Source: Candidatus Woesearchaeota archaeon
GTDB lineage: Archaea > Nanobdellota > Nanobdellia > Woesearchaeales > UBA10216
NCBI GenBank assembly: GCA_016188155.1
Contig: JACPIH010000011.1
Coordinates: 1 to 57,337 of the forward strand
Length of the DNA stretch: 57,337 nucleotides
Direction of reading: 5' to 3'
Part shown: positions 1 through 57,337 of the stretch, piece by piece
Numbering within the stretch: the stretch's first letter is position 1
How the letters are laid out: each line of letters starts with the position of its first letter
Notes under the pieces: model-generated
Database searches by the model: none
What the model saw: only the letters and a program-made list of their open reading frames with translations
What the model was told of the DNA's origin: nothing
Position numbers and translations under genes: made by a program

Positions 1-390
1 ACAGCGCGCGAGGCTGCCAATCTCCTTGCGAGCCTCATTTATGGGAATATCCGAAAATACTCGCTCATTCCTGGCATTACGCAGTTTCTGCTTGCCGGTT
101 CAGACAAGGAGGGGTTTCACCTCTATGACCTGTTTGTAGATGGTTCTGTAATGGAATGCGATGACTACGTGTCTTCAGGCTCTGGCAGCATTGTTGTTTA
201 CGGCGTGCTGGAGGCCATGTATAAGAAGGAAATTACGGTTAAGGAAGGTGTGGACCTTTGCATTAAATGCCTGAATGTGGCCATTCAGCGGGATACCGCG
301 AGTGGAAACGGCGTATCTGTTTATACAATCACGCGGGACGGCATTAAGAATGTCATCAACAGGGATTTTGAAACTGTTTTGAGGGCTTAG
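1..390 (+). CDS. psmB: Proteasome subunit beta, 5'-partial (runs off the window)
   Basis: Frame is open from base 1 (TAREAANLLASLIYGN...QFLLAG..FHLYDL..DGSV...YVSSGSGS...AIQRDTASGNG). The GSG and RDxxSG motifs match proteasome beta, and the gene lies directly upstream of aCPSF1, a conserved archaeal arrangement. Confidence 0.92.
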   Translation, partial: TAREAANLLASLIYGNIRKYSLIPGITQFLLAGSDKEGFHLYDLFVDGSVMECDDYVSSGSGSIVVYGVLEAMYKKEITVKEGVDLCIKCLNVAIQRDTASGNGVSVYTITRDGIKNVINRDFETVLRA

Positions 391-425
391 CCGTCTTTGC
401 ATTAAAAAATCGAAGTTATTCTAAA

Positions 426-2260
426 ATGGCAAACATAATCAAGGAAATTCTAAAGCTCCTTCCGGAAGACAAGGTCAGTGAAGCCGTATTTGAGGGTGCT
501 AACATAGTTCTCTATACTAAGGACAAGGATTTTTTCCTTAACAACTAGGGCGCAATTAAGAGAATTGTTGATGAGATTAAGAAAAGGGTTGAGCTGAGGC
601 CTGACCCAAGCATGGTATTTCCAATGTTCTCTTTGACCCTCAGAGGAGCATCGTTGTTATTGAAGCGGAAAAGCTTGGCCTCGCGATTGGCAAGCAGGGT
701 TCATTGCTTCAGGAAATCAGGAAGGAAACACTCTGGGTTCCTGTCATAAGGAGGACGCCCGCATTAAGGTCTAAAATTGTGGAAAACATCCGGGCTGTTC
801 TTTTCCAGTACTCTGATTACAGGAGGAAATTCCTGGACAGGATTGGCCACAGGATTTATGATGGCTGGATTCGCGAGAAGAAAAATGAGTGGGTCAGGAT
901 TTCTGTGCTTGGCGGCGGCAGGCAGGTGGGGCGCAGTTGTCTTTTCCTGCAGACGCCTGAATCAAGGGTTTTGCTTGACTGCGGCGTTGACGTGGCTTCC
1001 ATGGACAGCCCTTACCCTTATCTTGAGTGCCCCGAATTCAACATCAACCAGCTTGATGCCGTTATCATAAGCCACGCCCACCTTGACCACGTCGGGTTCC
1101 TTCCGTACCTTTACAAGTTCGGCTTCCAGGGCCCTACCTACTGCACTGCTCCCACAAGGGACATGGCAGCCCTGCTGCTTCTTGATTTTGTCAAGATAAT
1201 GAAGTCCGAGAACAAGGAGCCCATTTACGATGTTGAAGATGTTAAGGAGATGATAAAGCACACCGTAACCCTTGAGTATGATGAGGTTACTGATGTCACC
1301 CCAGATGTCAGGATAACGCTGTACAATGCAGGGCACACGCTCGGCAGCGCCATGATTCACATGCACGTTGGCAACGGGCTTCATAACATCTTGTACACCG
1401 GTGACATGAAGTTTGGCCGCACCCAGGTTCTTGAGCCATCCTCCACAGTTTTTCCCCGGCTTGAAACGCTAATTATTGAGTCGACTTACGGCGGCAAGGA
1501 GGTTAGCGAGCAGGCAAAGGAGGAGAACGACGCAGAGTTTGTTGCCCTTGTTAAGGAAACCATTGCAAAAGGTGGCAAGGTTCTTGTGCCTGTTCTCGGT
1601 TCCGGCAGGGCGCAGGAGATTATGCTTACCTTGCATCATTTCATGTACAACAGCGACCTGGCCAAGGTTCCCATATATGTTGACGGCCTTGTCTGGGATA
1701 TTACGGCCATCCACACTGCCTATCCTGAATACCTTAACAGCAACGTTCGCAAGCTGATTTTCCACAAGGACGAAAACCCTTTCCTTGCAGAGGTTTTCAA
1801 GGAAGTTGGAAGCCAGAAGGAAAGGCAGGAGATAATCCAGAGCAGCCAGCCTTGCATTATCCTCGCAACTTCAGGCATGCTTGTGGGCGGCCCCTCTGTT
1901 GAATACCTTAAGGGGCTTGCTGACAACCCGAACAATTCCCTTGCTGTTGTCTCTTACCAGGGCGAGGGCTCCCTCGGAAGGCGAATCCAGCGTGGGGAGA
2001 AGGAAATCGCCTTTACCAACGGCGCCAACCAGGAAATCCTCCAGGTCAAGTGCAATGTTGTCACGTTTGAGGAATTTTCCGCACACTCAAACCGAAAGCA
2101 GATCCTCAACTTCATCTACAAGTGCAGCCCCAGGCCGAAGAAGGTCATTGTGAACCACGGCGAGTCGGTAAGGTGCCTTGACCTGGCAAGTGCAATCCAC
2201 AAGCTGATGCGCATAGAAACATCTGCCCCCAGAAACTTGGAAGCGGTAAGGCTGAAGTAA
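426..2260 (+). CDS. fttA: aCPSF1/FttA beta-CASP ribonuclease (KH + metallo-beta-lactamase + beta-CASP); 5' part disrupted as sequenced
   Basis: ATG 426 gives MANIIKEIL..FEGANIVLYTK..KKRVELRPDPS. There is an in-frame TAG at 546-548 and a frame change at about 613/614 (..GISNVLFDPQRSIVVIEAEKLGLAIGKQG..). The ORF 704-2260 has SHAHLDH, NAGHTLGS, YTGD, ESTYG, FSAH and NHGE motifs. Confidence 0.93.
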
Positions 2261-2327
2261 TCTTTCTATCAGTATATGTTCCGCAAAGCTTATAAAAGCC
2301 GCAGCGGCAGAAAGCTGTTGAAAAAGA

Positions 2328-3212
2328 ATGCTTCAATTCCTTCAGCTTCAGCACATGATTGTGGTTGCGTTTCTAATCGCCGCTTCCGTAAGCGACCTGA
2401 AAAAGAGGGAGGTTCCCAACTGGGTTAATTACGGGCTTGTTGTCATAGGGGTTGGTTTTGGCCTGCTGCAGTCGGTTATTGCTGCTGACTGGCACTTTCT
2501 CGCTTTCAGCATAGCCGGGCTTTTTTCAGCTTTAGCCATTGCAGCGCTGATGTTTTACACAGGCCAGTGGGGCGGTGGTGACAGCAAGCTTCTCATAGGG
2601 ATTGGCGCTGTGTTCGGGCTTTCCTTTGCTGCCGCGAGCCCGTTCGTAGACATTGGCGACCCCCTATTGTCCTTTTTGGTCAACCTTGTGGTTGTAAGCC
2701 TGTTTTACGCCATTGCGTGGGGTGGCTTTCTCGCATTCCGAAGCAGGAAAAGATTTGGCATTGAGCTGAGCCGCCAGCTTAAATCGTATTCCATTTTCAG
2801 GAAGTTTCTGCTTTTGTTTTCGGTAGTTTCTCTTGTAATGGTTCTTGCAATTAACGACATTGTAGTTAGAGTCGGGATTATATCATTGCTTACCACGCTC
2901 TTCTTCGGGCTTTACCTTTCAATCCTTGCAAAGGCAGTTGAGAAGTCGTGCATGCTGAAGCAGCTGAATCCGTTAAAGCTGACCGAGGGCGACTGGATTG
3001 CAAAGGATGTCATCATCAGCGGCAAAAGAATCTGCGGCCCGAAGGACCTCGGCATTGAGAAGAGCCAGATTCGGCAGCTTGTCTCCCTTTACCGCCGCAA
3101 AAAAGTCCGCACAGTTTTGATCAAGGAGGGAATACCGTTCGCGCCCAGCTTCCTCATTGCTTATCTGATAACTGTTTTCTTTGGCAACTTGTTTATTGCG
3201 TTTGTGCGGTGA
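2328..3212 (+). CDS. Prepilin/prearchaellin peptidase (A24 family, GxGD aspartyl protease)
   Basis: Multi-pass membrane protein with SDLKKREVPN (first Asp), WGGGDSKL (GxGD), LTEGDWI and C-terminal GIPFAPSFL. Confidence 0.9.
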   Translation: MLQFLQLQHMIVVAFLIAASVSDLKKREVPNWVNYGLVVIGVGFGLLQSVIAADWHFLAFSIAGLFSALAIAALMFYTGQWGGGDSKLLIGIGAVFGLSFAAASPFVDIGDPLLSFLVNLVVVSLFYAIAWGGFLAFRSRKRFGIELSRQLKSYSIFRKFLLLFSVVSLVMVLAINDIVVRVGIISLLTTLFFGLYLSILAKAVEKSCMLKQLNPLKLTEGDWIAKDVIISGKRICGPKDLGIEKSQIRQLVSLYRRKKVRTVLIKEGIPFAPSFLIAYLITVFFGNLFIAFVR

Positions 3213-3219
3213 TGAAAGA

Positions 3220-3262
3220 GAAAAGCTTTTATATAAGATATTCTTACTATAAGAAAGTAAGA
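3220..3262 (+). promoter_or_regulatory. BRE/TATA-like promoter plus inverted-repeat operator of the AbrB-PIN operon
   Basis: GAAAAGCTTTTATATA followed by the inverted repeat TCTTACT-N7-AGTAAGA (3242-3262), then SD GAGGTGA before ATG 3278. Confidence 0.55.
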
Positions 3263-3277
3263 TTAGAGGTGATTTTT

Positions 3278-3547
3278 ATGGAGATGAAAACAACGAAGAT
3301 GTCGTCAAGAGGGCAGGTAGTTATTCCTGAGAATGTGCGTGCTGTGGTTTCCGCCTCTGAGGGCACGCTTTTTGCAGTTGTTGGCAGTAGTGACACAATT
3401 GTCCTGAAGAAAATAGGCATGCCTTCGAAGGAGGCGCTTATTAAGGATCTGGAAAAAATTGCGCATGAAGGCAGAAAACGCCTTGAAAGCAAGGGACTTA
3501 GGGAATCCGACATTCTTGGTATGGTTCAAAGGGCAAGGAAAGGGTAG
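3278..3547 (+). CDS. AbrB/MazE/SpoVT-family antitoxin
   Basis: TTKMSSRGQVVIPENVR swapped-hairpin motif. SD GAGGTGA upstream of ATG 3278. Directly upstream of a PIN gene. Confidence 0.88.
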   Translation: MEMKTTKMSSRGQVVIPENVRAVVSASEGTLFAVVGSSDTIVLKKIGMPSKEALIKDLEKIAHEGRKRLESKGLRESDILGMVQRARKG

Positions 3548-3550
3548 CAC

Positions 3551-3955
3551 ATGCACGTTGTGCTTGATACAAATGCGCTGCTATCTTCCACCCTTTGGGA
3601 TGGAAGCGTAGCTCAAAAGCTGTTGTTTAAGCTTATCAAGCATGATGTGAAAATTTTTGCTTCTGATGCCATTCTTTCCGAATACAAAAAAGTCCTTAAA
3701 AGGGACTTTAAATATTCCGATGAAAGGATTCTTGATATTACGAAGAAAGTGGTCTCATTTACGACATTGGTAATGCCTGTTGAAAAAGTTGATGTTGTCA
3801 AGGATGACCCTGAGGATAACAAGGTAATTGAGTGCGCTTTGGCATCTTCTTCTGATTGCGTAATTACTTATGATAAGCATTTGCTCAATCTGAAAAGTTT
3901 TGGGAAAATAAGGATTATAACACCAGAGGAGGCTTTTGGACTTCTCGAATTTTGA
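3551..3955 (+). CDS. PIN-domain (VapC-like) toxin
   Basis: VVLDTNAL, DDPEDNKVIECA and ITYDKHLL acidic PIN motifs. Confidence 0.9.
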   Translation: MHVVLDTNALLSSTLWDGSVAQKLLFKLIKHDVKIFASDAILSEYKKVLKRDFKYSDERILDITKKVVSFTTLVMPVEKVDVVKDDPEDNKVIECALASSSDCVITYDKHLLNLKSFGKIRIITPEEAFGLLEF

Positions 3956-3991
3956 GTGTGTTTTTCGAGCGCTTGACGTGCTTGGCGTTAA

Positions 3992-4507
3992 TCAGCAGTT
4001 ATGAGTATCAAGCTCATCCTCTTTTGTGAATGAGCCAATCCCATTTAGCATTCCGAAACTATCGTTTACAGCCTTCCGCCTAAACATAGCAAGCGAATCA
4101 TCCAGTATCTTCCTGATGTGTTTGTTTAGCTTCAGACCTTCCAGCTCTTCACGCGCGAATAACCCCATCCCTTGACCTTCTGTTTGCTGCAACTTAAGTT
4201 TTTTCAAAGGATGCGGTAAATCACCAATGAAAACAAATTGCTCCCATAATCCAACTTCAAAAGGAGCGACATATCTGCCAAGAAAATCAATGTTCTTGAG
4301 CGAAATGCCTAGCTCCTCTTTAGCTTCTCTACGCACAGCTTGTTCAGGTGTTTCGCCTTTATCAATGCCACCTCCAAAAAAAGCCCACTGGTCAGGCAGA
4401 ACTTTGGAATCTTTAGCCTTATGCTGCAGCAGCACTTTCCCACTTCTATCAAAAAGGATGAATACTGCAACACTGCGGTGAATCTTTTGCTTCGTCATAG
4501 CAATCAC
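3992..4507 (-). CDS. NUDIX hydrolase
   Basis: Nudix box GGIDKGETPEQAVRREAKEELG. Confidence 0.9.
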   Translation of the reverse strand: MIAMTKQKIHRSVAVFILFDRSGKVLLQHKAKDSKVLPDQWAFFGGGIDKGETPEQAVRREAKEELGISLKNIDFLGRYVAPFEVGLWEQFVFIGDLPHPLKKLKLQQTEGQGMGLFAREELEGLKLNKHIRKILDDSLAMFRRKAVNDSFGMLNGIGSFTKEDELDTHNC

Positions 4508-5022
4508 GGCACCCTTCTCAGCTGCTTTGTCATGTAATCGCTTTTCTTTACCGTCTCGCCAGCTGCCTTGTTATCATCAAGCCTTATCGGCTCTTTCCTT
4601 TCAGGCTCCACGCCCAAGCTCTTTGTTTGCTCCTTTAGCTGCAGCTCTGCCAGGCCCATCTGCTCGTCGCTGAGCTTTTTCGGCTGCCACTGGAAGCTGA
4701 GGCCGTCCCCTTCCACCCTTGGGATTATGTTGATTGACAAATGGGGAATCTGCTGCTCTGCGCCTGTGCCGTTCTCAATGATGACGTTTGTGCCCGAGGC
4801 ACCAAGCACTTGCAGCAGCGATGTTGATGCCTTGTTTGCCAGGGCAGCGAGCTTTCTGACAACAGCATCAGGCGTTTGCTCCATGATTGTGAAGTGTTCC
4901 CTGGGCATTACAAGAAGGTGCCCGGGCATTGCCGGCGACTTGTGGAGCATGACCGCTGCGGTATCATCCTCGTACACGACCCATTCCTTTGCCTTGAGGG
5001 CGTCGCAGTACTGGCACGTCAT
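4504..5022 (-). CDS. HIT-family protein with degenerate histidine triad
   Basis: CxxC, VVYEDD, PGHLLVMPREH and NGTGAEQQIPHLSINIIPR (HxHxH reduced to HxSxN). Confidence 0.85.
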   Translation of the reverse strand: MTCQYCDALKAKEWVVYEDDTAAVMLHKSPAMPGHLLVMPREHFTIMEQTPDAVVRKLAALANKASTSLLQVLGASGTNVIIENGTGAEQQIPHLSINIIPRVEGDGLSFQWQPKKLSDEQMGLAELQLKEQTKSLGVEPERKEPIRLDDNKAAGETVKKSDYMTKQLRRVP

Positions 5023-5657
5023 TTGCCGCCACCCTTTCTTCCGCCCTTGGCAAGGAATTCTGTGAGCGAGTCAAGGTCAGCAGATTTGCCGGCTTTTTCT
5101 GCCAATTTGGGTTTCTCGGCAGTTTCTGTCCTTTCCTCTTTCACGATTTCAGCAGCCACGGCCTTTTCTTCTTGTGTTTTGCCGCCCAAAAGTGTTGACA
5201 GTGCAGCAGCAATTTGCTTTGCCTCTTTTTCAGGGAACGCCCTTGAGGGGATATACAGGCCTGCGCTGTCGCCGGCTGTTCTCGGTATTATGTGAAGCAT
5301 GAAATGGGGAGCCCGTTGCCCTGCAGCCACGCCGTTTGCTGCAAAAATTGTGGTGCCCTTGCTCTGGAAGGCTTTCAGCCCTGCCTGCGAGAGCCCTTTT
5401 GCTATCACGAAGATGTGGTCCAGTGCTCGCTCAGGCACCTGGAACATCACAGTGTAGTGCTCCTTTGGCATGAGCAGCATGTGCCCCGGCGTAGCAGGAT
5501 TTATGTCAAGCACTGCTACGCATTCATTATCCTCGTAAACCTTCCTGGCCGGGACCTTTCCTGATGCTATGTGGCAGAAAACGCAGTTCTTCTTCTGGAG
5601 TTCCTCAATCTCGGACTGGTTCAGCTTGCTGATGTCAGGCTCTTCCATTTCGGGCAC
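5019..5657 (-). CDS. HIT-family protein with degenerate histidine triad
   Basis: NCVFCHI, LDINPATPGHMLLMPKEH and NGVAAGQRAPHFMLHIIPR (central His replaced by Met). Confidence 0.88.
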   Translation of the reverse strand: MPEMEEPDISKLNQSEIEELQKKNCVFCHIASGKVPARKVYEDNECVAVLDINPATPGHMLLMPKEHYTVMFQVPERALDHIFVIAKGLSQAGLKAFQSKGTTIFAANGVAAGQRAPHFMLHIIPRTAGDSAGLYIPSRAFPEKEAKQIAAALSTLLGGKTQEEKAVAAEIVKEERTETAEKPKLAEKAGKSADLDSLTEFLAKGGRKGGGK

Positions 5658-6138
5658 CCTTTTGTATTATTTTCTGCAGTTCTTCCCTGATGCGCTTAAT
5701 TTGCTCTTCATTCACCCTTGAAATAATATCCTTGGTTTTTATGAAGAAGATCTTGCAATATCTGCTGACAAGCTCTATGGTTCTTGCATCAACAGGTCTG
5801 TCAACGTAATATTGAAGGTCTGTTCTTGCTTTGCCAGCCTTGTTTATGACTTCAATGTCCTGTGGGCTATAAAACTCAGATAAGTGCCTTTTCATGAATT
5901 CTAAGGAACAGGAATGTATTTCGCATTTGATGCCCAGCTTCATCATCAATGAGTAAAGTGAATAATAGCATATGTAATAAGACGTGGCTGCAGTCCATAT
6001 GTTGCTGCTGTTTCGAACAGTTTGGAGTACTGCTATGGATTCTTCAGCCATACTCAAATAAGAATCTGACATGTTGTCATTTGGCTCTACAAGCTCCAAG
6101 CCCTCTTTCTGCTTAAGGCACCAGCTAATTGAAACCGT
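5635..6138 (-). CDS. HEPN-domain protein (partner of the upstream MNT); start probably ACG at 6138, otherwise TTG at 6099
   Basis: SYLSMAEES, SYYICYYSLYSL..GIKCEIH and ARTDLQYY. Overlaps the end of the MNT gene. GGAGG at 6150-6146 precedes an in-frame ACG. Confidence 0.8.
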   Translation of the reverse strand, partial: TVSISWCLKQKEGLELVEPNDNMSDSYLSMAEESIAVLQTVRNSSNIWTAATSYYICYYSLYSLMMKLGIKCEIHSCSLEFMKRHLSEFYSPQDIEVINKAGKARTDLQYYVDRPVDARTIELVSRYCKIFFIKTKDIISRVNEEQIKRIREELQKIIQKGARNGRA

Positions 6139-6706
6139 AGTAATCCCTCCAGAAGGCGTTCACAAACCATTCAACGCCAAAAATTACCACGTGGCTCTTT
6201 GCCATTTCCTTCACAAGGTTGTTCTTCTCTTTTAACAATGCAGTCCACTCCTCTGGAGCAAAGTATTTAATGCTTACGTCAAGGTCCAAAAGCCTTCCTG
6301 TCTCGTCGTAGTCGCCGTTTTTCTCATTTCCTATGACAAAGACATCCACGTCAGAGCCTTCTTTCTCCGCTCCTCTTGCGTAGCTCCCAAAAATTCCGAC
6401 AGTTCTGGCGTCTTCCTTAAACAGGTGTGCCAGTTTTCTGTGCCCTGTCAAAAATTCCGCTTTTCTTGCGATTTCTGTTATCATTACAACGTCCCGTATT
6501 TCCGAGTATTTCAGGTTAAGCCCGTAGTACTTTATGCCACCCTGGCTTCTTGATTTCAGAATGCCTTTATCCTCTAGGTCCGCAAGGGCAAGGGCTATTG
6601 CCTTTTGGCTTAGCGGAACCTTTCCCACCAGCATTCGCCCATAAACCTCTCCTGCATAGTTGCCTAAAAACTGCTCCAGGATGCCAAAATACTTTTTGTG
6701 TATCAT
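6125..6706 (-). CDS. Minimal nucleotidyltransferase (MNT) with N-terminal winged-HTH
   Basis: IFGSYARGAEKEGSDVDVFVIG (GS-x10-DxD). The N-terminal LSQKAIALALADLEDKGIL...KYY segment is wHTH-like. ATG 6706 lies downstream of a TATA box. Confidence 0.88.
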   Translation of the reverse strand: MIHKKYFGILEQFLGNYAGEVYGRMLVGKVPLSQKAIALALADLEDKGILKSRSQGGIKYYGLNLKYSEIRDVVMITEIARKAEFLTGHRKLAHLFKEDARTVGIFGSYARGAEKEGSDVDVFVIGNEKNGDYDETGRLLDLDVSIKYFAPEEWTALLKEKNNLVKEMAKSHVVIFGVEWFVNAFWRDYYGFN

Positions 6707-6707
6707 T

Positions 6708-6747
6708 TTACACAATTGTGTAATTTATTACATATATAATGGTTTCG
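6708..6747 (-). promoter_or_regulatory. MNT-HEPN promoter with a perfect 16-bp palindromic operator
   Basis: Minus strand reads CGAAACCATTATATATG (BRE+TATA). The palindrome TTACACAATTGTGTAA at 6708-6723 lies between TATA and ATG. Confidence 0.6.
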
Positions 6748-6782
6748 TTATTTGCCTTCTCCACAAAGCCGAGTGCAAAATC

Positions 6783-6797
6783 CGAAACCTTTAAATA
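6783..6797 (+). promoter_or_regulatory. BRE/TATA-like promoter, divergent from the MNT operon
   Basis: CGAAACCTTTAAATA, the same motif seen at other promoters in the window. Confidence 0.55.
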
Positions 6798-6889
6798 CTA
6801 CTTCCATACAAATATGGACAAGTAGGGTGGCTTTTTGGGGTGTTGGGCATTAACCTTAGTTTAGTGGCAAATTGGGAGTTGAGGCGCGC

Positions 6890-7051
6890 TTGACAAAAGT
6901 AAAAGTTTCTATGACTATTGACGATGAGATATTTGCCGCTTTCAAGAACTTTTGCAGGCAGAACGGCATGAAGGTCAGCACCAAGGTTGAGCAGCTGATG
7001 AAGGATAACCTCAAGAATGCCACGCTCGGCCAGTTTATCAAGCAGCAATGA
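6890..7051 (+). CDS. Small ribbon-helix-helix (CopG-like) protein, 53 aa, not in the ORF track
   Basis: Manual translation from TTG: MTKVKVSMTIDDEIFAAFKNFCRQNGMKVSTKVEQLMKDNLKNATLGQFIKQQ, an alternating beta-strand followed by two helices. GAGG lies upstream. Confidence 0.72.
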   Translation: MTKVKVSMTIDDEIFAAFKNFCRQNGMKVSTKVEQLMKDNLKNATLGQFIKQQ

Positions 7052-7086
7052 TTCACTTTCACAAATCATAGCGTGAGTAAGTAATG

Positions 7087-7136
7087 TGTGCAATTCCGCA
7101 TATGCGGAATGCACAATCCTGCGAAGCAGGATTTGT
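7087..7136. repeat. Inverted pair of REP-like bulged hairpins
   Basis: TGTGC-A-ATTCCGC-ATAT-GCGGAAT-GCACA overlapping AC-AATCCTGC-GAA-GCAGGATT-T-GT. The single-base bulge lies on opposite arms of the two hairpins. Confidence 0.6.
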
Positions 7137-7159
7137 AAGTAAAGCAATTGTGGGGAAAT

Positions 7160-7510
7160 CAGCCCTTACAAAAAGGGTGTGTCGCTGAATGGGAGATAGG
7201 TTCATACACAATTTGGTATCTTCTTGCGGCAGCCATGGCCCTGCCTTCACTTCTTCGCTTCACTGTTACAGTCAGGCAACATCTCATATTCTTCCGGAAA
7301 TCGGGTTTTTGATTGGCCTTTTTGTAAGAGGTCAGTCGTTTTGGATTGACCCTTTCCCAAAGGGTCACGACACACCCTTATCTCCTTCTCACGCAGGGGA
7401 TAAGGGTGATTTTAATCCTCTTATTGGAAAGAAAAACGCGCTAGGGTTGGTTGGGGCTGTGGACTCAACCCTTAAGACCCTAACCGATTGCCATAAAGGT
7501 TCGGTCGTGC
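7160..7510. other. Highly structured intergenic region (possible ncRNA or regulatory switch)
   Basis: Perfect 12-bp complementary pairs 7165-7176/7317-7328 and 7173-7184/7368-7379, plus hairpins 7347-7367 and 7373-7408. Confidence 0.45.
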
Positions 7511-7580
7511 CCTTAGTACTTTATCAAAATGAAATTTCCCGTTCAGGCCATAGCGCAGCACACATACTGATCACTGACTA

Positions 7581-8030
7581 TTATAAATTTTTCTCTGTAT
7601 CTTTGCCAGCGGGCCTGACAGTACTTGACAGCTTTTCTCCTAGCTGCTTTGTAGAAATCCCAACACCTATTTTGAACAATAGCTTCTCGTATGTCCAAAC
7701 CTTGATGTCCTTTATCAGGCAAAGTGCTACGAAATCCTCGTCTTTCTCATGCGTGCCTAATAGCTCCTTTGCCCTTGGAAGTGATGCCTTATATTCGTTT
7801 ATAGCGACCAACGAAACCCGGCTTAAAATAAGCGATGTGAGCTTTTCTAAATCCTGTAGAGGCAGCTTTGACTTTTCGGCAATATCTTCTTTGTGCTTAA
7901 GAAACTCTTCCTTGAGCCGCTCTGGAGCGCACAGCCTTAACTCATCATCGAATAAAATCTCTAAGATGTCACCCTGCGAAATTAACATCCTGAATAGGAC
8001 GTTCGCATCCAGGACAGCTTCAACAGCCAT
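7581..8030 (-). CDS. PIN-domain (VapC-like) toxin
   Basis: AVLDANVL, EKDEDFVALCL and VWTYEK motifs. Directly downstream of an RHH antitoxin. Confidence 0.85.
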   Translation of the reverse strand: MAVEAVLDANVLFRMLISQGDILEILFDDELRLCAPERLKEEFLKHKEDIAEKSKLPLQDLEKLTSLILSRVSLVAINEYKASLPRAKELLGTHEKDEDFVALCLIKDIKVWTYEKLLFKIGVGISTKQLGEKLSSTVRPAGKDTEKNL

Positions 8031-8264
8031 TCATACCAGCCCTTCTTCCTTAAGGCGTCTGTGCATGGAAGCCTTGACCTTGCTGGCAAGCTCGTCAGCA
8101 TCCTTCTCAGTCATCTTTGACTTTGAGACTATTGACTTGAACAGCTTGTATTCAACAACCCTTTCGGATATAGCTTTCCTCGCTATCTCAGACCAGTTCA
8201 ATTCTGGCAATTTATCCATTTCCTTCTTTAGTTCCTCTGGCAGCGCCAGCGTTAATGTCGGCAT
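8031..8264 (-). CDS. Ribbon-helix-helix (CopG-like) antitoxin
   Basis: MPTLTLALPEELKKEMDKLPELNWSEIARKAI. SD GAGGTGA upstream. Confidence 0.85.
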   Translation of the reverse strand: MPTLTLALPEELKKEMDKLPELNWSEIARKAISERVVEYKLFKSIVSKSKMTEKDADELASKVKASMHRRLKEEGLV

Positions 8265-8282
8265 TTTCATCACCTCAGTTAA

Positions 8283-8327
8283 TGCACATAACACAGTTAA
8301 TTATGTGCAACTTTATAAATCTTTCGC
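8283..8327 (-). promoter_or_regulatory. Promoter and operator of the RHH-PIN pair
   Basis: Minus strand GCGAAAGATTTATAAAG, and inverted repeat TGCACATAA-N9-TTATGTGCA at 8283-8309. Confidence 0.62.
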
Positions 8328-8329
8328 TC

Positions 8330-8450
8330 ATGGACAAAGGCCCGTTGACATGGCTGTGTTACCGCGGCCCTCCGTAAAGGAGGAGGGTAAGGCAGCCGTG
8401 TCCGTGCCGTCCAAACGACCCTTTTCAAAAAAGGGTAAGACGGATTGTTT
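8330..8450. other. Hairpin cluster between TA modules
   Basis: GACATGGCTG...CAGCCGTGTC enclosing CCCTCC-GTAAAGGA-GGAGGG, followed by ACCCTTTT-CAA-AAAAGGGT. Confidence 0.4.
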
Positions 8451-8453
8451 GAG

Positions 8454-8813
8454 TTACCGCTTCGGAAATAGTCGGAAGCCTGTTTCCGAGAGAACGAACA
8501 GCTTGCCTTCAAACTCGTTAACAGAGCTGAGCAGGCTGAGCAGCGCGTCAAGCACAGCTTTTACTAGCGGTGGACTTATCCTTACGAACAGTATGCCTGT
8601 GTATTCTACCGGAGGGAACAGCAGCGTGTTGGCGAAGTGCCTGTCAAATGTCACCAGCACCCTTCCTTCTGACTTAGCAAGTTTAGCAACGTCCTCGTCC
8701 AATGAGCGTGGAATTGGCATCTTTACGTCAAAGCCTTCCAGCGCAAGAGATTCTTTGACTTTAGCAGGGACGTTCTCGTCACACAGAAGCTTTGGCTTTG
8801 GAGAAAGTGACAT
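8454..8813 (-). CDS. DUF5615-like PIN protein (Mut7-C/VapC45-like toxin)
   Basis: KLLCDENVP, DEDVAKLAKSEGRVLVTFDRHF and GILFVR motifs. Coupled to a DUF433 gene. Confidence 0.85.
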   Translation of the reverse strand: MSLSPKPKLLCDENVPAKVKESLALEGFDVKMPIPRSLDEDVAKLAKSEGRVLVTFDRHFANTLLFPPVEYTGILFVRISPPLVKAVLDALLSLLSSVNEFEGKLFVLSETGFRLFPKR

Positions 8814-9042
8814 GCCTTTCCTCTTGTATCAGCTGCGAGGCGTAGCTGATGGCGGCGCTGATGGCTTCCTTGCTGAGCTGGGGGAAGTAGTCCCTAAGAA
8901 TCTCCTCCGCATTCACGCCAGTTCCGAGAAGCTCCAAAACTTGCCACACCATGATTCTCGTGCCTTTGAAAGTGGGCTGGCCGTGGCAGATTTCTTGGTC
9001 AGCAACTATGTGCTCATTAATTTCAACAGCTTTGGTTTTCAT
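8779..9042 (-). CDS. DUF433 family antitoxin
   Basis: IVADQEICHGQPTFKGTRIMVWQVLELL...YFPQLSKEAI..AISYA. ATG 9042 lies about 23 nt below the TATA at 9065-9072. Confidence 0.9.
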   Translation of the reverse strand: MKTKAVEINEHIVADQEICHGQPTFKGTRIMVWQVLELLGTGVNAEEILRDYFPQLSKEAISAAISYASQLIQEERHVTFSKAKASV

Positions 9043-9064
9043 ACAGCGAATATTGGTTCCAGCA

Positions 9065-9299
9065 TATTTAAACCTTTCGCAGGCGGAGGTGTCAGGCAAT
9101 TAGCGGCTTAGCTTTGGGCAAAAAGGGCAAGCTATACGTCAAGTTCGTATTAGCCGCAGCCATCCTAGCTGCCGCCCTCTTCGCCTACTCCGTCTTTGCC
9201 GCAGTTCCAGCCGCAACCCCAGCAATAGTCAACACCAACGCAACCACAGTCAACAGCGTGCAGATAGCCAACGCCTCACTTGAAGGTGATGCTGCATGA
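9065..9299 (+). repeat. Leader repeat copy 1 (minus-strand promoter + SD + truncated signal-peptide ORF 9099/9114-9299)
   Basis: 41 bp (9065-9105) are identical to 10864-10904. Encodes GKKGKLYVKFVLAAAILAAALFAYSVFAAVPAATPAIVNTNATTVNSVQIANAS, then LEGDAA*. Confidence 0.9.
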
Positions 9300-9808
9300 T
9301 GAGGGTGCTTTTGGATACTAACGTGTATGCTAAACTTGTGTTGGATGAAGAGGTTCAGATGGAACTGCTTGGGAGGATACCATCGCAAATTATGGTTTAT
9401 GGAAGCGAAGTGAACAGGCATGAGTTGCGTGACTTGCCCAAAGGGTTACAGCTCTATGACAGGAATGAGCGGATACTGCTTCTGCGCGTTTATGATTTGC
9501 TCACGCAGAAGGAAAAGCGCACCTACAGAACAACTCCTTTCGTGGAGATGCTAGCCCTCAAATATTTTGAAGAATATGTTCGCCTGAAAGGGAACAAGGG
9601 ATATGAGGAGTTAAGGAAGGACTTCGTGATAGTCGCAACTGCGTCGCTTCATAACCTCGACATAATCGTTTCGGAAGATAAGAAGACCATGTTTAGCGCG
9701 GAAGCACGAAAGGCGTATGAAGCAGTTAACCAAAACAATCAGATAAGGACTCCGCAGATGATAGGCTATGCTGAGTTTAAGCAAATGCTGAGGAGGATTG
9801 CGCCATGA
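9296..9808 (+). CDS. PIN-domain toxin 1, coupled to leader copy 1 by an ATGA overlap
   Basis: VLLDTNVY, ELR, KDFVIVATA and VSEDKKTM motifs. SD AGGTGA upstream. Confidence 0.85.
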   Translation: MMRVLLDTNVYAKLVLDEEVQMELLGRIPSQIMVYGSEVNRHELRDLPKGLQLYDRNERILLLRVYDLLTQKEKRTYRTTPFVEMLALKYFEEYVRLKGNKGYEELRKDFVIVATASLHNLDIIVSEDKKTMFSAEARKAYEAVNQNNQIRTPQMIGYAEFKQMLRRIAP

Positions 9809-9819
9809 AGAGGAGTGTG

Positions 9820-9957
9820 TTATGTGGTGTGGTAGCGAATAAAGTCCTTAATTGCCTTGACGAACTCAGGGTCTTTCAGGGCTTCATGTATCTGGCTCTG
9901 CAGTACTTTCCACTCCTTGCTTTCAGACAAAGGCCTTACAGTTACGGATTTTTGCAT
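9820..9957 (-). CDS. 45-aa protein convergent with PIN toxin 1 (candidate antitoxin), not in the ORF track
   Basis: MQKSVTVRPLSESKEWKVLQSQIHEALKDPEFVKAIKDFIRYHTT. Has its own BRE/TATA (minus strand GGAAATGTTTATAAATA, 9987-10003). Paralog at 10719-10841. Confidence 0.75.
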   Translation of the reverse strand: MQKSVTVRPLSESKEWKVLQSQIHEALKDPEFVKAIKDFIRYHTT

Positions 9958-10026
9958 TTTGCTTCAACACGCATCAACGCAAGTCATATTTATAAACATT
10001 TCCATCAAAAACCATTCGGGAGTAAA

Positions 10027-10244
10027 GGGGTGTCTGGGAAATTATCAGCAGCTTGATTAGCTCCAAAAAGGGTAAAATATACGTTAGATTCATGTTAGCG
10101 TTAGCCGTAGTAGCCGCCGCCATCTACGCCTACTCCGCCTTCGCAGCCGTTCCCTCATCCACTCCCTCCATCGTGAACACCAACGGCACTACAATAAACG
10201 GCGTCCCCATCACGAACGCATCTCCCGAAGGTGATGTTGCATGA
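10027..10244 (+). repeat. Leader repeat copy 2 (truncated signal-peptide ORF 10041/10053-10244)
   Basis: Encodes SSKKGKIYVRFMLALAVVAAAIYAYSAFAAVPSSTPSIVNTNGTTINGVPITNAS, then PEGDVA*. 46 bp (10123-10168) are identical to 10977-11022. Confidence 0.9.
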
Positions 10245-10738
10245 GGAGGGTGCTGCTTGATACGAATGTTTACGGCGAAATAGCCATAGACCCTGCTGTA
10301 GCCAGAATCAGGGAACGATTTGTTGGCTCTCAAAAATTTGTTTTTTATGGGAATGAGATAATAAGAAAAGAGTTAAGAGATACTCCGAAGGCTAAAAGGT
10401 TTGGTGACAGCAACCTGAGGATAATCCTTTTATCGTTATACGATGATGTTACAAAGGACCACATTTTGGAAGTTAATTCCGAAGTAATGGAATTGGCGGA
10501 GAACTTCTACGAGGCGTATAAAGAGGTAGGAGGGTTAAAGCCAAAATCAGAGATAATTTCTGACTTTTTGATAGTTTCTGCCGCAGCGGTGCATAACTTA
10601 GATGTGGTTGTGTCAAGCGATGAGAAAACCATGCTCACGGAGAATGCCCTTAAAGCCTATCGCCTCATAACAGCTGTCAAGAAGAAGAAGATGCCTGACA
10701 TGATTCTATACGACAAATTCAGGAGGTGGTTTGTCTGA
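10241..10738 (+). CDS. PIN-domain toxin 2, coupled to leader copy 2 by an ATGA overlap
   Basis: VLLDTNVY, KELRD, SDFLIVSAA and VSSDEKTM motifs. Diverged paralog of 9296-9808. Confidence 0.85.
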   Translation: MRRVLLDTNVYGEIAIDPAVARIRERFVGSQKFVFYGNEIIRKELRDTPKAKRFGDSNLRIILLSLYDDVTKDHILEVNSEVMELAENFYEAYKEVGGLKPKSEIISDFLIVSAAAVHNLDVVVSSDEKTMLTENALKAYRLITAVKKKKMPDMILYDKFRRWFV

Positions 10739-10841
10739 TGAACTCCCTGACTGCTCTGATGAACTCAGGGTCCTTTTGTAATTCCTCTAACTGCTTCCAA
10801 ACGTCCTCGCTTTTAGCCTCCATAACGCTAACTTGTTTCAT
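10719..10841 (-). CDS. 40-aa protein convergent with PIN toxin 2 (candidate antitoxin), not in the ORF track
   Basis: MKQVSVMEAKSEDVWKQLEELQKDPEFIRAVREFIRQTTS. Promoter GCGAAAGGTTTAAATA on the minus strand at 10864-10879. Confidence 0.75.
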   Translation of the reverse strand: MKQVSVMEAKSEDVWKQLEELQKDPEFIRAVREFIRQTTS

Positions 10842-10897
10842 AAGCCGTGTTTACTCATTTCCGTATTTAAACCTTTCGCAGGCGGAGGTGTCAGGCA

Positions 10898-11251
10898 ATT
10901 AGCGTCTTAGCTTTTGGCAAACAGGGCAGGATTTACCTCAGGTTCGTCATAGCCGCAGCGTTCCTCCTCGCATTAGTCTACGCCTACTCCGCCTTCGCAG
11001 CCGTTCCCTCATCCACTCCCTCAATTGTCAACACCAACGGCACTACAATCAGCAGCGTCCAGATTGCCAACGCCTCAATCGCCAGGGCCTCAGACCAGTT
11101 GTGCGGCTCTTCCAACTTCACCAGCGAGAACGGCACCTTCGAAGAGAACTCAACGTTCAAGTGGTTCAAGCGCACCCTTTACCAGCCCCAAAACAAAAGC
11201 CTGGTTGGTTACTGGAAGCTGGATGGGAACGCGAATGACAGCAGACGTTAA
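10898..11251 (+). CDS. True N-terminus (signal peptide, leader copy 3) of the giant LamG protein, ending at a frameshift
   Basis: Frame reads ISVLAFGKQGRIYLRFVIAAAFLLALVYAYSAFAAVPSSTPSIVNT...FEENSTFKWFKR...LVGYWKLDGNANDSRR*. The last part matches the internal repeat FEANSTFKWYKR..LVGYWKLDGNAND. The only SD-spaced start candidate is ATT 10898. Confidence 0.8.
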   Translation: MSVLAFGKQGRIYLRFVIAAAFLLALVYAYSAFAAVPSSTPSIVNTNGTTISSVQIANASIARASDQLCGSSNFTSENGTFEENSTFKWFKRTLYQPQNKSLVGYWKLDGNANDSRR

Positions 11252-14200
11252 CATCAGCAACAGCACAAGCCTGGATATTTATAACCAGATTACGGTTGAG
11301 GCCTGGATTAATCCGGCGTCGCTTCAGAGTGATAGGTTCATCATAACAAAGGGCAGCACAGGTAATAAGGGATGGATTCTTTACGAGAACAACGCCGGGG
11401 CTTTAAGGGCGTGGGTTACTGCTTCAACAACTGCGAGTGCTGAGAAGGAAGACGTTTTAGCTTCAGGCGTGTGGCAGCACATCGCGTTCACTTATGACGG
11501 CTCAAACGTGAGGCTGTATGTCAACGGCACTGAACAGGCCAGTGCCGCACTTTCCGGGGCGATTAACTACAGCGGGTTTGGGCAGCTTGTTTTTGGGCAC
11601 TCCGAAAACGGTCCTACTGGTAGGATGTTCAACGGCTCCATTGACGAAGTCTCCATCTACAACTACGCCAAGAGCGCAGCAGAGATTAAGGCAGACTACG
11701 ACAACTCGCCTTACAAGGCCATGATTTACAAGGATGCGGTGGGGTATTGGCATTTGGATTCGGTGAATGGCTCTAACGTGACTCTGGACGCTACCGGTAA
11801 TGGGAATGATGGTTCACTGGCGTTCTTTAACCAGACCAATGCTACAACAGGAGGCATCATAGGCAACGCACTTGATTTTAGTGTTGCTCTTAGTGGGACT
11901 GTAAATTCAAGAGTCAGGTTTCCGCTTACCAAGGGCTTGGGTGGTGTTCCTGCTGCCGCTAACTTTTCGCTGTCTGCCTGGGTTAAGTGGACAGGCAAGG
12001 CGCAGCCTAACCAAAACATTGTGAGTGCCAATAACTGGAATAATGCCGACAGCTACGGCCTTCATTACAGCGTTTCTGGTGACGGGAAATTATATTCCTC
12101 AATAGGCCAACAGCACAATAACGGCACAGGCATCACCTTCACGCCCATAGTAGGCAGGTGGTACTTTATCGTTGGAACTGCTACCGCAACCCTGCAAAGC
12201 CTTTACATCGACGGCGAGCTGGTATCTAACACCACTGTTGGCAAGGTCGCTGTTGCTGTTACCTCAGTCATACCGCCAAGTATAGGCAGTGCCAGCACAT
12301 CCGGAGTCAACGGCACAGTTGACGAAGTCGGTATTTGGAACAAATCCCTCTCCGCTTCCGAAGTCAAGCAGCTTTACCTGAGAACGTGGTATGACCACTC
12401 CCCCCAGCAGTTCCTGCTCCACCCGAACTATCCTGACCAGCTTGACAACTCCACTCAGAACACGACTTTGCTGCTGCACTTTAATGAGGGAACAGGCACT
12501 ACAACCGCGGACAGCTCGCCTTACGGCAACGCTGGCACGATTTCCGGGGCGTTCTTCACAAACGACTCGATTTCTGGTTCGGCATTGAAATTTGACGGCG
12601 TTAACGACTACGTCCAGGTTAACTACGCCGCGATCTTGAACATCACAACCAACCTTACCATGTCCGGCTGGGTAAAATATTCTGCCCTGCCAAGCGGCCA
12701 AGGCGTCATTATGGGCACATGGGGCGGGGAGAATAATAACAAGTCGTACATGCTGCAAACGTACGGTACCGGGCAAGTTGGCTTTAGCGTGGACGGCGCT
12801 ACCGAAGCAAGCAGCGCAAGTAATGCAGTGCAGGTTGGCCAGTGGTTTTACATTGCTGGAGTTATTGCCGGTTCCAATTACACCCTTTTCCTTAACGGCA
12901 AACCAGTTGACTCAGGCGCATTCGCACCCCCAAACAGAGTCGGCTCAGAGAATTTTTACGTTGGAGGCGACGCTGGCAAGTGGGGCCTTGGAGATGTTGA
13001 AGGCGTCATTGACGAGGTCAAAATCGTCAACCGCTCACTTTCCGATGCAGAAATCGCTGCCGAGTACAGGAAGGGCTGCCCGTTCTGCAGCAGCGACAGC
13101 GAGTTGCCCACGACAACTTCGGGCGTTGTGTGGCAGCCTGGGAGGTTTGTGGAGAACCTGACTGTTGACAGCACAGTGGCTGCATACTGGCGGTTTGACG
13201 AAGTCACCGGCTCAACAGTTTACGACATCAGCGGCAACGGCAACACAGGCTACAACTTCACAGGCAGGTTTACTAATGACAGCGTTGGCGGGACTGCTGC
13301 GAACTTCACCACAGGCAAATACTTTAACGTGAGCAACAGCAACAGCCTGAACGTCAACGGCAGCCTGACGATAGCTGCGTGGGTGAAGATTGCTGAAAAT
13401 TCAACTCTCAAAAACATTGTTGAGAAGGGTGACAGTTCTACTGACAAGAGGCAATACGCGCTCGGCATTGTCAATGACAATCCCAGATTCAGGGTGGAAA
13501 GGAGCGCTGGCGCAGATTATGCGGGAATAGACTCAGCATACAACCTTACAGTTGGCAGGTGGTATTACATCGTTGGCAGGTATGACCAGGCTTCCAGAGA
13601 CTCAAGCATTTACATTGACGGCATAAACACGAGCGGCAAGAGAGCTACCGGTCATGCGGCAAATCTTACTCCGCCGTTTGACATAAACCTGCTCATAGGC
13701 GCAGGAACTAGCGAAACGCCCGCTTCGTTTATGAACGGCTCCATTGACGAGCTCATAATCTACAGCAAGGCGCTTTCGCAGCAGGAAATACTCACCAATT
13801 ACAAGAAAGCCGCCAAAGGGCTTGGTCTTTTGAGCAACGACTACATAAACTACTCAGCAAGCAGCAACTTCAATGAAAGAGAAGGCACGATAGAGTTTTG
13901 GGTGAAGCCGGAGTGGAACGGGAATGGTGAAAACAGACCTCACGTTTTTGTTACTGCTGAGAAAACTAATAATGATTTCTTAATATATAAAGAATCTACC
14001 AATGAACTGCAGATTTTTGTACAAGATACCATCTTTATGGAATACGACGTCAGTGGATGGACTTCAGGCAACTGGAAGCACGTTGCGTTTACTTGGAACA
14101 ACTACACTTCTAACATGACTTTGCATGTTGATGGCACTCAAATAAACAATTCAGGCACAGCATTTACCATTCCCGCCCAAAACTATTTGGCGTTAGGTGC

Positions 14201-17200
14201 ACAAAACATCGGAAGCACACCTGCCACTTTTTGCAACTGCACCCTGTCCGAGTTCCGCATCTCAAGGAAAGCCCTCTCTGCACAGGAAATCAACGAGAGC
14301 TTCAGCAAGTCTCGCCAGCTTTACAGCAACGAGTTCATGCTCAACAGGAGCAACTTTGCGAAGGGCGACAGCTTCAAGGTCGAGTACACTGCAATGGACA
14401 AGGATAACCAGACTGGCAGCCCTGTGAATAGCAGCTTCATAACCGTTGTTAACACTCCTCCTGTCGCTGTTAACCTTTCTCTGCCCGCTTCTGGCACCAC
14501 TGTGCTTGACTTTGTCAACATTACTTGGAATGCCACAACCGATGCCGATAACGACTCATTTACTTACGTTGTTCTGGTTAACGGCACTACGCAATGCAAC
14601 AATCCTAACTCGGTGCTTAACTGCACCTACACCCCTTCAGCCAACGGCTTCTACCTTTACAACATCACGGCCTTTGACGGCACAGAAAACAGCACGCCGA
14701 CCAACGGCAATTTCACCTTTACCAACCTTGCTCCTAACGTGACTTATTATCAGCCGACCCCTTCAGACGCTGCTGTCATAACTGCGAACACTTTTACAGT
14801 CAACGTTTCCATTAACGAAACAACAGTTGACAGTTGCAGGCTGGAGCTTTACAACTCGACCAATGCTTCAAGGCTTAACTATTCCATGAGCAGCACAAAA
14901 CTTGCAGTTGGAAGCCCCAACCGGTACTACTGCAACATCACCGTAAGCACTGACAACGGCGTCACTTACTATTACCGCGTTTTCGCCAACGACACGCCGA
15001 TAGGTGCAACAACCGCTACTGCTGTGCGAAGCGTCAGGGAGAACATGCCTGCAAACTTCTCGCCAGCAGGGCTTGGCTCTGCAAGGAACGTCAGCCTGAA
15101 CGTAAGTACAGTTAACCCGGCAACTGGTCAGCCGCAGAGCCTTATTCCCGGCACGACAACGCCTTCAACTTCCCTTTACAAGCTCAGCCAGCTCGTTGGC
15201 TTTGCAGAAAACTACTCAGACCAGGACAGGGACTTTGAGGCCAACAGCACGTTCAAGTGGTACAAGCGTACCGAAGCAGCGAGGAAGGGCCTGGTTGGCT
15301 ACTGGAAGCTGGACGGCAACGCGAATGACAACAGCGGGAAAGGCAATGATGGTAACGGCACCTTTGTGCTCGGCTCTGGGCGCATTGACGGCGCGCAGCA
15401 ATTCTCAACTACTGTTCCGGCAAGGATAATAAACATCAGCGGAGACCCTTACAACTTCGGCACTGGAGATTTCACAGTTGAGTTTTGGACCAAAGACGCA
15501 GCAAGTAATGGCGCTTGTCTTGTATCAAAGTGGGACAACCTTGTAAATAGCAATCCTGGCTGGTCTATTCAATATATGTCTTCTGGGGGAGCAATACGGG
15601 CTACAATTAACGCCAGTGGAGGGGGGGAATTTACCCAATTTACAAGTGACACGGCAAATGTTGGGGACGGCGCATGGCACCACGTTGCTGTTACATTTGA
15701 CAGGGATGGCAGCGTTGTAATTTACGTTGACGGGACAAGCAAGGGTTCCTCAGGCATATCAGGAGTTTCAGGAAGCGTCAATAATAATCTGCATCTCCGC
15801 TTCGGAGCTTGCCACCGAGGCGGTGCTGACTATAGTGGCTCAACAGAAGCGCTCATGGACGAAGTCTCCATCTACAACTACGCCAAGTCAGCTGCCGAGA
15901 TTAAGGCAGACTACGACAACTCGCCTTACAAGGCCATGATTTACAAGGACGCTGTGGGCTACTGGCACTTGGATGAGAATGGCGGCACCAGCGGGTATGC
16001 GGACAGTTCAGGGAGTGGGAATACTGGAGCACCAAGGAATGGCACAATTAACACTACAGGCAAGATTAACGGCGGCGTCACTTTTGGAAGTTTTGGCTAT
16101 GTCAACCTTTCGCCAATTACCTTGAACAACTTCACAGTGGTTGCATGGCTTAACCCGAACGGCACAAGTGGTGCAGTAGTGGATGCTGAGCTGTGCGGGA
16201 TTACGGACGATTGGGGCATTCACAGCGCCTCAGGCAAGGGCGGAACAGTCAGGTTCCAGTTCGGGGATAACTCGGCAAACAAAGACTTTTTCCTTAACTC
16301 AACAGGCGTTTTGTCCAATAACACATGGTCTCATCTTGCTGTTTCCAGGAACGGGACAACTATCAGTTTTTACATCAATGGCATTCTTGATAACACAGCT
16401 ACAGGACCGCACACGAAGGATTTGGGTGCTACAAGTCCTGAGTGTGACATATACGGCAGGGCAATAGGCATCGGCAACCAGCAACGCGCCGCAGGTCTTG
16501 GAACTAGCACCGCCTTTGGCGGCACCATTGACGAAGTCGGAATCTGGAACAAGACCCTCAACGCTTCCGAAGTCAAGCAGCTTTACCTCAGGACGTGGTA
16601 TGACCACTCGCCTCAGCAGTTCCTCCTCCATCCCAACTATCCCGAAGAAGTTGACAACAGCACGCAGAACACGACCTTGCTGCTGCACTTCAACGACGTT
16701 TCTCCCAGTAATCCCAACTTGACCGACAGCTCGCCTTACGGCAATAATGGCAACATAAGCGGGGCGTTCTTTACCAACGACTCTATCTCAGGGAGTGCTT
16801 TGAGCTTTGATGGGAGCACAAGTTATGTGAACATAACTACAGACCCTGATATTACAAGCGCTACGAATTATCTTACTGTTATGTTGTGGGTTAAGGCTAC
16901 TGTAAGGAATGCTCAGGAATATATGTTTGCCAGAAGCCCGGATGCCAACAATTACGCGCCAATTATCCTTAAGCAAGCTGATCAGACCATCTCAGCTGTG
17001 GTTGATAACGCTGGCACAAGAAGCGTACAGCTCGATTCAGTTACCAAACTGCAGGCTAACATATGGACGCATGTGGCATTTACGTTTGACTACCCCAACA
17101 GTAACGCGAGGCTGTATATAAATGGCAAACTTGAAAATTCTACTGTTCCTATAACAGCGATGACTTCCACAGCAGCACAGGCTTCACTTGGTATGTTGCG

Positions 17201-18653
17201 CTCCGCCACATTCCCCCTCCTAGGTACCATCGACGAGCTCAAAATCGTCAACCGCTCCCTCACCGCTGCTGAAATCGCTGCGGACTACAAGAAAGGCGTT
17301 AGGTTTGGCAGCAGCGACGGCGAAGTCCCAACCACCGAAAGTGGTGTTGTGTGGCAGCCTGGGAAGTTTGTGGAGAACCTGACGGTTGATACCAACACTT
17401 CTGGCTACTGGAGGTTTGATGAGGGAACAGGGCAGAATGTTTCAGACCTTTCCTCTTTTGCAAACTTTGGCGTTCTTGGTGCGAATGGCAATGCTGGAAC
17501 TGACGACCCGACATGGGTAAATGACAGTGCGGGCGGAAACGCTTTAAAGTTTGACGGCGTGAACGATTACGTTGACGCAGGCAACGCTTCAAGCCTGAGG
17601 ACAGCCAACATTACAGTTGAAGTGTGGGTTAAACCGAATGATAAACGTAATGGCGCTAATCCTGGCATACTTTACAAAGGACAAACCAACAATGAAGACA
17701 ATGGTGATTACTCGTTTGACATTTTCAACAGTAATGCGAGGTTCATGGTTAACAATAGCAAGGGACAGGCTACCGGCTCTACTAAACTTCAAAACAACAC
17801 TTGGCATCATATTGTCGGAACGTACGACGCCAGCGCAAGCGCAAACAATATGAAGGTATACGTCAACGGCATTTTAGAAGCGCAGAGCACCTATTCTGGT
17901 GGCATTAACTCCACCGGCAACTCTCTGAAAATCGGTTATTACTACTCTTCCGGCTTTTTCTGCAACTGCACCATCGACGAAGTCCGCATCCTCAACCGCT
18001 CACTTTCCGCAGCAGAAATCCTTTCCGACTACCGCAAAGCCGCCAAGGGCGTTTACTTCGGGCAGGGCGCTTACCTCAATTACAGCGATAAGGGAAACCA
18101 GAACAACAATGTTAGCGGCAACAATTACGATGAAGGCACTGTTGAGTCTTGGGTGAAGCTTGACAGCAGTAAGGGCAACTCACTTAATATGATAGCTGAT
18201 TTTGAAAGCACAGGATCCAACGGTTTAACGTTTCATATCAACGCGGGAAAGTTACGGTTACAGTACGGCAATGGCAGCACAAATACCGTTATTATAACCA
18301 CCACTACGACACTTGCTAAAGATATTTGGCATCACGTGGCAGCGACTTGGAGTTCAAGCGGCACAGCAGTTTACGTAAACGGAGTTTTGGAAGCAAGCGG
18401 CGGAGACCCAGTGATTAACATCTCGGACATAAACCCTGGAATATTTATAGGCGCTCAAAGCCCTGGCACGACAAGGTACCTGAACGGCACCCTGTCCGAG
18501 TTCCGCATTTCCAGAAAGGCTTTGTCAGCCCAGGAAATCAACGAGAGCTTCAGCAAGGGCCGCCAATACTTCAGCAACGAAATCTTCCTGAACAACAGCA
18601 ACTTCAACAAGTGGGACAGCTTCAAGCTGGGCTACCAACTATATTACTGTTAA
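11241..18653 (+). CDS. Giant surface protein, part 2: ten LamG (ConA-like) domains in two 5-domain super-repeats
   Basis: Repeated GYWxxD...TxxAW...WxHxxxT...Y(V/I)NG...GxIDE(V/L)xIxN motifs and dense N-x-S/T sequons. The ORF-track region 11025-11240 is off-frame. Confidence 0.9.
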   Translation, partial: ADVNISNSTSLDIYNQITVEAWINPASLQSDRFIITKGSTGNKGWILYENNAGALRAWVTASTTASAEKEDVLASGVWQHIAFTYDGSNVRLYVNGTEQASAALSGAINYSGFGQLVFGHSENGPTGRMFNGSIDEVSIYNYAKSAAEIKADYDNSPYKAMIYKDAVGYWHLDSVNGSNVTLDATGNGNDGSLAFFNQTNATTGGIIGNALDFSVALSGTVNSRVRFPLTKGLGGVPAAANFSLSAWVKWTGKAQPNQNIVSANNWNNADSYGLHYSVSGDGKLYSSIGQQHNNGTGITFTPIVGRWYFIVGTATATLQSLYIDGELVSNTTVGKVAVAVTSVIPPSIGSASTSGVNGTVDEVGIWNKSLSASEVKQLYLRTWYDHSPQQFLLHPNYPDQLDNSTQNTTLLLHFNEGTGTTTADSSPYGNAGTISGAFFTNDSISGSALKFDGVNDYVQVNYAAILNITTNLTMSGWVKYSALPSGQGVIMGTWGGENNNKSYMLQTYGTGQVGFSVDGATEASSASNAVQVGQWFYIAGVIAGSNYTLFLNGKPVDSGAFAPPNRVGSENFYVGGDAGKWGLGDVEGVIDEVKIVNRSLSDAEIAAEYRKGCPFCSSDSELPTTTSGVVWQPGRFVENLTVDSTVAAYWRFDEVTGSTVYDISGNGNTGYNFTGRFTNDSVGGTAANFTTGKYFNVSNSNSLNVNGSLTIAAWVKIAENSTLKNIVEKGDSSTDKRQYALGIVNDNPRFRVERSAGADYAGIDSAYNLTVGRWYYIVGRYDQASRDSSIYIDGINTSGKRATGHAANLTPPFDINLLIGAGTSETPASFMNGSIDELIIYSKALSQQEILTNYKKAAKGLGLLSNDYINYSASSNFNEREGTIEFWVKPEWNGNGENRPHVFVTAEKTNNDFLIYKESTNELQIFVQDTIFMEYDVSGWTSGNWKHVAFTWNNYTSNMTLHVDGTQINNSGTAFTIPAQNYLALGAQNIGSTPATFCNCTLSEFRISRKALSAQEINESFSKSRQLYSNEFMLNRSNFAKGDSFKVEYTAMDKDNQTGSPVNSSFITVVNTPPVAVNLSLPASGTTVLDFVNITWNATTDADNDSFTYVVLVNGTTQCNNPNSVLNCTYTPSANGFYLYNITAFDGTENSTPTNGNFTFTNLAPNVTYYQPTPSDAAVITANTFTVNVSINETTVDSCRLELYNSTNASRLNYSMSSTKLAVGSPNRYYCNITVSTDNGVTYYYRVFANDTPIGATTATAVRSVRENMPANFSPAGLGSARNVSLNVSTVNPATGQPQSLIPGTTTPSTSLYKLSQLVGFAENYSDQDRDFEANSTFKWYKRTEAARKGLVGYWKLDGNANDNSGKGNDGNGTFVLGSGRIDGAQQFSTTVPARIINISGDPYNFGTGDFTVEFWTKDAASNGACLVSKWDNLVNSNPGWSIQYMSSGGAIRATINASGGGEFTQFTSDTANVGDGAWHHVAVTFDRDGSVVIYVDGTSKGSSGISGVSGSVNNNLHLRFGACHRGGADYSGSTEALMDEVSIYNYAKSAAEIKADYDNSPYKAMIYKDAVGYWHLDENGGTSGYADSSGSGNTGAPRNGTINTTGKINGGVTFGSFGYVNLSPITLNNFTVVAWLNPNGTSGAVVDAELCGITDDWGIHSASGKGGTVRFQFGDNSANKDFFLNSTGVLSNNTWSHLAVSRNGTTISFYINGILDNTATGPHTKDLGATSPECDIYGRAIGIGNQQRAAGLGTSTAFGGTIDEVGIWNKTLNASEVKQLYLRTWYDHSPQQFLLHPNYPEEVDNSTQNTTLLLHFNDVSPSNPNLTDSSPYGNNGNISGAFFTNDSISGSALSFDGSTSYVNITTDPDITSATNYLTVMLWVKATVRNAQEYMFARSPDANNYAPIILKQADQTISAVVDNAGTRSVQLDSVTKLQANIWTHVAFTFDYPNSNARLYINGKLENSTVPITAMTSTAAQASLGMLRSATFPLLGTIDELKIVNRSLTAAEIAADYKKGVRFGSSDGEVPTTESGVVWQPGKFVENLTVDTNTSGYWRFDEGTGQNVSDLSSFANFGVLGANGNAGTDDPTWVNDSAGGNALKFDGVNDYVDAGNASSLRTANITVEVWVKPNDKRNGANPGILYKGQTNNEDNGDYSFDIFNSNARFMVNNSKGQATGSTKLQNNTWHHIVGTYDASASANNMKVYVNGILEAQSTYSGGINSTGNSLKIGYYYSSGFFCNCTIDEVRILNRSLSAAEILSDYRKAAKGVYFGQGAYLNYSDKGNQNNNVSGNNYDEGTVESWVKLDSSKGNSLNMIADFESTGSNGLTFHINAGKLRLQYGNGSTNTVIITTTTTLAKDIWHHVAATWSSSGTAVYVNGVLEASGGDPVINISDINPGIFIGAQSPGTTRYLNGTLSEFRISRKALSAQEINESFSKGRQYFSNEIFLNNSNFNKWDSFKLGYQLYYC
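18495..18636 (+). repeat. 142-bp direct repeat, copy A (copy B at 21703-21844); both end at a frameshift
   Basis: TCCGAGTTCCGCATTTCC...TTCAAGCTGGGCTACC is identical in both copies. Confidence 0.9.
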
Positions 18654-21600
18654 TAATACTGCTCCGGGTGACACTTCATTGTCTAGTCCTGCGGATAATA
18701 CGAAGCAGGGCGTTTCTGTTGCTTTGAGTTGTTCGGCTGCTGGTGACTTGGATAATGATACTGTTTATTACCAGTTCCTTGGCGATACCAGCAATCCGCC
18801 AACTACTGCTTTGCAGAACTCCACTGATACTTCGTTTACCTGGTCAGGGCTGACGAGGGGCACTACTTACTACTGGCGCTGCAGGACTTATGATAATGAG
18901 AGCTGGGGGGCGTATACTGGTGCAAGGTCGTTTGCTGTTAACGTGCTTGCCACGCTGTCCGGCGTCAGAAACGCCTCTCTCAACGTTAGCCGTGTTGACC
19001 CTGCCACAGGCCAGCCGCAGAGCCTTATTCCCGGCACAACCACTCCTTCAACTGCCATTTACAAGCGTGACCAGCTCGTAGGCTTTGCTGAAAACTATTC
19101 TGATGCTGACCGCGACTTTGAGGCTAACAGCACGTTCAAGTGGTATATTAACAACACGAACCAGAGCTGGGGAGGCGGCAACCGCACTGCTGAAATGGTT
19201 GCCATGATTTACAAGGGTGCTTTGGGTTATTGGCATTTGGACAACGACGTGAAGGACAGCAGCGGCACTGGGAACGACGGAAGCTTGATTGGCTCTGTGA
19301 ATGCAACTAACGTGTCAGGCATGATTGGCAAAGCGATTAACTTCACACAAGTGAGCTATGTTGAAGTGCCTAACTCTGCGACTACGCGCGGTCTTAAGAA
19401 CCTTACAATAAGCGCGTGGGTGATGCCTTTCTATAGCAGTGGTACCAGTGCGATAAGGTATATACTGTATAAGTGCACTGGCAATCAGGCGTGCGGTCCT
19501 GCTGATGCTTCAAACACCGATTACACGCTATACTTGTCAGGTGGTAATACAATTGCGTTCAGGCCTAATACCGGTATTTTAACGACAAACGACACAATAA
19601 GTAACGGCACGTGGCACCATCTTGTGGTAACAGAAGACAGTAGCGGCAACGCCAGGATTTACATTAATGGCGAGTTTAAAATAAGCGAGGCCGGGTTCTC
19701 GGTAGGAGGTGCAAATGCGTCCAAGCTGCGAATAGGCAACGGAAAAGATGGAGAGTTGAACAATTTCTTCGGCAGCATAGACGAAGTCGCCATCTACAAC
19801 AAAACATTAACGGCAGCCGAAGTCAAGCAGCTTTACCTCAGAACGTGGTACGACCACTCCCCCCAGCAGTTCCTCCTCCACCCCAATTACCCTGAAGAAG
19901 TTGACAACTCCACGCAGAATACTACTTTGCTGCTGCACTTTGATGAGGGAACAGGAGCGAACGTTACCGATAGCAGCCCTTACGGCAACAACGGCAAGAT
20001 AACTGGCGCGTTCTTCACCAACGATTCCATTTCTGGCAGTGCGCTGAGCTTCGGGACGAATGACAACGTTACAATCGCTGCTTCTCCAACCCTAAGCCCT
20101 GACAAGGCCATAACAGTCATGGCGTGGCTTAAGCTCTCTTCATGGAGCGATTCCAGGGTATTGGCACTGGCAGATGACGTAAGTGACCTTGACGGCTATG
20201 TCTTAAGAACTGACGTTCCGTCAGATTCAATCTTCTTCAGCGTTGGTAATGGAACAAAACGGGATAGTTCTGCTGTGTTTCCTATTGACGTTAACAAGTG
20301 GATGCACATAGCAGGCACTTACAACGGAAGCCTGATAAGAATTTTCAAGAACGGGGTTGAGAATGGCTCAGGAACTGCCCATTTAGAGAACATAACCTAC
20401 ACTCCAAACATACTGTTTGCAATAGGGAAGGCCTACGACGCAAACGGGGTAACCGGCATCATTGACGAAGTCAAAATCGTCAACCGCAGCCTCACCGCCG
20501 CTGAGATTTCTGCTGACTACCGTAAGGGCGTGAGGTTTGGCAGCAGCGACGGCGAAGCCCCAACTTCCGAATCCGGCGTTGTGTGGCAGCCCGGAAGGTA
20601 TGTGGAGAACTTATCGCTGTCTGCTCCCTACGCCAACACTACCGCCTATTTGAGGCTTGACGATGGCTCAGGAACTACGGCAACCGACCTTAGCGGCTCT
20701 GGCAACTCTGGCAGCTTCCAAGGCGCAGCCAACAACGCATCATGGACTAATGATTCCGTAAGCGGCTATGCCTTGAAGTTTGACGGCGTTGACGACTTTG
20801 TGAAAATACCGCTCTCAGCCTCGCTTAACGCTACGTGGAACGGCTCTAACGGCTTTACAGTCTCTGCTTGGCTTAAGAGGGGCAACATATCCACAGGAAA
20901 TTATCCAATAATTAAGGAAAGCACCGGGGCAAGCGGTGACTGGTGGATAAGCACAGGAGGAAATTGGATTTGCAATTCAGGCGGAGGCAGTGGCACTGCA
21001 AGCACTGGCGTGCGTGTAATTAACGGCGAGTGGCACTTCATAACTTTAACTTACAACACCACTCTACTCTCATGTTTCCTTGACGGCGTCCTTTACGCTA
21101 CAGACACCACTCCCGGCAGCATGTCAAGGAGTAACACGTCAGTCTTCCTCGGAGCTTGGGGCAGTGGCGATGGCGTTAACGCAGGCGGTTACTGGAACGG
21201 CACAGTTGACGAGCTCAGAATAGTCAACAGAACACTCTCTGCAGCCGAAATATTGGCCGACTACCGCAAAGCCGCCAAAGGACTGGGCCTGTTGAGCAAC
21301 GACTACATCAACTACTCGGCTACTGGCAACTTTAACGAGAGGGAAGGCACTGTGGAGTTTTGGGTGAAGCCGGAGTGGAACGGGAATGAGCAATTTGCCA
21401 GGACATTTGTCGTCTTGGAAAAATCTAACAATGACTTCCGTCTGGGAACTTTGGTAAATACCAATGATTTGGTGGTTATGGCAACCGATACTGTAATGGT
21501 TAGAAAAAATATTGGTGATTGGCTTATTGGCAATTGGCGGCACGTAGGTGTTGTTTGGAATAATTACACCTCAAACATAAGCCTGTTTATCGATGGTTTG

Positions 21601-21879
21601 CAGGTGAATAACTCAAGGAGTGCGTTTTCAATTTCCCCTCAGTCTGACCTTTCGATTGGCTCTGAAAATGGCAACTCTATCAACTTCTGCAACTGCACCA
21701 TCTCCGAGTTCCGCATTTCCAGAAAGGCTTTGTCAGCCCAGGAAATCAACGAGAGCTTCAGCAAGGGCCGCCAATACTTCAGCAACGAAATCTTCCTGAA
21801 CAACAGCAACTTCAACAAGTGGGACAGCTTCAAGCTGGGCTACCGGCAGCGAAGTCAACAGCAGCTACCTGACTGTTAA
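18637..21879 (+). CDS. Giant surface protein, part 3: FN3-like domain plus four LamG domains
   Basis: Frame is open from NYITVNNTAPG. Contains the FN3-like GLTRGTTYYWRCR and four LamG repeats homologous to the part 2 super-repeat. Confidence 0.88.
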   Translation, partial: NYITVNNTAPGDTSLSSPADNTKQGVSVALSCSAAGDLDNDTVYYQFLGDTSNPPTTALQNSTDTSFTWSGLTRGTTYYWRCRTYDNESWGAYTGARSFAVNVLATLSGVRNASLNVSRVDPATGQPQSLIPGTTTPSTAIYKRDQLVGFAENYSDADRDFEANSTFKWYINNTNQSWGGGNRTAEMVAMIYKGALGYWHLDNDVKDSSGTGNDGSLIGSVNATNVSGMIGKAINFTQVSYVEVPNSATTRGLKNLTISAWVMPFYSSGTSAIRYILYKCTGNQACGPADASNTDYTLYLSGGNTIAFRPNTGILTTNDTISNGTWHHLVVTEDSSGNARIYINGEFKISEAGFSVGGANASKLRIGNGKDGELNNFFGSIDEVAIYNKTLTAAEVKQLYLRTWYDHSPQQFLLHPNYPEEVDNSTQNTTLLLHFDEGTGANVTDSSPYGNNGKITGAFFTNDSISGSALSFGTNDNVTIAASPTLSPDKAITVMAWLKLSSWSDSRVLALADDVSDLDGYVLRTDVPSDSIFFSVGNGTKRDSSAVFPIDVNKWMHIAGTYNGSLIRIFKNGVENGSGTAHLENITYTPNILFAIGKAYDANGVTGIIDEVKIVNRSLTAAEISADYRKGVRFGSSDGEAPTSESGVVWQPGRYVENLSLSAPYANTTAYLRLDDGSGTTATDLSGSGNSGSFQGAANNASWTNDSVSGYALKFDGVDDFVKIPLSASLNATWNGSNGFTVSAWLKRGNISTGNYPIIKESTGASGDWWISTGGNWICNSGGGSGTASTGVRVINGEWHFITLTYNTTLLSCFLDGVLYATDTTPGSMSRSNTSVFLGAWGSGDGVNAGGYWNGTVDELRIVNRTLSAAEILADYRKAAKGLGLLSNDYINYSATGNFNEREGTVEFWVKPEWNGNEQFARTFVVLEKSNNDFRLGTLVNTNDLVVMATDTVMVRKNIGDWLIGNWRHVGVVWNNYTSNISLFIDGLQVNNSRSAFSISPQSDLSIGSENGNSINFCNCTISEFRISRKALSAQEINESFSKGRQYFSNEIFLNNSNFNKWDSFKLGYRQRSQQQLPDC
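21703..21844 (+). repeat. 142-bp direct repeat, copy B
   Basis: Identical to 18495-18636. Confidence 0.9.
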
Positions 21880-24800
21880 CAACTCGCAGCCGTCAGAGCC
21901 GACAATTACCGACTTTGGAAGGGAAGGCGTTGACGGCACTGCTGAAAGCGTTGCTGCGAACAGGGCAAGCAGCGCAACGCCAGCCAATGCCACTTTCATG
22001 ACGGCTGTTAACATTACCTGGACAGCCTCAGCTGACAACGACTCTGACACTATAAACTACACCGTGCTTATCAACAACACCCTGGTGTGCGACACGCAGT
22101 CGTTGAGCTGCAACACCACCCAGCTGCCAAGCTGGAACGGCAACGCTGCGTTCTACATCTTCAACGTGACCGCTTTTGACCAGGAGTGGAACAGCACCAC
22201 AACGACTTACGCCTTCATGTTTGACAACACCACACCCACGATGTCAATTATCGCGTTAACCCCAGCCAACAACACCTTCCAGAACACCACCAGCTACTTC
22301 ATCAACCTTTCAGTTACTGAAGGCAGCGTTGACCGTGTAATACTGAACATTACAGGGCCGAGCTTTGCTACCGCTTCCAGCAGCGGCAGGAACATTACGC
22401 TGTGGGACAAAGACTTGGTCGGCATGTGGCACTTTGAGGAAAATGCTAATGACAGCAGCGGCTACAACAATGATGGCACACGAGGCCAGAATGCTGCTTT
22501 CAACAGTACATGCAGGCTCGGAGGATGTGCCAACTTCACCCTAGCGGTTCACAACATAACAATTGCCGACTCAGCTTCTTTAAACTTTACGCAGTTCACG
22601 ATACAGGCATGGATAAGGATTGAGAACCTTTCAGGCAGGACGACCGATTTTCCGAACATTTTAGGGAAACAATTAAGTGCAACCAATAGGAACTACGTTT
22701 TATACGTTAGGAACGACACTGGTATCTTTTTCGGCAGCAGCAGCTTTTCAGGCAGCCAGCAAGACTTGAGCAGCAACGTTAAGGTCATGAACACAACGCA
22801 AGGCTGGCACAACGTTGCTTACATTGTCAACTCCACCCACCAGGCTGTTTATGTCGACGGCACACGGAGAAACACAGCTTCCTACACAGGCACAGCCGAC
22901 AGGCAATCTTCCCCTCTTATCATTGCTAAATCCCCAGCTGCGTCTGGTGAGAGTTTAGTCTTCAACGGCACTATTGACGAAGTCAAAATCTGGCGCCGTG
23001 CCTTGTCTGCTGGGGAAATCAGCGCCGAGTACAACCGCACCGCATCCAACTACCTCGCCAGCCACATTGTCAGCGGGGCAGCTGCCCACACGTTCTCGCT
23101 CAACATGACCAACCTTACCAACGGCAACTACTCATGGTTTGCGTGGGTTAATGACAGCAGCAGCGCAGTTGCGGCAACTACAGCCACAACCGTGAATTCC
23201 GCTGTTGGCCAGAGGGAGTTCAAGGTTGACCTGATACCGCCAGCTATCAGCTTTGTTGCTAACACTCCTGCAAACCAGTCTGTGTTGCCAACCAGTTACA
23301 TTTTCATTAACACGTCTGAGAATGATGCTGGCAACGACCACAACGAGCTTTCAGCGTTCATTGACTTTAACAGCTCGCTGGTTGGTTATTGGAGGTTTGA
23401 GGACGATGGCGATACGAACGCAAGTGACTTTACGAATAACAACAATAATGGCACTTTGACAAGCTTCGGTTGTATGACTTTGAACTGCAACCTCACAGGA
23501 GGCACTGGAGGGACTGGGAGCGGGTGGACTTCTGCAGGAAAGAGGGGCAAGGCGCTGAAGTTTGACGGTGAGAATGATTTTGTGAACGTTTCGTATAGTG
23601 AAAGTTTGAACTTGACCAACCTTACTGCAATAGCATGGGTGTATTTAGATAGGCAATCGCCTGCAAGCTACGTTGACATTGTGAGCAGGCAATCTGTATT
23701 CAGATTAGAAGTTGCTGCTGCCCCCCACGTTAACAGGTTCTCTTTTGTAGTTTACAACACAACATTAGGCCAATCTGCTCTTTTAGGAACAAATTCGCTT
23801 TCAGATGGATGGCACCACGTTGCAGGCGTGTTTAACGGCACGCATTATACGATATTCACTGATGGCAATAGAAGCAACTCCGCCGCTTTTCTTGGTAGCA
23901 TAAACCACACTTCACAGCATCTGACGATAGGTGCATCCCTCTTTGGAGTTGAAAACTTCAACGGCTCCATCGACGAAGTCCAAATCTGGAACCGCGTTTT
24001 GGATGCCCAGGAAATCAACGCCTCTTACCAGGCTGGTGTTTACCGGTTGTTCAGGAACTTTACCGGCTTGAATGATGGCAATTACAGCTTCAGGGCTTTT
24101 GTTGTTGATGCTTCTGGCAACATGAACGTTACTGATAACAGGACTTTCAGTGTTGATACGACTGCGCCGAGCCTAAGCTTTATTGCTACTACTGATGCTA
24201 ATGCTTCTTTCCTGAACCGCAGCTTTACGATTGTTAACGTTTCGACTACAGAGACTAGCGAGCACAGCGTTTTCGTTGACTTCAACCGCTCCATGGTTGG
24301 TTATTGGAGGTTTGAAGACGACGCAGACACTAACGCTTCAGATTTCAGCACTTACAGCAACAACGGCACTTTGGTCGGGTTTGGGTGCACTACTGCTGAC
24401 TGCAACCTCACTGGTGGAGATGGAGGAACTGGAAGCGGGTTCACAAGCGCAGGCAAGAGAGGAAAAGCAATGATGTTTGATGGAGTGGATGACTTGATTA
24501 ACACTTCAAAGACTTACACGCAACTTGGCATATCCAAAGAACTTACCATAGAAGCGTGGATTAAAGCCGCAAACTCAAACGGCATGGGAAGGAAAACAAT
24601 AGTTGGAGACAATGATAACTTAATCTTGTTAATCGCCAACGCAAGCTCAGCGCGAGCCAGCAGACACGCTTACCCGCAGGGAGCAAACGCCTCATTCAGC
24701 ATCAAGGCGGGATTCTTCCACGTAACAGCCACTTACAGCGATGTGAGAGCAAGCCAGACAAACGAAGTCAAATTATACGTTGACGGAGAATTCATGGCCA

Positions 24801-27800
24801 ACGTGACCATAACAAATTCGGCAAACAATCCGCTAACCGAATTGGTTCGCATAGGCCACGATACAGCTACTTCTGGAAGAACACCATGGAACGGAAGCCT
24901 CGACGAAGTTAAAATTTGGAACAGAGTCCTGAACGATACTGAAATCAACGCTTCTTACCAGGCTGGCACTTATCGTTACACTAAGAACTTTACGGGCTTG
25001 AATGATGGCAATTATTCTTATTATGCTGCTGTTGTTGACTCTGCTGGAACTTTGGTTCAGACTGTTAACAGGACTGTTTACGTTGACACTGTTGGGCCAG
25101 CCATTTCGCTTATTGCGAACACTCCTGCCAATCAGAGTGTTCTCAGCAGCAATTACATCTTCATTAATACGTCTGAGAATGACGGCGGCAACGACCACAA
25201 CGAGCTTTCAGCCTTCATAGACTTCAACCGCAGCTTGGTTGGTTATTGGAGGTTTGAGGACGATGGGGACACAAACGCTTCGGATTTCACTAATAACAAC
25301 AACAACGGCACTTTGGTCGGGTTCGGCTGCACAAGCCTGAACTGCAACGCTTCATCAGGCTGGACCTCGGCTGGCAAAAGAGGAAAAGCATTAAACTTTG
25401 ATGGAGTAAATGATAGGGTACGTAATCCTGGTCTCTCAGGTTTGAGTGCAGATGCGATTACGATTGAAGCGTGGTTCTTTCGGAGGGAGAGCGGCGTTCG
25501 AATGCTCTTATCAAGAAACAGATTTAGTGCTAACGAATGGGATTTGTTCCCTAGTAGTTGGAGATTTAATAATGGCAGCACGACTAACCAATATGACACC
25601 GTTACTTCCGTACAAAACGATGTATGGAATCATCTCGTAGTTACTTATGATAAAAATGCTGGCGGGAATAACGTTAATGTTTACCTTAACGGAAAATTAG
25701 AGGTGTCTGGCGCAACAGGTGGTACGTTAGGCACTGGAGGAATTACCACTATTGGAAGCTTTCAGGATGGAACAACAGATTACTTCAGCGGTACCATTGA
25801 CGAGGTCAAAATCTGGAGCAGGGCTTTGTCCGCTCAGGAAATCAACTCCTCTTACCAGGCAGGCCAGTATAGGCTGTTTAGGAACTTTACTGGTTTGGCT
25901 GATGGTAATTACACTGCCAGGGCTTTTGTTGTTGACGCTGCTGGTAACATGAACGTGACTGATAACAGGACTTTCTCTGTGGATACTGTTGCCCCGACGA
26001 TTGCTTACATTTTCCCAACCGAGGCTAACAACTCTTTCGTTAATCGCAGCTTTACTGTTGTTAACACCACGGTTACCGAAACCGGTGAGAGCAGCGCGTT
26101 CATAAACTTTAACAATTCGCTGGTTGGTTATTGGAGGTTTGAGGATGACGGCGATACGAACGCGAGCGACTTTACCAGCAATAACAATAACGGCACTTTG
26201 CTTAACTTCAGCTGCACTGCTGCTGACTGCAACTTAACAGGCGGGTTAAGCGGCTTAGGTACTGGTTTTACTTCTGCTGGAAAAAGAGGAAAGGCTATGG
26301 CGTTTGACGGCGTGGACGACATAGTTAGGATTTCGGATAAAGACATCTTCACCTTTGGCGACGGCAGCAGTGTGGACAGCCCCTTCAGTCTCACGGCATG
26401 GATAAAAATCAATCCGGAGCTTGCTTTCAGGGTTATCGTTGCCAAAATGAACGCGCTAAGCAATGAGGAATGGGTTTTGCAGCTTAACACAAACAACAGC
26501 GTTAGCTTTGGCACCGCAGACCCAAGCGCATCAGCAAGGGCAACCGTAGTGAGCCCTGCCGTGCAGAACAACACGTGGCTTCACATAGCCGCAACTTACA
26601 ACGGAATAGGCGGGAGTAACGCGGCAGCAGGAATGAACTTATATGTAAATGGCGTGCCGCAAAACGTCAGAAACTCAACAGCAGATGGTTACGTTGCTAT
26701 GGAAAACCGTCCGTCTAACGTGGTTATCGGCTCTGAGGGGCTGCCGGCGGGAGGCAGTTTCTTCAACGGCACAATAGATGAAGTAATGATATGGAATAGG
26801 AACCTGTCAGCAGAGGAAATCAATGCTTCTTATCAGGCTGGCACTTACCGGCTGTTTAGGAACTTTTCGGGCTTGGCTGATGCTAATTATAGTTTTAACG
26901 TTTCTGTTGTTGATTGGGCTGGCACCATTTTTACGAATGTGACGAGGAACGTTATTATTGACACCACATTTCCGCTTATCAGCTACGGTTTGGGCAGTGA
27001 TGCTAACGGCACCAGCTTGGCAAGGAACTACATTCACTTGAACGTTACTGTTGATGAGCTTAATCCTAGGAATTTGACTGCTTTCTTGTTTAGTGGGGCA
27101 GCCATAATCGCTTCGCAGAACGTTTCCGTGAACAAGACTCCAAGCTCCAACAACGTAACTTTCCTGTCGGTCAGCGATGGTTACTACAACGTTTCTGTCT
27201 CGGTTAGGGATTTGGCTGATAATGTTAACACTACTCCGACTAACAGGAGCTTTACTGTTGATACTACTGTCCCGGTGTTGGCTTATGCTGCTCCTTCTTT
27301 TGCGAATGCTTCGTTTGTTAACGTGTCGTGGATTTTCCTGAACTTCAGCTTTACCGAGATTAACAATGGCACGCTGATGATTAGGAATGGCAGCACGAAC
27401 TGGACCAATGTTAACGCGAGTTCTGGATACTTCTTTTACAATTTCAGCCCGAGGGCGGATGGGAATTATACGTTCTTCGGCTGGATTAACGATAGCAGTG
27501 GGCAGGTTGCTCAGACTGTTAACAGGACTGTTTACGTTGACACTGTTGGGCCAGCCATTTCGCTTATTGCGAACACTCCTGCCAACCAGAGCGTTCTCAG
27601 CACCAACTACATTTTCGTCAACACCAGTGAGAATGATGCTGGCAGCGACCACAACGAGCTTTCAGCGTTCATAGACTTTAACAATTCTCTTGTGGGTTAT
27701 TGGAGGTTTGAGGACGACGGGGATACGAACGCTTCTGACTTCACGAGCTACAACAACAACGGCACTTTGGTTAACTTTGGCTGCACCACTTTGAACTGCA

Positions 27801-30800
27801 ACCTGACAGGAGGGGTGCGCGGCTTCGGCTCTGGGTTTACAAGCGCAGGCAGGCGCGGGAAAGCATTGAACTTTGATGGCCAAGGCAATGCCGTAAACGT
27901 GTCCGACAGCGCTTCCCTCAGCAGCTTCTCAACTTATTCACTGGAAGCCTGGATAAAGCCGCATGAAGGGACAAGCGGCAGAATTGTCAGGAAGGACGGC
28001 GAGTACGCCATATCGATTCTTGGCTACCCCTACCTGGCCAGCGAGCACAAAGCCGGTGCTGCTTGTGGTGGGGCATGGTCGAGCCTCTGGGACGATACAG
28101 CCTTGCAGCCGGACAGCTGGTATTACGTTGCTGTCACTTATAACGGCTCTAACAGGACCCTGTACGTTAACGGCAATTACGAGAACTCCTCGGCTGACAC
28201 CGGCTCATTGCCTGACTGCTCAACACCTCTAATGATTGGCAGCAGCCAGACTTTTTCAAGCGTTTTCAACGGCACAATTGATGAGGCTAAGGTCTGGAAC
28301 CGTGCTTTGTCTGCTGACGAAATCAATGCTTCTTATTCTGCTGGTGTTTACAGGCTGTTTAGGAACTTTACCGGTCTCAATGACGGTAACTATTCTTACA
28401 GGGCTTATGTTGTTGACGCTGCCGGCAACATGAACGTTACCGTGAACAGGACTTTTGCTGTTGATACTGTTGCTCCTACTATTGCTTACATTTTCCCAAC
28501 CGAGGCTAATAACTCTTTCGTTAATCGCAGCTTTACTGTCGTCAACACGACCGTGACCGAGTCTGGCGAGTCCAGCGCATTCATTAACTTTAACAACTCT
28601 CTCGTTGGCTATTGGAGGTTTGAGGACGATGCTGATACTAACGCGAGCGACTTTACCAGCAACAATAACAACGGCACTTTGGTCGGGTTTGGCTGCACTG
28701 CTGCTGACTGCAACCTGACTGGAGGGGCTGGTGGGGTTGCTTCCGGGTTTGTGAGCTCGGGTAAAAGAGGCAAAGGAATGGCGTTTGACGGTGTAGATGA
28801 TTATGTGGAGTTCGCCAATCAGTCAAGTTTGAATCTTACGGGGGCTTTGACAATAGAAGCTTGGGTTATGAAAATTGGCAGCCCAAGCAACGAAAGAGGT
28901 ATTGTAGCCAGGTATTGGAATTACGGGGCGTTTCCACTCAACAGAAGCTTTACTTTAGATGAACAAAGTAGCGGAGTGCCAATATTTTTAATATCACAGG
29001 ATGGCGCCATTAACAACAACACCGCAGCAACAACCACCCTCCAAAATAACACGTGGTATCACATCGCTGGCGTTTACGTTCCTTCCACGAGCATAAGCAT
29101 TTACGTTAATGGGGTTCTTGAAGGGAACAAAACCGCCGGAATTGCAAGCTCAATACTCAACAATCCAAAATCTCCTGTTAGGATTGGAGTAACCTTCGAT
29201 CCAGAAGTCGCTTCAAGATACTTCAACGGCTCGATTGACGAGGTCAAGATATGGAACAGGGCGCTGAACGAGTCAGAAATCAACGCTTCCTTCCAGGCTG
29301 GAACTTACCGTTTGTTCAGGAACTTTTCCGGCTTGCCTGATGCCAATTACAGCTTTAACGTTACTGTTGTTGACTGGGCTGGTAATTTGTTTACCAACAA
29401 AACGAGGAATGTGGTTGTTGACACCACGCTGCCGCTGATTAGCTTTGGTTTGGGCAGCGATGCCAACGGCACCAGCCTGGCTAGGAATTACATACATCTT
29501 AATGTTTCTGTTGTAGAGCTTTATGGCCATAATTTGACTGCTTTCCTGTTCAGCGGCTCTTCCATTATTGCTTCGCAGAACGTTTCTGTTAATACTACCC
29601 CGGCTTTCAACAATGTTACTTTCTTGTCCGTTGCAGACGGCTACTACAACATCTCAATCTCGGTGAGGGATTTGGCTGATAATGTCAACACCACACCAAC
29701 GAACAGGAGCTTTACTGTGGATACTACGCAGCCGTTGATTGATAATGGCAGTGGGATTAGTTCTCCTGGTTTTAGGAATGTTAATTGGGCATTCATAAAC
29801 TACTCCTTTACTGAAGTAAACAATGACACGATGTATATTCGCAATGGGACTGGCGGCATTGTGACCAACACTACGCCCAACAAAAACACAACTTACTTCT
29901 GGTACAACTTCACCAGCTTGGACAATGCGAACTACACGTTCTCGGGCTGGATTAATGACACAGCAGGCAGGCTCAACACTACAACCAACACGTCCATTGT
30001 TATAGATACTGTGTTCCCGACTGTTGATTTCGGCCTTGGAAGCGATGTTAACGGTAGTTCTGTTGCGAGGAACTACATACACCTTAACATAACAGTTACT
30101 GAGCTTTACGGGCACAACCTTACGGCTTCCCTCTTCAGCGGCACTACTCTCGTGGCTCTGCAGAACGTGAGTGTGAACACGACTCCGTACTTTAACAACG
30201 TCACCTTCCTCAGCGTGTCCGACGGTTATTACAACATTACCATCAAAGTAAAGGACATGGCCAACAACACCAACACATCTGTGAACAGGAGCATAACCGT
30301 TGACACTACTGCCCCCGTCTTGAATTACGCTGCTCCGAGCTTTGCCAACGCTTCTTTTGTTAATGTTTCGTGGATTTTCCTGAATTTCAGCTTTACTGAG
30401 ATTAATAATGGTACGTTGATGATTAGGAATGGGAGCACGAACTGGACTAACGTTAACGCGAGCTCAGGTTATTTCTTTTATAACTTCAGTCCGAGGGCGG
30501 ATGGCAATTATACGTTCTTCGGCTGGATGAATGACTCCTCGGGTGCTGTTGCCCAGACCGTGAACAGGACGATATTCATCGACACTGCGGGGCCTTTGAT
30601 AACTTATGAGGCAACGAGCTTTGCAAACGCTACATATAACAAGTTTGTAACGATAAACATAACAGCTAATGACACGGCCAATGACCACAACGAGCTGAGC
30701 GCGTTTGTGGACTTCAACGGCAGCCTGGTTGGTTACTGGCGCTTTGAGGACGACGGGGATACTAATGCGACAGACTTCACCAACAACAACAATAATGGCA

Positions 30801-33800
30801 CTTTGGTGAATTTCAGCTGCACGGCTCTGAACTGCAACCTGACTGGCGGCACTGGAGGAACAGGCTCGGGATGGACAAGCGCTGGCAAGAGGGGCAAGGC
30901 ACTCGTCTTTGACGGTAACAGGACTCATGTAGAAACTTCTGACATAAACGCGCTTGATGGCACATCCTCCTTGACGGTTGAAGCATGGGTCAGGCCAACC
31001 ATCCTGTTTGGAAGCGAGGCAATCGTTGCAAAATGGGATTACGATACTGACGCAAGCTTTGCGATGCAGCAGAACCCGGCAGGCGCCATTCAGGTTTTCA
31101 TCGCAGACTCATTAACAGACACTGGCGGCAACCGTGCGGTTACTGACAAAGTCGTCCTTAATGCCAGCACATGGACTTACGTGGCGTTTGTTTTTGACGG
31201 CACAGGCAGCGGCAATGCAGCCCGCCTGAAGATTTACGCAGATGGGGTTGCTGTTCCCATTACGTTTACCGGCACTATACCAGCAGCTACGACCTCCGGC
31301 AACACAGCTACCCTAAAGATAGGAAGGTTCGGAGGAACCTTGAACAGGTACTGGAATGGGACCATTGACGATGTCAAGGTCTGGAACAGGTCGTTATCCG
31401 CTGCCGAGATTAACGCTTCTTATCAGGCAGGAAATTACAGGCTGATTACGAACATCACAAGCAGCGACAGCAAGTATGCAAACGGCAACTTCACTTATTA
31501 TGCTGCGGTTGTTGACGCAGCAGGAAACATGAACCGCACAGAGACAAGGCTGGTTGTACTGGACAACACTGCTCCGGTCATTGCAGCGATCAGGACGTTC
31601 AGCAACGTGTCGGGCTTCTTCTTCCAGGCAACAAACACGACCTCTGCCGTTACAGCATACTTCAACTCGCTGGCAGCAGGGCAGAGCGGAGGCGCTGACT
31701 CTGGCGGCGGAGGCCAGGAAGCAATAGTGGAAGTGGCTTACACTGACCTTTACCGCAGCAGCCTGAGCGGAAACACAACATTCTCTGACACGCCATCAAA
31801 CATCACAAGGGCTGACCCGACAAGGGTTGCCTACACGATTGAAACCGGCTCTGGCAATGCTACCGCAGCGGTTTACGCCAATGATACGGCCAACAACACG
31901 GCAACGGCAACTGTCAGGTTTATTTTGGACATTAACGATACCGTAACCACTGACAACAGCAGCAGCAGCTTCACGTGGTTCAGCACTAACGTAACTATCA
32001 ATTTGACCGCAGTTGATGTCGCGAATGGCTCAGGGGCCAACAAGACGCTATACTGCACCTACACCTCTGGAACAACTTCTTGCACTCCAACCGTTGAGGT
32101 CGCTAACCCCACAGACTTCAGGCTGCCTATCAACTGCAGCACAGGCAGCAGCTGCACGATAAGAGTCAGGTATTACAGCATTGACAACGTCAGCAACAAC
32201 GAAAGCGGAGGAGCCAATGGAGGCCAGATTAGGGAGTCAAACACAGTAAACATCGCTACTGGTGGCTCTGACGTGCAGGACTCGCTCGTGAATAATTCAG
32301 TCATAACGAACGCGTCGTTCGTGAGGCAGAGCAACATTACCAACAGCATGGTCAACGGCTGCAGGGTTACCGGCTCAATAATTACAAGGTCGTGGATGTT
32401 CAGGCAGGCCGACACCCGCTTCAACTGCAGCATAAGCGACTCAGTGGTTATCGATTCCAACCTGACATCCGCAGTGGTTGAGAAGCGCAGCTACATTGAC
32501 CCAAGCACGATTGTCGACTCAGTAATAACAAACAGCTCAATACGAAACTCAACAGTCAACTACAGCAGGGTTGACAGCAGCATATTCTGCGGCAACTTCA
32601 CGCTCTGGTCAGCTGATGTGCTGAACAACGTGCTTGTTTCAGGAAGGCTGGAGTTCAACGACACAGTTTACTTCGGCCCGGTGAGCCTGAACAGCATATG
32701 CGGCCTGGTTGCGCCTTCACCGGTTGGCACTTTGGCAGCTGAGCCGTCAATAGTCAACGACAGCAGCAGCGTGGTGTTCAAGTACTCTGCAACTGCTTTG
32801 GGCTATACTGTTACCATCGGAAGCAACGAGCTTGTTAAGCTTGACAACACCAGCACCAAGTCAATAACGCTTAACGACAACGGCACCTCTCCTGACCTTG
32901 TTGCCAACGACGCTGTCTATTCCGGGAACTACAGCATCAGCGCTTTGAACAACGAGAGCGATGGCAACAAGACGATAGTCGCCCAGGTGAATGACAACAT
33001 TGGCAACAACTGGACAGTCAACACCAGCGTGACCCTTGACAACACCCCGCCTTCTGCCGCGATTGTAATCAATAGCAATAACCTGAACACCACTTCAGCT
33101 GTTGTTACCCTGAACATTACATCCAGCGACGCCACTGCGGGAGTTAAAGATTGCAGGTTTGCAAATGAGGACAGGATTTTCGGCAGCTATGAGCAGTGCA
33201 CCATTGTGAAGACCTGGACTTTAAGCAGCGGCTCGGGCCTGAAGACTGTGGTGGTTGAAGTGAGGGACAAGGCTGGCAACTTTAACGAGACCAACGACAC
33301 CATAACGCTGCTGGGGATAGGTACAGTGATAGTCTCGCCCCAGAGCGGTGAGATAGTCAAGGGCTCCAAGCTCGTCATCGTCTCTGCGCCTGACTCGGCC
33401 ACGTGGGTGACGTTCAACATTACAAACGCAACCAACTCTGGCCACACGTGGAACCTTGCAGGCACTGCAAACCAGATAACCAATGATACTACCCCAAGTG
33501 ATGGCTTTAGTCAGACGTGGACAACGACAGCAACAGCATTTGCAAACGAGTCAAAGTTCAACCTCACTGTCATTAGCTACGACGCTTCAGGCAACCAGCT
33601 GAGCAACGACACCAAAGGCAACATAGAAGTTGACAATAACCCGCCGACTGTTACTTTGGATGTGCCGAATGCCAACGGGCTTTACCACGGCGTGGTTGCT
33701 GTGAACGCCTCTGCCTCTTCAGACACCTCAAAGGTCAGGTTTGAATACCGCAGGGGGACCGGTGACTGGACTGTGATTGGCGAGGCAGTTACTCCACCGT

Positions 33801-36800
33801 TCAAGGTTGACTGGAGCACCACTGGCTTGTCTGATGGCACGAACTACGAGGTCAGGGCTAACGCAACTGATGATGCAGGGAACTCGGCTAATGTCAGCAA
33901 CGCCAATATTGAGGTTGATAATACTGCGCCAACGATTACGATTGTCAATCCTACCGCCGGCACTGAGGTCTCGGGAACATTCAACATTACCTTTACGATA
34001 CTTGGCACAGTCCACGACACAGAGATTCAGTTTGATGGCGGGGCATGGGCTACTGCTAATGACAAGACCTACCACCTGTGGGATACAACCGCTTACACAG
34101 ACACCACCCACGCCATAAGGGTAAGGGTTAATGACTCTGTGAACAATACCGGCTACAGCGACATAAGGTTGGTTACTGTTGACAACGGAGGAGCGCCTGT
34201 AATCCTTCTTGAGCCGGCTTCCAGCGGCTACAAGTCCGGCAACGTTGACATCACAGTCAGCGGCCCGGGCACGACATTCAACGTTACCTTTAACGTCAGC
34301 AACTCAACCGGCTACTTCAACACCTCAGGCACTGAAAACGTCGTTACCCTTGACAACGTAAGCGGTGACGGATGGTCGGCAGTGTGGGCAACGGGAGGGT
34401 TTGCCGAGGACAGCATTTACACTATTACAGTCAGGGCTTACAGCGCCAGCAACGCCCTGCTGGGAACAGACACGGCAGTCAGCATTGAAGTTGATAACCT
34501 CATACCTGCAAACGTGACACGCATCAATATAACCGACTCTCCGACAGACCTTGACGGCAACCTGGTTATCAACTGGACATCAACATCAAGCGCTGACCTT
34601 GACCACTACAACCTGTACAGGTCACAGACAAGAGGCTTTAACATAAGCACTGGCTCATTGCTGAAGAGCGTGGCTGGCAACACCACAACAGACAATGTTC
34701 CGGCTGGAGTTTGGTTCTACAAAGTAACTGCTGTTGATAACGTCGGAAGGGAAAGCAATGCGAGCATAGAAGCTAACACGACCATCGACATCGTAGGCCC
34801 AACAGGCACCATGGACATCAATGCGACATACGCCAGGGACAACGACACAATAAAGTTCATTTACACGGGCTCGGCAACAGGCTTCACCGCAATCGTAAAC
34901 GCATCTGAGATGCAAAAGCTGGACGCCAGGGTCCTGCACGGCTTCGAGACCTTGTGGGAGACTTCAAACAACAACAGCCTGAACATGACCCTGAACAGCA
35001 CAACAACCAAGGCTGGCAGCTTCAGCAACCAGCTCAGGACTAACGAGTCAGGCGCCTTGGGCCAGAACATAACAGTTGACTTATCCGCAGGAGGTGCTGT
35101 TAACCTCAGCAGGTACAACAGGCTTCTGTTGTGGGTGCAGGCGAACACCACTGGCAGCCTGTTCAACCTCACGTTTGGCAAGGACAACTACACAGACTTC
35201 AACTTTACCATTACCGTAAACACTGCCAACGCCTGGGAGCAGAAGATAATTGACATATCAACCATACCTGTGCTTAACCGCAGTTCTGTAAGGTACCTGA
35301 TGTTTAACGTAACAACCACCCAGCCGTTCAGGGCGTTGCTTGACGGCTTGGAAGCCAGCAACCAGATAAGCTTGGTCGACGACGGCACAGGAGGGGATGC
35401 TGTTGCGAACGACGCGAGTTACACTGGCGTTTACAACATAACATCTGATAACAACTTAACCGATGGAGCCAAGACAATCAGGGCTTTGATTGACGACGGC
35501 TCTGGCAACTTCCTCGCCCCTCAGGACACGATAACCCTTGACGGCACGCCGCCCAACGGCACTGTGCTGATAAACGAGGGCGACCTGTTCACCATTACGA
35601 GGACAGTGACGCTTAACCTTACGTTTGTTGACGCCACTTCAGGGGTTAAGGACTGCAGGTTCAGCAACACTGAGCCGTTGACTTCGAGTTATGAAAGCTG
35701 CCAGGTGCTCAAGGTATGGACCACCACGACCGGCGGGGGCACAAAGACAGTTTACTTTGAAGTGAGGGACCAGGCTGGCAACATAAACGTGAGCATAGAC
35801 ACGATAACCCTTGACGTGAGCGTCCCAGCAATGGCAATAACTTACCCGTTGCCAGGGGCAATTGTCAACGGCAGCATTAACGTCACTTTCACTGGGGCAG
35901 AAAGTACGCAGCCGCAGATAAGCTTTGACGGCGGCAACTGGACGAACACAACAGCATCCACTTATCATTTCTGGAACACCACAAACCTTTCAGAAGGCAC
36001 CCATGGCATAAGGGTCAGGGACACCGATGCAGCTGGGAACATAGGTTACTCTGAGACGCTGCTGGTTACTGTTGACAACATTCCTGGAGTGGTTACGTTT
36101 GTGCAGCCTGGCAGCAGCCAGGTGCTCACCGGGAATGTGACAGTCATTGCTGTTGCTCCTGACAACACGGTCAACATGAGCTTCTGGATATTCAACACTA
36201 CTTCAGGAAGGAGCGTTCAGGTTTACAACGACACGCTTGTTGCTGACGGCTGGAACTTCAGCCTCCAGACAGCGCAGTTTGAGGATGGCGCCTGGGACCT
36301 TTATGTAAATGCTACTGACAGCTTTGGCAGGATGTTTGACACTGCTTCTGTGCACGGCTTGAGGTTTGACAACAACGTGCCAACAGTGAGCTTGGCAACG
36401 CCCGCCAATGGCGCAACGGTAAGGGGCACTGTGATAATCAACGCGACAGCAAGCTCTGATGTCAAGCAGGTCATGTTTGAGTACAGCAACAACTCAGGCA
36501 CTGACTGGCAGCCGATAGGGATTGACTTCAGCCCATCTGCAGGATGGACGTTTGCGTGGTATACCGTTGCACTGAACGACGCCTCAACTTACAGGGTCAA
36601 GGCCAACGCTACCGACTACGCGGGCCTTTCTGCAATTGGCCAGAACACTGCTGACTTCACCATTGACAACACCGCTCCGACCATAACCATAACCACTCCT
36701 GCGCCCGGAAGCTACGTTAACGGGACCACCACCATCAACTTTACCGGCAACGCTTCCCCAACTTCTGAGCTCAGCATTGACGGAGCATCATGGACTAACA

Positions 36801-39800
36801 TTACGAACTCAACATCGTTTGCGTGGAACACCGCAGCTTACAACGACGGTACGCACACACTGCAGGTCAGGAATAACGACTCGGCTGGCAACACCGGCTT
36901 AAGCGGCACTGTAGCTGTGATTGTTGACAACACCAGGCCAACAGTCGTTATAATAAGCCCGCTAAGCAACACAACGATAAAGGGCAACGTTACAGTGCTG
37001 GTCTCGACCTATTTTGACACTGCAAGGCTTGACTTCTACGTTGACAACAACACAGGCTCTGGCTGGGTTTTGAGGAGGTCTGACACCAACAAGGCTGACG
37101 GCTGGGACTTCGCCTGGGACACAGCGCTTGATTGTGCCACAACAGGAGAGTGCACGGGCGTGAGGCTGAGGGTTAACTCGACAGACGCGGCTAATTTGAC
37201 AAGCAACTTTACAGTAAGCGGGTTGGAGATAGACAATACAGCCCCAACAGTTACGCTGCTCTACCCACCCGACAGTGCAACGATTAGGGGAGTTATTATC
37301 GCCAGTGCTACCGGCAGCAATGACACGAGGCAGGTTGTGTTTGAGTACAGCCCTGACTCGGGCTCCACATGGTACACCATCGGCACTGACCCGAGCTCTG
37401 CCAGCGGCTGGAACATTACCTGGGACACGAGGCAGGTTGCTGATGCCGCAACTTATCGTGTCAGGGCAAACGCTACAGACAACGCAGGACTTTCAGCAGC
37501 TGTGCAGAACACTGCTGACTTTACCATTGACAATGTTGAGGCGGCAACGACAATAATTAGCCCGAAGGCCGGCACGGTTGTTTCAGGCAACTTTACTGTT
37601 ACGGCCATTGCCCCTGACAGCACGTTCTATGTCCTGTTCAGGGTGTTTAACGGCTCTGGCAATTTCAGCTTTAACGGCAGCGGCAGTGCTGGTTTCACTA
37701 ATGACAGCTCTCCTGCTGACGGCTGGTCTGCGAAGTGGAACACCACGGCATTCACTGATGGGCTGTACAACCTGTCAGCTGCTTCGTATGATGTTAATGG
37801 CAACTACATCAGCAACGGTACCGAGCTTGGCATCAGGGTTGACAACAACGCCCCAACTGCTCCAACGCTGAGCGCCCTGCCAACATTTGACACAGACGGC
37901 GTGGTTGTGCTGGAGTGGAGCAACGTTACAGCTTCAACCGCTGACGTGATTTATTACAACGTGTACCGCTCAACAAATGTAAGCTTTGCACTCTCAACAG
38001 CTACAAAGATTAAGAACGTCAGCAGTAACTTTAACACCACAACAGACTTCCCGGGCGTTAATGCCAAGTATTATTATAAGGTTACTGCTGTCGACAATGC
38101 GCTGTTTGAGTCTGCAGCGAGCAATGAGGCCAACACGACCGTTTCTGTTACAGCTGCTGGCGCGCTTGTGGGAACCTTATCTGTTAATGACACAATCGTG
38201 AAGGATGCCGACGCTGTTGTGTTTAGCTATTCGAGCAGCGCAACCGACCTCAACGTCACTATAAACACGACTGAGATGCAGCGGCTTGACAACTCCACCA
38301 GGGCCGACCTGAGGCTACAGGATGGTGGGGCGCCTCCAGACAGGGTAGCTGACGATGGAGTCTATGCAGCATTGTTCACGATTTCAACGGACAACAACCA
38401 GAGCGATGGTAACGTCCAGCTCAGGGCCATAGTTAACGACTCTGCCAACAACCAGTTCCTGCCCACGATCAACATTACCCTGGACAATGCAAGGCCTAAT
38501 GCTTCGTTGCAGATAAACAACAACCTTGGCATTACCTCTTCAAGGGAGGTTACGCTGCAGGTCAGGTTTAACGACACCTTTGGCATCCAGAAGTGCAGGT
38601 TTGCAAATGAGGACAGGGACTTTGACGACTGGGAGGGCTGCACTTCAACAAAAGCTTGGAGGCTGTCTGCCACTGATGGGCTAAAGACTGTTGTTGTGCA
38701 GGTAGCCGATAACGCCGAGAACGTGAATGAGACCAACGACACAATAACGTTGACAACAGTAGCTGCTACAACAATAATTACGCCTAGAAGCTACAGCGTG
38801 GTGTCAGGCAACTTTACAGTAATTGCTGTTGCCCCGCCAACGACGGGCTTTGTGCTCTTCAGCGTGTTTAACGGCTCTGGCAATTTCAGCTTTAACGGCA
38901 GCGGCAGTGCTGGTTTCACTAATGACAGCACGCCTGCTGACGGCTGGTCCGCGAGGTGGAACACCACTGCGTTTAGCGACGGCCTGTACAACCTCTCGGC
39001 GGTTTCCTACGACGTTAACGGCAACTACATCAGCAACGGCACTGAGCTTGACATCCGCGTAGACAACAACGCCCCAGCAGCAGTAACCCTGACGGCATTG
39101 CCTGCCTACTTCAACAAGAACATAATTGCGCTGAACTGGAGCCCAAGCACGAGCTCTGACGTTGCCTGGTATAACGTGTACAGGTCGAACAACATCAGCT
39201 TTGTGCTGAGCAGTGGGGCATTGCTTAAGAACGTCAGCACTAACATCACTTTCGATGTTGTGCTTGACGGCCAGTGGTTCTACAAGGTAACGGCTGTTGA
39301 TGCTTCCGGGAGGGAAAGCGCTGCGAGCAACGAAGTAAACGTTACAGTCGTAACCGGAGCTCCTCCGAGCGAGATTTTTGGCACACTCGCTGTTAATGAT
39401 TCGATAGTCAACAATGGCAGCTCGCTGCTGTTTACGTTTGCAGGAAGCGCGACTAACCTTAACGTCACCATAAACCAGTCAGAGATGCAGAAGCTCGACA
39501 ACACCTCAGGAGCACTGCAGCTCAACGACTCAGGCATTAATGGCGATTACCTCGTGGATGATGCAACTTACTCTGCAATTTACGCCATAAGCATGCTCAA
39601 CAACGAGAGCGATGGAATGAAGCAGCTAATTGCCAGGGCTACTGACATTGCTGGCAACCTGTTCATGCCTGCTGTTAACATCACTCTGGACAACACAAGA
39701 CCAAATGCAACGATAAGCATCTTCGGCATCAGCCCTGCCGGCTTTACCAATGTCAGCACCGAGTACACATTCAGCAGGGCAGTTACTTTGGTTATGGCGT

Positions 39801-42478
39801 TTAACGACACGGCAGGTAACACAGTGAGTGGCTCAGAAGGCGTTGACAGCTGCAGGTTTGCCAGCGAGAACCTAGTATTCAGTGGCTGGGAAGTATGCCA
39901 GACTGTTAAGGCTTGGTTGTTGTCTGACGGCAACGGCAACAAGACTGTGGTTGTGGAAGTTCGCGATGTGGCAGGCAATGTTAACAGGACCAATGACACG
40001 ATATTCCTGAACACATCAGGAGCAGGCCTTGATGTCACTCCGCCAAACACCCCGACTGTTGTTGATGATGGCATGTACACCAACATTGATTCGTCATTGC
40101 ATGCGAAGTGGAACTCAACAGACCATGAGAATGAGCTGCTGCACATCCCGCTTGAGTGGGAGTACAGGATTGCCTTTGACAATTTCACGAGGCGCATCAA
40201 TGAGACGTGGCAGTATGCTGGAATGGCCACTGAGGCCACTGTTTACGGCATGAACCTGAGCGGCGGCACCAATTACACGTTTGAAGTCAGGGCCATTAAC
40301 ACCGCCGGTTTGAGGAGCGCTAACGGCACAAGTGACGGGATAATAGTTGACATCACCCCGCCTTCTGCCCCGGCTGTCAACAGCACTGCTGCCCAGAGCA
40401 CCTGGAGTTCAAACAATGCGGTGTCGTTCAACTGGTCTTCAACAGATAGCATTTCTGGAGTTAGCTCATACAGCTACGTCCTTGACACCACTGCCACCAC
40501 CATTCCGGATAACGTGCCCGAAGCTGAGAGTGACCATACGGCACTGGCCAGCAGCTCCAACGATGGCAAATCTACAATGCTGAAGTTCAACAGCACAGGC
40601 AACGCCTCTGCCGTGTTTGTTGAGGTCAAAGCCAATCTTTCAGCCAATGACGTTGTCAGGGTAACTGTGCAGCTGGCAGAGGCCTCTACAAGCTCGCCTG
40701 ATGCCATGGGCTTCAGGGTCTACATCATTACGGCAGTTCCGACATCCTTCGCGATGAACGGCAGCAACGTCAGCCTGATTGCGGACACGAGCAGTGACAT
40801 AAGCTTTGTGAGTTCAATTCTGGATGCTACAAGCTATACTGTTGAGATTCCTATGACTACTCCGGTAACGGGCTCGAGGTTCTTTGTTGCGGTTGCCGGT
40901 GATGCTGCTGATGACAACAACAGGCACAACCTGCTGCTTGCTGTTTCCAACAGCTCAATTGACAGCTCAACGCAGAGCTACCAGTGCGGCGAAGTTACCG
41001 GTGTATGCAGCAACACGACAGACACTGCCGAGTATGGCATAAAAGTGGACGTGCGTGACTTAAAGCAGGATGACATTTGGGACAGGGCTTACACTGTCGG
41101 CGATGGCAGGATGTACTTCCACGTCAAGGCAAAGGACAAGGCAGGCAACTTTGGCGACACGACAAACTATTCATTGCTGGTAGACACCTCACCGCCTTCC
41201 ACTCCACAGATGAGTGAGCCTTCCAAATTCACCAACACGACCTCTGTCACATTTAACTGGACTCAGAGCAGGGATGCTGACTCAGGCGTTGACAACTACA
41301 GCCTCCAAGTGGATAATAATTCTGACTTCAGCAGCCGCGAGTTCTACGCCTGGGTCAACAACGTTACCAACTATACTGTAACAGGCTTGACTGCCGATGC
41401 AACATATTACGCCCGTGTTCACTCCAGAAACCTTGCTGGCGTCAACAGCAGCCTGAGCAGCTCAGTAAGCACTGTGATTGATACAACCGCTCCATCAATT
41501 ACGTTCAGCAAGCCGAGCTCAACAGGCGTTGTTGCTTCACAGAATGTTGTGCTTGCCGTGAACACCAACGAGAAGGCCATATGCACCTACAACCTCAACA
41601 GTGCGCCTTACCTAAACTTTACCTACACCAATAGCACCTATCACGAGACAAGGGTAAGCGCCAACACGGGCTCGAACACCGTATTGGTTAAGTGCCACGA
41701 TACCATCCTCAATGAGAACTCACCTGTTTCCACAACCTTTGATGTGAGCACGACCTCTACAGCATCATCCATAACTCTGCAGAGCCCGACAGTTTTCACT
41801 GGCGATGTCGTGCGAACCGATGTAATTGTGACAACCTCATCAAGCCAGAGGCTTGGCGAGCTCGGCACTGGCGCCTTCACGGTAAAGATTAACGGCGGGT
41901 CCATCCCGGCGTCTGTGTTTGACAACGGCGCTGGCAACTACACGCTTGTGTTTGACTCTCCTGCGACAAACGGAACTTACACAATGGGAGTTGATGTTGG
42001 CTCTGCCACAGCCACAGCAACCCTGACTGTCAGGGCTCTGCTGTTTACTGTGCAGTACGTGCAGTCCGGCATTAGCAGCAATTCAGGAGACAGGCTCATC
42101 TATTTCCTTGCAGGCAACTTCTCGCTTGGCCTTGCGACGGACAGCAGGAGCTTTGACAAGTCGTCAACGAGCTCTGCCCTTAACCTGACAAGCGATGCAA
42201 GGGCCGGTACCGCTTACATATTCGTGACGAGGCAGTCCGGCGGTGTTGAGAGGGTTGAGGGCCTGCTTAAGGAGAGGAAGTTCCTTGACTCCGCGAACCC
42301 GAGCTTTGGCTACGCCATTGACCAGGACACGTTTGTTGTCTTCACGGACCTTGAGTACGATGATATATCCCTTGCCGGGAACAAGACGCTTACAGCCGGC
42401 CGCTACAACCTCATCATAGAAAACAAGGGCTTTGACGCCACTTTGAACAAGACCAAGCTGGAAGTGAGGGTGCAGTGA
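21842..42478 (+). CDS. Giant surface protein, part 4 (more than 6,800 aa): eight LamG domains, many Ig-like/FN3 repeats, a beta-helix-like stretch and four choice-of-anchor-X-like motifs
   Basis: VGYWRFEDD occurs seven times. Repeated VDNTxP and DxAGN Ig motifs. LNDNGTSPDLVANDAVYSG-type motif four times. No C-terminal TM helix. Frame is open from TGSEVNSSYL at 21842; the ORF track starts at 21998. Confidence 0.92.
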   Translation, partial: TGSEVNSSYLTVNNSQPSEPTITDFGREGVDGTAESVAANRASSATPANATFMTAVNITWTASADNDSDTINYTVLINNTLVCDTQSLSCNTTQLPSWNGNAAFYIFNVTAFDQEWNSTTTTYAFMFDNTTPTMSIIALTPANNTFQNTTSYFINLSVTEGSVDRVILNITGPSFATASSSGRNITLWDKDLVGMWHFEENANDSSGYNNDGTRGQNAAFNSTCRLGGCANFTLAVHNITIADSASLNFTQFTIQAWIRIENLSGRTTDFPNILGKQLSATNRNYVLYVRNDTGIFFGSSSFSGSQQDLSSNVKVMNTTQGWHNVAYIVNSTHQAVYVDGTRRNTASYTGTADRQSSPLIIAKSPAASGESLVFNGTIDEVKIWRRALSAGEISAEYNRTASNYLASHIVSGAAAHTFSLNMTNLTNGNYSWFAWVNDSSSAVAATTATTVNSAVGQREFKVDLIPPAISFVANTPANQSVLPTSYIFINTSENDAGNDHNELSAFIDFNSSLVGYWRFEDDGDTNASDFTNNNNNGTLTSFGCMTLNCNLTGGTGGTGSGWTSAGKRGKALKFDGENDFVNVSYSESLNLTNLTAIAWVYLDRQSPASYVDIVSRQSVFRLEVAAAPHVNRFSFVVYNTTLGQSALLGTNSLSDGWHHVAGVFNGTHYTIFTDGNRSNSAAFLGSINHTSQHLTIGASLFGVENFNGSIDEVQIWNRVLDAQEINASYQAGVYRLFRNFTGLNDGNYSFRAFVVDASGNMNVTDNRTFSVDTTAPSLSFIATTDANASFLNRSFTIVNVSTTETSEHSVFVDFNRSMVGYWRFEDDADTNASDFSTYSNNGTLVGFGCTTADCNLTGGDGGTGSGFTSAGKRGKAMMFDGVDDLINTSKTYTQLGISKELTIEAWIKAANSNGMGRKTIVGDNDNLILLIANASSARASRHAYPQGANASFSIKAGFFHVTATYSDVRASQTNEVKLYVDGEFMANVTITNSANNPLTELVRIGHDTATSGRTPWNGSLDEVKIWNRVLNDTEINASYQAGTYRYTKNFTGLNDGNYSYYAAVVDSAGTLVQTVNRTVYVDTVGPAISLIANTPANQSVLSSNYIFINTSENDGGNDHNELSAFIDFNRSLVGYWRFEDDGDTNASDFTNNNNNGTLVGFGCTSLNCNASSGWTSAGKRGKALNFDGVNDRVRNPGLSGLSADAITIEAWFFRRESGVRMLLSRNRFSANEWDLFPSSWRFNNGSTTNQYDTVTSVQNDVWNHLVVTYDKNAGGNNVNVYLNGKLEVSGATGGTLGTGGITTIGSFQDGTTDYFSGTIDEVKIWSRALSAQEINSSYQAGQYRLFRNFTGLADGNYTARAFVVDAAGNMNVTDNRTFSVDTVAPTIAYIFPTEANNSFVNRSFTVVNTTVTETGESSAFINFNNSLVGYWRFEDDGDTNASDFTSNNNNGTLLNFSCTAADCNLTGGLSGLGTGFTSAGKRGKAMAFDGVDDIVRISDKDIFTFGDGSSVDSPFSLTAWIKINPELAFRVIVAKMNALSNEEWVLQLNTNNSVSFGTADPSASARATVVSPAVQNNTWLHIAATYNGIGGSNAAAGMNLYVNGVPQNVRNSTADGYVAMENRPSNVVIGSEGLPAGGSFFNGTIDEVMIWNRNLSAEEINASYQAGTYRLFRNFSGLADANYSFNVSVVDWAGTIFTNVTRNVIIDTTFPLISYGLGSDANGTSLARNYIHLNVTVDELNPRNLTAFLFSGAAIIASQNVSVNKTPSSNNVTFLSVSDGYYNVSVSVRDLADNVNTTPTNRSFTVDTTVPVLAYAAPSFANASFVNVSWIFLNFSFTEINNGTLMIRNGSTNWTNVNASSGYFFYNFSPRADGNYTFFGWINDSSGQVAQTVNRTVYVDTVGPAISLIANTPANQSVLSTNYIFVNTSENDAGSDHNELSAFIDFNNSLVGYWRFEDDGDTNASDFTSYNNNGTLVNFGCTTLNCNLTGGVRGFGSGFTSAGRRGKALNFDGQGNAVNVSDSASLSSFSTYSLEAWIKPHEGTSGRIVRKDGEYAISILGYPYLASEHKAGAACGGAWSSLWDDTALQPDSWYYVAVTYNGSNRTLYVNGNYENSSADTGSLPDCSTPLMIGSSQTFSSVFNGTIDEAKVWNRALSADEINASYSAGVYRLFRNFTGLNDGNYSYRAYVVDAAGNMNVTVNRTFAVDTVAPTIAYIFPTEANNSFVNRSFTVVNTTVTESGESSAFINFNNSLVGYWRFEDDADTNASDFTSNNNNGTLVGFGCTAADCNLTGGAGGVASGFVSSGKRGKGMAFDGVDDYVEFANQSSLNLTGALTIEAWVMKIGSPSNERGIVARYWNYGAFPLNRSFTLDEQSSGVPIFLISQDGAINNNTAATTTLQNNTWYHIAGVYVPSTSISIYVNGVLEGNKTAGIASSILNNPKSPVRIGVTFDPEVASRYFNGSIDEVKIWNRALNESEINASFQAGTYRLFRNFSGLPDANYSFNVTVVDWAGNLFTNKTRNVVVDTTLPLISFGLGSDANGTSLARNYIHLNVSVVELYGHNLTAFLFSGSSIIASQNVSVNTTPAFNNVTFLSVADGYYNISISVRDLADNVNTTPTNRSFTVDTTQPLIDNGSGISSPGFRNVNWAFINYSFTEVNNDTMYIRNGTGGIVTNTTPNKNTTYFWYNFTSLDNANYTFSGWINDTAGRLNTTTNTSIVIDTVFPTVDFGLGSDVNGSSVARNYIHLNITVTELYGHNLTASLFSGTTLVALQNVSVNTTPYFNNVTFLSVSDGYYNITIKVKDMANNTNTSVNRSITVDTTAPVLNYAAPSFANASFVNVSWIFLNFSFTEINNGTLMIRNGSTNWTNVNASSGYFFYNFSPRADGNYTFFGWMNDSSGAVAQTVNRTIFIDTAGPLITYEATSFANATYNKFVTINITANDTANDHNELSAFVDFNGSLVGYWRFEDDGDTNATDFTNNNNNGTLVNFSCTALNCNLTGGTGGTGSGWTSAGKRGKALVFDGNRTHVETSDINALDGTSSLTVEAWVRPTILFGSEAIVAKWDYDTDASFAMQQNPAGAIQVFIADSLTDTGGNRAVTDKVVLNASTWTYVAFVFDGTGSGNAARLKIYADGVAVPITFTGTIPAATTSGNTATLKIGRFGGTLNRYWNGTIDDVKVWNRSLSAAEINASYQAGNYRLITNITSSDSKYANGNFTYYAAVVDAAGNMNRTETRLVVLDNTAPVIAAIRTFSNVSGFFFQATNTTSAVTAYFNSLAAGQSGGADSGGGGQEAIVEVAYTDLYRSSLSGNTTFSDTPSNITRADPTRVAYTIETGSGNATAAVYANDTANNTATATVRFILDINDTVTTDNSSSSFTWFSTNVTINLTAVDVANGSGANKTLYCTYTSGTTSCTPTVEVANPTDFRLPINCSTGSSCTIRVRYYSIDNVSNNESGGANGGQIRESNTVNIATGGSDVQDSLVNNSVITNASFVRQSNITNSMVNGCRVTGSIITRSWMFRQADTRFNCSISDSVVIDSNLTSAVVEKRSYIDPSTIVDSVITNSSIRNSTVNYSRVDSSIFCGNFTLWSADVLNNVLVSGRLEFNDTVYFGPVSLNSICGLVAPSPVGTLAAEPSIVNDSSSVVFKYSATALGYTVTIGSNELVKLDNTSTKSITLNDNGTSPDLVANDAVYSGNYSISALNNESDGNKTIVAQVNDNIGNNWTVNTSVTLDNTPPSAAIVINSNNLNTTSAVVTLNITSSDATAGVKDCRFANEDRIFGSYEQCTIVKTWTLSSGSGLKTVVVEVRDKAGNFNETNDTITLLGIGTVIVSPQSGEIVKGSKLVIVSAPDSATWVTFNITNATNSGHTWNLAGTANQITNDTTPSDGFSQTWTTTATAFANESKFNLTVISYDASGNQLSNDTKGNIEVDNNPPTVTLDVPNANGLYHGVVAVNASASSDTSKVRFEYRRGTGDWTVIGEAVTPPFKVDWSTTGLSDGTNYEVRANATDDAGNSANVSNANIEVDNTAPTITIVNPTAGTEVSGTFNITFTILGTVHDTEIQFDGGAWATANDKTYHLWDTTAYTDTTHAIRVRVNDSVNNTGYSDIRLVTVDNGGAPVILLEPASSGYKSGNVDITVSGPGTTFNVTFNVSNSTGYFNTSGTENVVTLDNVSGDGWSAVWATGGFAEDSIYTITVRAYSASNALLGTDTAVSIEVDNLIPANVTRINITDSPTDLDGNLVINWTSTSSADLDHYNLYRSQTRGFNISTGSLLKSVAGNTTTDNVPAGVWFYKVTAVDNVGRESNASIEANTTIDIVGPTGTMDINATYARDNDTIKFIYTGSATGFTAIVNASEMQKLDARVLHGFETLWETSNNNSLNMTLNSTTTKAGSFSNQLRTNESGALGQNITVDLSAGGAVNLSRYNRLLLWVQANTTGSLFNLTFGKDNYTDFNFTITVNTANAWEQKIIDISTIPVLNRSSVRYLMFNVTTTQPFRALLDGLEASNQISLVDDGTGGDAVANDASYTGVYNITSDNNLTDGAKTIRALIDDGSGNFLAPQDTITLDGTPPNGTVLINEGDLFTITRTVTLNLTFVDATSGVKDCRFSNTEPLTSSYESCQVLKVWTTTTGGGTKTVYFEVRDQAGNINVSIDTITLDVSVPAMAITYPLPGAIVNGSINVTFTGAESTQPQISFDGGNWTNTTASTYHFWNTTNLSEGTHGIRVRDTDAAGNIGYSETLLVTVDNIPGVVTFVQPGSSQVLTGNVTVIAVAPDNTVNMSFWIFNTTSGRSVQVYNDTLVADGWNFSLQTAQFEDGAWDLYVNATDSFGRMFDTASVHGLRFDNNVPTVSLATPANGATVRGTVIINATASSDVKQVMFEYSNNSGTDWQPIGIDFSPSAGWTFAWYTVALNDASTYRVKANATDYAGLSAIGQNTADFTIDNTAPTITITTPAPGSYVNGTTTINFTGNASPTSELSIDGASWTNITNSTSFAWNTAAYNDGTHTLQVRNNDSAGNTGLSGTVAVIVDNTRPTVVIISPLSNTTIKGNVTVLVSTYFDTARLDFYVDNNTGSGWVLRRSDTNKADGWDFAWDTALDCATTGECTGVRLRVNSTDAANLTSNFTVSGLEIDNTAPTVTLLYPPDSATIRGVIIASATGSNDTRQVVFEYSPDSGSTWYTIGTDPSSASGWNITWDTRQVADAATYRVRANATDNAGLSAAVQNTADFTIDNVEAATTIISPKAGTVVSGNFTVTAIAPDSTFYVLFRVFNGSGNFSFNGSGSAGFTNDSSPADGWSAKWNTTAFTDGLYNLSAASYDVNGNYISNGTELGIRVDNNAPTAPTLSALPTFDTDGVVVLEWSNVTASTADVIYYNVYRSTNVSFALSTATKIKNVSSNFNTTTDFPGVNAKYYYKVTAVDNALFESAASNEANTTVSVTAAGALVGTLSVNDTIVKDADAVVFSYSSSATDLNVTINTTEMQRLDNSTRADLRLQDGGAPPDRVADDGVYAALFTISTDNNQSDGNVQLRAIVNDSANNQFLPTINITLDNARPNASLQINNNLGITSSREVTLQVRFNDTFGIQKCRFANEDRDFDDWEGCTSTKAWRLSATDGLKTVVVQVADNAENVNETNDTITLTTVAATTIITPRSYSVVSGNFTVIAVAPPTTGFVLFSVFNGSGNFSFNGSGSAGFTNDSTPADGWSARWNTTAFSDGLYNLSAVSYDVNGNYISNGTELDIRVDNNAPAAVTLTALPAYFNKNIIALNWSPSTSSDVAWYNVYRSNNISFVLSSGALLKNVSTNITFDVVLDGQWFYKVTAVDASGRESAASNEVNVTVVTGAPPSEIFGTLAVNDSIVNNGSSLLFTFAGSATNLNVTINQSEMQKLDNTSGALQLNDSGINGDYLVDDATYSAIYAISMLNNESDGMKQLIARATDIAGNLFMPAVNITLDNTRPNATISIFGISPAGFTNVSTEYTFSRAVTLVMAFNDTAGNTVSGSEGVDSCRFASENLVFSGWEVCQTVKAWLLSDGNGNKTVVVEVRDVAGNVNRTNDTIFLNTSGAGLDVTPPNTPTVVDDGMYTNIDSSLHAKWNSTDHENELLHIPLEWEYRIAFDNFTRRINETWQYAGMATEATVYGMNLSGGTNYTFEVRAINTAGLRSANGTSDGIIVDITPPSAPAVNSTAAQSTWSSNNAVSFNWSSTDSISGVSSYSYVLDTTATTIPDNVPEAESDHTALASSSNDGKSTMLKFNSTGNASAVFVEVKANLSANDVVRVTVQLAEASTSSPDAMGFRVYIITAVPTSFAMNGSNVSLIADTSSDISFVSSILDATSYTVEIPMTTPVTGSRFFVAVAGDAADDNNRHNLLLAVSNSSIDSSTQSYQCGEVTGVCSNTTDTAEYGIKVDVRDLKQDDIWDRAYTVGDGRMYFHVKAKDKAGNFGDTTNYSLLVDTSPPSTPQMSEPSKFTNTTSVTFNWTQSRDADSGVDNYSLQVDNNSDFSSREFYAWVNNVTNYTVTGLTADATYYARVHSRNLAGVNSSLSSSVSTVIDTTAPSITFSKPSSTGVVASQNVVLAVNTNEKAICTYNLNSAPYLNFTYTNSTYHETRVSANTGSNTVLVKCHDTILNENSPVSTTFDVSTTSTASSITLQSPTVFTGDVVRTDVIVTTSSSQRLGELGTGAFTVKINGGSIPASVFDNGAGNYTLVFDSPATNGTYTMGVDVGSATATATLTVRALLFTVQYVQSGISSNSGDRLIYFLAGNFSLGLATDSRSFDKSSTSSALNLTSDARAGTAYIFVTRQSGGVERVEGLLKERKFLDSANPSFGYAIDQDTFVVFTDLEYDDISLAGNKTLTAGRYNLIIENKGFDATLNKTKLEVRVQ

Positions 42479-42999
42479 GAATGGCAGGCATGTTTTGCAG
42501 CAAAAAAGGCCAGTTTTACATACTTATTGCGCTGCTGCTTATTTCGTATGCATTTGGCCTTACAAGGCAGGATGTTCCTATCAGGAAGTCAAAGGACGCT
42601 TTTCAGCTGCTTCATGAGGGCTACGTTACCGAGGGCTCTGCAATTATCAACAACGCAGTTTATGAGGATGCCAATGTTACGGCAAGGTTTTCGGCGTTTA
42701 CAAATGATTATGTGGCGTTTGCCCGCTCAGCCGAGCCAGGCTTCAGGCTCGTATACCTGCTTAAGTATAAGGGCCAGCTTACTGTTGGCAACAGGCTTGA
42801 TGATGCCTTGAACGTGTCTGTTGGCAGCACGTCATACCTTGTGGGGTCCGGCTCTGAAACGGCAGTTCCTGTGGCTGCCGCAAGCTTTAAGATTTCAGGC
42901 ATCTCTTACGACTTTTCATTTTCGGATGAGGAAATCCAGCTGAAGGCAGTGTTCAGGTCATCTGATAAGCTTACAATCAGGGTGTTTGTGAAGAAGTAA
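42475..42999 (+). CDS. Pilin-like protein with class III signal peptide
   Basis: KKG/QFYILIALLLISYAF. Overlaps the stop of the giant gene. Confidence 0.75.
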   Translation: MRMAGMFCSKKGQFYILIALLLISYAFGLTRQDVPIRKSKDAFQLLHEGYVTEGSAIINNAVYEDANVTARFSAFTNDYVAFARSAEPGFRLVYLLKYKGQLTVGNRLDDALNVSVGSTSYLVGSGSETAVPVAAASFKISGISYDFSFSDEEIQLKAVFRSSDKLTIRVFVKK

Positions 43000-43013
43000 A
43001 ATAGTGGTGTCGC

Positions 43014-43520
43014 ATGAAAACCAGGGCGAAAACCAGGCGTTTGGATTATTTGCAAAGCAGGGGCTGTAGCAGCAAGAAAGGAATCTCAGTGTGGATTTCG
43101 TGGGTGCTTCTGACTGCTTTTGTTGTGTTTATAGGCACGTTTGTGCTTCAGTGGAGCAAGAGCCATACTACTGAAGTAGTTGAGGACCTTACTGAAAAGG
43201 GCGAGATTTTGACGTTGTGCCAGGAAACCGGCATATCAATTGTAAGCTACTGCCAGAAACCGCAAACCTTAAATATCAACGTCACCAATAACAACAACCG
43301 CAAAGTCGACGGGCTGAAGGTGCGCGCATTTGACATTTACAACAACCCGCAGGGCGGCGAGAAGAACGTCAGCATTGTGCCTCAAAAGACCATGAGCATT
43401 GAGGTCGTGAAGCAGGGCGTGCTGAAGCGGGCTGAGGTCATGCCAATAATAGTTGTTGGCAAAAAGAGGGCAGTGTGCCAGAGCAGGAAGGTTACGGTTG
43501 AAAGCATTGATTTTTGCTGA
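43014..43520 (+). CDS. Archaeal type IV pilin-like protein
   Basis: KKG/ISVWISWVLLTAFVVFIG, with Cys residues in the globular domain. Confidence 0.82.
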   Translation: MKTRAKTRRLDYLQSRGCSSKKGISVWISWVLLTAFVVFIGTFVLQWSKSHTTEVVEDLTEKGEILTLCQETGISIVSYCQKPQTLNINVTNNNNRKVDGLKVRAFDIYNNPQGGEKNVSIVPQKTMSIEVVKQGVLKRAEVMPIIVVGKKRAVCQSRKVTVESIDFC

Positions 43521-43569
43521 AATAACGGCATAGTGGTTAATAGAAATAAGCAGATAGCGATTAAAAGAG

Positions 43570-43920
43570 GTGAATTGGTTGCGAAAGCAGAAGGTAGGCC
43601 GCTTGGGTGGAAGCTCGGGAGGTGCAAGTGCTGAAATGATCCTTTCGCTCGAGATTGAAAAATCGAAGCTGAACCGCGAAAAGAGCTTGCTGCTTCTGGA
43701 CAAGTCGCTTCTGATGTATTTTGCGTTCCTGATAATAGGCGTTGTCGGCTTTGTGAACAAGTACCTTGACGTAAGATTCCTTAACGTCATGATTGCGCTC
43801 AGCTTTGGAGTGCTGGCCGTTGGCCTTGTGCCTTACATGCTTACGATGAGCAAGGAGGAGAAAAAGCTGAACGAGCTTATTGAAACGTACAAAAAGAACA
43901 AGAATTGGAATCGTTCCTGA
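43570..43920 (+). CDS. Small two-TM membrane protein, function unknown
   Basis: Two hydrophobic segments flanked by charged, coiled-coil-like stretches. Lies within the operon. Confidence 0.65.
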   Translation: MNWLRKQKVGRLGGSSGGASAEMILSLEIEKSKLNREKSLLLLDKSLLMYFAFLIIGVVGFVNKYLDVRFLNVMIALSFGVLAVGLVPYMLTMSKEEKKLNELIETYKKNKNWNRS

Positions 43921-43931
43921 GGTGGGTTGCG

Positions 43932-44489
43932 ATGCGTAAAAGTGTTTTGGTTTATCTTCAAAAGGGCGGCAGCGGTAAGGGCAAGAGGGGCGTTTCTCCC
44001 TTGATTGCAACTGTCCTGCTTATTGCGTTTGCTGTGGCTCTTGGCGCTGTTGTCATGAACTGGGGAAGGAGCTTTGTCCAGCAGAACATCGATCAGACAG
44101 AGAAGGTCACCCAGACGAAGCTTGGCTGCAGCCTTAGGGTAAGCCTGAAGATTGCCGAGATTGACAGCACTCCCCAGCTATGCTACGGTGGCGGAGGCGA
44201 GGCGGGCTATCTTGAGATGAGGCTTAACAACGAGGATGAATCAAACGCAATCAAGGGGCTCAGCGTTTCTATTGGAGGTGAAAGGGGAATCTATAATAAT
44301 GATACCATCAACACAACCATACCTGTTGGGCTGTCAGCTTACCTGAACATGAGTTACTCTTACACCACTTATGGCAAGATTAAGAACGTGAGGATTGTCC
44401 CAAGCATACTTATAGGCGGCGTAGTTACTCCTTGCGGCGGGAGTCCGCTTGAAAAAAGCGCTTCAGAGATACGCAACTGCTCCGCATGA
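43932..44489 (+). CDS. Archaeal type IV pilin (archaellin/pilin N-terminal motif)
   Basis: KRG/VSPLIATVLLIAFAVALGAVV. SD GAGGTG before ATG 43932. Confidence 0.9.
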   Translation: MRKSVLVYLQKGGSGKGKRGVSPLIATVLLIAFAVALGAVVMNWGRSFVQQNIDQTEKVTQTKLGCSLRVSLKIAEIDSTPQLCYGGGGEAGYLEMRLNNEDESNAIKGLSVSIGGERGIYNNDTINTTIPVGLSAYLNMSYSYTTYGKIKNVRIVPSILIGGVVTPCGGSPLEKSASEIRNCSA

Positions 44490-44490
44490 C

Positions 44491-44630
44491 CCCAAAGTCT
44501 TGCTATGCAAGACTGGGCCCAGTCAAGCTCTGCTTGACTTGGGTTTTTACGAAACCAAGTCGCTGTTGCGACTGGTCCCATCGCAAATCGGGATACGCCC
44601 GATTGCGCAGTCGGCTGCTGCCGACTTGCG
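44491..44630. repeat. Cluster of five REP-like bulged hairpins
   Basis: Hairpins at 44491-44517, 44518-44543, 44554-44576, 44582-44607 and 44606-44630. Each has A(G/A)TC..GA(C/T)T at the stem base with an unpaired A (5' arm; AA in the first hairpin) or T (3' arm). Confidence 0.75.
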
Positions 44631-44694
44631 CCATAGGCGATGTGGAAAGGTCAATCAAAAAACGACTGCCTCTTTACTACAGGTCAATCAATAA

Positions 44695-45097
44695 ATGAAA
44701 ATGCTGCTTAGTGCGAAAAGGGGCGCGCTTACCGGCAAGAAGGCTGTTGCGCTGATTCTTCTTGTAGTTGGTGTCATGCTGATGTTTTTCATAATAAGCC
44801 AGGGCGTAAGCATTTACAAGAGCTCCAGGGAGGGCACCGATGAGCGTACAGGAGCGGCAAGGTGCGTTGGCTACCTGTACACAATCAGCGGCATAACGGC
44901 TACCGATGAGGAGCTTCAGTTCACGTTCAGGAATGAGGGTTTCGAAAAAGCAGTCGTTCGCTGTGAGCATACCGGTTGGCTCGTCAATGGCTGTCAGGGT
45001 GCCTGTCAAGGTTGATGGCAACTTCAGCGTTTATCCTGACGGCTGCAATATTTTCCCGGCCAGGTGCGGCCTTGACGGCGAGTGCGCTTACCATTAA
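44695..45097 (+). pseudogene. Pilin-like gene split by a frameshift near 44940
   Basis: KRG/AL..AVALILLVVGVMLMFF...LQFTFRNEG continues in another frame as SKKQSFAVSIPVGSSMAVRVP..VYPDGC..C. Confidence 0.6.
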
Positions 45098-45168
45098 GCC
45101 ACTAGACTTCTTTTAATTGCCTCTTTAAGGGTCCATAAGGGTCCAGTGCCCAAGGCAGCACCCGCCTT

Positions 45169-45303
45169 TTTTCACCCCTTCTTAATAACGACAAAATAGA
45201 AAGGTTTTTAAATGGCGGAATCGCCAGCAGAGCGTAAAATGGGCTTTGGCTTGTCTTTGAAACCTTTGTACGTTGGTTTAGCAGGGTTAGCTCTTGCTGC
45301 TTC
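45169..45303 (+). repeat. 135-bp direct repeat, copy 1 (promoter + first 22 codons of the lipoprotein gene; truncated peptide 45239-45325)
   Basis: Matches 45946-46080 with one mismatch. Encodes MGFGLSLKPLYVGLAGLALAAS, then VAAAVA*. Confidence 0.92.
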
Positions 45304-45351
45304 TGTAGCTGCCGCTGTTGCTTGATATTAATAGAGAAAGCAGATTAGTCG

Positions 45352-45687
45352 TTACTTTGCGCTTAAGTTGAGTAGTTTGGTTAGGGCAGCGTCGAGGGCT
45401 TGTAAGAAGTGATCTTCGATTTCTCCTATTTTGCGCCTTATTCTCTTTTTGTCAATTGCCCTAAGCTGAAAGGTTAGTGCTACTGAGACTGCTGAGAGTC
45501 CGTTTTTCTTCGAAGGTTTAATCTCTATTGTGCTTAGGAACCTGAGTGCTTGAAGATTGGAAGTCAAAGGTACAGCGATTGCCACGTTCGCTTCAGTGTC
45601 TGCCAGAACTATCACGGGCCTTGTCCCTGTTTGTTCGTGGCCGTTTGTAGTTGGCAGTTCTACGAGCCAGACTTCTCCCTTTTTCAT
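45352..45687 (-). CDS. mazF: MazF/PemK-family mRNA interferase toxin
   Basis: KGEVWLVEL..GHEQTGTRPVIVL, VPLTS, NGL..S and QLRAIDKKRI..KIG motifs. Confidence 0.92.
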   Translation of the reverse strand: MKKGEVWLVELPTTNGHEQTGTRPVIVLADTEANVAIAVPLTSNLQALRFLSTIEIKPSKKNGLSAVSVALTFQLRAIDKKRIRRKIGEIEDHFLQALDAALTKLLNLSAK

Positions 45688-45887
45688 AGCGATTTTTCAA
45701 AGTTTATTAGGGCCTCGTCGCTTAAGAAGTCCCATTCCTTCATTTCTTTTTTAAGTTCAGCATATCTGCTTAGATTGTCCAGGTACAGCAGTATTGCTCT
45801 GTCTATCAAGGATTCCTTTTTCACGCCTAACAGGTCTGAAATCTTAACCAGCTTATCAGACAATCCTCTTGGTATTTCCACTTGCAT
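45684..45887 (-). CDS. Antitoxin partner of MazF (RHH-like)
   Basis: 67 aa, ATGA overlap with mazF, acidic tail EWDFLSDEAL, and a TATA-like motif at about 45908-45924. Confidence 0.8.
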   Translation of the reverse strand: MQVEIPRGLSDKLVKISDLLGVKKESLIDRAILLYLDNLSRYAELKKEMKEWDFLSDEALINFEKSL

Positions 45888-45945
45888 GCGTTAGTGTTAA
45901 ATGTCTGTTATATTTATAATTTGCTAATGGCACCAGCATATTCCA

Positions 45946-46080
45946 TTTTCACCCCTTCTTAATAACGACAAAATAGAAAGGTTTTTAAATGGCGGAATCG
46001 CCAGCAGAGCGTAAAATGGGCTTTGGCTTGTCTTTGAAACCTTTGTACGTTGGTTTAGCAGGGTTAGCCCTTGCTGCTTC
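45946..46080 (+). repeat. 135-bp direct repeat, copy 2
   Basis: Matches 45169-45303. Contains BRE/TATA GAAAGGTTTTTAAAT. Confidence 0.92.
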
Positions 46081-47413
46081 CATGGCTTGCGGCACCGGGG
46101 CAACGCCAACACCCCTGCCAACAAGCACGCCGAGGGCAACACCGACGCTTGAGGCGATAGCTACAGCAACTCCAACTAGGAGGCCTGAGCCGAGCCCGAC
46201 TCCGACCTACTTTAATACAGCCACGCCTACTCCTGTTGCTGTGGCTACTCCTACGGCTACTGCTGCTCTGCCTACGTCCACTCCCTTTGCAACTTTTACG
46301 CCTGTGCCTCCGAAGCCCGAATGCCTGGGTTGCGAGGAAGCGTTCTCGATAATCTGGAATTTCGGCAGGCCTGTTGCTGAAGCAATCAGCCAGCAGCCCT
46401 GGTTCAAGGACGGCGTGAATGCTGAGGACGCTGTATTCATTAATTCCCTGAGGAATAAGTTTGGAGTGCCTGAGATTTATGACATAGTAGCTGCTCCGCA
46501 AAGCCACTTTGTGCACGGAAGCATTGATACGCTTCTTGGAAAGAGGAATATAGCTGTTTTGTACGTTCCTGAACAGTACATAGAAGGGCGAGGGCTGGTT
46601 TTAACAGACAAGAGAACTGCTGAAAACGTTCTTAGCTTTTACATGGCCGATAACCCCCTTCTTGAGAGTTATTTTGAAGCTTCTCCCTTTGCAAATTTTA
46701 ACCCTCCTGACTCTCCTTCCAACATGTATACTATTTTCATAAATATAAAGAACCGGGCAAATGGTCCTGGCAACATAAACACGCTATCAAATAAAAGTAT
46801 CTTTACACATGCGCACGAAGACGTTCACCGCTACGATCTTGGCGTTTCCTGGCTGAATGAGGGCTCTGCTACTTTCGTTGGCTTAAAAAATGTGGAAAAG
46901 CTAGCTGCTGAGAATCCTGACTGGTTCAGGGAGTTTAACGAAGTCCCTGGCGTTAGACAGTTAACTGTAAATGCCGTAAATGATTATTACGGTCAAGACA
47001 GTTTGCAAGTCAAACTACATAGCGCTGAACGATACATAAAGGGGCAAGGGTTAGTTCCTGTGCCGTGGCCAAACAACATTCCTCCTCCTGAGAGCGTACC
47101 TTTATATGAAATACCTATGGAAGAGATGCTTGATTATAAGGTTGGCGAAAACTCGCAAGGTCAGGTTGGCTTTGTATTCTTGGCGGATTTGGAACGCCTT
47201 TTAGGAGAAGATGCCATGAGAGAAGGTTACAGGGAACTTATCAGAGCAACTGATAAAAGGGGAAAACAGGGGCTTGTCACTGGTACACTGCCTACCAAGG
47301 ATGCTTATGGCATCTTCAGGCACTATGCGCCTGCTGACAAGCTGCAGCCGTTTGACGAGCTCTGGAAGACAAGAGTCTTTGGAGCTGAAAGATTTGTACA
47401 GATACAAAAATAA
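46016..47413 (+). CDS. Putative lipoprotein with Pro/Thr-rich linker and gluzincin-like Zn-metallopeptidase domain
   Basis: Hydrophobic leader ending in SMAC, TPTP-rich linker, and HEDVH followed by WLNEGSATF. ATG 46016 is preferred because ATG 45989 abuts the TATA box. Confidence 0.72.
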   Translation: MGFGLSLKPLYVGLAGLALAASMACGTGATPTPLPTSTPRATPTLEAIATATPTRRPEPSPTPTYFNTATPTPVAVATPTATAALPTSTPFATFTPVPPKPECLGCEEAFSIIWNFGRPVAEAISQQPWFKDGVNAEDAVFINSLRNKFGVPEIYDIVAAPQSHFVHGSIDTLLGKRNIAVLYVPEQYIEGRGLVLTDKRTAENVLSFYMADNPLLESYFEASPFANFNPPDSPSNMYTIFINIKNRANGPGNINTLSNKSIFTHAHEDVHRYDLGVSWLNEGSATFVGLKNVEKLAAENPDWFREFNEVPGVRQLTVNAVNDYYGQDSLQVKLHSAERYIKGQGLVPVPWPNNIPPPESVPLYEIPMEEMLDYKVGENSQGQVGFVFLADLERLLGEDAMREGYRELIRATDKRGKQGLVTGTLPTKDAYGIFRHYAPADKLQPFDELWKTRVFGAERFVQIQK

Positions 47414-47420
47414 AATAAAG

Positions 47421-47579
47421 CAATAACTTTATAAATAAAAAATTTTATTTCTTTTGGTTATGCCTTACCTTAATGATTTGATTAAGGCGCAGCTAAAAGG
47501 AGGTTATACGAAACAACAGATTAAGCAGTTTCTTGCCAGAAAAGGCTATCCTCCAACAGCTGTTGCTCAAGTTGATAAA
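47421..47579 (+). repeat. 159-bp direct repeat, copy 1 (promoter + first ~40 codons); copy 2 at 48320-48478
   Basis: Three mismatches between the copies. Includes TTTATAAATA and the coding sequence for MPYLND..KAQLKGGYTKQQIKQFLARKGY..TAVAQVDK. Confidence 0.92.
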
Positions 47580-48221
47580 GTAATATTATCCGATTTGCTT
47601 GGCAATAAAATTCCTAAAAAGTTCTCTTCTAAACCATTCATTTGGGCTATTTTGCTCATCGGAGCCGTATTTGTGGCATATTTAGCGGTGCCTTTCTTCT
47701 CAAAACAGCTTACTGAGAATATCATTAAAGAGCAGGAATCTGATAAAGAAATAACCGCCAGATTTAATAGTGATTTTTGTAATAGTTTGATACCTGAGAA
47801 TATTAGTACCGTGCAGGTTAACGAATATGTTTCCACTTACCATATTAATGGCTCTAAAGGAAAAAATGTAAGGTGGGTTGCATCTGAGCGACCTCCAGCA
47901 GAATTCTCTTTATTTGAAGGTCCGCAAGTTTTCTTTGTTTACTCTGGTAATGAATTTGAAGGGTGTGGATATAGGCAAGAAATAGAAAATAAGGAAATCA
48001 TAAATGAATTAAAAGATGAATTAGGTTTGCCTGATTCATGTAAAGGTAAACAGATGCACAGAAGTCAGGTTCCTTATGAATTTTATAATAGAATAAATCT
48101 ATATTTAGTAGAATCAGAAGAAAAAATAATAAGATCAACTATATTTGCAATACCTAAATTCTTTTTACCTTCGTTTTTACGTGCCACAATCTGTTCATCA
48201 GGTTCCATCCCACACCCTTAA
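47460..48221 (+). CDS. Hypothetical single-TM protein in an AT-rich island
   Basis: Short helical N-terminal domain, TM segment FIWAILLIGAVFVAYLAVPF, then a C-terminal domain. Confidence 0.65.
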   Translation: MPYLNDLIKAQLKGGYTKQQIKQFLARKGYPPTAVAQVDKVILSDLLGNKIPKKFSSKPFIWAILLIGAVFVAYLAVPFFSKQLTENIIKEQESDKEITARFNSDFCNSLIPENISTVQVNEYVSTYHINGSKGKNVRWVASERPPAEFSLFEGPQVFFVYSGNEFEGCGYRQEIENKEIINELKDELGLPDSCKGKQMHRSQVPYEFYNRINLYLVESEEKIIRSTIFAIPKFFLPSFLRATICSSGSIPHP

Positions 48222-48319
48222 CTATGCCTAAAGCTTTAGCTGGTTGTGTGTTCATTGATCCATTCGGTTACATATACCCATTTCCACTAAACAATAAAGA
48301 AACGGTCATACTAAAAAAT

Positions 48320-48478
48320 CAATAACTTTATAAATAGAAAATTTTATTTCTTTTGGTTATGCCTTACCTTAATGATTGGATTAAGGCGCAGCTAAAAGGA
48401 GGTTATACGAAACAACAGATTAAGCAGTTTCTTGCCAGAAAAGGCTATACTCCAACAGCTGTTGCTCAAGTTGATAAA
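48320..48478 (+). repeat. 159-bp direct repeat, copy 2
   Basis: Matches 47421-47579. Confidence 0.92.
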
Positions 48479-48625
48479 ATAAAACCTTATATATTATCAA
48501 ACAAAAAAATACCTAAAAATTTTTCTAAAATATTTTCAATAGGCAGGCTAGTGCAATTTATTCTAATAATAGGATTAGTAACATTATATCGGTATCGGAA
48601 ACTAAATCAGTTGACTGTAGAATAG
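48359..48625 (+). CDS. Truncated paralog of 47460-48221
   Basis: Shares nearly the same N-terminal ~40 aa, then a TM segment and an early stop. Confidence 0.55.
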   Translation: MPYLNDWIKAQLKGGYTKQQIKQFLARKGYTPTAVAQVDKIKPYILSNKKIPKNFSKIFSIGRLVQFILIIGLVTLYRYRKLNQLTVE

Positions 48626-48726
48626 CAACAATCTACAGTTGTTTTTGCTAGTGAAATTCCATTGGAAGTGAAACATATGGTTGGAAAAGTTGTTCTAAAA
48701 CATTTAAAGATACGGGTGTATAATCA

Positions 48727-51612
48727 ATGAAGAGAATAATAATATCCTTAATAGCTTTTTCAATAGTTTTACTGACTATAATTTCGTTAACAATTTCGTC
48801 AACAGAAGCAGGACCGTTTTCCTGTGAAACAACTGGTTGTAGTATGTCCCAAGTTTGTACGGTTAATGAGGGTTGTTCCTCCTCCTCCCCTTCTCTGAGA
48901 TGTGATGGTTGGAAAATGACATGTATCTCTACTAATTACAATGGTGACACTGGTACATGTAAAATCGCGTATAAATCTGCTAATGGGGACTGCTGCTCAG
49001 GTGCAGATTGCTCAGATTACGCTACTTGCGAGTCATGCACATATCAATGGGGTTGCTGGTGCGAAAGTGATTGTGGTGGGGTTTCTGCAAGCTGCGATGG
49101 CTATCTTCCCGGAAAGCAGTATTGCAACGCCGCCAATCAGCGTCAAGAATGCGATTCTAGCTGCGTATTGCAGAATCTGGCGTGTGAATCTGACTGCGGA
49201 GCATCCGCCTCATGCGATAGTGCTGGTGTGAGTCCTAGCTCATACACTACCCTTTGCGCCAGTGGCAATACGAAAACGCTAGACTATTGCGATAGCACCT
49301 GCCAGTACGGCGATAGTACGAGGTGCAACACTGGATATTGCGGTGCTCCTCCTGAGTGCAACAATTTAGAAGCAGGCAGTAGTAGCTGCACCACAGCAGG
49401 CGGGATTGCCGGAACTTGCAGTAACTCTTGCGTATGTAATCCTGTTTGTGTTAATAATGTAGATGGGGACAGTTATTTCACAGAAGGTGCCGAATGCGGC
49501 GCTGTTGACTGCGACGACGGCAACGCCAACATTTATCCCGGCTCTTGCCACGCTGATGCTATTACGTGGCCTTCGACTTGTGCTACTTCAACTACCGGCG
49601 GCTGCGGCTCTGGCACGTGCACTCGCGTTACAGATGGCGTTGTTTGCGGCACGCAGGACTGTGACCCGAATGATACAACGTGCAGGAATTACGATGACGT
49701 TAGCATTGCATGCAGTGGAGGGAGCTGTCCTGGTTCTGCACCATGCAACTCATACACTAACGCTCCGGTTACAACTGCGTGTGGTTCGGCAACGCTATTT
49801 TGTTCTCTAGGAGATAACCCGTATTGTTCTGGTGGTAATATCTGGGCTGATACAGACTACGATCCGTCGTGCACTCGCTATTGCGACGGCGGTGGAAGCT
49901 GCGAACCTTCTTGCGATCCTGGTTCCTGCGATACTGCCCTGTGGATTCCCTGTTATGACTCCTGCTCTGGCGAGGCAAGCCCGAGCCATTTGGTGCAGGA
50001 CAGCGCTGTTAGTGATTATGAGCCTTGCAGTAGTCCTGCTACCAGTTGCCCGTCGCCTGCTGTTTCCAGCGACTCCTGTGGCGCAGGTAATGTGCTGACT
50101 GAGTGGTATTGCTTACCCATTGATGCTAACAGCGTTAACAAAGACTGTGATGATTACGATGCCGCATGCTCAGGGACTTGTGGCTCTGGGACTGACAGTT
50201 GCATCCAGATTGAATATGGCTGTTCGCCAGGAGGCGGGCAGGCATTCTGCTCTTTCGCCTTAAACGACTTGGACACCAGTTCTGGCTTGTGCAGCGGCTG
50301 TAGTGCTCAGGGCGCTGTTTGGAGTACTGGTGGTGAGGCTGCGGCGTTTGGGGAGTATGACACAGGCACTTCAACCGAGTGCTGCGGTGATGACTCGAAT
50401 GAGAAATACCGCTCAACAGCGAAGGGAGGCAACACTTATTCTGCCTGCTGCAACTTGGCAACTGACTGCGTTGAGGTTGGTAACGCCTGTGTTCCTACTG
50501 GTACGCAGAGCGACGGGTTCATATGCACAAGTGGCCAGTGGTTTGATGGTGACCTAGAATCACCTCCGCCGCCAGCAAACTGTGATGCTGCGGTTGGTCC
50601 TGGAAACTGGGACCTTGGGGGGGAGGTTGTTGCTACTCCTTGTTGTGGTGATGATTCTGGTGAGAATGCTTGGTATAGGAAGTGCGCCTCAGGGGCTTGC
50701 GTTGATGTGCCAAGTGACAGGAAGTGCTGTGATGCGCCGACTGACTGCGTTTTTAATGGCCAGTGCTATTCTGATGTTAACAAGGCCATGTTCTTGGTGG
50801 AGTCGCCGACTTCGGATTGCAACGGCCTGAAAAATAAGGCTGCTTGTGAGAGTGGCAAGGCCAAGGAAGAGTGCATATGGCATGCTGCTTTGAACAGGTG
50901 TACTGTGAGCAAAGCAAGTGTGCAGGCTTTGGGTACTGGCAACCTTTCTGCTTACGCTGATGTTGATAATGATGGCACTGCTGAGGTCTGCGTTGCCAGC
51001 AGCCCTGGTGAGTGGCAGGAAACTGCAGGCACGGTAACTGGCACTGTCAGGAATGTAAGCACCGGTGACCAGTGTGTTGCCCAGTGCCCTGCCCCTTGTG
51101 TTTTGGGTTGTCCGGTTGGCGGAGCGGTTGTGAAGGTTCTGGGTACTGCCCTTTCGGCAACGACTGATGCTGCCGGGGCTTACACTGTTGCCAATGTTCC
51201 TTCAAGGACCCATGACTTGGTTGCTGCCAAGAGCGGTTATGAGGCCGGTACTGCTTATGGTGTTTTTGTCCCTGATGCGGCGACTGTCACGGTTGACTTT
51301 ACTTTGGTGAGGGCTTTGGGTGGCTGTGAGGACGACTGTACTGCTGTTGGCTCGAACTTGTGCGATGCTACGTGCCATGGCAAGGGCCTGTGCTGGTTCT
51401 ACAGCGACGCTACTAAGGCTGCCTGCGATGGCACTTTCGGCATTATTGAAATGCCTGGGGGCTTGATGAATGTTGACTGCTGCAAAGGCCAGCCGTACTC
51501 TCCAATCAAAGCGGATATTACTGTGCCTTCAAAGAACGTGATTGTGTCAAAGAAGCCTGTGCTTTACCACGGAAAATTCATAAACATGGTAATGGTTGTG
51601 TTTAACAGGTAA
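48727..51612 (+). CDS. Secreted Cys-rich protein with MopE-like metal-binding motif and carboxypeptidase-regulatory-like domain
   Basis: Sec-type leader and very high Cys content. Contains NNVDGDSY..DCDDGNANIYPG, CCGDDS twice, and GTVTGTV..GAVVKV..TTDAAGAYT...KSGY. Confidence 0.8.
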   Translation: MKRIIISLIAFSIVLLTIISLTISSTEAGPFSCETTGCSMSQVCTVNEGCSSSSPSLRCDGWKMTCISTNYNGDTGTCKIAYKSANGDCCSGADCSDYATCESCTYQWGCWCESDCGGVSASCDGYLPGKQYCNAANQRQECDSSCVLQNLACESDCGASASCDSAGVSPSSYTTLCASGNTKTLDYCDSTCQYGDSTRCNTGYCGAPPECNNLEAGSSSCTTAGGIAGTCSNSCVCNPVCVNNVDGDSYFTEGAECGAVDCDDGNANIYPGSCHADAITWPSTCATSTTGGCGSGTCTRVTDGVVCGTQDCDPNDTTCRNYDDVSIACSGGSCPGSAPCNSYTNAPVTTACGSATLFCSLGDNPYCSGGNIWADTDYDPSCTRYCDGGGSCEPSCDPGSCDTALWIPCYDSCSGEASPSHLVQDSAVSDYEPCSSPATSCPSPAVSSDSCGAGNVLTEWYCLPIDANSVNKDCDDYDAACSGTCGSGTDSCIQIEYGCSPGGGQAFCSFALNDLDTSSGLCSGCSAQGAVWSTGGEAAAFGEYDTGTSTECCGDDSNEKYRSTAKGGNTYSACCNLATDCVEVGNACVPTGTQSDGFICTSGQWFDGDLESPPPPANCDAAVGPGNWDLGGEVVATPCCGDDSGENAWYRKCASGACVDVPSDRKCCDAPTDCVFNGQCYSDVNKAMFLVESPTSDCNGLKNKAACESGKAKEECIWHAALNRCTVSKASVQALGTGNLSAYADVDNDGTAEVCVASSPGEWQETAGTVTGTVRNVSTGDQCVAQCPAPCVLGCPVGGAVVKVLGTALSATTDAAGAYTVANVPSRTHDLVAAKSGYEAGTAYGVFVPDAATVTVDFTLVRALGGCEDDCTAVGSNLCDATCHGKGLCWFYSDATKAACDGTFGIIEMPGGLMNVDCCKGQPYSPIKADITVPSKNVIVSKKPVLYHGKFINMVMVVFNR

Positions 51613-51627
51613 CTTGCTGAGCCGAAG

Positions 51628-52356
51628 GTGAATGCCATTAGGAATAGTGAAAATAAAAAAGGCGCAATATGGGTTTCTGCCGTAATTTACGTTCTCGTAG
51701 GCATTATTGTGCTTACTGTCGTGATTGAGGCGGGCATTCCGTTTATTAAGAGCCTGCAGGAGAGGAGCAATGTCAACAGGGCCAGGAACACCTTCTCCTC
51801 GCTTGACCAGCAGATTCAGGACGTTGCGAAAGAAGGCCAGGGCTCCCAGCGCATAATTCCGCTTGAGGTTTCAGAAGGCTCGGTAAAGGTTGAGGACGGC
51901 AAGCTGCGCTGGAAGATTGAGACTGACTCAAAGGTGCTTGAGCCCAGGACAAGGATTGAGCTTGGCAATCTCGTTATTGCCTCTGACGTTGACGTCTCTG
52001 CATCAGACTTTACCGATTATCATGTGCTCCAGAACTCGAGGATTCTTGTGAACTTTACCCGTTATGGCAGCAAGGGCAACCATACGTCCATTAACACATC
52101 TTCCCTTATTAACTACGTCGAATTCAAGGACACGGGCTCAAAAACAACCGGTACTTTCACTTTTTTCATAAACCAGAATGCCAGCTCCACCAACGGCACC
52201 GGCTACACTGAGCTGCAGCAGACAGGCTCTGGATTCGCCAGTGCGACATTGAAGGCTTACGTCAACTCAACAGTTTACGAGTACGACCTTCTTCTTACGC
52301 TGGACAGCAAGGCAGATTTCCTGAGGGCCCAGATTGAGAATTTTAAGGTGAGGTAA
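51628..52356 (+). CDS. Pilin-like protein with class III signal peptide
   Basis: KKG/AIWVSAVIYVLVGIIVLTVVI. Confidence 0.78.
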   Translation: MNAIRNSENKKGAIWVSAVIYVLVGIIVLTVVIEAGIPFIKSLQERSNVNRARNTFSSLDQQIQDVAKEGQGSQRIIPLEVSEGSVKVEDGKLRWKIETDSKVLEPRTRIELGNLVIASDVDVSASDFTDYHVLQNSRILVNFTRYGSKGNHTSINTSSLINYVEFKDTGSKTTGTFTFFINQNASSTNGTGYTELQQTGSGFASATLKAYVNSTVYEYDLLLTLDSKADFLRAQIENFKVR

Positions 52357-52440
52357 GGTGTATGCCTATTTCTGTTGCGAATGTTGCGAATATCGTGAAA
52401 ACGTTTAAATATTGTTGTGCATTCCTTTTTCCTGAACAAC

Positions 52441-53142
52441 ATGTTTTTTAAAAAGTCTGCAAGACCAAATGCTGCAGTATCATCCGCCGCCGCCAAATTG
52501 AGGCCAAAGTTTCCAGCCTTTCCAAGCTTGGGCAATGGCTTTGTTAGCTCATCTGCTCATGTTCTTCTGAGGCAGGCAATTGAGCTTCTTAGGAACCTCA
52601 GGCATGCCCTAAAGCCTAAGACGGTCTTTCTCCTTACCATTGCCCTCTTCGTTGTTATCGTTTTTGGCAGGAACATCAAGGATATCCTTCTCGTTGGGGT
52701 TCTGGCGTTCGTCGCTTCCTACTCAACAATTTACAAGCGCACAATCCACGTGCCCTCAGCTGTTGAGATGGTGACCTTTGGCACCGTGATAACCGGTGCA
52801 GCGTACGGCCCGCTCGCGGGGGTTCTGTTCGGTGTCTTTACCACGATTGCGTCCGAAATTATCAGCTCTGGTGTGGATGTTAATACGCTTTTTTATGCCA
52901 TATCGAGGGGCATTGCCGGAGGGCTTGCCCAGATGATGATTGTGGGCTTTGGATGGGGCGTTGTAATGGCAGGCATGGCTGCCCTGGTAATCTTTCACGT
53001 TGTCTCTGATTTCATCTATGTTATCTCAGGCGGCATAGAAGCCGTGCCCAAGATAATTTACTTTATCATCGTCAACACCCTTTTCAACCTGCTGGTGTTC
53101 TCGTTCTTCGGCAACCTGCTGCTCGGCTTTGCAATGCTGTGA
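52441..53142 (+). CDS. Integral membrane protein (ECF S-component-like)
   Basis: About six TM segments. EMVTFGTVITGAAYGPLAGVLFG resembles an S-component motif. ATG 52441 lies about 30 nt below GAAAACGTTTAAATA. Confidence 0.6.
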   Translation: MFFKKSARPNAAVSSAAAKLRPKFPAFPSLGNGFVSSSAHVLLRQAIELLRNLRHALKPKTVFLLTIALFVVIVFGRNIKDILLVGVLAFVASYSTIYKRTIHVPSAVEMVTFGTVITGAAYGPLAGVLFGVFTTIASEIISSGVDVNTLFYAISRGIAGGLAQMMIVGFGWGVVMAGMAALVIFHVVSDFIYVISGGIEAVPKIIYFIIVNTLFNLLVFSFFGNLLLGFAML

Positions 53143-53204
53143 AAATCGCAATCTTTATATACGAGTTATACTTTTATTAAAAAAGTGATACTGGGTGATG
53201 AAAA

Positions 53205-53432
53205 ATGGCGATCGCAACTGTAATAGCAAAGAAATGGGGCAATTCGATAGGTATCATAATCCCTAAGGAGATTGTTGAGAAAGAAGGCATAAAACTTGAT
53301 AAGCCTGTACAGATAGAGGTCAAACCCGTTAAAAGCGTGTTAGCCGAGCTTTTTGGAACCCTTAAAACAAATAAGTCCACTGAACAAATCCTGAAGGAGT
53401 TTCGCAAGGACTTTGAAAGCAAATACATGTGA
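53205..53432 (+). CDS. AbrB/MazE-family antitoxin
   Basis: AKKWGNSIGIIIPKEIV and a C-terminal LFGTLK tail. Confidence 0.9.
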   Translation: MAIATVIAKKWGNSIGIIIPKEIVEKEGIKLDKPVQIEVKPVKSVLAELFGTLKTNKSTEQILKEFRKDFESKYM

Positions 53433-53806
53433 CTCCACAGAGAATGTTTTGCCTCGACACTTATGCACTGGTAGAGATTGCCCGCGGCAATGAGAACTTC
53501 AAACCTTATTTTGAAGAGCCTTTTGTAGTTCCGGATGTCATCCTGGCAGAATTTTACGGCATCCAGCTCAGGGTTGATGGTGAGGCTACGGCAGATTACT
53601 GGTTTAACAAGCTGAAGGGTAGCTTGGCAGAAACGCCAATCGAACTCCTTATAAATGCCGTAAAATTTAGGTACCGCAACAAAGGCAAAAATCTTTCCTT
53701 CTTTGATGCCGTCGGATACGCTTTCGCGAAGAAAAACAATCTTCTCTTTGTGACCGGCGACAGCGGGTTTGAAGGCCTGCCTGGTGTCAGGTTTGTCAAG
53801 AAGTGA
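53429..53806 (+). CDS. PIN-domain (VapC-like) toxin
   Basis: LDTYALVE, LAEF, LSFFDAVGY and VTGDSGF motifs. GTGA overlap with the antitoxin. Confidence 0.9.
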   Translation: MTPQRMFCLDTYALVEIARGNENFKPYFEEPFVVPDVILAEFYGIQLRVDGEATADYWFNKLKGSLAETPIELLINAVKFRYRNKGKNLSFFDAVGYAFAKKNNLLFVTGDSGFEGLPGVRFVKK

Positions 53807-53985
53807 TTTTAAATGTTGTTGCCAAAAAAATGCCCCATTGCCAACCTAAACCTTTAAATATTCCAGTATACGAATATCAACAAATACCTTTCCGGCGAGG
53901 GAAGGTAACGGGCAAAGCGAGATTAAGCATTATAGTGTACTGGACAGCTGGGTAGTTTAGCCAGTGAAAAGTGGTGAGTTAAGGA

Positions 53986-55671
53986 ATGGCAATGGCTGAG
54001 GCGGTTTCTAAGGTTAGCCCTTATGCGGGTGGGATTGCCCTGTTGCAGCAGCCAGCTGCAGCATTACCTGAAGCCGGGCAGCCTGCACCGGCAGGCCAGG
54101 CAGCCATAACGATTGGTGAAAAGGGCGCTCCTGAGTTCTTCATTGATTTGAGGCCCAGGTTTGTGAAGCTTCCTGACATCAGCGAGAAGGAAAAGATTAA
54201 CATCCGTTACCCGCTGCTGCCGCCTTATGCCTTTGCCCACATCTACTGGGACAATACTGCAAAGGAGCTTTTGTACTCTGTTGAGGAGGTGCTCCTTACC
54301 GATACGGAAAAGGAGCTTCTGAAGCTTATCCAGCTTGGCCTTGAGGAGATGATTAACATCAGCTACGCCTACGCCTCAAAGTCTGAGCTTATCATCAAGT
54401 ACCTTGAGAAAAATGTCCAGTCTATCCTGGCTGAGCTTGGCGCAAAGGTCTCAAAGCAGTCTTACCTGAAGATAATGTATTATGTCTACAGGGACTTTGT
54501 CGGGCTTAATGAGATTGAGCCGATGATGCACGATTTCTACATTGAGGATGTTGAGTGCAACGGCAGTGAATCGCCTATCTACATTGTCCACAGGCGCTAC
54601 CAGAACATGAGGACCAATGTGGTCTTCTCGGACATGAAGCGCCTTACTGACTTTGTTGAAAAGCTCGCGCAAAAGACAGGGCGCTACGTCAGCTTTGCCA
54701 AGCCGCTTCTGGACGGCACTTTGCCTGACGGGTCCAGGGTAAATGCCACTTACACCAGCGATGTAACCACCCATGGGCCTACCTTTACGATTAGGAAGTT
54801 TACAAAGGATCCGCTAACGCCTGTTCACCTGCTGGGCTACAAGACAGCGAGCCCTGAGATTTTCGGCTTCTTTTGGCTGGCTATTGAGCACAAGTTCAAC
54901 ATCATGGCTATTGGCGAGACCGCCTCTGGCAAGACAACACTTCTTAATTCAATCCTGCAGTTTGTTCCTCCTGAGGCGAGGATTGTTTCCATTGAGGATA
55001 CTCGCGAATTGAACCTTGCCCATGATAACTGGATTCCTGCTGTGGCAAGGGTCGGATTCGGCATCCCTAACCTTCTTGGCAAGCAGTATGGCGAGATAAG
55101 CCTCTTCGACCTTTTGAGGGAGACGTTCAGGCAAAACCCTGATTATGTGGTTGTGGGCGAGGTCAGGGGCAAGGAAACCTACGTCCTGTTCCAGGGCATG
55201 GCGAGCGGGCATCCAAGTTTCAGCACTTTCCACGCTGCTTCTGTTGAAACCCTGGTAAGGAGGCTTGAGACTCCGCCGATTAACCTGCCTGCTTCCCTTG
55301 TTGACTCGCTTGACATTGTCTGCAGCGTTATCCACATCAAGGACCAGAGGAGGAATATGAGGAGGGTTAAGGATGTCAAGGAGATAATTGAGGTCAAGCA
55401 GCAGGTTGGCACTATTGATTCAAACACGCTTTTTGAGTGGAACCAGATTGAGGACAAGTTTGTTTACAACGGCAATTCCCATATCATGGCCATAATAAGC
55501 AAGAGGACAGGCATCACCATTAAGGAGCTTGAGGAGGAAATAAGGCGCCGTGGGCTGCTCCTGACGAAGATGCTTGAGCGCAACCTTACCCATTACAGGG
55601 ACGTTACAAAGTATGTTAACGAGTATTATAAGGAACCTCAGTCTGTTTTGAAAGTTTTTGGCATAAAGTGA
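53986..55671 (+). CDS. Type II/IV secretion system ATPase (FlaI/PilB/TadA-like)
   Basis: Walker A GETASGKTT, Asp box SIEDTRE, Walker B RQNPDYVVVGEVRG and His box GH..STFHA. Confidence 0.95.
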   Translation: MAMAEAVSKVSPYAGGIALLQQPAAALPEAGQPAPAGQAAITIGEKGAPEFFIDLRPRFVKLPDISEKEKINIRYPLLPPYAFAHIYWDNTAKELLYSVEEVLLTDTEKELLKLIQLGLEEMINISYAYASKSELIIKYLEKNVQSILAELGAKVSKQSYLKIMYYVYRDFVGLNEIEPMMHDFYIEDVECNGSESPIYIVHRRYQNMRTNVVFSDMKRLTDFVEKLAQKTGRYVSFAKPLLDGTLPDGSRVNATYTSDVTTHGPTFTIRKFTKDPLTPVHLLGYKTASPEIFGFFWLAIEHKFNIMAIGETASGKTTLLNSILQFVPPEARIVSIEDTRELNLAHDNWIPAVARVGFGIPNLLGKQYGEISLFDLLRETFRQNPDYVVVGEVRGKETYVLFQGMASGHPSFSTFHAASVETLVRRLETPPINLPASLVDSLDIVCSVIHIKDQRRNMRRVKDVKEIIEVKQQVGTIDSNTLFEWNQIEDKFVYNGNSHIMAIISKRTGITIKELEEEIRRRGLLLTKMLERNLTHYRDVTKYVNEYYKEPQSVLKVFGIK

Positions 55672-55695
55672 GTTTAAGTCTTAATTTAAAGCAAA

Positions 55696-55956
55696 ATGGA
55701 AAAAGGGAAAACAGCTTCGGCTTCTGCAGCCCAGTCCAGGTCTCTGCTTAGGGAGCTGGCTGGCGTGGCTGATGGCATTTCAAAGACAAGTGCTCTGGCA
55801 GGGCTTTATGAGAAGTATGCAAACTCCGATTTAAGGAGCCAGGCTGAGCTTGAGGAAGCGCAGCGCGAGATGAAAGTCATAAAAAGCGAGATACTTTCTG
55901 AACTGATGCGTGCACGTGGCATTTTACAGAAATTGCAGAAAGAGCATGAGGCATAA
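55696..55956 (+). CDS. Small coiled-coil hypothetical protein
   Basis: 86-aa ORF within the operon; its stop overlaps the next ATG (TAATG). Confidence 0.5.
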   Translation: MEKGKTASASAAQSRSLLRELAGVADGISKTSALAGLYEKYANSDLRSQAELEEAQREMKVIKSEILSELMRARGILQKLQKEHEA

Positions 55957-57337
55957 TGACGCATAAAAACGCGCAGCAGCTGCTTGGGGAGGTTGCCGAG
56001 TTTCTTAAGGAGCTTGAGGTTTATGCTGCGCAGAGGGATTCTTTTCTTGCTGACCTCAAAAGGGTTGATAGGGAGTACCAGGAGGGAAGGTATGGCTACC
56101 TTAGGTATGAGGAAAAGCAGAAGGCCCTGCTCAGGGGCCGAAGCAGGGAAGAGTGGGCAAGCTATTATGCTGCCTGCATTTACTCCCTGCTTAAGAAAGC
56201 CGAGTTCGTAGTTTCTCAGGTAATTGCCCTGGTTTATGATGACAGCTCTTTCAGCGCTCTGAGAGTGAGCGGCGCAGCCCAGCGTGCCGGAACAGTTTCA
56301 GCAGTTAAGGCACAAGCACAAATCGAGCGAACAGCATCGGCTGCTGCCGATGCTGTGATGCAGCCGGCTGCCGGAGCTAAGGCAGAATCAGGGGCGGCGA
56401 AGGTTGAGGTGTTTAACATTGACAATGAGATTGGCCGCCTTAAGAGGCTGCTTGCTTCAAGGAATGTGAGCCCTGAGCAGCTTGAGGAACTTGCCGGGGA
56501 TGGCAGCAGGACTGAACGTGCAGCAAAGCTGGCGGAGACCGTTGGCAGGCTTAGGGCCAGCATTCCAAGGTTTGAAGATGTTGCAAAGGATATTGAGGAT
56601 GCTGAGAGGAAGGCTGAAAAGCTGCGCTCAGAAAGGGCGCGCCTGGCGCTTAAGAAAAAGCGGCCTTTATCGCCTTTGGCTGCTAAATTAGCTGCTAAAA
56701 TTTCTGCAACGGGCAAGTTCAGCTTACTGACGCCAATTTCGGCAGCCGTGAAAGCTGCGCTTAAGATGATCATTGATGTTCCTGTGACTGCTGCCAGGTC
56801 CTTGCAGGGCATTGCGAAACTGCTGCCTGGAAAGAAGGCGAAGGCAATGTTTGAGCCGGTTGCAGCCGCTGTTTCTAAGAAGCAGGCCAGGCAGATCGGG
56901 CTTCCTCAGGCTGCTCCCCAGAAGGAGAATGTTCTTTCTGCAGTTGGCCAGCTGCTTGGCCAGAAAAAGAAGAAAGGCATTTTTGTTGAGGAAATCGTTG
57001 AGATGGAAAAACGGGCCAAGGTTAGCGAGGCAGCTCCGCTGGCCGAGCGTAAGGAGCCGGCTGGCCTGGCATTCGGGTGGTTCTCTGGCAAGGGCATGCT
57101 TCGGGAAATAACTGAGAAGTTCAGGTCCAAGCAGGAGCCGATACTTGCCGAGAGGACTGCCATTCCCGTGCACATGAAGAAGCTTAAGGAGATGCGCCGG
57201 AAGATTTACGAGGAGGAGCGCCTGTCAGGCTTTGACACGACCTTGCTTGCCCAGGAGGCAAGGAGGATTAAGAAGATTCTTGAGGTTGAGAAGCCTGAGG
57301 TGTATCAGGGAAGCTCTGTCGGGCTGATTGCCAACCT
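55956..57337 (+). CDS. 3'-partial protein, possibly the long cytoplasmic N-terminus of a T2SS-F/TadC-like platform protein
   Basis: Frame from ATG 55956 (MTHKNAQQLLGEVAEFLKELE...) appears open to the window end. Function is inferred only from position after the ATPase. Confidence 0.55.
   Translation, partial: MTHKNAQQLLGEVAEFLKELEVYAAQRDSFLADLKRVDREYQEGRYGYLRYEEKQKALLRGRSREEWASYYAACIYSLLKKAEFVVSQVIALVYDDSSFSALRVSGAAQRAGTVSAVKAQAQIERTASAAADAVMQPAAGAKAESGAAKVEVFNIDNEIGRLKRLLASRNVSPEQLEELAGDGSRTERAAKLAETVGRLRASIPRFEDVAKDIEDAERKAEKLRSERARLALKKKRPLSPLAAKLAAKISATGKFSLLTPISAAVKAALKMIIDVPVTAARSLQGIAKLLPGKKAKAMFEPVAAAVSKKQARQIGLPQAAPQKENVLSAVGQLLGQKKKKGIFVEEIVEMEKRAKVSEAAPLAERKEPAGLAFGWFSGKGMLREITEKFRSKQEPILAERTAIPVHMKKLKEMRRKIYEEERLSGFDTTLLAQEARRIKKILEVEKPEVYQGSSVGLIAN

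Follow-up and report, generated by a model that had tools for sequence, protein, structure and literature searches.

A stretch of 57,337 nt from the genome of a Candidatus Woesearchaeota archaeon (the window) carries three copies of the 5′ end of a giant surface-protein gene. The first two copies are each cut short and joined to a gene for a predicted VapC-like PIN nuclease that faces a small convergent gene. On balance, we read this locus as an array of toxin/antitoxin-like cassettes, in which the duplicated leader copies would serve both as an expression platform and as homology for recombination. DPANN archaea are host-attached and have tiny genomes, yet they encode giant surface proteins and many toxin/antitoxin (TA) and defence genes. 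The organism here appears to be such an archaeon, from groundwater and with a genome of roughly 1 Mb, and the array is flanked by a small island of putative TA genes and by the giant Laminin_G surface-protein gene.

In the proposed scheme, the cargo is an autonomous module of a VapC-like PIN and a convergent helical micro-protein of 40-45 aa, its presumed inhibitor. In the window's family, direct copies of the 5′ end of the giant gene flank this module. A palindromic TATA box with a BRE-like flank would drive the upstream micro-protein gene, giving an mRNA that is leaderless or nearly so. In the other direction, the stop of a short signal-peptide ORF runs into the PIN start as NTGA. The PIN lacks a TATA, and its translation would proceed by termination-reinitiation. 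Recombination or gene conversion between leader copies may add, delete, reorder and exchange cassettes. The features of the locus are the following.

8331..8420, plus strand: conserved GC-rich hairpin element, single copy in the assembly, with a TATA upstream at 8312-8319
8454..8813, minus strand: DUF5615 (Mut7-C-like) gene, Pfam E=3e-14, second gene of a DUF433/DUF5615 pair
8779..9042, minus strand: DUF433 gene, Pfam E=4e-21, with 30 nt between its ATG and the TATA of leader unit 1
9065..9105, no strand assigned: 41-bp block, identical to 10864-10904
9114..9299, plus strand: truncated leader ORF 1, 61 aa with a TTG start, made up of the signal peptide and a further 30 aa or so, with the tail ..NASLEGDAA*
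9296..9808, plus strand: PIN1, 170 aa, subtype A, predicted VapC-like; ATGA start overlaps the leader stop, SD AGGTGAT at 9284-9290
9820..9957, minus strand: micro-protein 1, 45 aa, facing PIN1 convergently across a gap of 12 nt; its C-terminus carries the motif KDPEF..A.K.FI....
9986..9997, no strand assigned: TATA of unit 2, TTTATAAA, 38 nt upstream of the micro-protein 1 ATG and about 30 nt upstream of a plus-strand GGGGTG
10053..10244, plus strand: truncated leader ORF 2, 63 aa from TTG, ending ..NASPEGDVA*
10123..10168, no strand assigned: 46-bp block, identical to 10977-11022 in copy 3
10241..10738, plus strand: PIN2, 165 aa, subtype B, 40% identical to PIN1
10719..10841, minus strand: micro-protein 2, 40 aa, 20-nt overlap with the 3′ end of PIN2, ATG 30 nt from the TATA at 10866
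10864..11244, plus strand: leader unit 3, the giant gene's true 5′ end, with an open frame from 10871
11244..11245, no strand assigned: assembly join, spanned by no contig in four runs
11247..18653, plus strand: first long piece of the giant Laminin_G_3 repeat protein gene, Pfam Laminin_G_3 E=3e-67
18679-21879 and 21998-42478: further pieces of the giant gene

Three copies of the 5′ end of the giant gene

The original prediction that the signal-peptide segment of the giant protein occurs three times was borne out by repeat finding and by an assembly-wide DNA search, which place the copies at 9065-9300, about 9986-10244 and 10864-11244. The 236-nt leader unit matched only three places in the whole 1.07-Mb assembly, all other matches having E>0.2. 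A 209-nt repeat family was found at 9119-9327, 10064-10272 (73%) and 10918-11126 (66%), together with a 102-nt repeat pair at 9065-9166 and 10864-10965 (88%). The name adhesin, which had been given to the giant protein, would follow from its Laminin_G_3 repeats.

As predicted, copies 1 and 2 break off at the same codon. The tail of copy 1 reads ..ANAS-L-EGDAA* and that of copy 2 ..TNAS-P-EGDVA*, and both then share GAAGGTGATG(C/T)TGCATGA, which begins 3 nt past NAS. The giant protein itself ends in ..LEVRVQ*, and ..EGDAA* was ruled out as its C-terminus. At 9296-9299 and at 10241-10244, the leader stop TGA overlaps the PIN ATG (ATGA), and AGGTGAT lies 5 nt upstream of either ATG; the SD and the stop/start overlap described earlier are present at both copies.

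Outside coding bodies, TATA-like hexamers were found between 9000 and 11300 only at 9067, 9989 and 10866. Within the 41-bp block lie a GGAGGTG and the palindromic TATA TTTAAA (9067), which has a purine-rich BRE-like stretch next to it on the minus-strand side. The TATA boxes of the micro-protein genes sit within the next leader unit, 38 nt (micro-protein 1) and 30 nt (micro-protein 2) upstream of the ATG, in agreement with the claim that each PIN faces a small convergent gene with its promoter at the start of the next leader. In 10 of 14 cassette genes on the minus strand, 29-32 nt separate the ATG from the start of the TATA, and GCGAAAGG or GGAAAG precedes the TATA; the purine-rich BRE-like flank orients the TATA/BRE of each unit toward the micro-protein gene. 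No purine-rich BRE was seen on the plus-strand side of the shared TATA. The PINs of the window's family carry no TATA-like motif of their own, which fits the suggestion that they have no evident promoter. The shared promoter block may also drive the leader and PIN genes as well as the giant gene, with transcription running from the TATA in both directions and with PIN translation probably coupled to that of the leader. The TATA is just 12 nt from GGAGGTG in copies 1 and 3, so the SD may precede the transcript start. For the giant gene, no in-frame ATG, GTG or TTG lies ahead of the signal peptide, and an in-frame ATT is found at 10898, 7 nt after GGAGGTG.

Copy 3 had been described as a mosaic of the other two copies. 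The 41-bp and 46-bp identities are real, and the 76 informative sites of copy 3 (48 copy-1-like and 28 copy-2-like) fall into 14 runs; none of 100000 shuffles gave 14 runs or fewer. This supports the presence of recombination tracts in the leader copies. Since leader homology of 150-400 bp bounds every cassette, homologous recombination could turn over the cassettes, and we consider it the probable engine of their turnover. When compared with copy 2, leader ORF 1 gave a dN/dS of 0.12, and the leader ORFs overall gave 0.12-0.26. By this measure the leader ORFs appear to evolve under constraint; the low values could also stem from an earlier life in functional genes or from gene conversion.

Repeats of this kind raise the question of whether strain variants of a single leader locus were strung together in the assembly, so that no molecule carries all three copies. 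The source is a metagenome-assembled genome of 41 contigs, and contig support was checked with Logan contigs (k=31) from four runs. These contigs break at the 46-bp block and exactly at the 41-bp block, and other variants in the same samples account for loose ends. The contig graph also permits the PIN2 cassette as an 854-bp circle, or a reversed cassette order. The join 11244|11245 is unsupported, with loose contig ends on both sides in X1, X2 and X4 and, in X5, listed only before 11245. Against such an artefact, the three copies differ by 20-34% and the PINs by 60%, which points to paralogues and not to strain variants. All unique segments have similar depth in the four runs, and the bridge from micro-protein 2 to leader 3 (10698-10988) is present in one contig only, from another study. 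Moreover, multi-cassette arrays occur in the independent assemblies G012 (four), G025 (at least eight), G007 (two), G006, G266 and G227. Taken together, we regard an artefactual array as very unlikely. The apparent frameshift and the leader-frame stop at 11251 are caused by the unsupported join; if overlooked, this assembly error would let the giant gene pass for a pseudogene.

PIN genes and convergent micro-proteins

PIN1 and PIN2 are by sequence and model VapC-like PIN nucleases and thereby putative toxins. When searched against Pfam PIN (PF01850), PIN1 scored E=5e-5 and 24.2 bits against a cut-off of 23.6, while PIN2 scored E=2e-3 and 19.1 bits, under the gathering score. The AlphaFold (AF2) model of the PIN has a pLDDT of 94 and a pTM of 0.88 and shows the PIN alpha/beta/alpha fold. 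With this model, Foldseek returned 23 matches at E<=0.001, the best being VapC toxins and archaeal PIN proteins; the top matches were VapC of Shigella, Rickettsia, Haemophilus and Salmonella and PIN proteins of Pyrococcus (E 4e-5 to 1e-3). All 18 PIN family members share the acidic residues D7, E43 and D109, and a fourth D/E lies in a ..S.D.. segment.

For the micro-protein, AF2 predicted a disordered N-terminus followed by a two-helix hairpin (pLDDT 85). Searches of its family against Pfam and NCBIfam at E<=1 gave chance-level matches only, the ESM Atlas gave no usable match, the best E in a PDB profile search was 0.04, and Foldseek found nothing at E<=0.001. In these searches no VapB-type DNA-binding family (RHH, AbrB, PHD, HTH) was matched by sequence or fold. 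A reading of the micro-protein as an RHH-like beta-alpha-alpha element, made by eye, was dropped, as no search backs it. The subtype of the micro-protein co-varies with that of the PIN (A, B, C and E), and we presume that each micro-protein is the cognate inhibitor of its PIN.

The convergent arrangement would also allow a type-I-like antisense control, in which the micro-protein gene acts mainly as an RNA that overlaps the 3′ end of the PIN mRNA and the peptide is secondary. The coding regions overlap by 20 nt in pair 2 and are separated by only 12 nt in pair 1, and no oligo-T run lies between the convergent stops, so the transcripts probably overlap. In the Bacillus type I systems txpA/RatA and bsrG/SR4, toxin and antagonist genes are likewise convergent with overlapping 3′ ends. 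Unlike in those systems, the putative antagonist here is a conserved protein-coding ORF and the putative toxin would be a cytoplasmic nuclease, not a membrane peptide. In alignments across the order, the micro-protein ORF is conserved as protein while its DNA diverges. A convergent small ORF with the motif KDPEF..F(I/V)K was found at 26 of the 30 PINs of other families, and the strict form of the motif pattern at 11 of the 19 PINs of the window's family. Together with the confident two-helix model, this speaks against a mainly RNA-based antagonist, which we consider improbable.

Cassettes in other genomes

When searching the genomes of the order, the PIN family with its convergent micro-protein was found in 43 of the 401 genomes sampled. 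Within the window's family, a truncated leader ORF precedes 18 of the 19 PINs, its stop overlapping the PIN start as NTGA (17 by script, requiring an upstream ORF of at least 30 aa with NTGA overlap, and PIN1 of the window by eye), and giant-gene 5′ sequence is recognisable at 16 of the 19. In other families, 23 of 30 PINs have no leader ORF, which shows that the PIN/micro-protein module is independent of the leader. The expectation that PINs in relatives come with leader copies was thus correct within the family and did not hold outside it. The PIN with its convergent micro-protein forms an autonomous two-gene module.

The arrays themselves vary. The window has the order A-B-giant, G010 has B-giant, G006 has C-giant and G005 is without a PIN, whereas G012 carries four cassettes, G025 at least eight, including a second cargo type, and G007 two. 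Besides PINs, the cargo includes DUF433/DUF5615, PIN_3-like and AlbA_2-ATPase genes. PINs of one subtype are 58-73% identical across genera, compared with 24-42% between the two PINs of the window and other subtypes. At least three junction classes were observed (after the signal peptide, after ..NAS and after ..LDGNAN), and every one of them is in the coupling frame. The idea of an expandable array shuffled by recombination through the leader gains from these differences in unit number and PIN variants and from the mosaic tracts; expansion and shuffling themselves are deduced from comparison.

At least four other families have a similar layout with unrelated local leaders. In G126, G063, G266 and G227, the upstream ORF copies the N-terminus of the local downstream secreted protein (628-941 aa), and the junctions keep the coupling frame. 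The design, in which the promoter and the signal-peptide start of a surface gene are reused for nuclease cassettes, is therefore recurrent in at least five families of one order. A 362-aa ORF ahead of the PIN of G018 was rejected as a real gene, since it is antisense to a PIN_2 TA pair. In a scan of metagenome contigs, no match to the 41-bp promoter block came up. The 114 matches to the 18-nt junction are not counted as real junctions: a PIN follows in 0 of the 80 loci fetched, so the matches were taken as chance. In published abstracts, we found no description of leader-flanked PIN cassettes or of the convergent PIN/micro-protein module in Woesearchaeota or DPANN.

The leader junctions of the arrays bear on a different origin of the leader copies. 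They could be relics of tandem paralogous surface-protein genes, in which units of large gene, PIN and micro-protein gene were internally deleted to stubs, leaving promoter and signal peptide fused to the PIN ribosome-binding site; the array would then be a product of decay and not a platform. In G266 and G227, some PINs indeed directly follow full-length large genes or long ORFs (>628 and >750 aa), with starts 4-22 nt past the stop. Furthermore, the junctions vary on the leader side but on the 3′ side invariably lie immediately ahead of the PIN SD, resembling deletion endpoints constrained by selection on the PIN. However, the giant gene of the window is followed by pilin-like genes and not by a PIN, and its C-terminus is unlike the ..EGDAA* of the leader tail. 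Random deletion would be expected to keep the coupling frame in about one third of cases, in contrast to the 18 of 19 in the family and to the four genomes with local leaders. The low dN/dS of the leader stubs and the situation in G227, where AlbA_2-ATPase and PIN cargo have one junction point and a linker of about 12 nt in common, also speak against decay. We therefore hold relics to be rather unlikely and prefer leader copies that act as a platform for the cassettes.

Known systems and the neighbourhood of the array

The module resembles type II VapBC systems in the PIN fold with its conserved acidic residues, in the small adjacent partner that co-varies with the putative toxin, and in the several diverged copies per genome within a TA-rich island (with PIN_2, PIN_3, DUF433/DUF5615 and a nucleotidyltransferase). 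It differs in that the partner is downstream and convergent, both in the window and at the 26 PINs of other families, is just 40-45 aa long, and matched no VapB-type DNA-binding family in the Pfam, NCBIfam and PDB searches. The upstream position, where the antitoxin would be expected, is occupied by a truncated signal-peptide ORF from the neighbouring surface gene. The departure from the standard co-oriented type II layout that was noted originally is conserved order-wide. Such a convergent module would escape standard TA finders, which expect co-oriented pairs.

Integron and superintegron arrays consist of tandem TA-rich cassettes with repeated boundaries, and they rely on a tyrosine-recombinase integrase, an attI site and attC-bounded promoterless cassettes. 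The array described here is similarly a variable, TA-enriched tandem array at one chromosomal site, with repeated boundaries that would allow gain and loss. Unlike in integrons, neither an integrase nor attC-like sites were found in the window, and no recombinase domain was present in the window ORFs scanned. The boundary is a copy of a host-gene promoter and 5′ coding region, each boundary has a TATA, and a promoter and a translation start come with, or are supplied to, every single cassette.

Orphan cassettes of CDI/Rhs systems (abstract of PMC3482391) are likewise diverse clusters of a nuclease and a small partner at a giant surface gene, with repeated pieces of giant-gene sequence that are able to mediate recombination. 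The present cassettes differ in lying at the 5′ and not the 3′ end of the giant gene, in a nuclease that is never fused, and in a repeated piece that comprises promoter and signal peptide instead of a pre-toxin domain. An alternative would be a secreted or polymorphic toxin, in which frameshifting or read-through would fuse signal peptide and PIN for export, as in displaced CDI/Rhs cassettes. The signal peptide is directly upstream of the nuclease and beside a giant surface protein, and diverse cassettes with a small cognate partner resemble toxin/immunity arrays. However, the PIN is encoded separately, ahead of the giant gene, with its own SD and start and always in a -1 frame that overlaps the leader, and the leader stop is kept in 18 of 18 family cases. 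The fused form was seen at none of the loci examined, no conserved slippery site is visible in the sequences, and the PIN is mostly leaderless outside the family. An exported fusion is accordingly exceedingly improbable, and we retain a separately translated PIN with a toxin/antitoxin-like role. If TA function and recombinational turnover hold, the locus would represent an integrase-free way of building and shuffling TA and defence arrays, in which expression of the putative toxin is physically tied to the expression signals of the main surface protein.

It is also conceivable, as a long shot, that the truncated signal-peptide ORF encodes a monitor peptide, whose engagement by SRP/Sec would gate PIN reinitiation according to the state of surface export, and that the leader copies provide homology by which integrase-free cassettes spread between genomes with the same surface gene. 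The logic of such an export monitor would be analogous to that of SecM, MifM and VemP.

The upstream edge of the cassette region is marked by the hairpin element, in the window as well as in G003, G005, G006, G007 and G010. RNAalifold gave 31 pairs, three of them with compensatory changes. Rfam returned no match at E<=1 over positions 6000-12000, the hairpin element included, and ARAGORN found no tRNA in the window. The element was ruled out as SRP RNA, which is encoded on another contig. The DUF433/DUF5615 pair is itself flanked by a leader fragment in G006 and G005. The hairpin element is also present in G001 (L063), about 5.8 kb upstream of the start of that genome's giant gene.

Anatomy of the array in front of the giant gene

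The array is situated between a stretch rich in toxin-antitoxin (TA) genes and the giant gene, which consists of repeats of the Laminin_G_3 type (E=3e-67). As contig C30, the window belongs to an assembly of 1.07 Mb (41 contigs, 88.7% complete), and the sequencing runs that contain its sequence are labelled groundwater metagenomes. The features on either side of the array are:

3551-3955, PIN_3, TA-rich stretch
6125-6715, nucleotidyltransferase, TA-rich stretch
7581-8294, PIN_2 pair, TA-rich stretch
8454-9042, DUF433/DUF5615, TA-rich stretch
11025-18653, 18679-21879 and 21998-42478, ORFs of the giant gene

A gene for a 174-aa protein, whose N-terminus is hydrophobic and pilin-like, begins within a GTGA overlap with the stop of the giant gene (42475-44489). 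Further pilin-like genes follow downstream, with a weak Pilin_N match at 43905-44489, and a prepilin peptidase is located at 2328-3212.

It had been predicted that the giant gene has its 5′ unit in three copies. This was confirmed, and the unit was found nowhere else in the assembly. Leader copies 1 and 2 (copy 3 is that of the giant gene itself) are open for 61 and 63 codons, and in each an N-terminus of basic character leads into a hydrophobic core and an A-x-A site, with about 30 residues after it. As expected, both are truncated at a common codon, one past ..NAS, and run into GAAGGTGATG(C/T)TGCATGA, in which AGGTGAT matches a Shine-Dalgarno sequence and ATGA links the leader stop to the PIN start. 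The downstream genes indeed encode diverged PIN proteins, 40% identical to each other, and both are members of the PIN/VapC fold class. The predicted model of PIN1 (pLDDT 94) had VapC toxins and Pyrococcus PIN proteins as best structural matches, and D7, E43 and D109 are invariant in 18 relatives. Each PIN is convergent with a 40-45 aa ORF on the opposite strand, as proposed; the model of this micro-protein comprises a disordered N-terminus and two helices, and no match was found in any library tried. The original prediction rightly called the layout non-standard for a type II TA system: it is not a VapBC operon, either by layout or by antitoxin type.

Between the two truncated leader copies dN/dS was 0.12 (27 synonymous vs 19 non-synonymous differences in 53 codons), which points to constraint on the leader ORFs and fits translated, functional signal-peptide stubs. 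The value could also stem from a past inside functional genes or from gene conversion. The mosaic nature of copy 3 is real, with a copy 1-like promoter, a copy 2-like signal-peptide end and again a copy 1-like part; the 76 informative sites fell into 14 runs, and so few were obtained in 0 of 100000 shuffles.

The PINs had been thought to lack a promoter of their own. None is visible, because between 9000 and 11300 TATA-like hexamers outside gene bodies occur only at 9067, 9989 and 10866; further ones lie inside PIN2 (10517) and inside the giant gene (11278). On the minus strand, GCGAAAGG or GGAAATG precedes each TATA, and the distance from the start of the TATA to the ATG is 29-32 nt in 10 of 14 cassette genes that were examined from the family. 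This is the geometry of leaderless archaeal mRNAs with BRE/TATA promoters. Because the TATA boxes (TTTAAA, TTTATAAA) are palindromes, they could plausibly be used in both directions. The plus-strand side has no purine-rich flank, and in copies 1 and 3 GGAGGTG is just 12 nt from the TATA. We infer that the leader TATA may also direct plus-strand transcription.

No in-frame ATG, GTG or TTG was found ahead of the signal peptide of the giant gene in the window (10885-10925) or in the intact orthologues of four compared genomes (G006, G010, G001 and G005), where TTA or CTC occupies the position of the usual start. In all five an in-frame ATT lies 7-12 nt after GGRGGTG, while in genome G012 an ATC lies 8 nt after GGGGTG, suggesting a non-canonical AUU/AUC start. 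The corresponding fetched loci are L034 (about 3400-3450), L033 (about 2440-2490), L089 and L090.

Leader coupling and the PIN/micro module

In the family of the window, 18 of 19 PINs have an ORF of 30 aa or more in front of them, with an NTGA overlap between its stop and the start of the PIN; 17 were found by script and window PIN1 was added by inspection, as the script had taken its second ATG. The uncoupled exception is a copy in G021. Recognisable 5′ sequence of the giant gene is present in 16/19 of the upstream ORFs, and G018 has a mere leader remnant without signal peptide. There are at least three classes of junction:

immediately past the signal peptide: G012, G007
past ..NAS: window (twice), G010, G006, G012 (three cases, carrying three extra codons)
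past ..LDGNAN, roughly 110 codons in: G025 (three cases)

The overlapping frame is identical in all of them, which is difficult to account for without selection for coupling. A secreted fusion of leader and PIN is scarcely credible, given that the stop is conserved.

In a search with a profile of the PINs, 10 of the 26 genomes in the window's family proved to carry members of this PIN family, as did 43 of 401 genomes sampled across the order. The latter include G156 (marked unpublished), which has one ordinary stand-alone locus; no claim rests solely on it. In the loci retrieved from other families, a convergent small ORF with a terminal motif of the KDPEF..F(I/V)K..T type follows 26/30 PINs, and 23/30 have no leader-type ORF upstream. 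The proposed tie between PINs and leader copies thus holds for nearly all PINs of the window's family and not for most of those elsewhere, and judged by sequence the PIN/micro module is autonomous. Subtypes of PIN and micro-protein co-vary across genera: for example, A was found in the window (PIN1), G025 and G018, B in the window (PIN2), G012 and G010, and C in G012 and G006.

Assembly integrity and variation of the array

The end of the leader frame at 11251 was rejected as an artefact: no contig in four runs spans the join between 11244 and 11245, and each run has loose ends on either side. Contigs ending at 11244 run on into other sequence with the leader frame still open, and those beginning at 11245 have other sequence before them. 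Since the join is unsupported, the stop and the apparent frameshift of the giant gene reflect a missing assembly piece and no pseudogene; the G006 orthologue is open for 10883 codons. Gaps of a similar kind may lie behind the two later breaks, at 18653/18679 and 21879/21998.

Logan contigs (k=31) stop exactly 30 nt into either side of the 41-bp and 46-bp repeats and therefore do not fix the cassette order; the contig graph is also compatible with the cassettes in reverse order, or with an 854-bp circle formed by the PIN2 cassette. Despite these breaks, it is very unlikely that the array as such is a misassembly. The leader copies are 20-34% and the PINs 60% diverged, the unique segments all have similar depth in four runs, 10698-10988 is bridged by a contig of a second study, and the same design was found in independent assemblies. 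Contigs of the same samples depart from the window at leader/cassette borders (9069, 9110, 9951, 11186) into other leader or cassette variants, so co-occurring relatives carry different arrays. One of them is identical to a G006-type junction of leader fragment and DUF5615.

Unit number and PIN variants differ between related genomes, as anticipated.

Succession of cassettes up to the giant gene
Window: DUF433/DUF5615 - A - B
G010: B
G006: DUF433/DUF5615 - C
G005: DUF433/DUF5615 only
G007: two PINs
G012: four PINs, the last being C - B
G025: at least eight cassettes

A leader fragment precedes the DUF433/DUF5615 pair itself in G006 and G005. A second type of cargo, present in the G025 array, encodes proteins of 162-241 aa that match PIN_3 weakly (E=0.002) and is paired with a convergent small gene of its own. 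In four genomes of other families (G126, G063, G266, G227) the PIN-coupled ORF copies the N-terminus of a local downstream secreted protein of 628-941 aa. One leader copy in G227 precedes an AlbA_2/HATPase_c_4/HTH gene instead of a PIN; the junction point is unchanged and about 12 nt of linker are shared. For 9/33 PINs in loci of other families, BLAST detected direct repeats of at least 40 bp that bracket the PIN/micro pair, ahead of the PIN and past the micro gene. The leader-cassette principle recurs with unrelated leaders.

The main alternative is that tandem paralogous large genes, each with a 3′ PIN/micro module, have decayed. PINs behind long ORFs in G266 and G227 favour it. We consider it unlikely, as in the window the genes 3′ of the giant gene are pilin-like and its C-terminus differs, the frame of coupling is universal and one junction is common to different cargo genes.

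Proposed working and further observations

The architecture is real, conserved and unusual. Observed here are its anatomy and conservation, the cassette variability, the recombination tracts and the constant coupling frame. From these we propose that every leader copy would be transcribed and translated, that ribosomes ending at NTGA would reinitiate on the PIN, and that the micro-protein, expressed from the neighbouring promoter, would counteract its own PIN. Overlapping convergent transcripts could add an extra layer; antisense-RNA control as the actual explanation is improbable, and may coexist with a role of the protein. As portable homology, the leader copies would allow recombination to excise, insert and reorder cassettes, which would explain why leaders within an array stay similar while the PINs are ancient paralogues.

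The array resembles integrons and orphan-cassette arrays as a variable tandem store of toxin/partner cassettes. Unlike an integron, the window shows no integrase or att sites, and unlike an orphan-cassette array there is no fusion to the giant protein. The toxin fold is known; the partner, the layout and the use of a host-gene leader as cassette boundary are new, with a putative function. No description of this design was found in the abstracts of the published literature searched.

A 640-codon ORF at 7189-9111 (+) is antisense to four TA genes, and G005, G006, G007, G010 and G018 have comparable long ORFs in antisense that share a conserved start (MGD.F..NL). It is probably spurious, given the Ser/Leu-rich antisense composition; its length and conserved start are odd.

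At 8312-8420 (+) there is a near-invariant GC-rich element of ~85 nt, single-copy in the assembly, that folds into a long hairpin and has a TATA upstream. It also occurs in loci L042, L040, L043, L060, L063 and L045 and had no Rfam match. RNAalifold predicted 31 pairs, of which 3 show compensatory changes, and in the G003 copy the apical loop is enlarged by an insertion of roughly 55 nt. Possible identities of the element are a structured 5′ UTR and an undescribed small RNA. In G007, G010 and G003 the first leader begins 20-45 nt past it.

Other cargo behind leader copies was seen in L125 (G227:C83; 3171-4496), L030 (G025:C48; 2008-2496, 3095-3619, 7375-8100) and L121 (5190-5672). Besides the AlbA_2/HATPase_c_4/HTH protein, it includes a family (..IDLDVVTV..) whose members, 160-241 aa long, match PIN_3 weakly and each have a convergent 53-68 aa partner of no known family. 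In L120 (G266:C3, about 3190-3280) a leader copy carries a MITE-like insertion of ~90 nt with internal inverted repeats and is otherwise 98% identical to the 5′ end of the downstream 628-aa gene.

Follow-up and report, generated by a model that had tools for sequence, protein, structure and literature searches.

A probable single gene for a giant LamG-rich surface protein, interrupted by likely assembly omissions, in a groundwater Woesearchaeota genome

Positions 10898-42478 of the window, four reading frames in a groundwater Woesearchaeota (DPANN) genome of ~1.1 Mb, probably form a single gene whose product is a giant surface protein of ~10,500 aa or more; the frame breaks are most likely assembly losses at repeat edges and probably not real mutations. 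This reading is based on an uninterrupted 10,883-aa frame in a genome of the same genus (G006), two relatives that remain in frame at the third break, independent metagenome contigs that depart from the deposited sequence at the breaks, and the absence of leaders on the downstream pieces. A first-pass annotation of this DNA had likewise proposed a single gene, and the intact collinear frame, the read-through at junction 3, the contig departures and the leaderless downstream pieces support that proposal. Its length estimate of ~10,500 aa is retained only as a minimum, because sequence has probably been omitted at the junctions and the true gene may be longer. The protein is probably an exported, N-glycosylated multi-lectin adhesin on an Ig/FN3 stalk, as judged from its sequence. 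The window, that is, the whole stretch of 57,337 nucleotides analyzed, comprises an entire contig (C30) of a 1,075,335-bp genome in 41 contigs, and the gene accounts for 2.9% of this 1.075 Mb.

A frame scan of the window identified four stop-to-stop frames on the + strand (10871-11251, 10977-18653, 18592-21879, and 21800-42478), as the earlier description of four co-oriented pieces had stated. Each successive piece lies in the +1 frame relative to the preceding one, and neighboring frames share 62-275 nt, leaving no gap between them. Translated each in its own frame, the pieces add up to 115 + 2,463 + 1,069 + 6,877 = 10,524 stop-free residues, and the 10,409 codons downstream of piece 1 contain no stop. 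Giant genes were defined by West-Roberts et al. as > 30,000 bp / 10,000 aa, tested here as one uninterrupted frame of more than 30 kb; in the window the gene spans 31,581 nt in four frames, versus 32,649 nt uninterrupted in the G006 orthologue. The earliest in-frame canonical starts in pieces 3 and 4 are TTG 18679 and ATG 21998, and no hydrophobic leader follows either of them in the translations checked, consistent with the previous claim that the downstream pieces have no leader of their own. The features of the region are summarized in Table 1.

Table 1. Positions of the features discussed, numbered from the first letter of the window
Feature	Position	Strand	Basis or detail
Peptidase_A24 (prepilin peptidase) gene	2328-3212		family match on contig
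Shine-Dalgarno-like GGAGGTG	10884-10890	+	7 nt 5' of ATT 10898
Putative non-canonical start ATT and N-terminal leader	10898-10999	+	translation
Piece 1: leader, N-terminal segment, beginning of first LamG module (LVGYWKLDGNANDS)	10898-11244	+	frame 2
Junction 1, +1 shift, cuts first LamG module	11244-11245	+	G006, internal paralogue, contigs
Piece 2: 10 Laminin_G_3 stretches, two ~1,400-aa super-repeats, FN3-like linkers	11245-18635	+	frame 0
154-nt repeat copy, ends ...GGCTACC at junction 2	18483-18636	+	98% identical to 21691-21844
Junction 2, +1 shift	18635-18636	+	~44 nt fewer than intact paralogue 14235-14440
Piece 3: FN3-like domain, then 4 Laminin_G_3 stretches	18636-21843	+	frame 1
Second 154-nt repeat copy, ends at junction 3	21691-21844	+	98% identical to 18483-18636
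Junction 3, +1 shift	21843-21844	+	relatives, loose contig letters, paralogue
Piece 4, first part: 8 Laminin_G_3 stretches interleaved with Big_13-like Ig domains	21844-31450	+	frame 2
Short-period repeat segment, possible beta-solenoid	32261-32683	+	Hexapep_GlmU below cut-off, periodicity
Four choice-of-anchor-X + two-Cys Ig-like modules	32870-39574	+	motifs 32870-32923, 35372-35425, 38315-38368, 39521-39574
fn3 domain	41231-41467	+	Pfam (protein 5, residues 3078-3156)
Conserved C-terminal 300 residues, end ...IENKGFDATLNKTKLEVRVQ then stop	41576-42478	+	alignment of 8 orthologues
Five small conserved genes	42475-45015	+	42475-42999, 43014-43520, 43570-43920, 43905-44489, 44695-45015
MazF/PemK toxin gene in ~6.5-kb insert	45355-45687	-	family match
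T2SSE ATPase gene	53986-55671		family match on contig

No ATG, GTG, or TTG occurs in frame ahead of the leader in the window, and the putative start is an ATT. An ATT located 7-8 nt past GGGGGTG is also found in G006 and in a second genome of the same genus (G005), so that this arrangement occurs in three species. The corresponding start contexts lie at 10864-10900 in the window, at 3380-3430 in locus L009, and near 26054 on the - strand of G005:C10. A TTTAAA box is positioned ~30 nt 5' of the ATT in the window and G006, and TTTAA lies ~20 nt 5' of it in G005; this spacing would suggest a nearly leaderless transcript. As delimited by eye, the leader comprises a basic n-region (KQGRIYLR), a 15-residue hydrophobic core (FVIAAAFLLALVYAY), and then SAFA-A, a pattern kept in three relatives, namely G006, G005, and the more distant G041. 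An AxA site of this kind is typical of signal peptidase I.

The uninterrupted orthologue in G006, a same-genus Candidatus Woesearchaeota MAG (G006:C29, JACPBX010000006.1), shares its leader and C-terminus (...KTKLEVRVQ) with the window gene, and piece 4 aligns collinearly to it at 56-72% identity. Also common to both are the LamG super-repeats, the Ig/FN3/choice-of-anchor-X part, and the five downstream genes. The two differ in the number of Laminin_G_3 stretches (24 in G006 versus 22 in the window) and in the N-terminal LamG region, which is ~1,350 aa longer in G006 (5,009 aa versus ~3,650 aa). The more distant G041:C6 also encodes an uninterrupted orthologue, of 6,057 aa. At the equivalent of junction 3, the reading frame is maintained both in G006 (KLGYSVGDGFELSPEINSSSYLTV; KLGY-SVGDGFELSPE-INSSSYLTV) and in a 76% identical metagenome contig, L024 (KLGYTPSDGFEPGSEVNSSYLTV; KLGY-TPSDGFEP-GSEVNSSYLTV), where it stays open over the entire 4,239-nt locus. 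At E <= 1e-3, blastp found no match in the G006 and G005 proteins for the FN3-like beginning of piece 3, so junction 2 has paralogous comparators only; in a homologous protein search with the first 403 aa of piece 3, the best match was only 40% identical. In G005:C10 (3254-26054, L011/L012), the homologue falls into frames of 5,908, 458, and 1,404 aa, with the splits located at near-identical repeats (SSPADGWSAKWNTTAF...). This split is probably the same kind of assembly problem; read as a sign and not as an artefact, it may mean that real breaks occur in such genes. In the G041 locus (L023), a 107-aa frame at 904-1224 repeats the leader and the first ~60 residues ~1.5 kb upstream of the 6,057-aa orthologue, which runs from 2451 onward.

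Junctions 2 and 3 both fall at the final base of a 154-nt repeat segment, and the internal paralogue at 14235-14440 is intact and stays in frame. Relative to G006 and an internal paralogue, ~30 residues of the first LamG module are absent at junction 1, and the shortfall at junction 3 is ~26 nt against the paralogue at 14235-14440, or ~23 nt as implied by the loose letters of contigs. The junctions were checked with k = 31 contigs, not raw reads, from four groundwater runs, placed on positions 10,800-22,300. These contigs come mostly from one study, possibly the window's own source, and run X5 from a second study is uninformative for junctions 2 and 3, with a depth of zero at 18096-18863 and under 0.3 at 21552-21935. 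Among the contigs listed, those of three of the four runs (X1, X3, X4) leave the window just past 11244, where the loose-end consensus blends two contigs with an agreement of 0.62. In the same three runs, a full-depth contig of 1,240 letters starts on the window at 18636 and has zero differences over 18636-19846 (1,211 nt), while its 29 upstream letters do not fit the window. The listed contigs that start at 21844 carry eight loose letters (TTTGAAAG) ahead, which read F-E-S in the frame of piece 4, in agreement with G-F-E of G006 and L024. The departure points among these listed contigs (11244, 18636, and 21844) match the three frame breaks at single-base precision. Together with the intact frame of G006 and the read-through at junction 3, these departures make short omissions at repeat edges the most likely cause of the breaks, and we consider it probable that all three arose during assembly. 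The repeat-end 27-mer gave 0 matches when searched in metagenome contigs. A genome-wide list of overlapping frames was rejected as a gauge of the frameshift rate, as its 134 pairs were swamped by normal gene packing.

Further departures were observed within the repeats. In window positions 15024-21551, full-depth hybrid contigs join 18032 to 21295 (30 other letters) and 19908 back to 16668 (15 other letters), which suggests that at least one extra LamG super-repeat, or a close strain, is missing from the window; some of these hybrids could derive from co-occurring relatives. Given these contigs and the longer LamG region of G006, the repeat-rich N-terminal third of the window may be collapsed. 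In addition, a contig inserts 36 letters after 11223, reading KFRQEFQPQDRS, a peptide that G006 has between two LVxYWKLD copies. This insert would reflect either a 20-codon tandem duplication collapsed in the window or a co-occurring relative.

If the three frameshifts were real, as deletions of ~23, ~44, and ~90 nt or more, the gene would have been recently inactivated in this population and only a leader-bearing 115-aa stub would be exported. The deposited window sequence does carry all three frameshifts, the G005 homologue is likewise split at near-identical repeats, and repeats favor slipped or illegitimate recombination. However, the full-depth contig that departs at 18636 matches the window as the same strain would, the loose letters at 21844 restore residues of the orthologues, no stop has accumulated further on, and three independent out-of-frame losses exactly at contig-break positions would be a coincidence; we therefore regard inactivation as unlikely. 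It is much less probable still that the pieces are separate genes with internal starts at TTG 11025, TTG 18679, and ATG 21998. Although start codons are available in frame and GGTGA lies 9 nt 5' of TTG 18679, the downstream pieces lack leaders despite their wholly extracellular-type domains, intergenic space is nil between the overlapping frames, and the breaks cut a LamG module and linkers that are continuous in paralogues and orthologues. The absent leaders and the position of the breaks inside continuous domains led us to reject this explanation. Programmed +1 ribosomal frameshifting or phase variation that joins the frames is scarcely credible. All three shifts are +1, and a GGCTACC context is common to junctions 2 and 3, but at each junction residues present in paralogues and orthologues are missing from the DNA and could not be supplied by a frameshift. 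A slippery site, a stop at the shift point, and a homopolymer are all absent, and independent contigs differ from the window at the junctions. Programmed frameshifting was rejected on account of the missing junction residues and the absent slippery site.

The domain content of the pieces was determined by profile searches. Laminin_G_3 (PF13385) was found in 10, 4, and 8 stretches by Pfam (756.9, 287.3, and 593.8 bits; cut-off 27.6), a total identical to the 22 LamG domains counted in the first-pass annotation. The LamG modules stop near 31,450, and the final third of the protein consists of Ig/FN3-type modules. Other Pfam matches were Big_13, Big_7 (7 stretches), Big_3_3, fn3, and Invasin_D3, in line with the Ig/FN3 domains claimed earlier. 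The NCBIfam model choice_anch_X (NF041940) scored 60.6 bits against a cut-off of 25 in 3 stretches, and a regular expression located 4 copies of the Asp-rich motif, so that the four choice-of-anchor-X-like motifs noticed earlier were recovered. Each motif precedes a two-Cys Ig-like domain by ~90 residues, and Big_7, Big_13, and Big_3_3 domains are interspersed among the four modules. A beta-helix-like segment had also been proposed, and for the 141 residues encoded by 32261-32683 this proposal is weakly backed. The hydrophobic residues recur with a period of ~5.3 residues (z = 3.75 at lag 5), but the Hexapep_GlmU match reached 17.2 bits, below its Pfam cut-off of 23.3, and the AlphaFold2 model was uninformative (pLDDT 33.4). 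A beta-helix-like fold is nonetheless plausible here. The TafC family of fimbrial proteins (NF052521) was matched only in the LamG part, at 223.1, 86.3, and 312 bits, all below the equivalog cut-off of 410.

With 562 N-x-S/T sequons over its 10,524 residues (5.3 per 100), the protein is 10 times richer in such sites than the background, which is 0.53 per 100 across 625 ORFs of 200-900 aa in this genome. This confirms the very dense N-glycosylation sequons reported earlier. A gene for STT3/AglB is present in the genome (C36, 128 bits). A hydrophobicity scan of the whole protein found only two hydrophobic 19-residue windows, the N-terminal leader and an internal strand-like stretch at residue 9307, and no membrane-anchor-like segment besides the leader. 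The C-terminal 300 residues are 47-92% identical to the window in the 8 orthologues and contain no hydrophobic anchor, transmembrane helix, or covalent-anchor signal. AlphaFold2 modeled this region with a pLDDT of 64.9, the first ~150 residues as beta-sandwiches and the last ~150 poorly; a search of the last 150 residues against the Protein Atlas returned no usable match. Over the last 1,292 codons, dN/dS against the relative L014 is 0.33, which fits a functional surface protein and is also compatible with a very recent loss.

The first of the five small downstream genes overlaps the stop of the giant gene by 4 nt, and the five-gene block follows the giant gene in five of the six related loci with downstream sequence (L014, L015, L016, L018, and L019), whereas it is absent from the distant G041; within the genus, the giant gene is invariably followed by this block. 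In four of the five genes, a K-K/R-G motif is followed by a hydrophobic N-terminus, and the gene at 43905-44489 matches the archaellin/type IV pilin N-terminal domain (TIGR02537) with 29 bits against a cut-off of 20; no family match beyond TIGR02537 was obtained for the five. The contig also carries the prepilin peptidase and T2SSE ATPase genes of Table 1 and a DUF7289 pilin-like gene. A complex prediction that paired the C-terminal 300 residues with residues 31-174 of the first downstream protein (174 aa) returned no answer, with a score of 0.00, and so leaves the question of binding where it was. Compared with G006, the window (45000-51600) has ~6.5 kb of extra sequence that separates the pilin-like block from the DUF7289 gene and contains the MazF/PemK toxin gene, two ORFs without a family match, and a gene for a protein of 961 aa carrying a CarboxypepD_reg domain.

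That the protein is exported, glycosylated, and anchored, binds partners, and takes part in host contact is inferred here from sequence. The N-terminal leader would carry the giant protein across the membrane, and the oligosaccharyltransferase encoded elsewhere in the genome would glycosylate many of the 562 sequons. In the N-terminal two thirds, at least 22 concanavalin-A-like (Laminin_G_3) modules would bind glycans or proteins on another cell, while the Ig, FN3, and choice-of-anchor-X modules of the C-terminal third would form an extended stalk or spacer. The conserved C-terminal domain would hold the protein to the envelope, possibly via the downstream pilin-like proteins. In Gram-positive adhesins, the binding modules come first, the stalk next, and the wall-proximal end last, and the similar layout of the window protein suggests such an envelope-holding role for its C-terminal 300 residues. 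The proposed designation as a host-recognition adhesin draws on the domain content and on the literature on other DPANN archaea.

Two further possibilities for the function, both of which we hold to be rather improbable, concern the same single protein. The giant protein could be the cargo or tip of the surrounding type IV pilus-like system, either through cleavage of its K-K/Q-G leader by the prepilin peptidase or through docking of its C-terminal domain on the pilin-like proteins. Modular type IV pilins such as PilC of Streptococcus sanguinis carry a lectin-fold module on a pilin-type N-terminus and are encoded beside pilin genes and a prepilin peptidase. The window resembles this arrangement in its Peptidase_A24 and T2SSE ATPase genes. 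A basic residue follows the Gly in the K/R-G-like motif ahead of the hydrophobic core (K-Q-G-R in the window, K-K-G-K in G006, K-K-G-R in G005, and K-R-G-K in G041), and the AFA-A site comes after the core. Unlike PilC-type pilins, however, the giant protein has an AxA site, is ~100 times larger, and has an N-terminus that matches no pilin model: a search with its first 117 residues returned nothing from NCBIfam (TIGR02537 included) and, at E <= 1, no pilin family from Pfam (PF07790 included), whereas the downstream gene that starts at 43905, used as a positive control, did match TIGR02537. If the pilus-borne arrangement were true, a thin filament would present a glycosylated array of at least 22 lectin modules and >1 megadalton to the host cell, making the protein a giant modular pilin, or an adhesin borne on a pilus, without a described archaeal counterpart. 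Alternatively, its main role may lie not in host adhesion but in a protective or matrix layer rich in glycans, the role suggested for halomucin, or in a scaffold for polysaccharide capture. In favor of such roles are the extreme N-glycosylation potential, the presence of glycosyl hydrolases in the Laminin_G_3 clan, and the description of the role of archaeal huge LamG proteins as "not understood" in PMC11573180. The arguments against are all indirect: the giant protein lacks a mucin-like low-complexity region, its 22 diversified lectin-fold modules with an Ig/FN3 stalk have the layout of an adhesin, and its gene order beside pilin-like genes is conserved. An adhesin that contacts other cells remains the preferred interpretation.

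Large LamG proteins have previously been described in archaea. As reported in PMC11573180, no other domain comes close to Laminin_G_3 in frequency among archaeal huge proteins (>= 5,000 aa), almost all of which have it; the commonest architecture given there is a single N-terminal Laminin_G_3, whereas the window protein has 22 across two thirds of >10,000 aa. Archaeal proteins of >10,000 aa are reported to be rare (bioRxiv 10.1101/2023.11.21.568195). The SPEARE proteins of Nanohaloarchaeota reach 8,553 aa, combine laminin-G with other adhesion domains, and have been proposed to act in host attachment, and one of them was detected by proteomics (Hamm et al. 2019, PMC6642349). Both they and the window protein are very long DPANN surface proteins with laminin-G. 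SPEARE proteins are described as also carrying serine-protease and toxin-like domains, a transmembrane anchor at the C-terminus, and a restriction-endonuclease part that is cytoplasmic and conserved (PMC6642349). In the window protein, Pfam found no protease or restriction-enzyme (type III-like) family at E <= 0.01 and no toxin-like domain, and the hydrophobicity scan found no transmembrane segment near the C-terminus; as a protease, a restriction enzyme, and such an anchor define SPEARE proteins, assignment to them was rejected. Other large nanohaloarchaeal proteins with LamG/ConA lectin-like domains are described as organism-specific, with many N-glycosylation sites and a predicted host-specific attachment role (La Cono et al. 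2020, PMC7443923). They belong to another DPANN lineage and habitat, and the window protein, with at least 22 LamG modules, is far larger. Among the papers listed for LamG surface proteins of Woesearchaeota, none describes the family of the giant protein.

If it is one protein, it would rank among the largest predicted in Archaea: those named as the largest in 2019 were a SPEARE protein of 8,553 aa and halomucin with ~9,000 aa (PMC6642349), both of which it would exceed. As an addition to the already known archaeal LamG surface proteins it is very large, and the link to pilin-like genes is the most interesting lead. The share of the genome devoted to this gene strongly hints at a central place for cell-cell contact in the life of the organism, and the conserved pairing with pilin-like genes offers a concrete, testable model of how Woesearchaeota hold their partners. 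The case also illustrates how short-read assemblies hide giant genes, as the deposited sequence would be annotated as leaderless fragments or a pseudogene. A search with the C-terminal 1,059 residues brought up relatives from groundwater MAGs, with Candidatus Woesearchaeota as the title of six of the seven loci, and all database relatives carry the name "hypothetical protein". One locus, L017 (CAZBFZ010000061.1), is a 5.4-kb contig in an "uncultured Methanosarcinales archaeon" bin that encodes the C-terminal 1,803 aa of the giant protein family at 71% identity; its placement there likely reflects mis-binning or the co-binning of a host and its symbiont.
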